From positions 29,512,001 through 29,576,000 of the forward strand of contig OZ024747.1 in NCBI GenBank assembly GCA_964016885.1: a stretch of DNA of 64,000 bases, read 5' to 3'. This stretch comes from Eledone cirrhosa. Its lineage: Eukaryota. The notes beneath the pieces were generated by a model. It ran no database searches. It had not been told where the DNA came from and worked only from the letters and a program-made list of their open reading frames with translations. The position numbers and the translations under genes were made by a program. Positions within the stretch are counted from its first letter, which is position 1. The number at the start of each line of letters is the position of its first letter. Positions 1-64,000 of the stretch are shown piece by piece.

Positions 1-117
1 AGATTGATTTTTTTTCTTTCGAAATATCTACTTTCTGATTTCGAAAATTGTTATATATTTTGTATTTTTAAAAAATTTTTCAGCGTGTATGTATAAATCT
101 ATAAACGCATTTTTTCC

Positions 118-253
118 AAATACTGTGTAAAATGATCAATTTGTGAAAAACCTAAAAAAACCAATTTTAGAAATCAGAAGTAAATATTTCGAAAAGTATA
201 AAAAAATTGATTATTTTAGGTTTTTCACAAATTGATCATTTTACACAGTATTT
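118..253. repeat. 51-bp inverted repeat inside the SatA monomer (first copy shown; recurs in each monomer)
   Basis: Arm 118-168 (consensus AAATACTGTGTAAAATGATCAATTTGTGAAAAACCTAAAAAAATCAATTTT) is the reverse complement of arm 203-253 (AAAATTGATTATTTTAGGTTTTTCACAAATTGATCATTTTACACAGTATTT). The consensus arms have 1 mismatch and a ~34-bp spacer. Confidence 0.95.
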
Positions 254-2212
254 CGAAAAATTGTTTTTTTTTAAAAAACATTGATTTTTTTTCTTTCGAA
301 ATATATACTTTCTGATTTCGAAAATTGATATATATTTTGTATTTTTAAAAAGTTTTTCAACGTGTCGAAACATAATGTATAAACGCATTTTTTCCAAATA
401 CTGTGTAAAATGATCTATTTGTGAAAAAGCTAAAAAAATCAATTTTAGAAATCGGAAGTAAATATTTCGAAAAGTATAAAAAAATTGATTATTTTAGGTT
501 TTTCACAAATTGATCATTTTAAACAGTATTTCGAAAAATTGTTTTTTTTCCAAAAACATTGATTTTTTTTCTTTCGAAATATATACTTTCTGATTTAGAA
601 AATTGATATATATTTTGTATTTTTCAAACACAATGTATAAACGCATTTTTTTGAAAAAAAACCTTTCTTCCAAATAGTGTGTAAAATGATCAATTTGTGA
701 AAAACCTAAAAAAATCAATTTTAGAAATCAGAAGTAAATATTTCGAAAATTATAAAAAAATTGATTATTTTAGGTTTTTCACAAATTGATCATTTTACAC
801 AGTATTTCGAAAAATTGTTATTTTATCAAAAAACATTGATTTTTTTTCTTTCGAAATATATACTTTCTGATTTCGAAAATTGATATATATTTTGTATTTT
901 TCAAACACAATGTATAAACGCATTTTTTTGAAAAAAAACATTTTTTCCAAATACTGTGTAAAATGATCAATTTGTGAAAAACCTAAAAAAATCAATTTTA
1001 GAAGTTAGAAGTAAATATTTCGAAAAGTATAAAAAAATTGATTATTTTAGGTTTTTCACAAATTGATCATTTTACACAGTATTTCGAAAAATTGTTTTTT
1101 TTCAAAAAAGATTGATTTTTTTTCTTCCGAAATATATACTTTCTGATTTCGAAAATTGATATATATTTTGTATTTTTCAAACACAATGTATAAACGCATT
1201 CTTTTGAAAAAAAACGCATTTTTTCCAAATACTCTGTAAAATGATCAATTTGTGAAAAACCTAAAAAAATCAATTTTAGAAGTTAGAAGTAAATATTTCG
1301 AAAAGTATAAAAAAAATTGATTATTTTAGGTTTTTCACAAATTGATCATTTTACACAGTATTTTGAAAAATTGTTTTTTTATCAAAAAAGATTGATTTTT
1401 TTTCTTTCGAAATATATACTTTCTGATTTCGAAAATTGATATATATTTTGTATTTTTCAAACACAATGTATAAACGCATTTTTTTGAAAAAAAACATTTT
1501 TTCCAAATACTGTGTAAAATGATCAATTTGTGAAAAACCTAAAAAAATCAATTTTAGAAGTTAGAAGTAAATATTTCGAAAAGTATAAAAAAATTGATTA
1601 TTTTAGGTTTTTCACAAATTGATCATTTTACACAGTATTTCGAAAAATTGTTTTTTTATCAAAAAAGATTGATTTTTTTTCTTTCGAAATATATAATTTC
1701 TGATTTCGAAATTTGATATATATTTTGTATTTTTCAAACACAATGTATAAACGCATTTTTTTGAAAAAAAACATTTTTTCCAAATACTGTGTAAATTGAT
1801 CAATTTGTGAAAAACCTAAAAAAATCAATTTTAGAAATCAGAAGTAAATTTTTCGAAAAGTGTAAACAAATTGATTATTTTAGGTTTTTCACAAATTGAT
1901 CATTTTACACAGTATTTCGAAAAATTGTTTTTTTTCAAAAAAGATTGATTTTTTTTCTTTCGAAATATCTACTTTCTGATTTCGAAAATTGTTATATATT
2001 TTGTATTTTTAAAAAATTTTTCAGCGTGTATGTATAAATGTATAAACGCATTTTTTCCAAATACTGTGTAAAATGATCAATTTGTGAAAAACCTAAAAAA
2101 ATCAATTTTAGAAATCAGAAGTAAATATTTCGAAAAGTATAAAAAAATTGATTATTTTAGGTTTTCCAGAAATTGCTCATTTTACACAGTATTTCGCAAA
2201 ATTGTTTTTTTA

Positions 2213-5200
2213 TCAAAAAAGATTGATTTTTTTTCTTTCGAAATATATACTTTCTGATTTCTAAAATTGATATATATTTTGTATTTTTCAAATATTTTTC
2301 AACGTGTCGAAACACAATGTATAAACGCATTTTTTCCAAATACTGTGTAAAATGATCAATTTGTGAAAAACCTAAAACAATCAATTTTAGAAATCGGAAG
2401 TAAATATTTCGAAAAGTATATAAAAATTGATTATTTTAGGTTTTTTACAAATTGATCATTTTACACAGTATTTCGAAAAATTGTTTTTTTATCAAAAAAC
2501 ATTGATTTTTTTTCTTTCGAAATATATACTTTCTGATTTCGAAAATTGATATATATTTTGTATTTTTAAAAAGTTTTTCAACGTGTCGAAACATAATGTA
2601 TAAACGCATTTTTTCCAAATACTGTGTAAAATGATCTATTTGTGAAAAAGCTAAAAAAATCAATTTTAGAAATCGGAAGTAAATATTTCGAAAAGTATAA
2701 AAAAATTGATTATTTTAGGTTTTTCACAAATTGATCATTTTAAACAGTATTTCGAAAAATTATTTTTTTTCCAAAAACATTGATTTTTTTTCTTTCGAAA
2801 TATATACTTTCTGATTTCGAAAATTGATATATATTTTGTATTTTTCAAATATTTTTCAACGTGTCGAAACACAATGTATAAACGCATTTTTTTGAAAAAA
2901 AACATTTTTTCCAAATACTGTGTAAAATGATCAATTTGTGAAAAACCTAAAAAAATCAATTTTAGAAATCAGAAGTAAATATTTCGAAAAGTATAAAAAA
3001 ATTGATTATTTTAGGTTTTTCACAAATTGATCATTTTACACAGTATTTCGAAAAATTGTTTTTTTATCAAAAAAGATTGATTTTCTTTCTTTCGAAATAT
3101 ATAATTTCTGATTTCGAAATTTGATATATATTTTGTATTTTTCAAAAATTTTTCAACGTGTTGAAACAATGTATAAACGCATTTTTTTGAAAAAAAAACA
3201 TTTTTTCCAAATACTGTGTAAATTGATCAATTTGTGAAAAACCTAAAAAAATCAATTTTAGAAATCAGAAGTAAATATTTCGAAAAGTGTAAACAAATTG
3301 ATTATTTTAGGTTTTTCACAAATTGATCATTTTATACAGTATTTCGAAAAATTGTTTTTTTTCAAAAAAGATTGATTTTTTTTCTTTCGAAATATCTACT
3401 TTCTGATTTCGAAAATTGTTATATATTTTGTATTTTTAAAAATTTTTTCAGCGTGTATGTATAAATCTATAAACGCATTTTTTCCAAATACTGTGTAAAA
3501 TGATCAATTTGTGAAAAACCTAAAAAAATCAATTTTAGAAATCAGAAGTAAATATTTCGAAAAGTATAAAAAAATTGATTATTTTAGGTTTTTCACAAAT
3601 TGATCATTTTACACAGTATTTCGAAAAATTGTTTTTTTTTTTAAAAACATTGATTTTTTTTCTTTCGAAATATATACTTTCTGATTTCGAAAATTGATAT
3701 ATATTTTGTATTTTTAAAAAGTTTTTCAACGTGGCGAAACATAATGTATAAACGCATTTTTTCCAAATACTGTTTAAAATGATCTATTTGTGAAAAAGCT
3801 AAAAAAATCAATTTTAGAAATCGGAAGTAAATATTTCGAAAAGTATAAAAAAATTGATTATTTTAGGTTTTTCACAAATTGATCATTTTACACAGTATTT
3901 CGAAAAATTGTTTTTTTTCAAAAAAGATTGATTTTTTTTCTTTCGAAATATATACTTTCTGATTTAGAAAATTGATATATATTTTGTATTTTTCAAACAC
4001 AATGTATAAACGCATTTTTTTGAAAAAAACATTTTTTCCAAATACTCTGTAAAATGATCAATTTGTGAAAAACCTAAAAAAATCAATTTTAGAAATCAGA
4101 AGTAAATATTTCGAAAAGTATAAAAAAATTGATTATTTTAGGTTTTTCACACATTGATCATTTTACACAGTATTTCGAAAAATTGTTTTTTTTCAAAAAA
4201 CATTGATTTTTTTTCTTTCGAAATATATACTTTCTGATTTCGAAAATTGATATATATTTTGTATTTTTAAAAAGTTTTTCAACGTGTCGAAACATAATGT
4301 ATAAACGCATTTTTTCCAAATACTGTGTAAAATGATCTATTTGTGAAAAAGCTAAAAAAATCAATTTTAGAAATCGGAAGTAAATATTTCGAAAAGTATA
4401 AAAAAATTGATTATTTTAGGTTTTTCACAAATTGATCATTTTACACAGTATTTCGAAAAATTGTTTTTTTTCAAAAAAGATTGATTTTTTTTCTTTCGAA
4501 ATATATACTTTCTGATTTCTAAAATTGATATATATTTTGTATTTTTCAAATATTTTTCAACGTGTCGAAACACAATGTATAAACGCATTTTTTCCAAATA
4601 CTGTGTAAAATGATCAATTTGTGAAAAACCTAAAACAATCAATTTTAGAAATCGGAAGTAAATATTTCGAAAAGTATATAAAAATTGATTATTTTAGGTT
4701 TTTTACAAATTGATCATTTTACACAGTATTTCGAAAAATTGTTTTTTTATCAAAAAACATTGATTTTTTTTCTTTCGAAATATATACTTTCTGATTTCGA
4801 AAATTGATATATATTTTGTATTTTTAAAAAGTTTTTCAACGTGTCGAAACATAATGTATAAACGCATTTTTTCCAAATACTGTGTAAAATGATCTATTTG
4901 TGAAAAAGCTAAAAAAATCAATTTTAGAAATCGGAAGTAAATATTTCGAAAAGTATAAAAAAATTGATTATTTTAGGTTTTTCACAAATTGATCATTTTA
5001 AACAGTATTTCGAAAAATTATTTTTTTTCCAAAAACATTGATTTTTTTTCTTTCGAAATATATACTTTCTGATTTCGAAAATTGATATATATTTTGTATT
5101 TTTCAAATATTTTTCAACGTGTCGAAACACAATGTATAAACGCATTTTTTTGAAAAAAAACATTTTTTCCAAATACTGTGTAAAATGATCAATTTGTGAA

Positions 5201-6775
5201 AAACCTAAAAAAATCAATTTTAGAAATCAGAAGTAAATATTTCGAAAAGTATAAAAAAATTGATTATTTTAGGTTTTTCACAAATTGATCATTTTACACA
5301 GTATTTCGAAAAATTGTTTTTTTATCAAAAAAGATTGATTTTCTTTCTTTCGAAATATATAATTTCTGATTTCGAAATTTGATATATATTTTGTATTTTT
5401 CAAAAATTTTTCAACGTGTTGAAACAATGTATAAACGCATTTTTTTGAAAAAAAAACATTTTTTCCAAATACTGTGTAAATTGATCAATTTGTGAAAAAC
5501 CTAAAAAAATCAATTTTAGAAATCAGAAGTAAATATTTCGAAAAGTGTAAACAAATTGATTATTTTAGGTTTTTCACAAATTGATCATTTTATACAGTAT
5601 TTCGAAAAATTGTTTTTTTTCAAAAAAGATTGATTTTTTTTCTTTCGAAATATCTACTTTCTGATTTCGAAAATTGTTATATATTTTGTATTTTTAAAAA
5701 TTTTTTCAGCGTGTATGTATAAATCTATAAACGCATTTTTTCCAAATACTGTGTAAAATGATCAATTTGTGAAAAACCTAAAAAAATCAATTTTAGAAAT
5801 CAGAAGTAAATATTTCGAAAAGTATAAAAAAATTGATTATTTTAGGTTTTTCACAAATTGATCATTTTACACAGTATTTCGAAAAATTGTTTTTTTTTTT
5901 AAAAACATTGATTTTTTTTCTTTCGAAATATATACTTTCTGATTTCGAAAATTGATATATATTTTGTATTTTTAAAAAGTTTTTCAACGTGGCGAAACAT
6001 AATGTATAAACGCATTTTTTCCAAATACTGTTTAAAATGATCTATTTGTGAAAAAGCTAAAAAAATCAATTTTAGAAATCGGAAGTAAATATTTCGAAAA
6101 GTATAAAAAAATTGATTATTTTAGGTTTTTCACAAATTGATCATTTTACACAGTATTTCGAAAAATTGTTTTTTTTCAAAAAAGATTGATTTTTTTTCTT
6201 TCGAAATATATACTTTCTGATTTAGAAAATTGATATATATTTTGTATTTTTCAAACACAATGTATAAACGCATTTTTTTGAAAAAAACATTTTTTCCAAA
6301 TACTCTGTAAAATGATCAATTTGTGAAAAACCTAAAAAAATCAATTTTAGAAATCAGAAGTAAATATTTCGAAAAGTATAAAAAAATTGATTATTTTAGG
6401 TTTTTCACACATTGATCATTTTACACAGTATTTCGAAAAATTGTTTTTTTTCAAAAAACATTGATTTTTTTTCTTTCGAAATATATACTTTCTGATTTCG
6501 AAAATTGATATATATTTTGTATTTTTAAAAAGTTTTTCAACGTGTCGAAACATAATGTATAAACGCATTTTTTCCAAATACTGTGTAAAATGATCTATTT
6601 GTGAAAAAGCTAAAAAAATCAATTTTAGAAATCGGAAGTAAATATTTCGAAAAGTATAAAAAAATTGATTATTTTAGGTTTTTCACAAATTGATCATTTT
6701 ACACAGTATTTCGAAAAATTGTTTTTTTTCAAAAAAGATTGATTTTTTTTCTTTCGAAATATATACTTTCTGATT
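2213..6775. repeat. 2258-bp (8-monomer) higher-order tandem duplication in SatA, ~2 copies
   Basis: Variant monomers recur at a constant offset of 2258: ORF-track coordinates 2384/4642, 2663/4921, 2959/5217, 4364/6622. Private variants GTGGCGAAAC, TTTTATACAG and CACACATTG each occur in both copies. Boundaries are approximate. Confidence 0.92.
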
Positions 6776-7053
6776 TCGAAAATTGATATATATTTTGTAT
6801 TTTTCAAACACAATGTATAAACGCATTTTTTTGAAAAAAAACATTTTTTCCAAATACTCTGTAAAATGATCAATTTGTGAAAAACCTAAAAAAATCAATT
6901 TTAGAAGTTAGAAGTAAATATTTCGAAAATTATAAAAACATTGATTATTTTAGGTTTTTCACAAATTGATAATTTTACACAGTATTTCGAAAAATTGTTT
7001 TTTTATCAAAAAAGATTGATTTTTTTTCTTTCGAAATATATACTTTCTGATTT

Positions 7054-7253
7054 NNNNNNNNNNNNNNNNNNNNNNNNNNNNNNNNNNNNNNNNNNNNNNN
7101 NNNNNNNNNNNNNNNNNNNNNNNNNNNNNNNNNNNNNNNNNNNNNNNNNNNNNNNNNNNNNNNNNNNNNNNNNNNNNNNNNNNNNNNNNNNNNNNNNNNN
7201 NNNNNNNNNNNNNNNNNNNNNNNNNNNNNNNNNNNNNNNNNNNNNNNNNNNNN
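7054..7253. other. Assembly gap (200 N)
   Basis: Exactly 200 consecutive N. A round number is typical of a scaffolding join of unknown true size. Confidence 0.99.
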
Positions 7254-10200
7254 TCCCGTTTTTTTACGGGGGGGTCCCGTTTTTTATTTGGGTGTCCCGT
7301 TTTTTTATGGGGGGTCCCGTTTTTTATTTGGGTGCCCCGTTTTTTTATGGGGGGGGTCCGTTTTTTATTTGGGTACCCCGTTTTTTATTTGGGTGCCCCG
7401 TTTTTTTATGGGGGGGGTCCGTTTTTTATTTGGGTGCCCCGTTTTTTTTATGGGGGGGGGTCCGTTTTTTTATTTGGGTGCCCCGTTTTTTATTTGGGTA
7501 CCCCGTTTTTTATTTGGGTGCCCCGTTTTTTATTTGGGTGCCCCGTTTTTTTATGGGGGGGTCCGTTTTTTATTTGGGTGCCCCGTTTTTTATTTGGGTA
7601 CCCCGTTTTTTATTTGGGTGCCCCGTTTTTTTATGGGGGGGTCCGTTTTTTATTTGGGTGCCCCGTTTTTTTATGGGGGGGCCGTTTTTTATTTGGGTAC
7701 CCCGTTTTTTATTTGGGTGTCCCGTTTTTTTATGGGGGGGTCCGTTTTTTATTTGGGTGCCCCGTTTTTTTATGGGGGGGGTCCGTTTTTTATTTGGGTG
7801 CCCCGTTTTTTTATGGGGGGGTCCCGTTTTTTATTTGGGTGCCCCGTTTTTTTATGGGGAGGGTCCGTTTTTTATTTGGGTGTCCCGTTTTTTTATGGGG
7901 GGGGGGTCCCGTTTTTTATTTGGGTGCCCCGTTTTTTTATGGGGGGGTCCGTTTTTTATTTGCGTGCCCCGTTTTTTATTTGGGTGCCCCGTTTTTTTAT
8001 GGGGGGGTCCGTTTTTTATTTGGGTGCCCCGTTTTTTTATGGGGGGGGTCCGTTTTTTATTTGGGTGCCCCGTTTTTTTATGGGGGGTACCGTTTTTTAT
8101 TTGGGTGCCCCGTTTTTTTATGGGGGGGTCCGTTTTTAATTTGGGTACCCCGTTTTTTATTTGGGTGCCCCGTTTTTTTATGGGGGGGGTCCGTTTTTTA
8201 TTTGGGTGCCCCGTTTTTTTATGGGGGGGGTCCGTTTTTTATTTGGGTGCCCCGTTTTTTATGGGGGGTCCCGTTTTTTATTTGGGTGCCCCGTTTTTTT
8301 ATGGGGGGGTCCGTTTTTTATTTGGGTACCCCGTTTTTTATTTGGGTGCCCCGTTTTTTATTTGGGTGCCCCGTTTTTTTATGGGGGGGTCTGTTTTTTA
8401 TTTGGGTGCCCCGTTTTTTTATGGGGGGGGTCCGTTTTTTATTTGGGTGCCCCGTTTTTTTATGGGGGGGTCCCGTTTTTTATTTGGGTGCCCCGTTTTT
8501 TTATGGGGGGGGTTCGTTTTTTATTTGGGTACCCCGTTTTTTATTTGGGTGCCCCGTTTTTTTATGGGGGGGGTCCGTTTTTTATTTGGGTGCCCCGTTT
8601 TTTATTTGGGTGCCCCGTTTTTTTATGGGGGGGATCCGTTTTTTATTTGGGTGCCCCGTTTTATATTTGGGTGCCCCGTTTTTTATTTGGGTGCCCCGTT
8701 TTTTTATGGGGGGGTCCGTTTTTTATCTGGGTACCCCGTTTTTTATTTGGGTACCCCGTTTTTTATTTGGGTGCCCCGTTTTTTTATGGGGGGGGGTCCG
8801 TTTTTTATTTGGGTGCCCCGTTTTTTTTATGGGGGGGTCCGTTTTTTATTTGGGTGCCCCGTTTTTTATTTGGGTACCCCGTTTTTTATTTGGGTGCCCC
8901 GTTTTTTATTTGGGTGCCCCGTTTTTTTATGGGGGAGTCCGTTTTTTATTTGGGTGCCCCGTTTTTTATTTGGGTACCCCGTTTTTTATTTGGGTGCCCC
9001 GTTTTTTTATGGGGGGGGTCCGTTTTTTATTTGGGTGCCCCGTTTTTTTATGGGGGGGGTCCGTTTTTTATTTGGGTGCCCCGTTTTTTATTTGGGTACC
9101 CCGTTTTTTATTTGGGTGCCCCGTTTTTTATTTGGGTGCCCCGTTTTTTTATGGGGGGGTCCGTTTTTTATTTGGGTGACCCGTTTTTTATTTGGGTACC
9201 CCGTTTTTTATTTGGGTGCCCCGTTTTTTTATGGGGGGGTCCGTTTTTTATTTGGGTGCCCCGTTTTTTTATGGGGGGGGCCGTTTTTTATTTGGGTGCC
9301 CCGTTTTTTTATGGGGGGGGTCCGTTTTTTATTTGGGTGCCCCGTTTTTTTATGGGGGGGTCCCGTTTTTTATTTGGGTGCCCCGTTTTTTTATGGGGGG
9401 TCCGTTTTTTATTTGGGTACCCCGTTTTTTATTTGGGTGTCCCGTTTTTTTATGGGGGGGGTCCCGTTTTTTATTTGGGTGCCCCGTTTTTTTATGGGGG
9501 GGTCCGTTTTTTATTTGCGTGCCCCGTTTTTTACTTGGGTGCCCCGTTTTTTTATGGGGGGGGTCCGTTTTTTATTTGGGTGCCCCGTTTTTTTATGGGG
9601 GGGGTCCGTTTTTTATTTGGGTGCCCCGTTTTTTATGGGGGGTCCCGTTTTTTATTTGGGTGCCCCGTTTTTTTATGGGGGGGTCCGTTTTTTATTTGGG
9701 TACCCGTTTTTTATTTGGGTGCCCAGTTTTTTTATGGGTGGATCCGTTTTTTATTTGGGTGTCCCGTTTTTTATTTGGGTGCCCCGTTTTTTATTTGGGT
9801 GCCCCGTTTTTTTATGGGGGGGTCCGTTTTTTATTTGGGTGCCCCGTTTTTTTATGGGGGGGGTCCGTTTTTTATTTGGGTGCCCCGTTTTTTTATGGGG
9901 GGGTCCCGTTTTTTATTTGGGTGCCCCGTTTTTTTATGGGGGGGGTTCGTTTTTTATTTGGGTACCCCGTTTTTTATTTGGGTGCCCCGTTTTTTTATGG
10001 GGGGGGTCCGTTTTTTATTTGGGTGCCCCGTTTTTTATTTGGGTGCCGCGTTTTTTTATGGGGGGGATCCGTTTTTTATTTGGGTGCCCCGTTTTTTATT
10101 TGGGTGCCCCGTTTTTTATTTGGGTGCCCCGTTTTTTTATGGGGGAGTCCGTTTTTTATTTGGGTGCCCCGTTTTTTATTTGGGTACCCCGTTTTTTATT

Positions 10201-13200
10201 TGGGTGCCCCGTTTTTTTATGGGGGGGGTCCGTTTTTTATTTGGGTGCCCCGTTTTTTTATGGGGGGGCCGTTTTTTATTTGGGTACCCCGTTATTTATT
10301 TGGGTGCCCCGTTTTTTATTTGGGTACCCCGTTTTTTATTTGGGTGCCCCGTTTTTTTATGGGGGGGTCCGTTTTTTATTTGGGTGCCCCGTTTTTTTAT
10401 GGGGGGGTCCGTTTTTTATTTGGGTGCCCCGTTTTTTTATGGGGGGGTCCCGTTTTTTATTTGGGTGCCCCGTTTTTTTATGGGGGGGTCCGTTTTTTAT
10501 TTGGGTACCCCGTTTTTTATTTGGGTGTCCCGTTTTTTTATGGGGGGGTCCGTTTTTTATTTGGGTACCCCGTTTTTTATTTGGGTGCCCGGTTTTTTTA
10601 TGGGGGGGTCCGTTTTTTATTTGGGTGCCCCGTTTTTTTTATGGGGGGGGTCCGTTTTTTATTTGGGTGCCCCGTTTTTTTATGGGGGGGTCCCGTTTTT
10701 TATTTGGGTGCCCCGTTTTTTTATGGGGGGGGGTCCGTTTTTTATTTGGGTACCCCGTTTTTTATTTGGGTGCCCCGTTTTTTTATGGGGGGGTCCGTTT
10801 TTTATTTGGGTACCCCGTTTTTTATTTGGGTGCCCCGTTTTTTTATGGGGGGGTCCGTTTTTTATTTGGGTGCCCCGTTTTTTTATGGGGGGGTCCGTTT
10901 TTTATTTGGGTGCCCCGTTTTTTTATGGGGGGGGTCCCGTTTTTTATTTGGGTGCCCCGTTTTTTTATGGGGGGGGGTCCGTTTTTTATTTGGGTACCCC
11001 GTTTTTTATTTGGGTGCCCCGTTTTTTTATGGGGGGGTCCGTTTTTTATTTGGGTGCCCCGTTTTTTTATGGGGGGTCCGTTTTTTATTTGGGTGCCCCG
11101 TTTTTTTATGGGGGGGTCCCGTTTTTTATTTGGGTGCCCCGTTTTTTTATGGGGGGGGTCCGTTTTTTATTTGGGTACCCCGTTTTTTATTTGGGTGCCC
11201 CGTTTTTTTATGGGGGGGGTCCGTTTTTTATTTGGGTGCCCCGTTTTTTATTTGGGTGCCCCGTTTTTTTATGGGGGGGATCCGTTTTTTATTTGGGTGC
11301 CCCGTTTTATATTTGGGTGCCCCGTTTTTTATTTGGGTGCCCCGTTTTTTATTTGGGTGCCCCGTTTTTTTATGGGGGGGTCCGTTTTTTATCTGGGTAC
11401 CCCGTTTTTTATTTGGGTACCCCGTTTTTTATTTGGGTGCCCCGTTTTTTTATGGGGGGGTCCGTTTTTTATTTGGGTGCCCCGTTTTTTTTATGGGGGG
11501 GTCCGTTTTTTATTTGGGTGCCCCGTTTTTTATTTGGGTACCCCGTTTTTTATTTGGGTGCCCCGTTTTTTTATGGGGGTTCCGTTTTTTATTTGGGTGC
11601 CCCGTTTTTTATTTGGGTGTCCCGTTTTTTTATGGGGGGGGTCCGTTTTTTATTTGGGTACCCCGTTTTTTATTTGGGTGCCCCGTTTTTTTATGGGGGT
11701 TCCGTTTTTTATTTGGGTGCCCCGTTTTTTATTTGGGTGTCCCGTTTTTTTATGGGGGGGGTCCGTTTTTTTATTTGGGTGCCCCGTTTTTTTATGGGGG
11801 GGGGTCCGTTTTTTATTTGGGTACCCCTTTTGTTATTTGGGTGTCCCGTTTTTTTATGGGGGGGGTCCGTTTTTTATTTGGGTGCCCCGTTTTTTTATGG
11901 GGGGGGTCCGTTTTTTATTTGGGTGCCCCGTTTTTTTATGGGGGGGTCCCGTTTTTTATTTGGGTGCCCCGTTTTTTTATGGGGGGGGTCCGTTTTTTAT
12001 TTGGGTACCCCGTTTTTTATTTGGGTGCCCCGTTTTTTATGGGGGGATCCGTTTTTATTTGGGTGTCCCGTTTTTTATTTGGGTGTCCCGTTTTTTATTT
12101 GGGTGTCCCGTTTTTTTATGGGGGGGTCCGTTTTTTATTTGGGTGCCCCGTTTTTTTATGGGGGGTCCCGTTTTTTATTTGGGTGCCCCGTTTTTTTATG
12201 GGGGGGGTCCGTTTTTTATTTGGGTACCCCGTTTTTTATTTGGGTGCCCCGTTTTTTATGGGGGGATCCGTTTTTTATTTGGGTGTCCCGTTTTTTATTT
12301 GGGTGTCCCGTTTTTTTATGGGGGGGGGTCCGTTTTTTTATTTGGGTGTCCCGTTTTTTTATGGGGGGTCCCGTTTTTTATTTGGGTGCCCCGTTTTTTT
12401 ATGGGGGGGTCCCGTTTCTTATTTGGGTGCCCCGTTTTTTTATGGGGGGGGTCCGTTTTTTATTTGGGTACCCCGTTTTTTATTTGGGTGCCCCGTTTTT
12501 TTATGGGGGGGTCCGTTTTTTATTTGGGTGCCCCGTTTTTTTATGGGGGGGTCCGTTTTTTATTTGGGTGCCCCGTTTTTTTATGGGGGGGGTCCGTTTT
12601 TTATTTGGGTACCCCGTTTTTTATTTGGGTGCCCCGTTTTTTTATGGGGGGGTCCCGTTTTTTATTTGGGTGCCCCGTTTTTTTATGGGGGGGGGTCCCG
12701 TTTTTTATTTGGGTACCCCGTTTTTTTATGGGGGGGTCCGTTTTTTATTTGGGTACCCCGTTTTTTATTTGGGTGCCCCGTTTTTTTATAGGGGGGTCCG
12801 TTTTTTATTTGGGTGCCCCGTTTTTTTATGGGGGGGGGTGCGTTTTTTATTTGGGTGTCCCGTTTTTTTACGGGGGGGTCCCGTTTTTTATTTGGGTGCC
12901 CCGTTTTTTTATGGGGGGTCCCGTTTTTTATTTGGGTGCCCCGTTTTTTTATGGGGGGGTCCGTTTTTTATTTGGGTACCCCGTTTTTTATTTGGGTGCC
13001 CCGTTTTTTTATGGGGGGGGTCCGTTTTTTATTTGGGTGCCCCGTTTTTTTTATGGGGGGGGGTCCGTTTTTTATTTGGGTGCCCCGTTTTTTATTTGGG
13101 TACCCCGTTTTTTATTTGGGTGCCCCGTTTTTTATTTGGGTGCCCCGTTTTTTTATGGGGGGTCCGTTTTTTATTTGGGTGCCCCGTTTTTTTATGGGGG

Positions 13201-16200
13201 GGCCGTTTTTTATTTGGGTACCCCGTTTTTTATTTGGGTGCCCCGTTTTTTTATGGGGGGGTCCGTTTTTTATTTGGGTGCCCCGTTTTTTTATGGGGGG
13301 GGTCCGTTTTTTATTTGGGTGCCCCGTTTTTTTATGGGGGGGTCCCGTTTTTTATTTGGGTGCCCCGTTTTTTTATGGGGAGGGTCCGTTTTTTATTTGG
13401 GTGCCCCGTTTTTTTATTGGGGGGTCCCGTTTTTTATTTGGGTGCCCCGTTTTTTTATGGGGGGGGTCCGTTTTTTATTTGGGTACCCCGTTTTTTATTT
13501 GGGTGCCCCGTTTTTTTATGGGGGGGTCCGTTTTTTATTTGGGTGCCCCGTTTTTTTATGGGGGGGTCCCGTTTTTTATTTGGGTGCCCCGTTTTTTTAT
13601 GGGGGGTCCGTTTTTTATTTGGGTACCCCGTTTTTTATTTGGGTGTCCCGTTTTTTTATGGGGGGGGTCCCGTTTTTTATTTGGGTGCCCCGTTTTTTTA
13701 TGGGGGGGTCCGTTTTTTATTTGGGTGTCCCGTTTTTTATTTGGGTGCCCCGTTTTTTTATGGGGGGGTCCGTTTTTTATTTGGGTGCCCCGTTTTTTTA
13801 TGGGGGGGGTCCGTTTTTTATTTGGGTGCCCCGTTTTTTTATGGGGGGTCCCGTTTTTTATTTGGGTGCCCCGTTTTTTTATGGGGGGGTCCGTTTTTTA
13901 TTTGGGTACCCCGTTTTTTATTTGGGTGCCCCGTTTTTTTATGGGGGGGTCCGTTTTTTATTTGGGTGCCCCGTTTTTTTATGGGGGGGGTCCGTTTTTT
14001 ATTTGGGTGCCCCGTTTTTTTATGGGGGGTCCCGTTTTTTATTTGGGTGCCCCGTTTTTTTATGGGGGGGTCCGTTTTTTATTTGGGTACCCCGTTTTTT
14101 ATTTGGGTGCCCAGTTTTTTTATGGGGGGATCCGTTTTTTATTTGGGTGTCCCGTTTTTTATTTGGGTGCCCCGTTTTTTATTTGGGTGCCCCGTTTTTT
14201 TATGGGGGGGTCCGTTTTTTATTTGGGTGCCCCGTTTTTTTATGGGGGGGGTCCGTTTTTTATTTGGGTGCCCCGTTTTTTTATGGGGGGGTCCCGTTTT
14301 TTATTTGGGTGCCCCGTTTTTTTATGGGGGGGGGTCCGTTTTTTATTTGGGTACCCCGTTTTTTATTTGGGTGCCCCGTTTTTTTATGGGGGGGGTCCGT
14401 TTTTTATTTGGGTGCCCCGTTTTTTATTTGGGTGCCCCGTTTTTTTATGGGGGGATCCGTTTTTTATTTGGGTGCCCCGTTTTATATTTGGGTGCCCCGT
14501 TTTTTATTTGGGTGCCCCGTTTTTTTATGGGGGGGTCCGTTTTTTATCTGGGTACCCCGTTTTTTATTTGGGTACCCCGTTTTTTATTTGGGTGCCCCGT
14601 TTTTTTATGGGGGGGGTCCGTTTTTTATTTGGGTGCCCCGTTTTTTTTATGGGGGGGGTCCGTTTTTTATTTGGGTGCCCCGTTTTTTATTTGGGTACCC
14701 CGTTTTTTATTTGGGTGCCCCGTTTTTTATTTGGGTGCCCCGTTTTTTTATGGGGGAGTCCGTTTTTTATTTGGGTGCCCCGTTTTTTATTTGGGTACCC
14801 CGTTTTTTATTTGGGTGCCCCGTTTTTTTATGGGGGGGGTCCGTTTTTTATTTGGGTGCCCCGTTTTTTTATGGGGGGGCCGTTTTTTATTTGGGTACCC
14901 CGTTTTTTATTTGGGTGCCCCGTTTTTTATTTGGGTACCCCGTTTTTTATTTGGGTGCACCGTTTTTTTATGGGGGGGTCCGTTTTTTATTTGGGTGCCC
15001 CGTTTTTTTATGGGGGGGTCCGTTTTTTATTTGGGTGCCCCGTTTTTTTATGGGGGGGTCCCGTTTTTTATTTGGGTGCCCCGTTTTTTTATGGGGGGGG
15101 TCCGTTTTTTATTTGGGTACCCCGTTTTTTATTTGGGTGTCCCGTTTTTTTATGGGGGGGTCCGTTTTTTATTTGGGTACCCCGTTTTTTATTTGGGTGC
15201 CCCGTTTTTTTATGGGGGGGTCCGTTTTTTATTTGGGTGCCCCGTTTTTTTATGGGGGGGGTCCGTTTTTTATTTGGGTGCCCCGTTTTTTTATGGGGGG
15301 GGTCCCGTTTTTTATTTGGGTGCCCCGTTTTTTTATGGGGGGGGTCCGTTTTTTATTTGGGTACCCCGTTTTTTATTTGGGTGCCCCGTTTTTTTATGGG
15401 GGGGTCCGTTTTTTATTTGGGTACCCCGTTTTTTTATGGGGGGGGTCCGTTTTTTATTTGGGTGCCCCGTTTTTTTATGGGGGGGGTCCCGTTTTTTATT
15501 TGGGTGCCCCGTTTTTTTATGGGGGGGTCCGTTTTTTATTTGGGTACCCCGTTTTTTATTTGGGTGCCCCGTTTTTTTATGGGTGGGGGTCCGTTTTTTA
15601 TTTGGGTGCCCCGTTTTTTTATGGGGGGGTCCGTTTTTTATTTGGGTGCCCCGTTTTTTTATGGGGGGGTCCCGTTTTTTATTTGGGTGCCCCGTTTTTT
15701 TATGGGGGGGGTCCGTTTTTTATTTGGGTACCCCGTTTTTTATTTGGGTGCCCCGTTTTTTTATGGGGGGGGGTCCGTTTTTTATTTGGGTGCCCCGTTT
15801 TTTATTTGGGTGCCCCGTTTTTTTATGGGGGGGATCCGTTTTCTATTTGGGTGCCCCGTTTTATATTTGGGTGCCCCGTTTTTTATTTGGGTGCCCCGTT
15901 TTTTATTTGGGTGCCCCGTTTTTTTATGGGGGGGTCCGTTTTTTATCTGGGTACCCCGTTTTTTATTTGGGTACCCCGTTTTTTATTTGGGTGCCCCGTT
16001 TTTTTATGGGGGGGGTCCGTTTTTTATTTGGGTGCCCCGTTTTTTTATGGGGGGGTCAGTTTTTTATTTGGGTACCCCGTTTTTTATTTGGGTACCCCGT
16101 TTTTTATTTGGGTGCCCCGTTTTTTATTTGGGTGCCCCGTTTTTTTATGGGGGGGTCCGTTTTTTATTTGGGTGACCCGTTTTTTATTTGGGTACCCCGT

Positions 16201-19200
16201 TTTTTATTTGGGTGCCCCGTTTTTTTTATGGGGGGGTCCGTTTTTTATTTGGGTGCCCCGTTTTTTTATGGGGGGGCCGTTTTTTATTTGGGTACCCCGT
16301 TTTTTATTTGGGTGCCCCGTTTTTTTATGGGGGGGGTGCGTTTTTTATTTGGGTGCCCCGTTTTTATATGGGGGGGGTCCGTTTTTTATTTGGGTGCCCC
16401 GTTTTTTTATGGGGGGGTCCCGTTTTTTATTTGGGTGCCCCGTTTTTTTATGGGGAGGGTCCGTTTTTTATTTGGGTGCCCCGTTTTTTTATTGGGGGGT
16501 CCCGTTTTTTATTTGGGTGCCCCGTTTTTTTATGGGGGGGTCCGTTTTTTATTTGGGTACCCCGTTTTTTATTTGGGTGCCCCGTTTTTTTATGGGGGGG
16601 GTCCGTTTTTTATTTGGGTGCCCCGTTTTTTTATGGGGGGGTCCCGTTTTTTATTTGGGTGCCCCGTTTTTTTATGGGGGGTCCGTTTTTTATTTGGGTA
16701 CCCCGTTTTTTATTTGGGTGTCCCGTTTTTTTATGGGGGGGGGTCCCGTTTTTTATTTGGGTGCCCCGTTTTTTATGGGGGGGTCCGTTTTTTATTTGGG
16801 TGCCCCGTTTTTTATTTGGGTGCCCCGTTTTTTTATGGGGGGGTCCGTTTTTTATTTGGGTGCCCCGTTTTTTTATGGTGGGGGTCCGTTTTTTATTTGG
16901 GTGCCCCGTTTTTTTATGGGGGGGTACCGTTTTTTATTTGGGTGCCCCGTTTTTTTATGGGGGGTCCGTTTTTTATTTGGGTACCCCGTTTTTTATTTGG
17001 GTGCCCCGTTTTTTTATGGGGGGGGTCCGTTTTTTATTTGGGTGCCCCGTTTTTTTATGGGGGGGGTCCGTTTTTTATTTGGGTGCCCCGTTTTTTATGG
17101 GGGGTCCCGTTTTTTATTTGGGTGCCCCGTTTTTTTATGGGGGGGTCCGTTTTTTATTTGGGTACCCCGTTTTTTATTTGGGTGCCCAGTTTTTTTATGG
17201 GGGGATCCGTTTTTTATTTGGGTGTCCCGTTTTTTATTTGGGTGCCCCGTTTTTTATTTGGGTGCCCCGTTTTTTTATGGGGGGGTCCGTTTTTTATTTG
17301 GGTGCCCCGTTTTTTTATGGGGGGGGTCCGTTTTTTATTTGGGTGCCCCGTTTTTTTATGGGGGGGTCCCGTTTTTTATTTGGGTGCCCCGTTTTTTTAT
17401 GGGGGGGGTTCGTTTTTTATTTGGGTACCCCGTTTTTTATTTGGGTGCCCCGTTTTTTTATGGGGGGGGTCCGTTTTTTATTTGGGTGCCCCGTTTTTTA
17501 TTTGGGTGCCCCGTTTTTTTATGGGGGGGATCCGTTTTTTATTTGGGTGCCCCGTTTTATATTTGGGTGCCCCGTTTTTTATTTGGGTGCCCCGTTTTTT
17601 TATGGGGGGGTCCGTTTTTTATCTGGGTACCCCGTTTTTTATTTGGGTACCCCGTTTTTTATTTGGGTGCCCCGTTTTTTTATGGGGGGGGTCCGTTTTT
17701 TATTTGGGTGCCCCGTTTTTTTTATGGGGGGGGTCCGTTTTTTATTTGGGTGCCCCGTTTTTTATTTGGGTACCCCGTTTTTTATTTGGGTGCCCCGTTT
17801 TTTATTTGGGTGCCCCGTTTTTTTATGGGGGAGTCCGTTTTTTATTTGGGTGCCCCGTTTTTTATTTGGGTACCCCGTTTTTTATTTGGGTGCCCCGTTT
17901 TTTTATGGGGGGGGGCCGTTTTTTATTTGGGTGCCCCGTTTTTTTATGGGGGGGCCGTTTTTTATTTGGGTACCCCGTTTTTTATTTGGGTGCCCCGTTT
18001 TTTATTTGGGTACCCCGTTTTTTATTTGGGTGCCCCGTTTTTTTATGGGGGGGTCCGTTTTTTATTTGGGTGCCCCGTTTTTTTATGGGGGGGTCCGTTT
18101 TTTATTTGGGTGCCCCGTTTTTTTATGGGGGGGTCCCGTTTTTTATTTGGGTGCCCCGTTTTTTTATGGGGGTGGTCCGTTTTTTATTTGGGTACCCCGT
18201 TTTTTATTTGGGTGTCCCGTTTTTTTATGGGGGGGTCCGTTTTTTATTTGGGTACCCCGTTTTTTATTTGGGTGCCCCGTTTTTTTATGGGGGGGTCCGT
18301 TTTTTATTTGGGTGCCCCGTTTTTTTATGGGGGGGGTCCGTTTTTTATTTGGGTGCCCCGTTTTTTTATGGGGGGGGTCCCGTTTTTTATTTGGGTGCCC
18401 CGTTTTTTTATGGGGGGGGTCCGTTTTTTATTTGGGTACCCCGTTTTTTATTTGGGTGCCCCGTTTTTTTATGGGGGGGTCCGTTTTTTATTTGGGTACC
18501 CCGTTTTTTATTTGGGTGCCCCGTTTTTTTATGGGGGGGTCCGTTTTTTATTTGGGTGCCCCGTTTTTTTATGGGGGGGTCCGTTTTTTATTTGGGTGCC
18601 CCGTTTTTTTATGGGGGGGGTCCCGTTTTTTATTTGGGTGCCCCGTTTTTTTATGGGGGGGGGTCCGTTTTTTATTTGGGTACCCCGTTTTTTATTTGGG
18701 TGCCCCGTTTTTTTATGGGGGGGGGGTCCGTTTTTTATTTGGGTGCCCCGTTTTTTTATGGGGGGGTCCGTTTTTTATTTGGGTGCCCCGTTTTTTTATG
18801 GGGGGGTCCCGTTTTTTATTTGGGTGCCCCGTTTTTTTATGGGGGGGTCCTTTTTTTATTTGGGTACCCCGTTTTTTATTTGGGTGCCCCGTTTTTTTAT
18901 GGGGGGGGTCCGTTTTTTATTTGGGTGCCCCGTTTTTTATTTGGGTGCCCCGTTTTTTTATGGGGGGGATCCGTTTTTTATTTGGGTGCCCCGTTTTATA
19001 TTTGGGTGCCCCGTTTTTTATTTGGGTGCCCCGTTTTTTATTTGGGTGCCCCGTTTTTTTATGGGGGGGTCCGTTTTTTATCTGGGTACCCCGTTTTTTA
19101 TTTGGGTACCCCGTTTTTTATTTGGGTGCCCCGTTTTTTTATGGGGGGGTCCGTTTTTTATTTGGGTGCCCCGTTTTTTTTATGGGGGGGGTCCGTTTTT

Positions 19201-19853
19201 TATTTGGGTGCCCCGTTTTTTATTTGGGTACCCCGTTTTTTATTTGGGTGCCCCGTTTTTTATTTGGGTGCCCCGTTTTTTTATGGGGGGGTCCGTTTTT
19301 TATTTGGGTGACCCGTTTTTTATTTGGGTACCCCGTTTTTTATTTGGGTGCCCCGTTTTTTTATGGGGGGGTCCGTTGTTTATTTGGGTGCCCCGTTTTT
19401 TTATGGGGGGGGCCGTTTTTTATTTGGGTACCCCGTTTTTTATTTGGGTGCCCCGTTTTTTTATGGGGGGGGTCCGTTTTTTATTTGGGTGCCCCGTTTT
19501 TTTATGGGGGGGGTCCGTTTTTTATTTGGGTGCCCCGTTTTTTTATGGGGGGGTCCCGTTTTTTATTTGGGTGCCCCGTTTTTTTATGGGGAGGGTCCGT
19601 TTTTTATTTGGGTGCCCCGTTTTTTTATTGGGGGGTCCCGTTTTTTATTTGGGTGCCCCGTTTTTTTATGGGGGGGGGTCCGTTTTTTATTTGGGTACCC
19701 CGTTTTTTATTTGGGTGCCCCGTTTTTTTATGGGGGGGGTCCGTTTTTTATTTGGGTGCCCCGTTTTTTTATGGGGGGGTCCCGTTTTTTATTTGGGTGC
19801 CCCGTTTTTTTATGGGGAGGGTCCGTTTTTTATTTGGGTGCCCCGTTTTTTTA
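7254..19853 (+). repeat. SatB: 20-bp T/G-rich satellite with two unit types, A=CGTTTTTTATTTGGGT(G/A)CCC and B=CGTTTTTTTATGGGGGGGTC, roughly 620 units
   Basis: Direct reading: continuous tandem 19-23-bp units, each starting CGT6-7A. G-run length in B varies from about 6 to 11. Confidence 0.98.
13300..19700 (+). repeat. ~3.1-kb higher-order duplication within SatB
   Basis: Rare markers recur at 3075-3136 bp: GGGGAGGG at 13377/16452/19588; ATCTGGG at 14546/17621 and 15945/19080; GTGACCC at ~16173/~19309. Boundaries are approximate. Confidence 0.85.
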
Positions 19854-19861
19854 CAAATTAT
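19846..19861 (-). other. Left SatB/SatC junction: TTTTTTTA direct-repeat copy (19846-19853) overlapping a 16-nt inverted SatC fragment
   Basis: TTTTTTTACAAATTAT is the exact reverse complement of ATAATTTGTAAAAAAA, the SatC X-unit core. It is followed by one T and then forward SatC from 19863. Confidence 0.85.
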
Positions 19862-22800
19862 TGAGATAACATTTAAAAAAATCAGGCGGAGATAATTTGT
19901 AAAAAAATCAGGGGGAGATAATTTGTAAAAAAATCAGGGGGAGATAATTTGTAAAAAAAATCAGGGGTAGATAATTTCCAGCCGTCCAAGGGGAGATAAT
20001 TTCCATCCTTCCAAGGGGAGATAATTTCCAGCCGTCCGAGGGGAGATAATTTCCCGCCAGCCAAGGAGAGATAATATTTAAAAAAATCAGGCGGAGATAA
20101 TTTGTAAAAAAAATCAGGGGGAGATAATTTGTAAAAAAATCAGGGGGAGATAATTTGTAAAAAAAAATCAGGGGAGATAATTTGTAAAAAAAATCAGGGG
20201 GAGATGATTTGTAAAAAAAAATCAGGGGTAGATAATTTGTAAAAAAAAATCAGGGGGAGATAATTTGTAAAAAAAAAATCAGGGGGAGATAATTTGTAAA
20301 AAAATCAAGGGGAGATAATTTCCAGCCGTCCAAGGGGAGATAATATTCAGCCGTCCAAGGAGGTAATTTCTAGCCGTCCAAGGGGAGATAATTTCCAGCC
20401 GTCCAAGGGGATATAATTTTTTTTTAAAAATCAGGCGGAGATAATTTGTAAACAAAAATCAGGGGGAGATAATTTGTAAAAAAAAATCAGGGGGAGATAA
20501 TTTGTAAAAAAAAATCAGGGGGAGATAATTTGTAAAAAAAATCAAGGGGAGATAATTTCCAGCCGTCCAAGGGGAGGTAATATCTAGCCATCCAAGGGGA
20601 GATAATTTCCAGCCGTCCAAGGGGAGATAATTTCCAGCCGTCCAAGGGGAGATAATATCCAGCCGTCCAAGGAGACATATTTTCCAGCCGTCCAAGGAGA
20701 GGTAATTTCTAGCCGTCCAAGGGGAGATAAGTTCCAGCCTCCAAGGGGAGAAAATTTCCAGCCAGCCAAGGGGAGATAATTTGTAAAAAAAAAATCAGGG
20801 GGAGATAATTTGTAAAAAAATCAGGGGGAGATAATTTGTAAAAAAAAAATCAGGGGGAGATAATTTGTAAAAAAAATCAGGGGGAGATAATTTGTAGAAA
20901 AAATCAGGGGTAGATAATTTGTAAAAAAAATCAGGGAGATAATTTGTAAAAAAAATCAGGGGGAGATAATTTGTAAAAAAAATCAGGGGTAGATAATTTT
21001 CAGCCGTCCAAGGGGAGATAATTTCCATCCTTCCAAGGGGAGATAATTTCCAGCCGTCCAAGGGGAGATAATTTCCCGCCAGCCAAGGAGAGATAACATT
21101 TTAAAAAATCAGGCGGAGATAATTTGTAAAAAAAATCAGGCGGAGATAATTTGTAAAAAAATCAGGGGGAGATAATTTGTAAAAAAAATCAGGGGTAGAT
21201 AATTTCCAGCCGTCCAAGGGGAGATAATTTCCATCCTTCCAAGGGGAGATAATTTCCAGCCGTCCAAGGGGAGATAATTTCCCGCCAGCCAAGGAGAGAT
21301 AATATTTAAAAAAATCAGGCGGAGATAATTTGTAAAAAAAATCAGGGGGAGATAATTTGTAAAAAAATCAGGGGGAGATAATTTGTAAAAAAAAATCAGG
21401 GGGAGATAATTTGTAAAAAAAATCAGGGGGAGATAATTTGTAAAAAAAAATCAGGGGTAGATAATTTGTAAAAAAAAATCAGGGGGAGATAATTTGTAAA
21501 AAAAAAATCAGGGGGAGATAATTTGTAAAAAAATCAAGGGGAGATAATTTCCAGCCGTCCAAGGGGAGATAATTTTCAGCCGTCCAAGGAGAGGTAATTT
21601 CTAGCCGTCCAAGGGGAGATAATTTCCAGCCAGCCAAGGGGAGATAATTTGTAAAAAAATCAGGGGTAGATAATTTGTAAAAAAAAATCAGGGGGAGATA
21701 ATTTGTAAAAAAAATCAGGGGGAGATAATTTGTAAAAAAAATCAGGGGTAGATAATTTCCAGCCGTCCAAGGGGAGATAATTTCCATCCTTCCAAGGGGA
21801 GATAATTTCCAGCCGTCCAAGGGGAGATAATTTCCCGCCAGCCAAGGAGAGATAACATTTAAAAAAATCAGGCGGAGATAATTTGTAAAAAAAATCAGGG
21901 GGAGATAATTTGTAAAAAAATCAGGGGGAGATAATTTGTAAAAAAAAAATCAGGGGGAGATAATTTGTAAAAAAAATCAGGGGGAGATAATTTGTAAAAA
22001 AAATCAGGGGTAGATAATTTGTAAAAAAAATCAGGGGGAGATAATTTGTAAAAAAAATCAGGGGGAGATAATTTGTAAAAAAAATCAGGGGTAGATAATT
22101 TCCAGCCGTCCAAGGGGAGATAATTTCCATCCTTCCAAGGGGAGATAATTTCCAGCCGTCCAAGGGGAGATAATTTCCCGCCAGCCAAGGAGAGATAACA
22201 TTTAAAAAAATCAGGCGGAGATAATTTGTAAAAAAAATCAGGGGGAGATAATTTGTAAAAAAATCAGGGGGAGATAATTTGTAAAAAAAATCAGGGGTAG
22301 ATAATTTCCAGCCGTCCAAGGGGAGATAATTTCCATCCTTCCAAGGGGAGATAATTTCCAGCCGTCCAAGGGGAGATAATTTCCCGCCAGCCAAGGAGAG
22401 ATAATATTTAAAAAAATCAGGCGGAGATAATTTGTAAAAAAAATCAGGGGGAGATAATTTGTAAAAAAATCAGGGAGAGATAATTTGTAAAAAAAAATCA
22501 GGGGAGATAATTTGTAAAAAAAATCAGGGGGAGATAATTTGTAAAAAAAATCAGGGGTAGATAATTTGTAAAAAAAAATCAGGGGGAGATAATTTGTAAA
22601 AAAAAAATCAGGGGGAGATAATTTGTAAAAAAATCAAGGGGAGATAATTTCCAGCCGTCCAAGGGGAGATAATTTTCAGCCGTCCAAGGAGGTAATTTCT
22701 AGCCGTCCAAGGGGAGATAATTTCCAGCCGTCCAAGGGGAGATAATTTTTTTAAAAAAATCAGGCGGAGATAATTTGTAAACAAAAATCAGGGGGAGATA

Positions 22801-23049
22801 ATTTGTAAAAAAAAATCAGGGGGAGATAATTTGTAAAAAAAAATCAGGGGGAGATAATTTGTAAAAAAAATCAGGGGTAGATAATTTCCAGCCGTCCAAG
22901 GGGAGATAATTTCCATCCTTCCAAGGGGAGATAATTTCCAGCCGTCCAAGGGGAGATAATTTCCCGCCAGCCAAGGAGAGATAATATTTAAAAAAATCAG
23001 GGGGAGATAATTTGTAAAAAAAAATCAGGGGGAGATAATTTGTAAAAAA

Positions 23050-26000
23050 AAATCAGGGGGAGATAATTTGTAAAAAAAATCAAGGGGAGATAATTTCCAG
23101 CCGTCCAAGGGGAGATAATTTTCAGCCGTCCAAGGAGAGGTAAATTCTAGCCGTCCAAGGGGAGATAATTTCCAGCCGTCCAAGGGGAGATAATTTTTAA
23201 AAAAAAATCAGGCGGAGATAATTTGTAAACAAAAATCAGGGGGAGATAATTTTTAGAAAAAAATCAGGGGGAGATAATTTGTAAAAAAAAATCAGGGGGA
23301 GATAATTTGTAAAAAAATCAAGGGGAGATAATTTCCAGCCGTCCAAGGGGAGGTAATATCTAGCCATCCAAGGGGAGATAATTTCCAGCCGTCCAAGGGG
23401 AGATAATTTCCAGCCGTCCAAGGGGAGATAATATCCAGCCGTCCAAGGAGACATATTTTCCAGCCGTCCAAGGAGAGGTAATTTCTAGCCGTCCAAGGGG
23501 AGATAAGTTCCAGCCTCCAAGGGGAGATAATTTCCAGCCAGCCAAGGGGAGATAATTTCTAAAAAAATCAGGGGGGAGATAATTTGTAAAAAAAATCAGG
23601 GGGAGATAATTTGAAAAAACATCAGGGGGAGATAATTTGTAAAAAATATCAAGGGGAGATAATTTCCAGCCCTCCAAGGGGCTATAATTTCCAGCCGTGC
23701 AAGGGGAGATAATTTCCAGCCGTCCAAGGGGAGATAATTTCCATCCTTCCAAGGGGAGATAATTTCCAGCCGTCCAAGGGGAGATAATTTCCCGCCAGCC
23801 AAGGGAAGATAATTTTTTAAAAAATCAGGCGGAGATTGTAAAAAAAATCAGGGGGAGATAATTTGTAAAAAAATCAGGGGGAGATAATTTGTAAAAAAAA
23901 AATCAGGGGGAGATAATTTGTAAAAAAAAATCAGGGGGAGATAATTTGTAAAAAAAATCAGGGGGAGATAATTTGTAAAAAAAATCAGGGGTAGATAATT
24001 TGTAAAAAAAATCAGGGGGAGATAATTTGTAAAAAAAATCAGGGGGAGATAATTTGTAAAATAAATCAGGGGTAGATAATTTTCAGCCGTCCAAGGGGAG
24101 ATAATTTCCATCCTTCCAAGGGGAGATAATTTCCAGCCGTCCAAGGGGAGATAATTTCCCGCCAGCCAAGGAGAGATAACATTTAAAAAAATCAGGCGGA
24201 GATAATTTGTAAAAAAATCAGGGGGAGATAATTTGTAAAAAAAATCAGGGGTAGATAATTTTCAGCCGTCCAAGGGGAGATAATTTCCATCCTTCCAAGG
24301 GGAGATAATTTCCAGCCGTCCAAGGGGAGATAATTTCCCGCCAGCCAAGGAGAGATAACATTTAAAAAAATCAGGGGGAGATAATTTGTAAAAAAAAATC
24401 AGGGGGAGATAATTCGTAAAAAAAAATCAGGGGGAGATAATTTGTAAAAAAAAATCAGGGGTAGATAATTTGTAAAAAAAAATCAGGGGGAGATAATTTG
24501 TAAAAAAAAAATCAGGGGGAGATAATTTGTAAAAAAATCAAGGGGAGATAATTTCCAGCCGTCCAAGGGGAGATAATTTTCAGCCGTCCAAGGAGAGGTA
24601 ATTTCTAGCCGTCCAAGGGGAGATAATTTCCAGCCGTCCAAGGGGAGATAATTTTTTAAAAAAAATCAGGCGGAGATAATTTGTAAACAGAAATCAGGGG
24701 GAGATAATTTGTAAAAAAAAATCAGGGGGAGATAATTTGTAAAAAAAAATCAGGGGGAGATAATTTGTAAAAAAAATCAAGGGGAGATAATTTCTAAAAA
24801 AAAATCAGGGGTAGATAATTTGTAAAAAAAAATCAGGGGGAGATAATTTGTAAAAAAAAAATCAGGGGGAGATAATTTGTAAAAAAATCAAGGGGAGATA
24901 ATTTCCAGCCGTCCAAGGGGAGATAATTTTCAGCCGTCCAAGGACAGGTAATTTCTAGCCGTCCAAGGGGAGATAATTTCCAGCCAGCCAAGGGGAGATA
25001 ATTTGTAAAAAAATCAGGGGTAGATAATTTGTAAAAAAAAATCAGGGGGAGATAATTTGTAAAAAAAATCAGGGGGAGATAATTTGTAAAAAAAATCAGG
25101 GGTAGATAATTTCCAGCCGTCCAAGGGGAGATAATTTCCATCCTTCCAAGGGGAGATAATTTCCAGCCGTCCAAGGGGAGATAATTTCAGGCCAGCCAAG
25201 GAGAGATAACATTTAAAAAAATCAGGCGGAGATAATTTGTAAAAAAAATCAGGGGGAGATAATTTGTAAAAAAATCAGGGGGAGATAATTTGTAAAAAAA
25301 ATCAGGGGTAGATAATTTCCAGCCGTCCAAGGGGAGATAATTTCCATCCTTCCAAGGGGAGATAATTTCCAGCCGTCCAAGGGGAGATAATTTCCCGCCA
25401 GCCAAGGAGAGATAATATTTAAAAAAATCAGGCGGAGATAATTTGTAAAAAAAATCAGGGGGAGATAATTTGTAAAAAAATCAGGGGGAGATAATTTGTA
25501 AAAAAAAATCAGGGGAGATAATTTGTAAAAAAAAATCAGGGGGAGATAATTTGTAAAAAAAAATCAGGGGTAGATAATTTGTAAAAAAAAATCAGGGGGA
25601 GATAATTTGTAAAAAAAAAATCAGGGGGAGATAATTTGTAAAAAAATCAAGGGGAGATAATTTCCAGCCGTCCAAGGGGAGATAATTTTCAGCCGTCCAA
25701 GTAGGTAATTTCTAGCCGTCCAAGGGGAGATAATTTCCAGCCGTCCAAGGGGATATAATTTTTTTTAAAAAATCAGGCGGAGATAATTTGTAAACAAAAA
25801 TCAGGGGGAGATAATTTGTAAAAAAAAATCAGGGGGAGATAATTTGTAAAAAAAAATCAGGGGGAGATAATTTGTAAAAAAAATCAAGGGGAGATAATTT
25901 CCAGCCGTCCAAGGGGAGGTAATATCTAGCCATCCAAGGGGAGATAATTTCCAGCCGTCCAAGGGGAGATAATTTCCAGCCGTCCAAGGGGAGATAATAT

Positions 26001-29000
26001 CCAGCCGTCCAAGGAGACATATTTTCCAGCCGTCCAAGGAGAGGTAATTTCTAGCCGTCCAAGGGGAGATAAGTTCCAGCCTCCAAGGGGAGAAAATTTC
26101 CAGCCAGTCAAGGGGAGATAATTTGTAAAAAAATCAGGGGGAGATAATTTGTAAAAAAAAAATCAGGGGGAGATAATTTGTAAAAAAATCAGGGGGAGAT
26201 AATTTGTAAAAAAAAAATCAGGGGGAGATAATTTGTAAAAAAAATCAGGGGGAGATAATTTGTAGAAAAAATCAGGGGTAGATAATTTGTAAAAAAAATC
26301 AGGAGGAGATAATTTGTAAAAAAAATCAGGGGGAGATAATTTGTAAAAAAAATCAGGGGGAGATAATTTGTAAAAAAATCAGGGGGAGATAATTTGTAAA
26401 AAAAATCAGGGGTAGATAATTTCCAGCCGTCCAAGAGGAGATAATTTCCATCCTTCCAAGGGGAGATAATTTCCAGCCGTCCAAGGGGAGATAATTTCCC
26501 GCCAGCCAAGGAGAGATAATATTTAAAAAATCAGGCGGAGATAATTTGTAAAAAAAATCAGGGGGAGATAATTTGTAAAAAAATCAGGGGGAGATAATTT
26601 GTAAAAAAAAATCAGGGGGAGATAATTTTTAAAAAAAATCAGGGGGAGATAATTTGTAAAAAAAAATCAGGGGTAGATAATTTGTAAAAAAAATCAGGGG
26701 GAGATAATTTGTAAAAAAAAAATCAGGGGGAGATAATTTGTAAAAAAATCAAGGGGAGATAATTTCCAGCCGTCCAAGGGGAGATAATTTTCAGCCGTCC
26801 AAGGAGAGGTAATTTCTAGCCGTCCAAGGGGAGATAATTTCCAGCCGTCCAAGGGGAGATAATTTTTTTAAAAAAATCAGGCGGAGATAATTTGTAAGCA
26901 AAAATCAGGGGGAGATAATTTGTAAAAAAAAATCAGGGGGAGATAATTTGTAAAAAAAAAATCAGGGGGTGATAATTTGTAAAAAAATCAAGGGGAGATA
27001 ATTTCCAGCCGTCCAAGGGGAGATAATTTCCAGCCGTCCAAGGGGAGATAATATCCGGCCGTCCAAGGAGACATATTTTCCAGCCGTCCAAGGAGAGGTA
27101 ATTTCTAGCCGTCCAAGGGGAGATAAGTTCCAGCCTCCAAGGGGAGATAATTTCCAGCCAGCCAAGGGGAGATAATTTGTAAAAAAATCAGGGGGAGATA
27201 ATTTGTAAAAAAAAAATCAGGGGGAGATAATTTGTAAAAAAAAAATCAGGGGGTGATAATTTGTAAAAAAATCAAGGGGAGATAATTTCCAGCCGTCCAA
27301 GGGGAGATAATTTTCAGCCGTCCAAGGAGAGGTAATTTCTAGCCGTCCAAGGGGAGATAATTTCCAGCCAGCCAAGGGGAGATAATTTGTAAAAAAATCA
27401 GGGGTAGATAATTTGTAAAAAAAAATCAGGGGGAGATAATTTGTAAGAAAAATCAGGGGGAGATAATTTGTAAAAAAAATCAGGGGTAGATAATTTCCAG
27501 CCGTCCAAGGGGAGATAATTTCCATCCTTCCAAGGGGAGATAATTTCCAGCCGTCCAAGGGGAGATAATTTCCCGCCAGCCAAGGAGAGATAACATTTAA
27601 AAAAATCAGGCGGAGATAATTTGTAAAAAAAATCAGGGGGAGATAATTTGTAAAAAAATCAGGGGGAGATAATTTGTAAAAAAAAAATCAGGGGGAGATA
27701 ATTTGTAAAAAAAATCAGGGGGAGATAATTTGTAAAAAAAATCAGGGGTAGATAATTTGTAAAAAAAATCAGGGGGAGATAATTTGTAAAAAAAATCAGG
27801 GGGAGATAATTTGTAAAAAAAATCAGGGGTAGATAATTTCCAGCCGTCCAAGGGGAGATAATTTCCATCCTTCCAAGGGGAGATAATTTCCAGCCGTCCA
27901 AGGGGAGATAATTTCCCGCCAGCCAAGGAGAGATAACATTTAAAAAAATCAGGCGGAGATAATTTGTAAAAAAAATCAGGGGGAGATAATTTGTAAAAAA
28001 ATCAGGGGGAGATAATTTGTAAAAAAAATCAGGGGTAGATAATTTCCAGCCGTCCAAGGGGAGATAATTTCCATCCTTCCAAGGGGAGATAATTTCCAGC
28101 CGTCCAAGGGGAGATAATTTCCCGCCAGCCAAGGAGAGATAATATTTAAAAAAATCAGGCGGAGATAATTTGTAAAAAAAATCAGGGGGAGATAATTTGT
28201 AAAAAAATCAGGGGGAGATAATTTGTAAAAAAAAATCAGGGGAGATAATTTGTAAAAAAAATCAGGGGGAGATAATTTGTAAAAAAAATCAGGGGTAGAT
28301 AATTTGTAAAAAAAAATCGGGGAGATAATTTGTAAAAAAAAAATCAGGGGGAGATAATTTGTAAAAAAATCAAGGGGAGATAATTTCCAGCCGTCCAAGG
28401 GGAGATAATTTTCAGCCGTCCAAGGAGGTAATTTCTAGCCGTCCAAGGGGAGATAATTTCCAGCCGTCCAAGGGGAGATAATTTTTTTTAAAAAATCAGG
28501 CGGAGATAATTTGTAAACAAAAATCAGGGGGAGATAATGTGTAAAAAAAAATTAGGGGGAGATAATTTGTAAAAAAAAATCATGGGGAGATAATTTGTAA
28601 AAAAATTCAGGGGTAGATAATTTCCAGCCGTCCAAGGGGAGATAATTTCCATCCTTCCAAGGGGAGATAATTTCCAGCCGTCCAAGGGGAGATAATTTCC
28701 CGCCAGCCAAGGAGAGATAATATTTAAAAAAATCAGGCGGGGATAATTTGTAAAAAAAATCAGGGGGAGATAATTTGTAAAAAAATCAGGGGGAGATAAT
28801 TTGTAAAAAAAAATCAGGGGGAGATAATTTGTAAAAAAAAATCAGGGGGAGATAATTTGTAAAAAAAAATCAGGGGGAGATAATTTGTAAAAAAAATCAA
28901 GGGGAGATAATTTCCAGCCGTCCAAGGGGAGATAATTTTCAGCCGTCCAAGGAGAGGTAAATTCTAGCCGTCCAAGGGGAGATAATTTCCAGCCGTCCAA

Positions 29001-32000
29001 GGGGAGATAATTTTTAAAAAAAAATCAGGCGGAGATAATTTGTAAACAAAAATCAGGGGGAGATAATTTTTAAAAAAAAATCAGGGGGAGATAATTTGTA
29101 AAAAAAAATCAGGGGGAGATAATTTGTAAAAAAAATCAAGGGGAGATAATTTCCAGCCGTCCAAGGGGAGGTAATATCTAGCCATCCAAGGGGAGATAAT
29201 TTCCAGCCGTCCAAGGGGAGATAATTTCCAGCCGTCCAAGGGGAGATAATATCCAGCCGTCCAAGGAGACATATTTTCCAGCCGTCCAAGGAGAGGTAAT
29301 TTCTAGCCGTCCAAGGGGAGATAAGTTCCAGCCTCCAAGGGGAGATAATTTCCAGCCAGCCAAGGGGAGATAATTTCTAAAAAAATCAGGGGGGAGATAA
29401 TTTGTAAAAAAAATCAGGGGGAGATAATTTGAAAAAAACATCAGGGGGAGATAATTTGTAAAAAATATCAAGGGGAGATAATTTCCAGCCCTCCAAGGGG
29501 CTATAATTTCCAGCCGTGCAAGGGGAGATAATTTCCAGCCGTCCAAGGGGAGATAATTTCCATCCTTCCAAGGGGAGATAATTTCCAGCCGTCCAAGGGG
29601 AGATAATTTCCCGCCAGCCAAGGGAAGATAATTTTTTAAAAAATCAGGCGGAGATTGTAAAAAAAATCAGGGGGAGATAATTTGTAAAAAAATCAGGGGG
29701 AGATAATTTGTAAAAAAAAAATCAGGGGGAGATAATTTGTAAAAAAAAATCAGGGGGAGATAATTTGTAAAAAAAATCAGGGGGAGATAATTTGTAAAAA
29801 AAATCAGGGGTAGATAATTTGTAAAAAAAATCAGGGGGAGATAATTTGTAAAAAAAATCAGGGGGAGATAATTTGTAAAAAAAATCAGGGGTAGATAATT
29901 TTCAGCCGTCCAAGGGGAGATAATTTCCATCCTTCCAAGGGGAGATAATTTCCAGCCGTCCAAGGGGAGATAATTTCCCGCCAGCCAAGGAGAGATAACA
30001 TTTAAAAAAATCAGGCGGAGATAATTTGTTAAAAAATCAGGGGGAGATAATTTGTAAAAAAAATCAGGGGTAGATAATTTTCAGCCGTCCAAGGGGAGAT
30101 AATTTCCATCCTTCCAAGGGGAGATAATTTCCAGCCGTCCAAGGGGAGATAATTTCCCGCCAGCCAAGGAGAGATAACATTTAAAAAAATCAGGGGGAGA
30201 TAATTTGTAAAAAAAAATCAGGGGGAGATAATTCGTAAAAAAAAATCAGGGGGAGATAATTTGTAAAAAAAAAATCAGGGGTAGATAATTTGTAAAAAAA
30301 AATCAGGGGGAGATAATTTGTAAAAAAAAAATCAGGGGGAGATAATTTGTAAAAAAATCAAGGGGAGATAATTTCCAGCCGTCCAAGGGGAGATAATTTT
30401 CAGCCGTCCAAGGAGAGGTAATTTCTAGCCGTCCAAGGGGAGATAATTTCCAGCCGTCCAAGGGGAGATAATTTTTAAAAAAAAATCAGGCGGAGATAAT
30501 TTGTAAACAAAAATCAGGGGGAGATAATTTGTAAAAAAAAATCAGGGGGAGATAATTTGTAAAAAAAAATCAGGGGGAGATAATTTGTAAAAAAAATCAA
30601 GGGGAGATAATTTGTAAAAAAAATCAGGGGGAGATAATTTGTAGAAAAAATCAGGGGTAGATAATTTGTAAAAAAAATCAGGAGGAGATAATTTGTAAAA
30701 AAAATCAGGGGGAGATAATTTGTAAAAAAAATCAGGGGGAGATAATTTGTAAAAAAATCAGGGGGAGATAATTTGTAAAAAAAATCAGGGGTAGATAATT
30801 TCCAGCCGTCCAAGGGGAGATAATTTCCATCCTTCCAAGGGGAGATAATTTCCAGCCGTCCAAGGGGAGATAATTTCCCGCCAGCCAAGGAGAGATAATA
30901 TTTAAAAAATCAGGCGGAGATAATTTGTAAAAAAAATCAGGGGGAGATAATTTGTAAAAAAATCAGGGGGAGATAATTTGTAAAAAAAAATCAGGGGGAG
31001 ATAATTTGTAAAAAAAATCAGGGGGAGATAATTTGTAAAAAAAAATCAGGGGTAGATAATTTGTAAAAAAAAATCAGGGGGAGATAATTTGTAAAAAAAA
31101 AATCAGGGGGAGATAATTTGTAAAAAAATCAAGGGGAGATAATTTCCAGCCGTCCAAGGGGAGATAATTTTCAGCCGTCCAAGGAGAGGTAATTTCTAGC
31201 CGTCCAAGGGGAGATAATTTCCAGCCGTCCAAGGGGAGATAATTTTTTTAAAAAAATCAGGCGGAGATAATTTGTAAGCAAAAATCAGGGGGAGATAATT
31301 TGTAAAAAAAAATCAGGGGGAGATAATTTGTAAAAAAAAAATCAGGGGGTGATAATTTGTAAAAAAATCAAGGGGAGATAATTTCCAGCCGTCCAAGGGG
31401 AGATAATTTCCAGCCGTCCAAGGGGAGATAATATCCGGCCGTCCAAGGAGACATATTTTCCAGCCGTCCAAGGAGAGGTAATTTCTAGCCGTCCAAGGGG
31501 AGATAAGTTCCAGCCTCCAAGGGGAGATAATTTCCAGCCAGCCAAGGGGAGATAATTTGTAAAAAAATCAGGGGGAGATAATTTGTAAAAAAAAAATCAG
31601 GGGGAGATAATTTGTAAAAAAAAAATCAGGGGGTGATAATTTGTAAAAAAATCAAGGGGAGATAATTTCCAGCCGTCCAAGGGGAGATAATTTTCAGCCG
31701 TCCAAGGAGAGGCAATTTCTAGCCGTCCAAGGGGAGATAATTTCCAGCCAGCCAAGGGGAGATAATTTGTAAAAAAATCAGGGGTAGATAATTTGTAAAA
31801 AAAAATCAGGGGGAGATAATTTGTAAGAAAAATCAGGGGGAGATAATTTGTAAAAAAAATCAGGGGTAGATAATTTCCAGCCGTCCAAGGGGAGATAATT
31901 TCCATCCTTCCAAGGGGAGATAATTTCCAGCCGTCCAAGGGGAGATAATTTCCCGCCAGCCAAGGAGAGATAACATTTAAAAAAATCAGGCGGAGATAAT

Positions 32001-35000
32001 TTGTAAAAAAAATCAGGGGGAGATAATTTGTAAAAAAATCAGGGGGAGATAATTTGTAAAAAAAAAATCAGGGGGAGATAATTTGTAAAAAAAATCAGGG
32101 GGAGATAATTTGTAAAAAAAATCAGGGGTAGATAATTTGTAAAAAAAATCAGGGGGAGATAATTTGTAAAAAAAATCAGGGGGAGATAATTTGTAAAAAA
32201 AATCAGGGGTAGATAATTTCCAGCCGTCCAAGGGGAGATAATTTCCATCCTTCCAAGGGGAGATAATTTCCAGCCGTCCAAGGGGAGATAATTTCCCGCC
32301 AGCCAAGGAGAGATAACATTTAAAAAAATCAGGCGGAGATAATTTGTAAAAAAAATCAGGGGGAGATAATTTGTAAAAAAATCAGGGGGAGATAATTTGT
32401 AAAAAAAATCAGGGGTAGATAATTTCCAGCCGTCCAAGGGGAGATAATTTCCATCCTTCCAAGGGGAGATAATTTCCAGCCGTCCAAGGGGAGATAATTT
32501 CCCGCCAGCCAAGGAGAGATAATATTTAAAAAAATCAGGCGGAGATAATTTGTAAAAAAAATCAGGGGGAGATAATTTGTAAAAAAATCAGGGGGAGATA
32601 ATTTGTAAAAAAAAATCAGGGGAGATAATTTGTAAAAAAAATCAGGGGGAGATAATTTGTAAAAAAAAATCAGGGGTAGATAATTTGTAAAAAAAAATCG
32701 GGGAGATAATTTGTAAAAAAAAAATCAGGGGGAGATAATTTGTAAAAAAATCAAGGGGAGATAATTTCCAGCCGTCCAAGGGGAGATAATTTTCAGCCGT
32801 CCAAGGAGGTAATTTCTAGCCGTCCAAGGGGAGATAATTTCCAGCCGTCCAAGGGGAGATAATTTTTTTTAAAAAATCAGGCGGAGATAATTTGTAAACA
32901 AAAATCAGGGGGAGATAATGTGTAAAAAAAAATTAGGGGGAGATAATTTGTAAAAAAAAATCATGGGGAGATAATTTGTAAAAAAATTCAGGGGTAGATA
33001 ATTTCCAGCCGTCCAAGGGGAGATAATTTCCATCCTTCCAAGGGGAGATAATTTCCAGCCGTCCAAGGGGAGATAATTTCCCGCCAGCCAAGGAGAGATA
33101 ATATTTAAAAAAATCAGGCGGGGATAATTTGTAAAAAAAATCAGGGGGAGATAATTTGTAAAAAAATCAGGGGGAGATAATTTGTAAAAAAAAATCAGGG
33201 GGAGATAATTTGTAAAAAAAAATCAGGGGGAGATAATTTGTAAAAAAAAATCAGGGGGAGATAATTTGTAAAAAAAATCAAGGGGAGATAATTTCCAGCC
33301 GTCCAAGGGGAGATAATTTTCAGCCATCCAAGGAGAGGTAAATTCTAGCCGTCCAAGGGGAGATAATTTCCAGCCGTCCAAGGGGAGATAATTTTTAAAA
33401 AAAAATCAGGCGGAGATAATTTGTAAACAAAAATCAGGGGGAGATAATTTTTAAAAAAAAATCAGGGGGAGATAATTTGTAAAAAAAAATCAGGGGGAGA
33501 TAATTTGTAAAAAAAATCAAGGGGAGATAATTTCCAGCCGTCCAAGGGGAGGTAATATCTAGCGATCCAAGGGGAGATAATTTCCAGCCGTCCAAGGGGA
33601 GATAATTTCCAGCCGTCCAAGGGGAGATAATATCCAGCCGTCCAAGGAGACATATTTTCCAGCCGTCCAAGGAGAGGTAATTTCTAGCCGTCCAAGGGGA
33701 GATAAGTTCCAGCCTCCAAGGGGAGATAATTTCCAGCCAGCCAAGGGGAGATAATTTCTAAAAAAATCAGGGGGGAGATAATTTGTAAAAAAAATCAGGG
33801 GGAGATAATTTGAAAAAAACATCAGGGGGAGATAATTTGTAAAAAATATCAAGGGGAGATAATTTCCAGCCCTCCAAGGGGCTATAATTTCCAGCCGTGC
33901 AAGGGGAGATAATTTCCAGCCGTCCAAGGGGAGATAATTTCCATCCTTCCAAGGGGAGATAATTTCCAGCCGTCCAAGGGGAGATAATTTCCCGCCAGCC
34001 AAGGGAAGATAATTTTTTAAAAAATCAGGCGGAGATTGTAAAAAAAATCAGGGGGAGATAATTTGTAAAAAAATCAGGGGGAGATAATTTGTAAAAAAAA
34101 AATCAGGGGGAGATAATTTGTAAAAAAAAATCAGGGGGAGATAATTTGTAAAAAAAATCAGGGGGAGATAATTTGTAAAAAAAATCAGGGGTAGATAATT
34201 TGTAAAAAAAATCAGGGGGAGATAATTTGTAAAAAAAATCAGGGGGAGATAATTTGTAAAAAAAATCAGGGGTAGATAATTTTCAGCCGTCCAAGGGGAG
34301 ATAATTTCCATCCTTCCAAGGGGAGATAATTTCCAGCCGTCCAAGGGGAGATAATTTCCCGCCAGCCAAGGAGAGATAACATTTAAAAAAATCAGGCGGA
34401 GATAATTTGTTAAAAAATCAGGGGGAGATAATTTGTAAAAAAAATCAGGGGTAGATAATTTTCAGCCGTCCAAGGGGAGATAATTTCCATCCTTCCAAGG
34501 GGAGATAATTTCCAGCCGTCCAAGGGGAGATAATTTCCCGCCAGCCAAGGAGAGATAACATTTAAAAAAATCAGGGGGAGATAATTTGTAAAAAAAAATC
34601 AGGGGGAGATAATTCGTAAAAAAAAATCAGGGGGAGATAATTTGTAAAAAAAAATCAGGGGTAGATAATTTGTAAAAAAAAATCAGGGGGAGATAATTTG
34701 TAAAAAAAAAATCAGGGGGAGATAATTTGTAAAAAAATCAAGGGGAGATAATTTCCAGCCGTCCAAGGGGAGATAATTTTCAGCCGTCCAAGGAGAGGTA
34801 ATTTCTAGCCGTCCAAGGGGAGATAATTTCCAGCCGTCCAAGGGGAGATAATTTTTTAAAAAAAATCAGGCGGAGATAATTTGTAAACAGAAATCAGGGG
34901 GAGATAATTTGTAAAAAAAAATCAGGGGGAGATAATTTGTAAAAAAAAATCAGGGGGAGATAATTTGTAAAAAAAATCAAGGGGAGATAATTTCTAAAAA

Positions 35001-38000
35001 AAAATCAGGGGTAGATAATTTGTAAAAAAAAATCAGGGGGAGATAATTTGTAAAAAAAAAATCAGGGGGAGATAATTTGTAAAAAAATCAAGGGGAGATA
35101 ATTTCCAGCCGTCCAAGGGGAGATAATTTTCAGCCGTCCAAGGACAGGTAATTTCTAGCCGTCCAAGGGGAGATAATTTCCAGCCAGCCAAGGGGAGATA
35201 ATTTGTAAAAAAATCAGGGGTAGATAATTTGTAAAAAAAAATCAGGGGGAGATAATTTGTAAAAAAAATCAGGGGGAGATAATTTGTAAAAAAAATCAGG
35301 GGTAGATAATTTCCAGCCGTCCAAGGGGAGATAATTTCCATCCTTCCAAGGGGAGATAATTTCCAGCCGTCCAAGGGGAGATAATTTCAGGCCAGCCAAG
35401 GAGAGATAACATTTAAAAAAATCAGGCGGAGATAATTTGTAAAAAAAATCAGGGGGAGATAATTTGTAAAAAAATCAGGGGGAGATAATTTGTAAAAAAA
35501 ATCAGGGGTAGATAATTTCCAGCCGTCCAAGGGGAGATAATTTCCATCCTTCCAAGGGGAGATAATTTCCAGCCGTCCAAGGGGAGATAATTTCCCGCCA
35601 GCCAAGGAGAGATAATATTTAAAAAAATCAGGCGGAGATAATTTGTAAAAAAAATCAGGGGGAGATAATTTGTAAAAAAATCAGGGGGAGATAATTTGTA
35701 AAAAAAAATCAGGGGAGATAATTTGTAAAAAAAAATCAGGGGGAGATAATTTGTAAAAAAAAATCAGGGGTAGATAATTTGTAAAAAAAAATCAGGGGGA
35801 GATAATTTGTAAAAAAAAAATCAGGGGGAGATAATTTGTAAAAAAATCAAGGGGAGATAATTTCCAGCCGTCCAAGGGGAGATAATTTTCAGCCGTCCAA
35901 GTAGGTAATTTCTAGCCGTCCAAGGGGAGATAATTTCCAGCCGTCCAAGGGGATATAATTTTTTTTAAAAAATCAGGCGGAGATAATTTGTAAACAAAAA
36001 TCAGGGGGAGATAATTTGTAAAAAAAAATCAGGGGGAGATAATTTGTAAAAAAAAATCAGGGGGAGATAATTTGTAAAAAAAATCAAGGGGAGATAATTT
36101 CCAGCCGTCCAAGGGGAGGTAATATCTAGCCATCCAAGGGGAGATAATTTCCAGCCGTCCAAGGGGAGATAATTTCCAGCCGTCCAAGGGGAGATAATAT
36201 CCAGCCGTCCAAGGAGACATATTTTCCAGCCGTCCAAGGAGAGGTAATTTCTAGCCGTCCAAGGGGAGATAAGTTCCAGCCTCCAAGGGGAGAAAATTTC
36301 CAGCCAGTCAAGGGGAGATAATTTGTAAAAAAATCAGGGGGAGATAATTTGTAAAAAAAAAATCAGGGGGAGATAATTTGTAAAAAAATCAGGGGGAGAT
36401 AATTTGTAAAAAAAAAATCAGGGGGAGATAATTTGTAAAAAAAATCAGGGGGAGATAATTTGTAGAAAAAATCAGGGGTAGATAATTTGTAAAAAAAATC
36501 AGGAGGAGATAATTTGTAAAAAAAATCAGGGGGAGATAATTTGTAAAAAAAATCAGGGGGAGATAATTTGTAAAAAAATCAGGGGGAGATAATTTGTAAA
36601 AAAAATCAGGGGTAGATAATTTCCAGCCGTCCAAGAGGAGATAATTTCCATCCTTCCAAGGGGAGATAATTTCCAGCCGTCCAAGGGGAGATAATTTCCC
36701 GCCAGCCAAGGAGAGATAATATTTAAAAAATCAGGCGGAGATAATTTGTAAAAAAAATCAGGGGGAGATAATTTGTAAAAAAATCAGGGGGAGATAATTT
36801 GTAAAAAAAAATCAGGGGGAGATAATTTGTAAAAAAAATCAGGGGGAGATAATTTGTAAAAAAAAATCAGGGGTAGATAATTTGTAAAAAAAAATCAGGG
36901 GGAGATAATTTGTAAAAAAAAAATCAGGGGGAGATAATTTGTAAAAAAATCAAGGGGAGATAATTTCCAGCCGTCCAAGGGGAGATAATTTTCAGCCGTC
37001 CAAGGAGAGGTAATTTCTAGCCGTCCAAGGGGAGATAATTTCCAGCCGTCCAAGGGGAGATAATTTTTTTTAAAAAATCAGGCGGAGATAATTTGTAAGC
37101 AAAAATCAGGGGGAGATAATTTGTAAAAAAAAATCAGGGGGAGATAATTTGTAAAAAAAAAATCAGGGGGTGATAATTTGTAAAAAAATCAAGGGGAGAT
37201 AATTTCCAGCCGTCCAAGGGGAGATAATTTCCAGCCGTCCAAGGGGAGATAATATCCGGCCGTCCAAGGAGACATATTTTCCAGCCGTCCAAGGAGAGGT
37301 AATTTCTAGCCGTCCAAGGGGAGATAAGTTCCAGCCTCCAAGGGGAGATAATTTCCAGCCAGCCAAGGGGAGATAATTTGTAAAAAAATCAGGGGGAGAT
37401 AATTTGTAAAAAAAAAATCAGGGGGAGATAATTTGTAAAAAAAAAATCAGGGGGTGATAATTTGTAAAAAAATCAAGGGGAGATAATTTCCAGCCGTCCA
37501 AGGGGAGATAATTTTCAGCCGTCCAAGGAGAGGTAATTTCTAGCCGTCCAAGGGGAGATAATTTCCAGCCAGCCAAGGGGAGATAATTTGTAAAAAAATC
37601 AGGGGTAGATAATTTGTAAAAAAAAATCAGGGGGAGATAATTTGTAAGAAAAATCAGGGGGAGATAATTTGTAAAAAAAATCAGGGGTAGATAATTTCCA
37701 GCCGTCCAAGGGGAGATAATTTCCATCCTTCCAAGGGGAGATAATTTCCAGCCGTCCAAGGGGAGATAATTTCCCGCCAGCCAAGGAGAGATAACATTTA
37801 AAAAAATCAGGCGGAGATAATTTGTAAAAAAAATCAGGGGGAGATAATTTGTAAAAAAATCAGGGGGAGATAATTTGTAAAAAAAAAATCAGGGGGAGAT
37901 AATTTGTAAAAAAAATCAGGGGGAGATAATTTGTAAAAAAAATCAGGGGTAGATAATTTGTAAAAAAAATCAGGGGGAGATAATTTGTAAAAAAAATCAG

Positions 38001-41000
38001 GGGGAGATAATTTGTAAAAAAAATCAGGGGTAGATAATTTCCAGCCGTCCAAGGGGAGATAATTTCCATCCTTCCAAGGGGAGATAATTTCCAGCCGTCC
38101 AAGGGGAGATAATTTCCCGCCAGCCAAGGAGAGATAACATTTAAAAAAATCAGGCGGAGATAATTTGTAAAAAAAATCAGGGGGAGATAATTTGTAAAAA
38201 AATCAGGGGGAGATAATTTGTAAAAAAAATCAGGGGTAGATAATTTCCAGCCGTCCAAGGGGAGATAATTTCCATCCTTCCAAGGGGAGATAATTTCCAG
38301 CCGTCCAAGGGGAGATAATTTCCCGCCAGCCAAGGAGAGATAATATTTAAAAAAATCAGGCGGAGATAATTTGTAAAAAAAATCAGGGGGAGATAATTTG
38401 TAAAAAAATCAGGGGGAGATAATTTGTAAAAAAAAATCAGGGGAGATAATTTGTAAAAAAAATCAGGGGGAGATAATTTGTAAAAAAAATCAGGGGTAGA
38501 TAATTTGTAAAAAAAAATCGGGGAGATAATTTGTAAAAAAAAAATCAGGGGGAGATAATTTGTAAAAAAATCAAGGGGAGATAATTTCCAGCCGTCCAAG
38601 GGGAGATAATTTTCAGCCGTCCAAGGAGGTAATTTCTAGCCGTCCAAGGGGAGATAATTTCCAGCCGTCCAAGGGGAGATAATTTTTTTTAAAAAATCAG
38701 GCGGAGATAATTTGTAAACAAAAATCAGGGGGAGATAATGTGTAAAAAAAAATTAGGGGGAGATAATTTGTAAAAAAAAATCATGGGGAGATAATTTGTA
38801 AAAAAATTCAGGGGTAGATAATTTCCAGCCGTCCAAGGGGAGATAATTTCCATCCTTCCAAGGGGAGATAATTTCCAGCCGTCCAAGGGGAGATAATTTC
38901 CCGCCAGCCAAGGAGAGATAATATTTAAAAAAATCAGGCGGGGATAATTTGTAAAAAAAATCAGGGGGAGATAATTTGTAAAAAAATCAGGGGGAGATAA
39001 TTTGTAAAAAAAAATCAGGGGGAGATAATTTGTAAAAAAAAATCAGGGGGAGATAATTTGTAAAAAAAAATCAGGGGGAGATAATTTGTAAAAAAAATCA
39101 AGGGGAGATAATTTCCAGCCGTCCAAGGGGAGATAATTTTCAGCCGTCCAAGGAGAGGTAAATTCTAGCCGTCCAAGGGGAGATAATTTCCAGCCGTCCA
39201 AGGGGAGATAATTTTTAAAAAAAAATCAGGCGGAGATAATTTGTAAACAAAAATCAGGGGGAGATAATTTTTAAAAAAAAATCAGGGGGAGATAATTTGT
39301 AAAAAAAAATCAGGGGGAGATAATTTGTAAAAAAAATCAAGGGGAGATAATTTCCAGCCGTCCAAGGGGAGGTAATATCTAGCCATCCAAGGGGAGATAA
39401 TTTCCAGCCGTCCAAGGGGAGATAATTTCCAGCCGTCCAAGGGGAGATAATATCCAGCCGTCCAAGGAGACATATTTTCCAGCCGTCCAAGGAGAGGTAA
39501 TTTCTAGCCGTCCAAGGGGAGATAAGTTCCAGCCTCCAAGGGGAGATAATTTCCAGCCAGCCAAGGGGAGATAATTTCTAAAAAAATCAGGGGGGAGATA
39601 ATTTGTAAAAAAAATCAGGGGGAGATAATTTGAAAAAAACATCAGGGGGAGATAATTTGTAAAAAATATCAAGGGGAGATAATTTCCAGCCCTCCAAGGG
39701 GCTATAATTTCCAGCCGTGCAAGGGGAGATAATTTCCAGCCGTCCAAGGGGAGATAATTTCCATCCTTCCAAGGGGAGATAATTTCCAGCCGTCCAAGGG
39801 GAGATAATTTCCCGCCAGCCAAGGGAAGATAATTTTTTAAAAAATCAGGCGGAGATTGTAAAAAAAATCAGGGGGAGATAATTTGTAAAAAAATCAGGGG
39901 GAGATAATTTGTAAAAAAAAAATCAGGGGGAGATAATTTGTAAAAAAAAATCAGGGGGAGATAATTTGTAAAAAAAATCAGGGGGAGATAATTTGTAAAA
40001 AAAATCAGGGGTAGATAATTTGTAAAAAAAATCAGGGGGAGATAATTTGTAAAAAAAATCAGGGGGAGATAATTTGTAAAAAAAATCAGGGGTAGATAAT
40101 TTTCAGCCGTCCAAGGGGAGATAATTTCCATCCTTCCAAGGGGAGATAATTTCCAGCCGTCCAAGGGGAGATAATTTCCCGCCAGCCAAGGAGAGATAAC
40201 ATTTAAAAAAATCAGGCGGAGATAATTTGTTAAAAAATCAGGGGGAGATAATTTGTAAAAAAAATCAGGGGTAGATAATTTTCAGCCGTCCAAGGGGAGA
40301 TAATTTCCATCCTTCCAAGGGGAGATAATTTCCAGCCGTCCAAGGGGAGATAATTTCCCGCCAGCCAAGGAGAGATAACATTTAAAAAAATCAGGGGGAG
40401 ATAATTTGTAAAAAAAAATCAGGGGGAGATAATTCGTAAAAAAAAATCAGGGGGAGATAATTTGTAAAAAAAAAATCAGGGGTAGATAATTTGTAAAAAA
40501 AAATCAGGGGGAGATAATTTGTAAAAAAAAAATCAGGGGGAGATAATTTGTAAAAAAATCAAGGGGAGATAATTTCCAGCCGTCCAAGGGGAGATAATTT
40601 TCAGCCGTCCAAGGAGAGGTAATTTCTAGCCGTCCAAGGGGAGATAATTTCCAGCCGTCCAAGGGGAGATAATTTTTAAAAAAAAATCAGGCGGAGATAA
40701 TTTGTAAACAAAAATCAGGGGGAGATAATTTGTAAAAAAAAATCAGGGGGAGATAATTTGTAAAAAAAAATCAGGGGGAGATAATTTGTAAAAAAAATCA
40801 AGGGGAGATAATTTGTAAAAAAAATCAGGGGGAGATAATTTGTAGAAAAAATCAGGGGTAGATAATTTGTAAAAAAAATCAGGAGGAGATAATTTGTAAA
40901 AAAAATCAGGGGGAGATAATTTGTAAAAAAAATCAGGGGGAGATAATTTGTAAAAAAATCAGGGGGAGATAATTTGTAAAAAAAATCAGGGGTAGATAAT

Positions 41001-44000
41001 TTCCAGCCGTCCAAGGGGAGATAATTTCCATCCTTCCAAGGGGAGATAATTTCCAGCCGTCCAAGGGGAGATAATTTCCCGCCAGCCAAGGAGAGATAAT
41101 ATTTAAAAAATCAGGCGGAGATAATTTGTAAAAAAAATCAGGGGGAGATAATTTGTAAAAAAATCAGGGGGAGATAATTTGTAAAAAAAAATCAGGGGGA
41201 GATAATTTGTAAAAAAAATCAGGGGGAGATAATTTGTAAAAAAAAATCAGGGGTAGATAATTTGTAAAAAAAAATCAGGGGGAGATAATTTGTAAAAAAA
41301 AAATCAGGGGGAGATAATTTGTAAAAAAATCAAGGGGAGATAATTTCCAGCCGTCCAAGGGGAGATAATTTTCAGCCGTCCAAGGAGAGGTAATTTCTAG
41401 CCGTCCAAGGGGAGATAATTTCCAGCCGTCCAAGGGGAGATAATTTTTTTAAAAAAATCAGGCGGAGATAATTTGTAAGCAAAAATCAGGGGGAGATAAT
41501 TTGTAAAAAAAAATCAGGGGGAGATAATTTGTAAAAAAAAAATCAGGGGGTGATAATTTGTAAAAAAATCAAGGGGAGATAATTTCCAGCCGTCCAAGGG
41601 GAGATAATTTCCAGCCGTCCAAGGGGAGATAATATCCGGCCGTCCAAGGAGACATATTTTCCAGCCGTCCAAGGAGAGGTAATTTCTAGCCGTCCAAGGG
41701 GAGATAAGTTCCAGCCTCCAAGGGGAGATAATTTCCAGCCAGCCAAGGGGAGATAATTTGTAAAAAAATCAGGGGGAGATAATTTGTAAAAAAAAAATCA
41801 GGGGGAGATAATTTGTAAAAAAAAAATCAGGGGGTGATAATTTGTAAAAAAATCAAGGGGAGATAATTTCCAGCCGTCCAAGGGGAGATAATTTTCAGCC
41901 GTCCAAGGAGAGGTAATTTCTAGCCGTCCAAGGGGAGATAATTTCCCGCCAGCCAAGGAGAGATAACATTTAAAAAAATCAGGCGGAGATAATTTGTAAA
42001 AAAAATCAGGGGGAGATAATTTGTAAAAAAATCAGGGGGAGATAATTTGTAAAAAAAAAATCAGGGGGAGATAATTTGTAAAAAAAATCAGGGGGAGATA
42101 ATTTGTAAAAAAAATCAGGGGTAGATAATTTGTAAAAAAAATCAGGGGGAGATAATTTGTAAAAAAAATCAGGGGGAGATAATTTGTAAAAAAAATCAGG
42201 GGTAGATAATTTCCAGCCGTCCAAGGGGAGATAATTTCCATCCTTCCAAGGGGAGATAATTTCCAGCCGTCCAAGGGGAGATAATTTCCCGCCAGCCAAG
42301 GAGAGATAACATTTAAAAAAATCAGGCGGAGATAATTTGTAAAAAAAATCAGGGGGAGATAATTTGTAAAAAAATCAGGGGGAGATAATTTGTAAAAAAA
42401 ATCAGGGGTAGATAATTTCCAGCCGTCCAAGGGGAGATAATTTCCATCCTTCCAAGGGGAGATAATTTCCAGCCGTCCAAGGGGAGATAATTTCCCGCCA
42501 GCCAAGGAGAGATAATATTTAAAAAAATCAGGCGGAGATAATTTGTAAAAAAAATCAGGGGGAGATAATTTGTAAAAAAATCAGGGGGAGATAATTTGTA
42601 AAAAAAAATCAGGGGAGATAATTTGTAAAAAAAATCAGGGGGAGATAATTTGTAAAAAAAATCAGGGGTAGATAATTTGTAAAAAAAAATCGGGGAGATA
42701 ATTTGTAAAAAAAAAATCAGGGGGAGATAATTTGTAAAAAAATCAAGGGGAGATAATTTCCAGCCGTCCAAGGGGAGATAATTTTCAGCCGTCCAAGGAG
42801 GTAATTTCTAGCCGTCCAAGGGGAGATAATTTCCAGCCGTCCAAGGGGAGATAATTTTTTTTAAAAAATCAGGCGGAGATAATTTGTAAACAAAAATCAG
42901 GGGGAGATAATGTGTAAAAAAAAATTAGGGGGAGATAATTTGTAAAAAAAAATCATGGGGAGATAATTTGTAAAAAAATTCAGGGGTAGATAATTTCCAG
43001 CCGTCCAAGGGGAGATAATTTCCATCCTTCCAAGGGGAGATAATTTCCAGCCGTCCAAGGGGAGATAATTTCCCGCCAGCCAAGGAGAGATAATATTTAA
43101 AAAAATCAGGCGGGGATAATTTGTAAAAAAAATCAGGGGGAGATAATTTGTAAAAAAATCAGGGGGAGATAATTTGTAAAAAAAAATCAGGGGGAGATAA
43201 TTTGTAAAAAAAAATCAGGGGGAGATAATTTGTAAAAAAAAATCAGGGGGAGATAATTTGTAAAAAAAATCAAGGGGAGATAATTTCCAGCCGTCCAAGG
43301 GGAGATAATTTTCAGCCGTCCAAGGAGAGGTAAATTCTAGCCGTCCAAGGGGAGATAATTTCCAGCCGTCCAAGGGGAGATAATTTTTAAAAAAAAATCA
43401 GGCGGAGATAATTTGTAAACAAAAATCAGGGGGAGATAATTTTTAAAAAAAAATCAGGGGGAGATAATTTGTAAAAAAAAATCAGGGGGAGATAATTTGT
43501 AAAAAAAATCAAGGGGAGATAATTTCCAGCCGTCCAAGGGGAGGTAATATCTAGCCATCCAAGGGGAGATAATTTCCAGCCGTCCAAGGGGAGATAATTT
43601 CCAGCCGTCCAAGGGGAGATAATATCCAGCCGTCCAAGGAGACATATTTTCCAGCCGTCCAAGGAGAGGTAATTTCTAGCCGTCCAAGGGGAGATAAGTT
43701 CCAGCCTCCAAGGGGAGATAATTTCCAGCCAGCCAAGGGGAGATAATTTCTAAAAAAATCAGGGGGGAGATAATTTGTAAAAAAAATCAGGGGGAGATAA
43801 TTTGAAAAAAACATCAGGGGGAGATAATTTGTAAAAAATATCAAGGGGAGATAATTTCCAGCCCTCCAAGGGGCTATAATTTCCAGCCGTGCAAGGGGAG
43901 ATAATTTCCAGCCGTCCAAGGGGAGATAATTTCCATCCTTCCAAGGGGAGATAATTTCCAGCCGTCCAAGGGGAGATAATTTCCCGCCAGCCAAGGGAAG

Positions 44001-44950
44001 ATAATTTTTTAAAAAATCAGGCGGAGATTGTAAAAAAAATCAGGGGGAGATAATTTGTAAAAAAATCAGGGGGAGATAATTTGTAAAAAAAAAATCAGGG
44101 GGAGATAATTTGTAAAAAAAAATCAGGGGGAGATAATTTGTAAAAAAAATCAGGGGGAGATAATTTGTAAAAAAAATCAGGGGTAGATAATTTGTAAAAA
44201 AAATCAGGGGGAGATAATTTGTAAAAAAAATCAGGGGGAGATAATTTGTAAAAAAAATCAGGGGTAGATAATTTTCAGCCGTCCAAGGGGAGATAATTTC
44301 CATCCTTCCAAGGGGAGATAATTTCCAGCCGTCCAAGGGGAGATAATTTCCCGCCAGCCAAGGAGAGATAACATTTAAAAAAATCAGGCGGAGATAATTT
44401 GTTAAAAAATCAGGGGGAGATAATTTGTAAAAAAAATCAGGGGTAGATAATTTTCAGCCGTCCAAGGGGAGATAATTTCCATCCTTCCAAGGGGAGATAA
44501 TTTCCAGCCGTCCAAGGGGAGATAATTTCCCGCCAGCCAAGGAGAGATAACATTTAAAAAAATCAGGGGGAGATAATTTGTAAAAAAAAATCAGGGGGAG
44601 ATAATTCGTAAAAAAAAATCAGGGGGAGATAATTTGTAAAAAAAAAATCAGGGGTAGATAATTTGTAAAAAAAAATCAGGGGGAGATAATTTGTAAAAAA
44701 AAAATCAGGGGGAGATAATTTGTAAAAAAATCAAGGGGAGATAATTTCCAGCCGTCCAAGGGGAGATAATTTTCAGCCGTCCAAGGAGAGGTAATTTCTA
44801 GCCGTCCAAGGGGAGATAATTTCCAGCCGTCCAAGGGGAGATAATTTTTAAAAAAAAATCAGGCGGAGATAATTTGTAAACAAAAATCAGGGGGAGATAA
44901 TTTGTAAAAAAAAATCAGGGGGAGATAATTTGTAAAAAAAAATCAGGGGG
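23050..44950 (+). repeat. 10.2-kb higher-order tandem duplication in SatC, composed of related 5.82-kb and 4.38-kb subunits
   Basis: ORF-track pairs are offset 10200-10201 (23848/34048, 25801/36001, 27217/37418, 30514/40715, 31342/41543). The marker GCTATAAT occurs at 23681, 29500, 33881, 39701 and 43873 (spacings 5819, 4381, 5820, 4172). Boundaries are approximate. Confidence 0.92.
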
Positions 44951-47649
44951 AGATAATTTGTAAAAAAAATCAAGGGGAGATAATTTGTAAAAAAAAATCA
45001 GGGGTAGATAATTTGTAAAAAAAAATCAGGGGGAGATAATTTGTAAAAAAAAAATCAGGGGGAGATAATTTGTAAAAAAATCAAGGGGAGATAATTTCCA
45101 GCCGTCCAAGGGGAGATAATTTTCAGCCGTCCAAGGACAGGTAATTTCTAGCCGTCCAAGGGGAGATAATTTCCAGCCAGCCAAGGGGAGATAATTTGTA
45201 AAAAAATCAGGGGTAGATAATTTGTAAAAAAAAATCAGGGGGAGATAATTTGTAAAAAAAATCAGGGGGAGATAATTTGTAAAAAAAATCAGGGGTAGAT
45301 AATTACCAGCCGTCCAAGGGGAGATAATTTCCATCCTTCCAAGGGGAGATAATTTCCAGCCGTCCAAGGGGAGATAATTTCCCGCCAGCCAAGGAGAGAT
45401 AACATTTAAAAAAATCAGGCGGAGATAATTTGTAAAAAAAATCAGTGGGAGATAATTTGTAAAAAAATCAGGGGGAGATAATTTGTAAAAAAAATCAGGG
45501 GTAGATAATTTCCAGCCGTCCAAGGGGAGATAATTTCCATCCTTCCAAGGGGAGATAATTTCCAGCCGTCCAAGGGGAGATAATTTCCCGCCAGCCAAGG
45601 AGAGATAATATTTAAAAAAATCAGGCGGAGATAATTTGTAAAAAAAATCAGGGGGAGATAATTTGTAAAAAAATCAGGGGGAGATAATTTGTAAAAAAAA
45701 ATCAGGGGAGATAATTTGTAAAAAAAATCAGGGGGAGATAATTTGTAAAAAAAAATCAGGGGTAGATAATTTGTAAAAAAAAATCAGGGGGAGATAATTT
45801 GTAAAAAAAAAATCAGGGGGAGATAATTTGTAAAAAAATCAAGGGGAGATAATTTCCAGCCGTCCAAGGGGAGATAATTTTCAGCCGTCCAAGGAGGTAA
45901 TTTCTAGCCGTCCAAGGGGAGATAATTTCCAGCCGTCCAAGGGGATATAATTTTTTTTTAAAAATCAGGCGGAGATAATTTGTAAACAAAAATCAGGGGG
46001 AGATAATTTGTAAAAAAAAATCAGGGGGAGATAATTTGTAAAAAAAAATCAGGGGGAGATAATTTGTAAAAAAAATCAAGGGGAGATAATTTCCAGCCGT
46101 CCAAGGGGAGGTAATATCTAGCCATCCAAGGGGAGATAATTTCCAGCCGTCCAAGGGGAGATAATTTCCAGCCGTCCAAGGGGAGATAATATCCAGCCGT
46201 CCAAGGAGACATATTTTCCAGCCGTCCAAGGAGAGGTAATTTCTAGCCGTCCAAGGGGAGATAAGTTCCAGCCTCCAAGGGGAGAAAATTTCCAGCCAGC
46301 CAAGGGGAGATAATTTGTAAAAAAATCAGGGGGAGATAATTTGTAAAAAAAAAATCAGGGGGAGATAATTTGTAAAAAAATCAGGGGGAGATAATTTGTA
46401 AAAAAAAAATCAGGGGGAGATAATTTGTAAAAAAAATCAGGGGGAGATAATTTGTAGAAAAAATCAGGGGTAGATAATTTGTAAAAAAAATCAGGGGGAG
46501 ATAATTTGTAAAAAAAATCAGGGGGAGATAATTTGTAAAAAAAATCAGGGGTAGATAATTTTCAGCCGTCCAAGGGGAGATAATTTCCATCCTTCCAAGG
46601 GGAGATAATTTCCAGCCGTCCAAGGGGAGATAATTTCCCGCCAGCCAAGGAGAGATAACATTTAAAAAAATCAGGCGGAGATAATTTGTAAAAAAAATCA
46701 GGGGGAGATAATTTGTAAAAAAATCAGGGGGAGATAATTTGTAAAAAAAATCAGGGGTAGATAATTTCCAGCCGTCCAAGGGGAGATAATTTCCATCCTT
46801 CCAAGGGGAGATAATTTCCAGCCGTCCAAGGGGAGATAATTTCCCGCCAGCCAAGGAGAGATAATATTTAAAAAAATCAGGCGGAGATAATTTGTAAAAA
46901 AAATCAGGGGGAGATAATTTGTAAAAAAATCAGGGGGAGATAATTTGTAAAAAAAAATCAGGGGGAGATAATTTGTAAAAAAAATCAGGGGGAGATAATT
47001 TGTAAAAAAAAATCAGGGGTAGATAATTTGTAAAAAAAAATCAGGGGGAGATAATTTGTAAAAAAAAAATCAGGGGGAGATAATTTGTAAAAAAATCAAG
47101 GGGAGATAATTTCCAGCCGTCCAAGGGGAGATAATTTTCAGCCGTCCAAGGAGAGGTAATTTCTAGCCGTCCAAGGGGAGATAATTTCCAGCCGTCCAAG
47201 GGGAGATAATTTTTTTAAAAAAATCAGGCGGAGATAATTTGTAAACAAAAATCAGGGGGAGATAATTTGTAAAAAAAAATCAGGGGGAGATAATTTGTAA
47301 AAAAAAAATCAGGGGGTGATAATTTGTAAAAAAATCAAGGGGAGATAATTTCCAGCCGTCCAAGGGGAGATAATTTTCAGCCGTCCAAGGAGAGGTAATT
47401 TCTAGCCGTCCAAGGGGAGATAATTTCCAGCCAGCCAAGGGGAGATAATTTGTAAAAAAATCAGGGGTAGATAATTTGTAAAAAAAAATCAGGGGGAGAT
47501 AATTTGTAAAAAAAATCAGGGGGAGATAATTTGTAAAAAAATCAGGGGGAGATAATTTGTAAAAAAAATCAGGGGGAGATAATTTGTAAAAAAATCAGGG
47601 GGAGATAATTTGTAAAAAAAAAATCAGGGGGATATAATTTGTAAAAAAA

Positions 47650-50600
47650 ACAGGGCGAGATAATTTGTAAAAAAAATCAGGGGTAGATAATTTGTAAAAA
47701 AAATCAGGGGGAGATAATTTGTAAAAAAAATCAGGGGGAGATAATTTGTAAAAAAAATCAGGGGTAGATAATTTCCAGCCGTCCAAGGGGAGATAATTTC
47801 CATCCTTCCAAGGGGAGATAATTTCCAGCCGTCCAAGGGGAGATAATTTCCCGCCAGCCAAGGAGAGATAACATTTAAAAAAATCAGGCGGAGATAATTT
47901 GTAAAAAAAATCAGGGGGAGATAATTTGTAAAAAAATCAGGGGGAGATAATTTGTAAAAAAAATCAGGGGTAGATAATTTCCAGCCGTCCAAGGGGAGAT
48001 AATTTCCATCCTTCCAAGGGGAGATAATTTCCAGCCGTCCAAGGGGAGATAATTTCCCGCCAGCCAAGGAGAGATAATATTTAAAAAAATCAGGCGGAGA
48101 TAATTTGTAAAAAAAATCAGGGGGAGATAATTTGTAAAAAAATCAGGGGGAGATAATTTGTAAAAAAAAATCAGGGGAGATAATTTGTAAAAAAAATCAG
48201 GGGGAGATAATTTGTAAAAAAAATCAGGGGTAGATAATTTGTAAAAAAAAATCAGGGGGAGATAATTTGTAAAAAAAAAATCAGGGGGAGATAATTTGTA
48301 AAAAAATCAAGGGGAGATAATTTCCAGCCGTCCAAGGGGAGATAATTTTCAGCCGTCCAAGGAGGTAATTTCTAGCCGTCCAAGGGGAGATAATTTCCAG
48401 CCGTCCAAGGGGAGATAATTTTTTTAAAAAAATCAGGCGGAGATAATTTGTAAACAAAAATCAGGGGGAGATAATTTGTAAAAAAAAATCAGGGGGAGAT
48501 AATTTGTAAAAAAAAATCAGGGGGAGATAATTTGTAAAAAAAATCAAGGGGAGATAATTTCCAGCCGTCCAAGGGGAGGTAATATCTAGCCATCCAAGGG
48601 GAGATAATTTCCAGCCGTCCAAGGGGAGATAATTTCCAGCCGTCCAAGGGGAGATAATATCCAGCCGTCCAAGGAGACATATTTTCCAGCCGTCCAAGGA
48701 GAGGTAATTTCTAGCCGTCCAAGGGGAGATAAGTTCCAGCCTCCAAGGGGAGATAATTTCCAGCCAGCCAAGGGGAGATAATTTGTAAAAAAATCAGGGG
48801 GAGATAATTTGTAAAAAAAAAATCAGGGGGAGATAATTTGTAAAAAAATCAGGGGGAGATAATTTGTAAAAAAAAAATCAGGGGGAGATAATTTGTAAAA
48901 AAAATCAGGGGGAGATAATTTGTAAAAAAAATCAGGGGTAGATAATTTGTAAAAAAAATCAGGGGGAGATAATTTGTAAAAAAAATCAGGGGGAGATAAT
49001 TTGTAAAAAAAATCAGGGGTAGATAATTTTCAGCCGTCCAAGGGGAGATAATTTCCATCCTTCCAAGGGGAGATAATTTCCAGCCGTCCAAGGAGAGATA
49101 ATTTCCCGCCAGCCAAGGAGAGATAACATTTAAAAAAATCAGGCGGAGATAATTTGTAAAAAAAATCAGTGGGAGATAATTTGTAAAAAAATCAGGGGGA
49201 GATAATTTGTAAAAAAAATCAGGGGTAGATAATTTCCAGCCGTCCAAGGGGAGATAATTTCCATCCTTCCAAGGGGAGATAATTTCCAGCCGTCCAAGGG
49301 GAGATAATTTCCCGCCAGCCAAGGAGAGATAATATTTAAAAAAATCAGGCGGAGATAATTTGTAAAAAAAATCAGGGGGAGATAATTTGTAAAAAAAATC
49401 AGGGGGAGATAATTTGTAGAAAAAATCAGGGGTAGATAATTTGTAAAAAAAATCAGGGGGAGATAATTTGTAAAAAAAATCAGGGGGAGATAATTTGTAA
49501 AAAAAATCAGGGGTAGATAATTTTCAGCCGTCCAAGGGGAGATAATTTCCATCCTTCCAAGGGGAGATAATTTCCAGCCGTCCAAGGGGAGATAATCTCC
49601 CGCCAGCCAAGGAGAGATAACATTTAAAAAAATCAGGCGGAGATAATTTGTAAAAAAAATCAGGGGGAGATAATTTGTAAAAAAATCAGGGGGAGATAAT
49701 TTGTAAAAAAAATCAGGGGTAGATAATTTCCAGCCGTCCAAGGGGAGATAATTTCCATCCTTCCAAGGGGAGATAATTTCCAGCCGTCCAAGGGGAGATA
49801 ATTTCCCGCCAGCCAAGGAGAGATAATATTTAAAAAAATCAGGCGGAGATAATTTGTAAAAAAAATCAGGGGGAGATAATTTGTAAAAAAATCAGGGGGA
49901 GATAATTTGTAAAAAAAAATCAGGGGGAGATAATTTGTAAAAAAAATCAGGGGGAGATAATTTGTAAAAAAAATCAGGGGTAGATAATTTGTAAAAAAAA
50001 ATCAGGGGGAGATAATTTGTAAAAAAAAAATCAGGGGGAGATAATTTGTAAAAAAATCAAGGGGAGATAATTTCCAGCCGTCCAAGGGGAGATAATTTTC
50101 AGCCGTCCAAGGAGAGGTAATTTCTCGCCGTCCAAGGGGAGATAATTTCCAGCCGTCCAAGGGGAGATAATTTTTTTAAAAAAATCAGGCGGAGATAATT
50201 TGTAAAAAAAAATCAGGGGGAGATAATTTGTAAAAAAAAATCAGGGGGAGATAATTTGTAAAAAAAATCAAGGGGAGATAATTTCCAGCCGTCCAAGGGG
50301 AGGTAATATCTAGCCATCCAAGGGGAGATAATTTCCAGCCGTCCAAGGGGAGATAATTTCCAGCCGTCCAAGGGGAGATAATATCCAGCCGTCCAAGGAG
50401 ACATATTTTCCAGCCGTCCAAGGAGAGGTAATTTCTAGCCGTCCAAGGGGAGATAAGTTCCAGCCTCCAAGGGGAGATAATTTCCAGCCAGCCAAGGGGA
50501 GATAATTTGTAAAAAAATCAGGGGGAGATAATTTGTAAAAAAAAAATCAGGGGGAGATAATTTGTAAAAAAATCAGGGGGAGATAATTTGTAAAAAAAAA

Positions 50601-53600
50601 ATCAGGGGGAGATAATTTGTAAAAAAAATCAGGGGGAGATAATTTGTAAAAAAAATCAGGGGTAGATAATTTGTAAAAAAAATCAGGGGGAGATAATTTG
50701 TAAAAAAAATCAGGGGTAGATAATTTTCAGCCGTCCAAGGGGAGATAATTTCCATCCTTCCAAGGGGAGATAATTTCCAGCCGTCCAAGGAGAGATAATT
50801 TCCCGCCAGCCAAGGAGAGATAACATTTAAAAAAATCAGGCGGAGATAATTTGTAAAAAAAATCAGGGGGAGATAATTTGTAAAAAAATCAGGGGGAGAT
50901 AATTTGTAAAAAAAATCAGGGGTAGATAATTTCCAGCCGTCCAAGGGGAGATAATTTCCATCCTTCCAAGGGGAGATAATTTCCAGCCGTCCAAGGGGAG
51001 ATAATTTCCCGCCAGCCAAGGAGAGATAATATTTAAAAAAATCAGGCGGAGATAATTTGTAAAAAAAATCAGGGGGAGATAATTTGTAAAAAAATCAGGG
51101 GGAGATAATTTGTAAAAGAAAATCAGGGGGAGATAATTTGTAAAAAAAATCAGGGGGAGATAATTTGTAAAAAAAAATCAGGGGTAGATAATTTGTAAAA
51201 AAAAATCAGGGGGAGATAATTTGTAAAAAAAAAATCAGGGGGAGATAATTTGTAAAAAAATCAAGGGGAGATAATTTCCAGCCGTCCAAGGGGAGATAAT
51301 TTTCAGCCGTCCAAGTAGAGGTAATTTCTAGCCGTCCAAGGGGAGATAATTTCCAGCCGTCCAAGGGGAGATAATTTTTTTTAAAAAATCAGGCGGAGAT
51401 AATTTGTAAACAAAAATCAGGGGGAGATAATTTATAAAAAAAATCAGGGGGAGATAATTTGTAAAAAAAAATCAGGGGGAGATAATTTGTAAAAAAATTC
51501 AAGGGGAGATAATTTCCAGCCGTCCAAGGGGAGGTAATATCTAGCCATCCAAGGGGAGATAATTTCCAGCCGTCCAAGGGGAGATAATTTTTTTAAAAAA
51601 ATCAGGCGGAGATAATTTGTAAACAAAAATCAGGGGGAGATAATTTGTAAAAAAAAATCAGGGGGAGATAATTTGTAAAAAAAAAATCAGGGGGTGATAA
51701 TTTGTAAAAAAATCAAGGGGAGATAATTTCCAGCCGTCCAAGGGGAGATAATTTTCAGCCGTCCAAGGAGAGGTAATTTCTAGCCGTCCAAGGGGAGATT
51801 ATTTCCAGCCAGCCAAGGGGAGATAATTTGTAAAAAAATCAGGGGTAGATAATTTGTAAAAAAAAATCAGGGGGAGATAATTTGTAAAAAAAATCAGGGG
51901 GAGATAATTTGTAAAAAAAATCAGGGGTAGATAATTTCCAGCCGTCCAAGGGGAGATAATTTCCATCCTTCCAAGGGGAGATAATTTCCAGCCGTCCAAG
52001 GGGAGATAATTTCCCGCCAGCCAAGGAGAGATAACATTTAAAAAAATCAGGCGGAGATAATTTGTAAAAAAAATCAGGGGGAGATAATTTGTAAAAAAAT
52101 CAGGGGGAGATAATTTGTAAAAAAAAAATCAGGGGGAGATAATTTGTAAAAAAAATCAGGGCGAGATAATTTGTAAAAAAAATCAGGGGTAGATAATTTG
52201 TAAAAAAAATCAGGGGGAGATAATTTGTAAAAAAAATCAGGGGGAGATAATTTGTAAAAAAAATCAGGGGTAGATAATTTCCAGCCGTCCAAGGGGAGAT
52301 AATTTCCATCCTTCCAAGGGGAGATAATTTCCAGCCGTCCAAGGGGAGATAATTTCCCGCCAGCCAAGGAGAGATAACATTTAAAAAAATCAGGCGGAGA
52401 TAATTTGTAAAAAAAATCAGGGGGAGATAATTTGTAAAAAAATCAGGGGGAGATAATTTGTAAAAAAAATCAGGGGTAGATAATTTCCAGCCGTCCAAGG
52501 GGAGATAATTTCCATCCTTCCAAGGGGAGATAATTTCCAGCCGTCCAAGGGGAGATAATTTCCCGCCAGCCAAGGAGAGATAATATTTAAAAAAATCAGG
52601 CGGAGATAATTTGTAAAAAAAATCAGCGGGAGATAATTTGTAAAAAAATCAGGGGGAGATAATTTGTAAAAAAAAATCAGGGGAGATAATTTGTAAAAAA
52701 AATCAGGGGGAGATAATTTGTAAAAAAAATCAGGGGTAGATAATTTGTAAAAAAAAATCAGGGGGAGATAATTTGTAAAAAAAAAATCAGGGGGAGATAA
52801 TTTGTAAAAAAATCAAGGGTAGATAATTTCCAGCCGTCCAAGGGGAGATAATTTTCAGCCGTCCAAGGAGGTAATTTCTAGCCGTCCAAGGGGAGATAAT
52901 TTCCAGCCGTCCAAGGGGAGATAATTTTTTAAAAAAAATCAGGCGGAGATAATTTGTAAACAAAAATCAGGGGGAGATAATTTGTAAAAAAAAATCAGGG
53001 GGAGATAATTTGTAAAAAAAAATCAGGGGGAGATAATTTGTAAAAAAAATCAAGGGGAGATAATTTCCAGCCGTCCAAGGGGAGGTAATATCTAGCCATC
53101 CAAGGGGAGATAATTTCCAGCCGTCCAAGGGGAGATAATTTCCAGCCGTCCAAGGGGAGATAATATCCAGCCGTCCAAGGAGACATATTTTCCAGCCGTC
53201 CAAGGAGAGGTAATTTCTAGCCGTCCAAGGGGAGATAAGTTCCAGCCTCCAAGGGGAGATAATTTCCAGCCAGCCAAGGGGAGATAATTTGTAAAAAAAT
53301 CAGGGGGAGATAATTTGTAAAAAAAAAATCAGGGGGAGATAATTTGTAAAAAAATCAGGGGGAGATAATTTGTAAAAAAAAAATCAGGGGGAGATAATTT
53401 GTAAAAAAAATCAGGGGGAGATAATTTGTAAAAAAAATCAGGGGTAGATAATTTGTAAAAAAAATCAGGGGGAGATAATTTGTAAAAAAAATCAGGGGGA
53501 GATAATTTGTAAAAAAAATCAGGGGTAGATAATTTTCAGCCGTCCAAGGGGAGATAATTTCCATCCTTCCAAGGGGAGATAATTTCCAGCCGTCCAAGGA

Positions 53601-56600
53601 GAGATAATTTCCCGCCAGCCAAGGAGAGATAACATTTAAAAAAATCAGGCGGAGATAATTTGTAAAAAAAATCAGTGGGAGATAATTTGTAAAAAAATCA
53701 GGGGGAGATAATTTGTAAAAAAAATCAGGGGTAGATAATTTCCAGCCGTCCAAGGGGAGATAATTTCCATCCTTCCAAGGGGAGATAATTTCCAGCCGTC
53801 CAAGGGGAGATAATTTCCCGCCAGCCAAGGAGAGATAATATTTAAAAAAATCAGGCGGAGATAATTTGTAAAAAAAATCAGGGGGAGATAATTTGTAAAA
53901 AAAATCAGGGGGAGATAATTTGTAGAAAAAATCAGGGGTAGATAATTTGTAAAAAAAATCAGGGGGAGATAATTTGTAAAAAAAATCAGGGGGAGATAAT
54001 TTGTAAAAAAAATCAGGGGTAGATAATTTTCAGCCGTCCAAGGGGAGATAATTTCCATCCTTCCAAGGGGAGATAATTTCCAGCCGTCCAAGGGGAGATA
54101 ATCTCCCGCCAGCCAAGGAGAGATAACATTTAAAAAAATCAGGCGGAGATAATTTGTAAAAAAAATCAGGGGGAGATAATTTGTAAAAAAATCAGGGGGA
54201 GATAATTTGTAAAAAAAATCAGGGGTAGATAATTTCCAGCCGTCCAAGGGGAGATAATTTCCATCCTTCCAAGGGGAGATAATTTCCAGCCGTCCAAGGG
54301 GAGATAATTTCCCGCCAGCCAAGGAGAGATAATATTTAAAAAAATCAGGCGGAGATAATTTGTAAAAAAAATCAGGGGGAGATAATTTGTAAAAAAATCA
54401 GGGGGAGATAATTTGTAAAAAAAAATCAGGGGGAGATAATTTGTAAAAAAAATCAGGGGGAGATAATTTGTAAAAAAAATCAGGGGTAGATAATTTGTAA
54501 AAAAAAATCAGGGGGAGATAATTTGTAAAAAAAAAATCAGGGGGAGATAATTTGTAAAAAAATCAAGGGGAGATAATTTCCAGCCGTCCAAGGGGAGATA
54601 ATTTTCAGCCGTCCAAGGAGAGGTAATTTCTCGCCGTCCAAGGGGAGATAATTTCCAGCCGTCCAAGGGGAGATAATTTTTTTAAAAAAATCAGGCGGAG
54701 ATAATTTGTAAAAAAAAATCAGGGGGAGATAATTTGTAAAAAAAAATCAGGGGGAGATAATTTGTAAAAAAAATCAAGGGGAGATAATTTCCAGCCGTCC
54801 AAGGGGAGGTAATATCTAGCCATCCAAGGGGAGATAATTTCCAGCCGTCCAAGGGGAGATAATTTCCAGCCGTCCAAGGGGAGATAATATCCAGCCGTCC
54901 AAGGAGACATATTTTCCAGCCGTCCAAGGAGAGGTAATTTCTAGCCGTCCAAGGGGAGATAAGTTCCAGCCTCCAAGGGGAGATAATTTCCAGCCAGCCA
55001 AGGGGAGATAATTTGTAAAAAAATCAGGGGGAGATAATTTGTAAAAAAAAAATCAGGGGGAGATAATTTGTAAAAAAATCAGGGGGAGATAATTTGTAAA
55101 AAAAAAATCAGGGGGAGATAATTTGTAAAAAAAATCAGGGGGAGATAATTTGTAAAAAAAATCAGGGGTAGATAATTTGTAAAAAAAATCAGGGGGAGAT
55201 AATTTGTAAAAAAAATCAGGGGTAGATAATTTTCAGCCGTCCAAGGGGAGATAATTTCCATCCTTCCAAGGGGAGATAATTTCCAGCCGTCCAAGGGGAG
55301 ATAATTTCCCGCCAGCCAAGGAGAGATAATATTTAAAAAAATCAGGCGGAGATAATTTGTAAAAAAAATCAGGGGGAGATAATTTGTAAAAAAATCAGGG
55401 GGAGATAATTTGTAAAAGAAAATCAGGGGGAGATAATTTGTAAAAAAAATCAGGGGGAGATAATTTGTAAAAAAAAATCAGGGGTAGATAATTTGTAAAA
55501 AAAAATCAGGGGGAGATAATTTGTAAAAAAAAAATCAGGGGGAGATAATTTGTAAAAAAATCAAGGGGAGATAATTTCCAGCCGTCCAAGGGGAGATAAT
55601 TTTCAGCCGTCCAAGTAGAGGTAATTTCTAGCCGTCCAAGGGGAGATAATTTCCAGCCGTCCAAGGGGAGATAATTTTTTTAAAAAAATCAGGCGGAGAT
55701 AATTTGTAAACAAAAATCAGGGGGAGATAATTTGTAAAAAAAATCAGGGGGAGATAATTTGTAAAAAAAAATCAGGGGGAGATAATTTGTAAAAAAATTC
55801 AAGGGGAGATAATTTCCAGCCGTCCAAGGGGAGGTAATATCTAGCCATCCAAGGGGAGATAATTTCCAGCCGTCCAAGGGGAGATAATTTTTTAAAAAAA
55901 ATCAGGCGGAGATAATTTGTAAACAAAAATCAGGGGGAGATAATTTGTAAAAAAAAATCAGGGGGAGATAATTTGTAAAAAAAAAATCAGGGGGTGATAA
56001 TTTGTAAAAAAATCAAGGGGAGATAATTTCCAGCCGTCCAAGGGGAGATAATTTTCAGCCGTCCAAGGAGAGGTAATTTCTAGCCGTCCAAGGGGAGATT
56101 ATTTCCAGCCAGCCAAGGGGAGATAATTTGTAAAAAAATCAGGGGTAGATAATTTGTAAAAAAAAATCAGGGGGAGATAATTTGTAAAAAAAATCAGGGG
56201 GAGATAATTTGTAAAAAAAATCAGGGGTAGATAATTTCCAGCCGTCCAAGGGGAGATAATTTCCATCCTTCCAAGGGGAGATAATTTCCAGCCGTCCAAG
56301 GGGAGATAATTTCCCGCCAGCCAAGGAGAGATAACATTTAAAAAAATCAGGCGGAGATAATTTGTAAAAAAAATCAGGGGGAGATAATTTGTAAAAAAAT
56401 CAGGGGGAGATAATTTGTAAAAAAAAAATCAGGGGGAGATAATTTGTAAAAAAAATCAGGGCGAGATAATTTGTAAAAAAAATCAGGGGTAGATAATTTG
56501 TAAAAAAAATCAGGGGGAGATAATTTGTAAAAAAAATCAGGGGGAGATAATTTGTAAAAAAAATCAGGGGTAGATAATTTCCAGCCGTCCAAGGGGAGAT

Positions 56601-57650
56601 AATTTCCATCCTTCCAAGGGGAGATAATTTCCAGCCGTCCAAGGGGAGATAATTTCCCGCCAGCCAAGGAGAGATAACATTTAAAAAAATCAGGCGGAGA
56701 TAATTTGTAAAAAAAATCAGGGGGAGATAATTTGTAAAAAAATCAGGGGGAGATAATTTGTAAAAAAAATCAGGGGTAGATAATTTCCAGCCGTCCAAGG
56801 GGAGATAATTTCCATCCTTCCAAGGGGAGATAATTTCCAGCCGTCCAAGGGGAGATAATTTCCCGCCAGCCAAGGAGAGATAATATTTAAAAAAATCAGG
56901 CGGAGATAATTTGTAAAAAAAATCAGGGGGAGATAATTTGTAAAAAAATCAGGGGGAGATAATTTGTAAAAAAAAATCAGGGGAGATAATTTGTAAAAAA
57001 AATCAGGGGGAGATAATTTGTAAAAAAAATCAGGTGTAGATAATTTGTAAAAAAAAATCAGGGGGAGATAATTTGTAAAAAAAAAATCAGGGGGAGATAA
57101 TTTGTAAAAAAATCAAGGGTAGATAATTTCCAGCCGTCCAAGGGGAGATAATTTTCAGCCGTCCAAGGAGGTAATTTCTAGCCGTCCAAGGGGAGATAAT
57201 TTCCAGCCGTCCAAGGGGAGATAATTTTTTTAAAAAAATCAGGCGGAGATAATTTGTAAACAAAAATCAGGGGGAGATAATTTGTAAAAAAAAATCAGGG
57301 GGAGATAATTTGTAAAAAAAAATCAGGGGGAGATAATTTGTAAAAAAAATCAAGGGGAGATAATTTCCAGCCGTCCAAGGGGAGGTAATATCTAGCCATC
57401 CAAGGGGAGATAATTTCCAGCCGTCCAAGGGGAGATAATTTCCAGCCGTCCAAGGGGAGATAATATCCAGCCGTCCAAGGAGACATATTTTCCAGCCGTC
57501 CAAGGAGAGGTAATTTCTAGCCGTCCAAGGGGAGATAAGTTCCAGCCTCCAAGGGGAGATAATTTCCAGCCAGCCAAGGGGAGATAATTTGTAAAAAAAT
57601 CAGGGGGAGATAATTTGTAAAAAAAAAATCAGGGGGAGATAATTTGTAAA
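47650..57650 (+). repeat. 4506/4300-bp higher-order tandem repeat domain in SatC
   Basis: Offsets of 4506 (48461/52967, 49166/53672, 50185/54691) are followed by offsets of 4300 (51389/55689, 52074/56374, 52967/57267). The difference is one 206-bp module. Boundaries are approximate. Confidence 0.9.
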
Positions 57651-60600
57651 AAAATCAGGGGGAGATAATTTGTAAAAAAAAAATCAGGGGGAGACAATTT
57701 GTAAAAAAAATCAGGGGGAGATAATTTGTAGAAAAAATCAGGGGTAGATAATTTGTAAAAAAAATCAGGGGGAGATAATTTGTAAAAAAAATCAGGGGGA
57801 GATAATTTGTAAAAAAAATCAGGGGTAGATAATTTTCAGCCGTCCAAGGGGAGATAATTTCCATCCTTCCAAGGGGAGATAATTTCCAGCCGTCCAAGGG
57901 GAGATAATCTCCCGCCAGCCAAGGAGAGATAACATTTAAAAAAATCAGGCGGAGATAATTTGTAAAAAAAATCAGGGGGAGATAATTTGTAAAAAAATCA
58001 GGGGTAGATAATTTCCAGCCGTCCAAGGGGAGATAATTTCCATCCTTCCAAGGGGAGATAATTTCCAGCCGTCCAAGGGGAGATAATTTCCCGCCAGCCA
58101 AGGAGAGATAATATTTAAAAAAATCAGGCGGAGATAATTTGTAAAAAAAATCAGGGGGAGATAATTTGTAAAAAAATCAGGGGGAGATAATTTGTAAAAA
58201 AAAATCAGGGGAGATAATTTGTAAAAAAAATCAGGGGGAGATAATTTGTAAAAAAAATCAGGGGTAGATAATTTGTAAAAAAAAATCAGGGGGAGATAAT
58301 TTGTAAAAAAAAAATCAGGGGGAGATAATTTGTAAAAAAATCAAGGGTAGATAATTTCCAGCCGTCCAAGGGGAGATAATTTTCAGCCGTCCAAGGAGGT
58401 AATTTCTAGCCGTCCAAGGGGAGATAATTTCCAGCCGTCCAAGGGGAGATAATTTTTTTAAAAAAATCAGGCGGAGATAATTTGTAAACAAAAATCAGGG
58501 GGAGATAATTTGTAAAAAAAAATCAGGGGGAGATAATTTGTAAAAAAAAATCAGGGGGAGATAATTTGTAAAAAAAATCAAGGGGAGATAATTTCCAGCC
58601 GTCCAAGGGGAGGTAATATCTAGCCATCCAAGGGGAGATAATTTCCAGCCGTCCAAGGGGAGATAATTTCCAGCCGTCCAAGGGGAGATAATATCCAGCC
58701 GTCCAAGGAGACATATTTTCCAGCCGTCCAAGGAGAGGTAATTTCTAGCCGTCCAAGGGGAGATAAGTTCCAGCCTCCAAGGGGAGATAATTTCCAGCCA
58801 GCCAAGGGGAGATAATTTGTAAAAAAATCAGGGGGAGATAATTTGTAAAAAAAAAATCAGGGGGAGATAATTTGTAAAAAAATCAGGGGGAGATAATTTG
58901 TAAAAAAAAAATCAGGGGGAGATAATTTGTAAAAAAAATCAGGGGGAGATAATTTGTAGAAAAAATCAGGGGTAGATAATTTGTAAAAAAAATCAGGGGG
59001 AGATAATTTGTAAAAAAAATCAGGGGGAGATAATTTGTAAAAAAAATCAGGGGTAGATAATTTTCAGCCGTCCAAGGGGAGATAATTTCCATCCTTCCAA
59101 GGGGAGATAATCTCCCGCCAGCCAAGGAGAGATAACATTTAAAAAAATCAGGCGGAGATAATTTGTAAAAAAAATCAGGGGGAGATAATTTGTAAAAAAA
59201 TCAGGGGGAGATAATTTGTAAAAAAAATCAGGGGTAGATAATTTCCAGCCCTCCAAGGGGAGATAATTTCCATCCTTCCAAGGGGAGATAATTTCCAGCC
59301 GTCCAAGGGGAGATAATTTCTCGCCAGCCAAGGAGAGATAATATTTAAAAAAATCAGGCGGAGATAATTTGTAAAAAAAATCAGGGGGAGATAATTTGTA
59401 AAAAAATCAGGGGGAGATAATTTGTAAAAAAAAATCAGGGGGAGATAATTTGTAAAAAAAATCAGGGGGAGATAATTTGTAAAAAAAATCAGGGGTAGAT
59501 AATTTGTAAAAAAAAATCAGGGGGAGATAATTTGTAAAAAAAAAATCAGGGGGAGATAATTTGTAAAAAAATCAAGGGGAGATAATTTCCAGCCGTCCAA
59601 GGGGAGATAATTTTCAGCCGTCCAAGGAGAGGTAATTTCTAGCCGTCCAAGGGGAGATAATTTCCAGCCGTCCAAGGGGAGATAATTTTTTTAAAAAAAT
59701 CAGGCGGAGATAATTTGTAAACAAAAATCAGGGGGAGATAATTTGTAAAAAAAAATCAGGGGGAGATAATTTGTAAAAAATAATCAGGGGGAGATAATTT
59801 GTAAAAAAAATCAAGGGGAGATAATTTCCAGCCGTCCAAGGGGAGGTAATATCTAGCCATCCAAGGGGAGATAATTTCCAGCCGTCCAAGGGGAGATAAT
59901 TTCCAGCCGTCCAAGGGGAGATAATATCCAGCCGTCCAAGGAGACATATTTTCCAGCCGTCCAAGGAGAGGTAATTTCTAGCCGTCCAAGGGGAGATAAG
60001 TTCCAGCCTCCAAGGGGAGATAATTTCCAGCCAGCCAAGGGGAGATAATTTGTAAAAAAATCAGGGGGAGATAATTTGTAAAAAAAAAATCAGGGGCAGA
60101 TAATTTGTAAAAAAATCAGGGGGAGATAATTTGTAAAAAAAAAATCAGGGGGAGATAATTTGTAAAAAAAATCAGGGGGAGATAATTTGTAAAAAAAATC
60201 AGGGGTAGATAATTTGTAAAAAAAATCAGGGGGAGATAATTTGTAAAAAAAATCAGGGGTAGATAATTTTCAGCCGTCCAAGGGGAGATAATTTCCATCC
60301 TTCCAAGGGGAGATAATTTCCAGCCGTCCAAGGAGAGATAATTTCCCGCCAGCCAAGGAGAGATAACATTTAAAAAAATCAGGCGGAGATAATTTGTAAA
60401 AAAAATCAGGGGGAGATAATTTGTAAAAAAATCAGGGGGAGATAATTTGTAAAAAAAATCAGGGGTAGATAATTTCCAGCCGTCCAAGGGGAGATAATTT
60501 CCATCCTTCCAAGGGGAGATAATTTCCAGCCGTCCAAGGGGAGATAATTTCCCGCCAGCCAAGGAGAGATAATATTTAAAAAAATCAGGCGGAGATAATT

Positions 60601-61270
60601 TGTAAAAAAAATCAGGGGGAGATAATTTGTAAAAAAATCAGGGGGAGATAATTTGTAAAAAAAAATCAGGGGGAGATAATTTGTAAAAAAAATCAGGGGG
60701 AGATAATTTGTAAAAAAAATCAGGGGTAGATAATTTGTAAAAAAAAATCAGGGGGAGATAATTTGTAAAAAAAAAATCAGTGGGAGATAATTTGTAAAAA
60801 AATCAAGGGGAGATAATTTCCAGCCGTCCAAGGGGAGATAATTTTCAGCCGTCCAAGGAGAGGTAATTTCTAGCCGTCCAAGGGGAGATAATTTCCAGCC
60901 GTCCAAGGGGAGATAATTTTTTTAAAAAAGTCAGGCGGAGATAATTTGTAAACAAAAATCAGGGGGAGATAATTTGTAAAAAAAAATCAGGGGGAGATAA
61001 TTTGTAAAAAAAATCAGGGGGAGATAATTTGTAAAAAAAATCAAGGGGAGATAATTTCCAGCCGTCCAAGGGGAGGTAATATCTAGCCATCCAAGGGGAG
61101 ATAATTTCCAGCCGTCCAAGGGGAGATAATTTCCAGCCGTCCAAGGGGAGATAATATCCAGCCGTCCAAGGAGACATATTTTCCAGCCGTCCAAGGAGAC
61201 GTAATTTCTAGCCGTCCAAGGGGAGATAAGTTCCAGCCTCCAAGGGGAGATAATTTCCAGCCAGCCAAGG
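57240..61270 (+). repeat. ~1.23-kb basic higher-order unit of SatC in tandem (~3 copies)
   Basis: The long Y block (marker GAGACATATTTT) recurs at ORF-track coordinates 57503, 58731, 59964 and 61194 (spacings 1228, 1233, 1230). Confidence 0.88.
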
Positions 61271-63377
61271 GGAGATAATTTGGAAAAAAATTAGGGGGAG
61301 ATAATTTGTAAAAAAAAATTAGGGGGAGATAATTTGTAAAAAAAAATCAGGGGGAGATAATTTGTAAAAAAAAATCAGGGGGAGATAATTTGTAAAAAGA
61401 ATCAAGGGGAGATAATTTCCAGCCGTCCAAGGGGAGATAATTTTCAGCCGTCCAAGGAGAGGTAAATTCTAGCCGTCCAAGGAGATATAATTTCCAGCCG
61501 TCCAAGGGGAGATAATTTCCAGCCGTCCAAGGGGAGATAATTTTTAAAAAAAAATCAGGCGGAGATAATTTGTAAACAAAAATCAGGGGGAGATAATTTT
61601 TAAAAAAAGAAGTCAGGGGGAGATAATTTGTAAAAAAAAATCAGGGGGAGATAATTTGTAAAAAAAATCAAGGGGAGATAATTTCCAGCCGTCCAAGGGG
61701 AGGTAATATCTAGCCATCCAAGGGGAGATAATTTCCAGCCGTCCAAGGGGAGATAATTTCCAGCCGTCCAAGGGGAGATAATATCCAGCCGTCCAAGGAG
61801 ACATATTTTCCAGCCGTCCAAGGAGAGGTAATTTCTAGCCGTCCAAGGGGAGATAAGTTCCAGCCTCCAAGGGGAGATAATTTCCAGCCAGCCAAGGGGA
61901 GATAATTTGTAAAAAAATCAGGGGGGAGATAATTTGTAAAAAAAATCAGGGGGAGATAATTTGAAAAAAAAAATCAGGGGGAGATAATTTGTAAAAAATA
62001 TCAAGGGGAGATAATTTCCAGCCCTCCAAGGGGCTATAATTTCCAGCCGTGCAAGGGGAGATAATTTCCAGCCGTCCAAGGGGAGATAATTTCCATCCTT
62101 CCAAGGGGAGATAATTTCCAGCCGTCCAAGGGGAGATAATTTCCCGCCAGCCAAGGGAAGATAATTTTTTAAAAAATCAGGCGGAGATTGTAAAAAAAAT
62201 CAGGGGGAGATAATTTGTAAAAAAATCAGGGGGAGATAATTTGTAAAAAAAAATCAGGGGGAGATAATTTGTAAAAAAAATCAGGGGGAGATAATTTGTA
62301 AAAAAAATCAGGGGTAGATAATTTGTAAAAAAAATCAGGGGGAGATAATTTGTAAAAAAAATCAGGGGGAGATAATTTGTAAAAAAAATCAGGGGTAGAT
62401 AATTTTCAGCCGTCCAAGGGGAGATAATTTCCATCCTTCCAAGGGGAGATAATTTCCAGCCGTCCAAGGGGAGATAATTTCCCGCCAGCCAAGGAGAGAT
62501 AACATTTAAAAAAATCAGGCGGAGATAATTTGTAAAAAAATCAGGGGGAGATAATTTGTAAAAAAAATCAGGGGTAGATAATTTCCAGCCGTCCAAGGGG
62601 AGATAATTTCCATCCTTCCAAGGGGAGATAATTTCCAGCCGTCCAAGGGGAGATAATTTCCCGCCAGCCAAGGAGAGATAATATTTAAAAAAATCAGGCG
62701 GAGATAATTTGTAAAAAAAATCAGGGGGAGATAATTTGTAAAAAAATCAGGGGGAGATAATTTGTAAAAAAAAATCAGGGGGAGATAATTTGTAAAAAAA
62801 AATCAGGGGGAGATAATTTGTAAAAAAAAATCAGGGGTAGATAATTTGTAAAAAAAAATCAGGGGGAGATAATTTGTAAAAAAAAAATCAGGGGGAGATA
62901 ATTTGTAAAAAAATCAAGGGGAGATAATTTCCAGCCGTCCAAGGGGAGATAATTTTCAGCCGTCCAAGGAGAGGTAATTTCTAGCCGTCCAAGGGGAGAT
63001 AATTTCCAGCCGTCCAAGGGGAGATAATTTTTTAAAAAAAATCAGGCGGAGATAATTTGTAAACAAAAATCAGGGGGAGATAATTTGTAAAAAAAAATCA
63101 GGGGGAGATAATTTGTAAAAAAAAATCAGGGGGAGATAATTTGTAAAAAAAATCAAGGGGAGATAATTTGTAAAAAAAAATCAGGGGTAGATAATTTGTA
63201 AAAAAAAATCAGGGGGAGATAATTTGTAAAAAAAAAATCAGGGGGAGATAATTTGTAAAAAAATCAAGGGGAGATAATTTCCAGCCGTCCAAGGGGAGAT
63301 AATTTTCAGCCGTCCAAGGAGAGGTAATTTCTAGCCGTCCAAGGGGAGATAATTTCCAGCCAGCCAAGGGGAGATAA

Positions 63378-63385
63378 TTTTTTTA
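63378..63385 (+). other. Right SatC/SatB junction: TTTTTTTA direct-repeat copy (candidate target-site duplication or microhomology)
   Basis: The junction reads GGGGAGATAA|TTTTTTTA|TGGGGGGGGTCC, with the same T7A as 19846-19853. The first three T's can equally belong to SatC (GATAATTT). Confidence 0.7.
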
Positions 63386-64000
63386 TGGGGGGGGTCCGTT
63401 TTTTATTTGGGTACCCCGTTTTTTATTTGGGTGCCCCGTTTTTTTATGGGGGGGGTCCGTTTTTTATTTGGGTGTCCCGTTTTTTTATGGGGGGGGTCCG
63501 TTTTTTATTTGGGTGCCCCGTTTTTTTATGGGGGGGGTCCGTTTTTTATTTGGGTACCCCGTTTTTTATTTGGGTGCCCCGTTTTTTTATGGGGGGATCC
63601 GTTTTTTATTTGGGTGCCCCGTTTTTTATTTGGGTGTCCCGTTTTTTTATGGGGGGATCCGTTTTTTATTTGGGTGCCCCGTTCTTTATGGGGGGGGGTC
63701 CGTTTTTTATTTGGGTACCCCGTTTTTTATTTGGGTGCCCCGTTTTTTTATGGGGGGGGTCCGTTTTTTATTTGGGTGCCCCGTTTTTTTATGGGGGGGG
63801 TCCGTTTTTTATTTGGGTGCCCCGTTTTTTTATGGGGGGGGGGTCCCGTTTTTTATTTGGGTGCCCCGTTTTTTTATGGGGGGGGGTCCGTTTTTTATTT
63901 GGGTACCCCGTTTTTTATTTGGGTGCCCCGTTTTTTTATGGGGGGGGGGTCCGTTTTTTATTTGGGTGCCCCGTTTTTTATTTGGGTGCCCCGTTTTTTT
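63378..64000 (+). repeat. SatB resumes in the same orientation and runs off the window end
   Basis: Same A and B 20-bp units as 7254-19853. Confidence 0.98.

Follow-up and report, generated by a model that had tools for sequence, protein, structure and literature searches.

Organization of the Locus

The window analyzed here is a 64,000-nucleotide stretch of Eledone cirrhosa DNA (contig OZ024747.1, referred to as C7, positions 29,512,001 to 29,576,000 of the forward strand). SatA, a 278-bp AT-rich satellite that provides the context, occupies positions 1..7053 on the plus strand and is also present on the contig beyond the right-hand gap. A 200-N assembly gap (7054..7253) opens a 343-kb gap-bounded stretch that harbors a composite of two further satellites, SatB and SatC. 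The left SatB block, B0 (7254..19853, plus strand), is built of 20-bp monomers, is at least 12.6 kb long, and terminates in T7-A, with which a G-run type monomer begins. It is connected by the left junction (19846..19862, minus strand) to a 43.5-kb SatC block (19863..63380, plus strand), the first of eight on C7, which comprises 1,661 monomers of 23–30 bp arranged in irregular multi-kb higher-order repeats; some of its internal repeats show no difference over 1 kb. The block ends at the right junction (63378..63380, plus strand), a TTT microhomology between a SatC monomer core and a SatB T7 run. The inner SatB spacer B1 follows on the plus strand, with 63378..64000 of its 2,581 bp in the window, and the next SatC block begins ~2 kb beyond the window end with a left junction identical to that of the first block.

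Beyond the window, the two satellites alternate in one array, (SatB–SatC)8–SatB, which extends over 343 kb of C7 with no internal gap. The left junction is found eight times on C7 and twice on the unplaced contig C134, all 10 copies being identical, and nowhere else in the assembly at ≤1 mismatch. The right junction has nine copies in the assembly, eight on C7 and one on C134. Because both junctions recur, a one-off insertion is ruled out. The SatC blocks range from 871 to 52,085 bp, a 60-fold range, while the junction sequences remain constant; the first 800 bp of the eight C7 blocks are 0–4 edits apart, and internal variants are common to the blocks in a stepwise fashion. Every SatB and SatC bin of the contig has the same strand, and there is no internal inversion of the macro-dyad type.

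A left junction precedes the right junction in nine of nine cases, so that no outer SatC boundary is assembled. Both outer SatB blocks stop at assembly gaps. C134 contains an inner SatB block of 35 kb, and a rare motif occurs both in the tail of a 79-kb SatB block and in the final 2 kb of the C134 inner block; on these grounds, the outer SatB blocks may themselves be inner spacers. The 79-kb block and the C134 inner block also have the same similarity profile to B0, with high ends and a low middle. One C134 SatC block starts without the markers that characterize the block start in the window. SatC directly adjoins SatB on C5 as well. SatA was considered as the usual neighbor of SatB, yet it occurs in none of 20 sampled 3-kb SatB flanks elsewhere, and the argument from SatA neighbors that SatB is the resident satellite was therefore dropped.

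Seams between SatB and SatC

The left junction is a 16-nt inverted copy of a SatC A-rich monomer followed by one extra T (19862). Its first 8 nt are a microhomology shared with SatB (19846–19853) and the remaining 8 nt are a templated filler (19854–19861), together forming a perfect 16-nt reverse complement of a SatC monomer. In reverse SatC, only 13 different 8-mers out of a possible 65,536 are found after T7-A. With 732 occurrences of the 16-mer in the block, the template monomer of the filler cannot be localized; this 16-mer is also identical to the 16 nt spanning the end breakpoint in intact internal references. SatA was rejected as a source, the filler being absent from the SatA of the window on both strands. 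The right junction has 3 nt of microhomology (TTT). The seams thus combine microhomology with a short templated insertion, as alternative end joining does, and this sequence pattern suggests one such event, after which the SatB–SatC composite may have been amplified by unequal exchange.

The T7-A at both SatB ends was also considered as a target-site duplication and set aside. The phase fits such a duplication, with T7 ahead of G-run monomers in 1,528 of 1,651 cases, but microhomology occupies both positions as well, and they are not counted as evidence. None of the contigs and reads of four public runs (two contig sets and two RAD-seq runs) covers the filler, which is evidence neither way given the thin RAD coverage and the possibility of other individuals; among the pieces listed, none crosses the junction, which is known from the assembly alone.

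Register of the Block Ends

Register was assessed by edit-distance scans across the SatC block of the window. The last 380 bp (to 63380) match the internal ends at 25004, 35204, and 45197 with 3, 3, and 2 edits, respectively, the next best match having 11. The first 900 bp (19863..20762, plus strand) resemble the internal starts at 25203, 35403, and 45396 with 7, 7, and 5 edits and, less closely, 47865 (9 edits), 56671 (11), and 52371 (12). Both rare markers are found in these 900 bp and in the internal references. In each of three internal references, the end-type and start-type sequences flank a 201-bp spacer on the plus strand (25002..25202, 35202..35402, and 45195..45395, the second being a 10.2-kb duplicate of the first), or 198 bp if the SatB-shared TTT is assigned to SatC. 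A preliminary description had reported that the block end and start map near one another internally, listing two copies, and that the first ~900 bp match 45396 and 25203 with the rare markers; both statements hold, the former for three copies. The missing piece, described there as about one 4X+4Y module, consists of eight monomers minus 7–10 bp, four A-rich and four C-rich in the tokenization used here. A zero-gap join of the SatC end to its start was rejected, since it is poorly matched internally, with 34 edits in 800 bp.

The correspondence at the block end does not extend far. The same description held that the end matches unit for unit, which is true of ~380 bp but not of 900 bp: the last 900 bp (62481..63380, plus strand), a terminal higher-order copy, have no internal match within 6% in the SatC block of the window and differ from the internal C7 copies by 58–59 edits per 900 bp (11 references). 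The terminal type occurs in none of these 11 references, and the end and start of the block belong to different higher-order copy types.

End and start are 198–201 bp apart at 10 of 11 internal C7 sites and at 15 of 45 C2 sites. A near register of this kind is readily obtained by chance. Among 48,400 random breakpoint pairs in the window, 3,778–4,940 (7.8–10.2%) have an absolute gap of at most 201 bp at the strict threshold, and 4.2–5.5% do so if only 0 to 201 missing bp are allowed; at the loosest threshold, up to 35.6% of the window pairs qualify. On a C2 stretch the proportion is 1,460 of 11,554 mappable pairs (12.6%; 28,900 drawn). The observed register therefore beats ~90% of random pairs, or 94–96% in the one-sided form, and is weakly beyond chance. 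The preliminary description had named frequent equal or better register of random breakpoints as an outcome that would speak against its reading, and at ~8–13% (strict) to 36% (loose) this applies in part. The near-match of the ends is real, yet it is too easily reached by chance to serve as proof of a DNA circle.

Putative Donor Subfamily on C2

The closest relatives of the terminal copy lie on C2, another chromosome-scale contig. The terminal 900 bp differ from 12 C2 copies by 4–7 edits, against 58–59 for the C7 references, and the terminal 3 kb differ from a C2 copy by 18 edits (~0.6% divergence). The other outcome that the preliminary description had named as unfavorable to its reading, terminal segments fitting different SatC subfamilies better than the same internal copy, is thus borne out in part, for the block end. 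The same higher-order SatC subfamily occupies C2 from ~244 to 250 Mb, and on C7 two subfamily markers are confined to the composite. In 6 of the 12 C2 cases, start-type sequence lies 198 bp after the terminal-type end, and two more places of this kind bear one of the pair of start markers. None of the 11 C2 copies of one start marker comes after a terminal-type end. Within a 165-kb stretch, the copy at C2:250,124,990 is the best match for the terminal 3 kb and tied best for the first 900 bp. The contiguous end, 201 bp, and start that the preliminary description proposed to seek in a donor is present in the donor-type C2 array in the form of end, 198 bp, and start. The comparison covered 385 kb of the multi-Mb C2 domain, leaving aside C1499, the C1 array, and the larger part of that domain; no exact collinear donor was found in these 385 kb. 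A start that carries both markers follows a terminal-type end at 0 of 11 C7 and 0 of 45 C2 sites.

Origin of the Composite

The favored reading, with a probability of roughly 0.42, is that a single repair event, mediated by microhomology, gave rise to all eight units by inserting a linear piece of C2-type SatC with multiple repeats into SatB, the 198–201-bp register being a coincidence. It builds on the identical junctions at all eight blocks, the microhomologies at the seams, the inverted 8-nt filler, and the C2 subfamily match. Also in its favor are the lack of an assembled outer SatC boundary, the share of random pairs that attain the register, and the different higher-order copy types of end and start. 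Against it stand the advantage of the register over most random pairs, the outer SatB blocks that may be inner spacers, the C2 places with start-type sequence 198 bp after a terminal-type end, and the failure to find an exact collinear donor in the 385 kb of C2 covered. A break would have occurred in a SatB T7-A run, and the SatB 3′ end would have primed on a SatC A7 tract via the 8-nt microhomology. After 8 nt had been copied in inverted orientation, the 3′ end would have been released and joined to the SatC start, and the other side joined at TTT, by alternative end joining or template switching. The unit may then have been duplicated by unequal exchange between SatB flanks, while exchange within SatC and within SatB would have resized the blocks to 0.87–52 kb and left the seams intact.

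The opposite direction is possible though doubtful: a SatB segment could have entered an array of SatC on C7, deleting 198 bp at the target site, and the unit that now contained SatB could then have been amplified. The SatC register would then be the filled form of an empty site, which makes a circle unnecessary, and SatC near register with SatB out of register is the asymmetry predicted. Joined as an empty site, the SatB flanks give 32 edits over 600 bp, and 29 of 50 random joins score at least as well. Since insertion into SatB predicts a good join, this result counts against the favored direction; the test is weak, as true contiguous sites are as bad in 10 of 40, 11 of 30, and 6 of 40 cases (15–37%). 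That inner SatB can be as long as 35 kb on C134, that the 79-kb block has the profile of this inner block, and that SatC and SatB also abut on C5 are compatible with SatB as the newcomer. So is the identity of the filler with the 16 nt straddling the end breakpoint in intact references, although with 732 copies in the block this 16-mer cannot be localized. Against it, two events close in time are required, the transfer of SatC to C7 (~0.6% from C2) and the entry of SatB into SatC; for this subfamily, the C7 assembly contains no outer boundary of SatC, every right junction following a left one, and the exact pre-insertion neighborhood is absent among the 11 C7 and 45 C2 sites.

The circle proposed in the preliminary description is the less probable of these origins and on balance unlikely: a C2-type SatC circle would have been excised, opened with the loss of ~200 bp, end-joined into SatB, and expanded. 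Several elements of that interpretation find support: an integration-like event that happened once and left end-joining scars, expansion afterwards, and an array of the donor type on C2. The register as evidence for a circle does not, since 8–13% of random pairs match it and SatB entering SatC predicts it equally. The end-198 bp-start contiguity on C2 and the copy at C2:250,124,990 that fits both block ends agree with a circle, and the filler and seams are compatible with both SatC ends having taken part in one repair event. The start marker whose 11 C2 copies never follow a terminal-type end speaks against it, as does the 198-bp loss, which is larger than is typical for end joining. The terminal 900 bp have no internal copy in any of the eight C7 blocks, and a terminal copy that is never repeated head-to-tail leaves no rolling-circle multimer signature there; on C134, two internal copies come within 30–32 edits of it. 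Circles carrying satellites are reported for Drosophila and Tribolium (bioRxiv 10.1101/846238, PMC11610590). A fuller version, in which a SatC circle from C2 reached C7, was stitched into SatB by a theta-type mechanism with filler from its own far end, and seeded a composite macro-satellite that is possibly still polymorphic, is similarly improbable.

Finally, the multi-copy arrangement might be partly an assembly artefact of mis-joined or duplicated reads, as the gap-bounded region, the internal repeats identical over 1 kb, and the lack of filler coverage in four public runs could suggest. This is very improbable: length, module order, and private variants vary among the blocks, the same junctions occur on C134 within clearly different arrays, an identical 9-nt filler recurring in 10 different contexts is not something an assembler would invent, and holes in public read coverage prove nothing.

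Comparison with Known Systems

The SatB–SatC arrangement resembles two closely parallel published systems, TmSat2 cassettes and Rsp-like/1.688 hybrids. In Tribolium madens, where 5,764 arrays on many contigs were analyzed, TmSat2 cassettes within TmSat1 likewise place a satellite in a satellite, in repeated units with two conserved, different, opposite junctions (TRANS_1 and TRANS_2) and variable repeat number (PMC13081366). As part of the resemblance, one of the TmSat2 junctions truncates sharply and bears a duplicated 6-nt motif. The cassettes have an internal inversion and related monomers (same source), whereas SatB–SatC has no internal inversion and unrelated monomers, comprises 10 known units at one locus and one unplaced contig, and carries a templated inverted filler.

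In the Drosophila simulans clade, Rsp-like in 1.688 similarly joins unrelated satellites through short microhomologies, with one junction common to several clusters (bioRxiv 10.1101/846238). There, a rare hybrid spreads or expands by unequal exchange, with circles and gene conversion or template switching both considered, just as a rare SatB–SatC hybrid would have expanded and circle versus template switching is at issue. Rsp-like clusters are small, lie dispersed in euchromatin, and keep one junction fixed while the other varies (bioRxiv 10.1101/846238), in contrast to SatB–SatC, in which both are fixed in a tandem array of at least 250 kb. Cast satellites of Tribolium castaneum also spread between chromosomes and have junctions at poly(A)/poly(T) with microhomology; their circles were detected by 2D gels (PMC11610590), whereas SatC is known from sequence, with an equivocal signature.

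The seams are like those of engineered-break repair in Drosophila of the SD-MMEJ, theta-mediated type, with a microhomology-primed short templated insertion and microhomology at the other seam. The repair of SatB–SatC differs in being deduced from an old germline junction whose template is not assignable to one monomer. In the literature covered, which lacks most subscription journals, none of the titles deals with a satellite insert that is circularly permuted and resolved to the base.

The SatB–SatC composite alone does not show circle-mediated spread; if the circle were true, it would document at base resolution how a satellite spread on a circle, all the way from donor to amplified product. 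The composite provides a readable young case of one satellite entering another, with one repair scar and a donor subfamily on another chromosome at ~0.6% divergence. With ten descendants of one scar, a 60-fold size range, and fixed seams, the order and size of the unequal exchanges can be traced.

Tandem organization of the composite

Within the 3.0-Gb Eledone cirrhosa assembly, the window spans C7:29,512,001–29,576,000 and comprises SatA (1–7053, a 278-bp satellite), an assembly gap of 200 N, SatB (7254–19853, a 20-bp satellite), and the SatC block (19863–63380, 25-bp class), to the right of which SatB resumes and runs to the window end. The surrounding gap-to-gap stretch of contig C7 (OZ024747.1) spans 343 kb and reads (SatB–SatC)8–SatB on a single strand. 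In order, the SatC blocks measure 43,518, 29,335, 52,085, 871, 30,316, 8,759, 26,243, and 26,398 bp, and the inner SatB spacers 2,581, 2,581, 2,765, 2,765, 2,771, 11,095, and 9,261 bp, while the outer SatB blocks extend for at least 12.6 kb and at least 79.3 kb. SatA lies on either side in the same orientation; its placement rests on scaffolding, because a 200-N gap intervenes on each side.

In the assembly sequence, the left junction occurs in eight copies on C7 and two on C134, an unplaced 102-kb contig, and the right junction in eight and one, respectively; neither is found elsewhere in the assembly at ≤1 mismatch. C134 harbors, in order, 1.7 kb of SatB, 47.9 kb of SatC, 35.0 kb of SatB, and 17.5 kb of SatC running to the contig end. 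It shares the junctions, but its internal higher-order repeats and last module differ, and it represents either the alternative haplotype or sequence that continues the array within a gap. The first 800 bp of the SatC blocks differ by 0–4 edits within C7 and by 3–11 edits between C7 and C134. The recurrent junctions, the (SatB–SatC)8 array, and the near-identical block starts thus point to a single origin followed by multiplication of the junction pair; descent of all units, as assembled, from one such pair is strongly suggested (probability of roughly 0.9).

Given the range of block sizes and the way variants are shared step by step, unequal exchange is a better fit than the copying of one fixed unit. 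The 871-bp block (C7:29,664,749–29,665,619; 34 monomers) keeps both junctions, lies between two 2,765-bp SatB spacers sharing one monomer string, and is a multi-kilobase block collapsed through internal exchange. The 10.2-kb internal repeats of the window's block, with no mismatches across the 1 kb tested, most plausibly reflect local duplication in the recent past.

Junction anatomy

At the left junction, SatB ends in T7-A (8 nt), which together with the next 8 nt forms a perfect reverse complement of an A-rich SatC monomer; one extra T precedes the SatC start. In reverse SatC, T7-A is followed by just 13 of the 65,536 8-mers that are possible, so these second 8 nt are a templated filler. With 732 occurrences of the 16-mer in the block, its template cannot be localized; the 16-mer does span the end breakpoint in all three internal reference copies. 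The right junction shows 3 nt of microhomology. SatB (7254–19853) carries runs of 7–10 G on one strand every 40–60 bp, and SatC has G4–5 runs every 25 bp on that same strand; such G-quadruplex-prone sequence could favor breaks in this region.

A second SatB-to-SatC junction, gapless and independent of the first, lies on contig C5 near 64,303,940, minus strand, where ~60 kb of SatC adjoins >100 kb of SatB. The relative orientation is that of C7; the seam differs, and the monomers to either side of it are more diverged. Near 37,740 of C272, a pure SatB contig, the strand switches at a short palindromic seam, marking an inversion point.

Register of the block ends

Edit-distance scans confirm the near-register of block end and start noted in the preliminary description. 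The last 380 bp match internal ends at 25004, 35204, and 45197 (3, 3, and 2 edits), and the first 900 bp match internal starts at 25203, 35403, and 45396 (7, 7, and 5 edits). In each of these references, 201 bp separate end from start, or 198 bp with the TTT common to SatC and SatB counted as SatC. The end match does not extend to the last 900 bp, for which the scan finds no match at ≤6% elsewhere within the block.

Among 48,400 non-independent pairs of random breakpoints in the block (220 ends × 220 starts), |gap| ≤ 201 is reached at the strict threshold by 4,940 (10.2%), or by 3,778 (7.8%) with a point's own position barred. The corresponding values are 5.5% and 4.2% for one-sided register and 4.6% and 2.8% for at least three supporting references, as observed. 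For random breakpoints of another block mapped onto a 165-kb stretch of the chromosome-scale contig C2, 1,460 of 11,554 mappable pairs (28,900 drawn) qualify (12.6%). Random breakpoints, proposed earlier as a check, therefore reach equal or better register in 7.8–12.6% of cases under strict thresholds and 14–36% under looser ones. The register is suggestive, not decisive.

Candidate SatC donors

Large SatC arrays exist outside C7 (4,291 matches to one 32-mer in the assembly). The block's higher-order subfamily fills ~244–250 Mb of C2, and marker matches fall on C1499 and C3 as well. The C2 domain occupies the minus strand at 246.7–247.2 Mb and the plus strand from 248.5 Mb, a megabase-scale inverted arrangement.

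Copy types were compared at sites matching the block's last 380 bp, 11 internal to C7 and 45 within 385 kb of C2. All 11 internal sites differ from the terminus by 58–59 edits over 900 bp, and are of another copy type, whereas 12 of the 45 C2 sites match with 4–7 edits; the terminal 900 bp fit C2 better. Over 3 kb, the terminus differs from C2:250,124,990 by 18 edits. Start-type sequence follows the terminal-type end after 198 bp at six of the 12 sites, neither of the two rare start markers being found at these six in the 385 kb. Because it recurs in C2 copies, this adjacency is an ordinary one for the subfamily. Counted here against our own reading, at two places on C2 an end of the terminal type, one monomer short, precedes the spacer and a start bearing just one of these markers, and a C134 block lacks both at its start; the start markers may hence have been acquired by later conversion. 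The exact donor was not found in the 385 kb of C2 compared.

Direction of insertion

The locus is a real feature, and an assembly artifact is very improbable. Insertion of linear SatC into SatB is adopted tentatively, at somewhat below even odds: it needs one event only, two subfamily markers are restricted on C7 to the composite, and all nine right junctions come after a left junction, so that no outer SatC boundary is assembled. Insertion of SatB into SatC, which is somewhat less likely, does predict the observed asymmetry of SatC in register and SatB out of register. The 79-kb outer SatB block also resembles the 35-kb inner SatB of C134 in profile and a rare tail motif, and gaps terminate both outer SatB blocks, which weakens the missing-boundary argument for SatC entering SatB. 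When the SatB flanks are joined across the block, 32 edits in 600 bp separate them from other SatB copies, and 29 of 50 random joins matched for phase do as well or better; truly contiguous SatB sites, however, score as badly in 10/40, 11/30, and 6/40 cases.

The preliminary description attributed the block to a SatC circle. The register behind that proposal stands, but at the strict chance frequencies it does not establish a circle, and such a donor is doubtful. A rolling-circle multimer is expected to repeat the terminal copy within the block; none of the eight C7 blocks contains such a repeat. C134 has two partial internal terminal copies (30–32 edits), which later exchange could yield as well.

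Published parallels

Published accounts describe satellite-in-satellite cassettes of Tribolium madens in which both junctions are conserved while the number of repeats varies (PMC13081366), Rsp-like/1.688 hybrids with microhomology joins, shared junctions, and expansion via unequal exchange, for which the authors do not settle between circles and gene conversion (bioRxiv 10.1101/846238), and, in T. castaneum, circles carrying satellites as well as junctions at poly(A)/(T) (PMC11610590). The T. madens cassettes, as described there, carry an internal inversion, in contrast to the C7 composite. The C7 locus belongs with this already described satellite-in-satellite kind.
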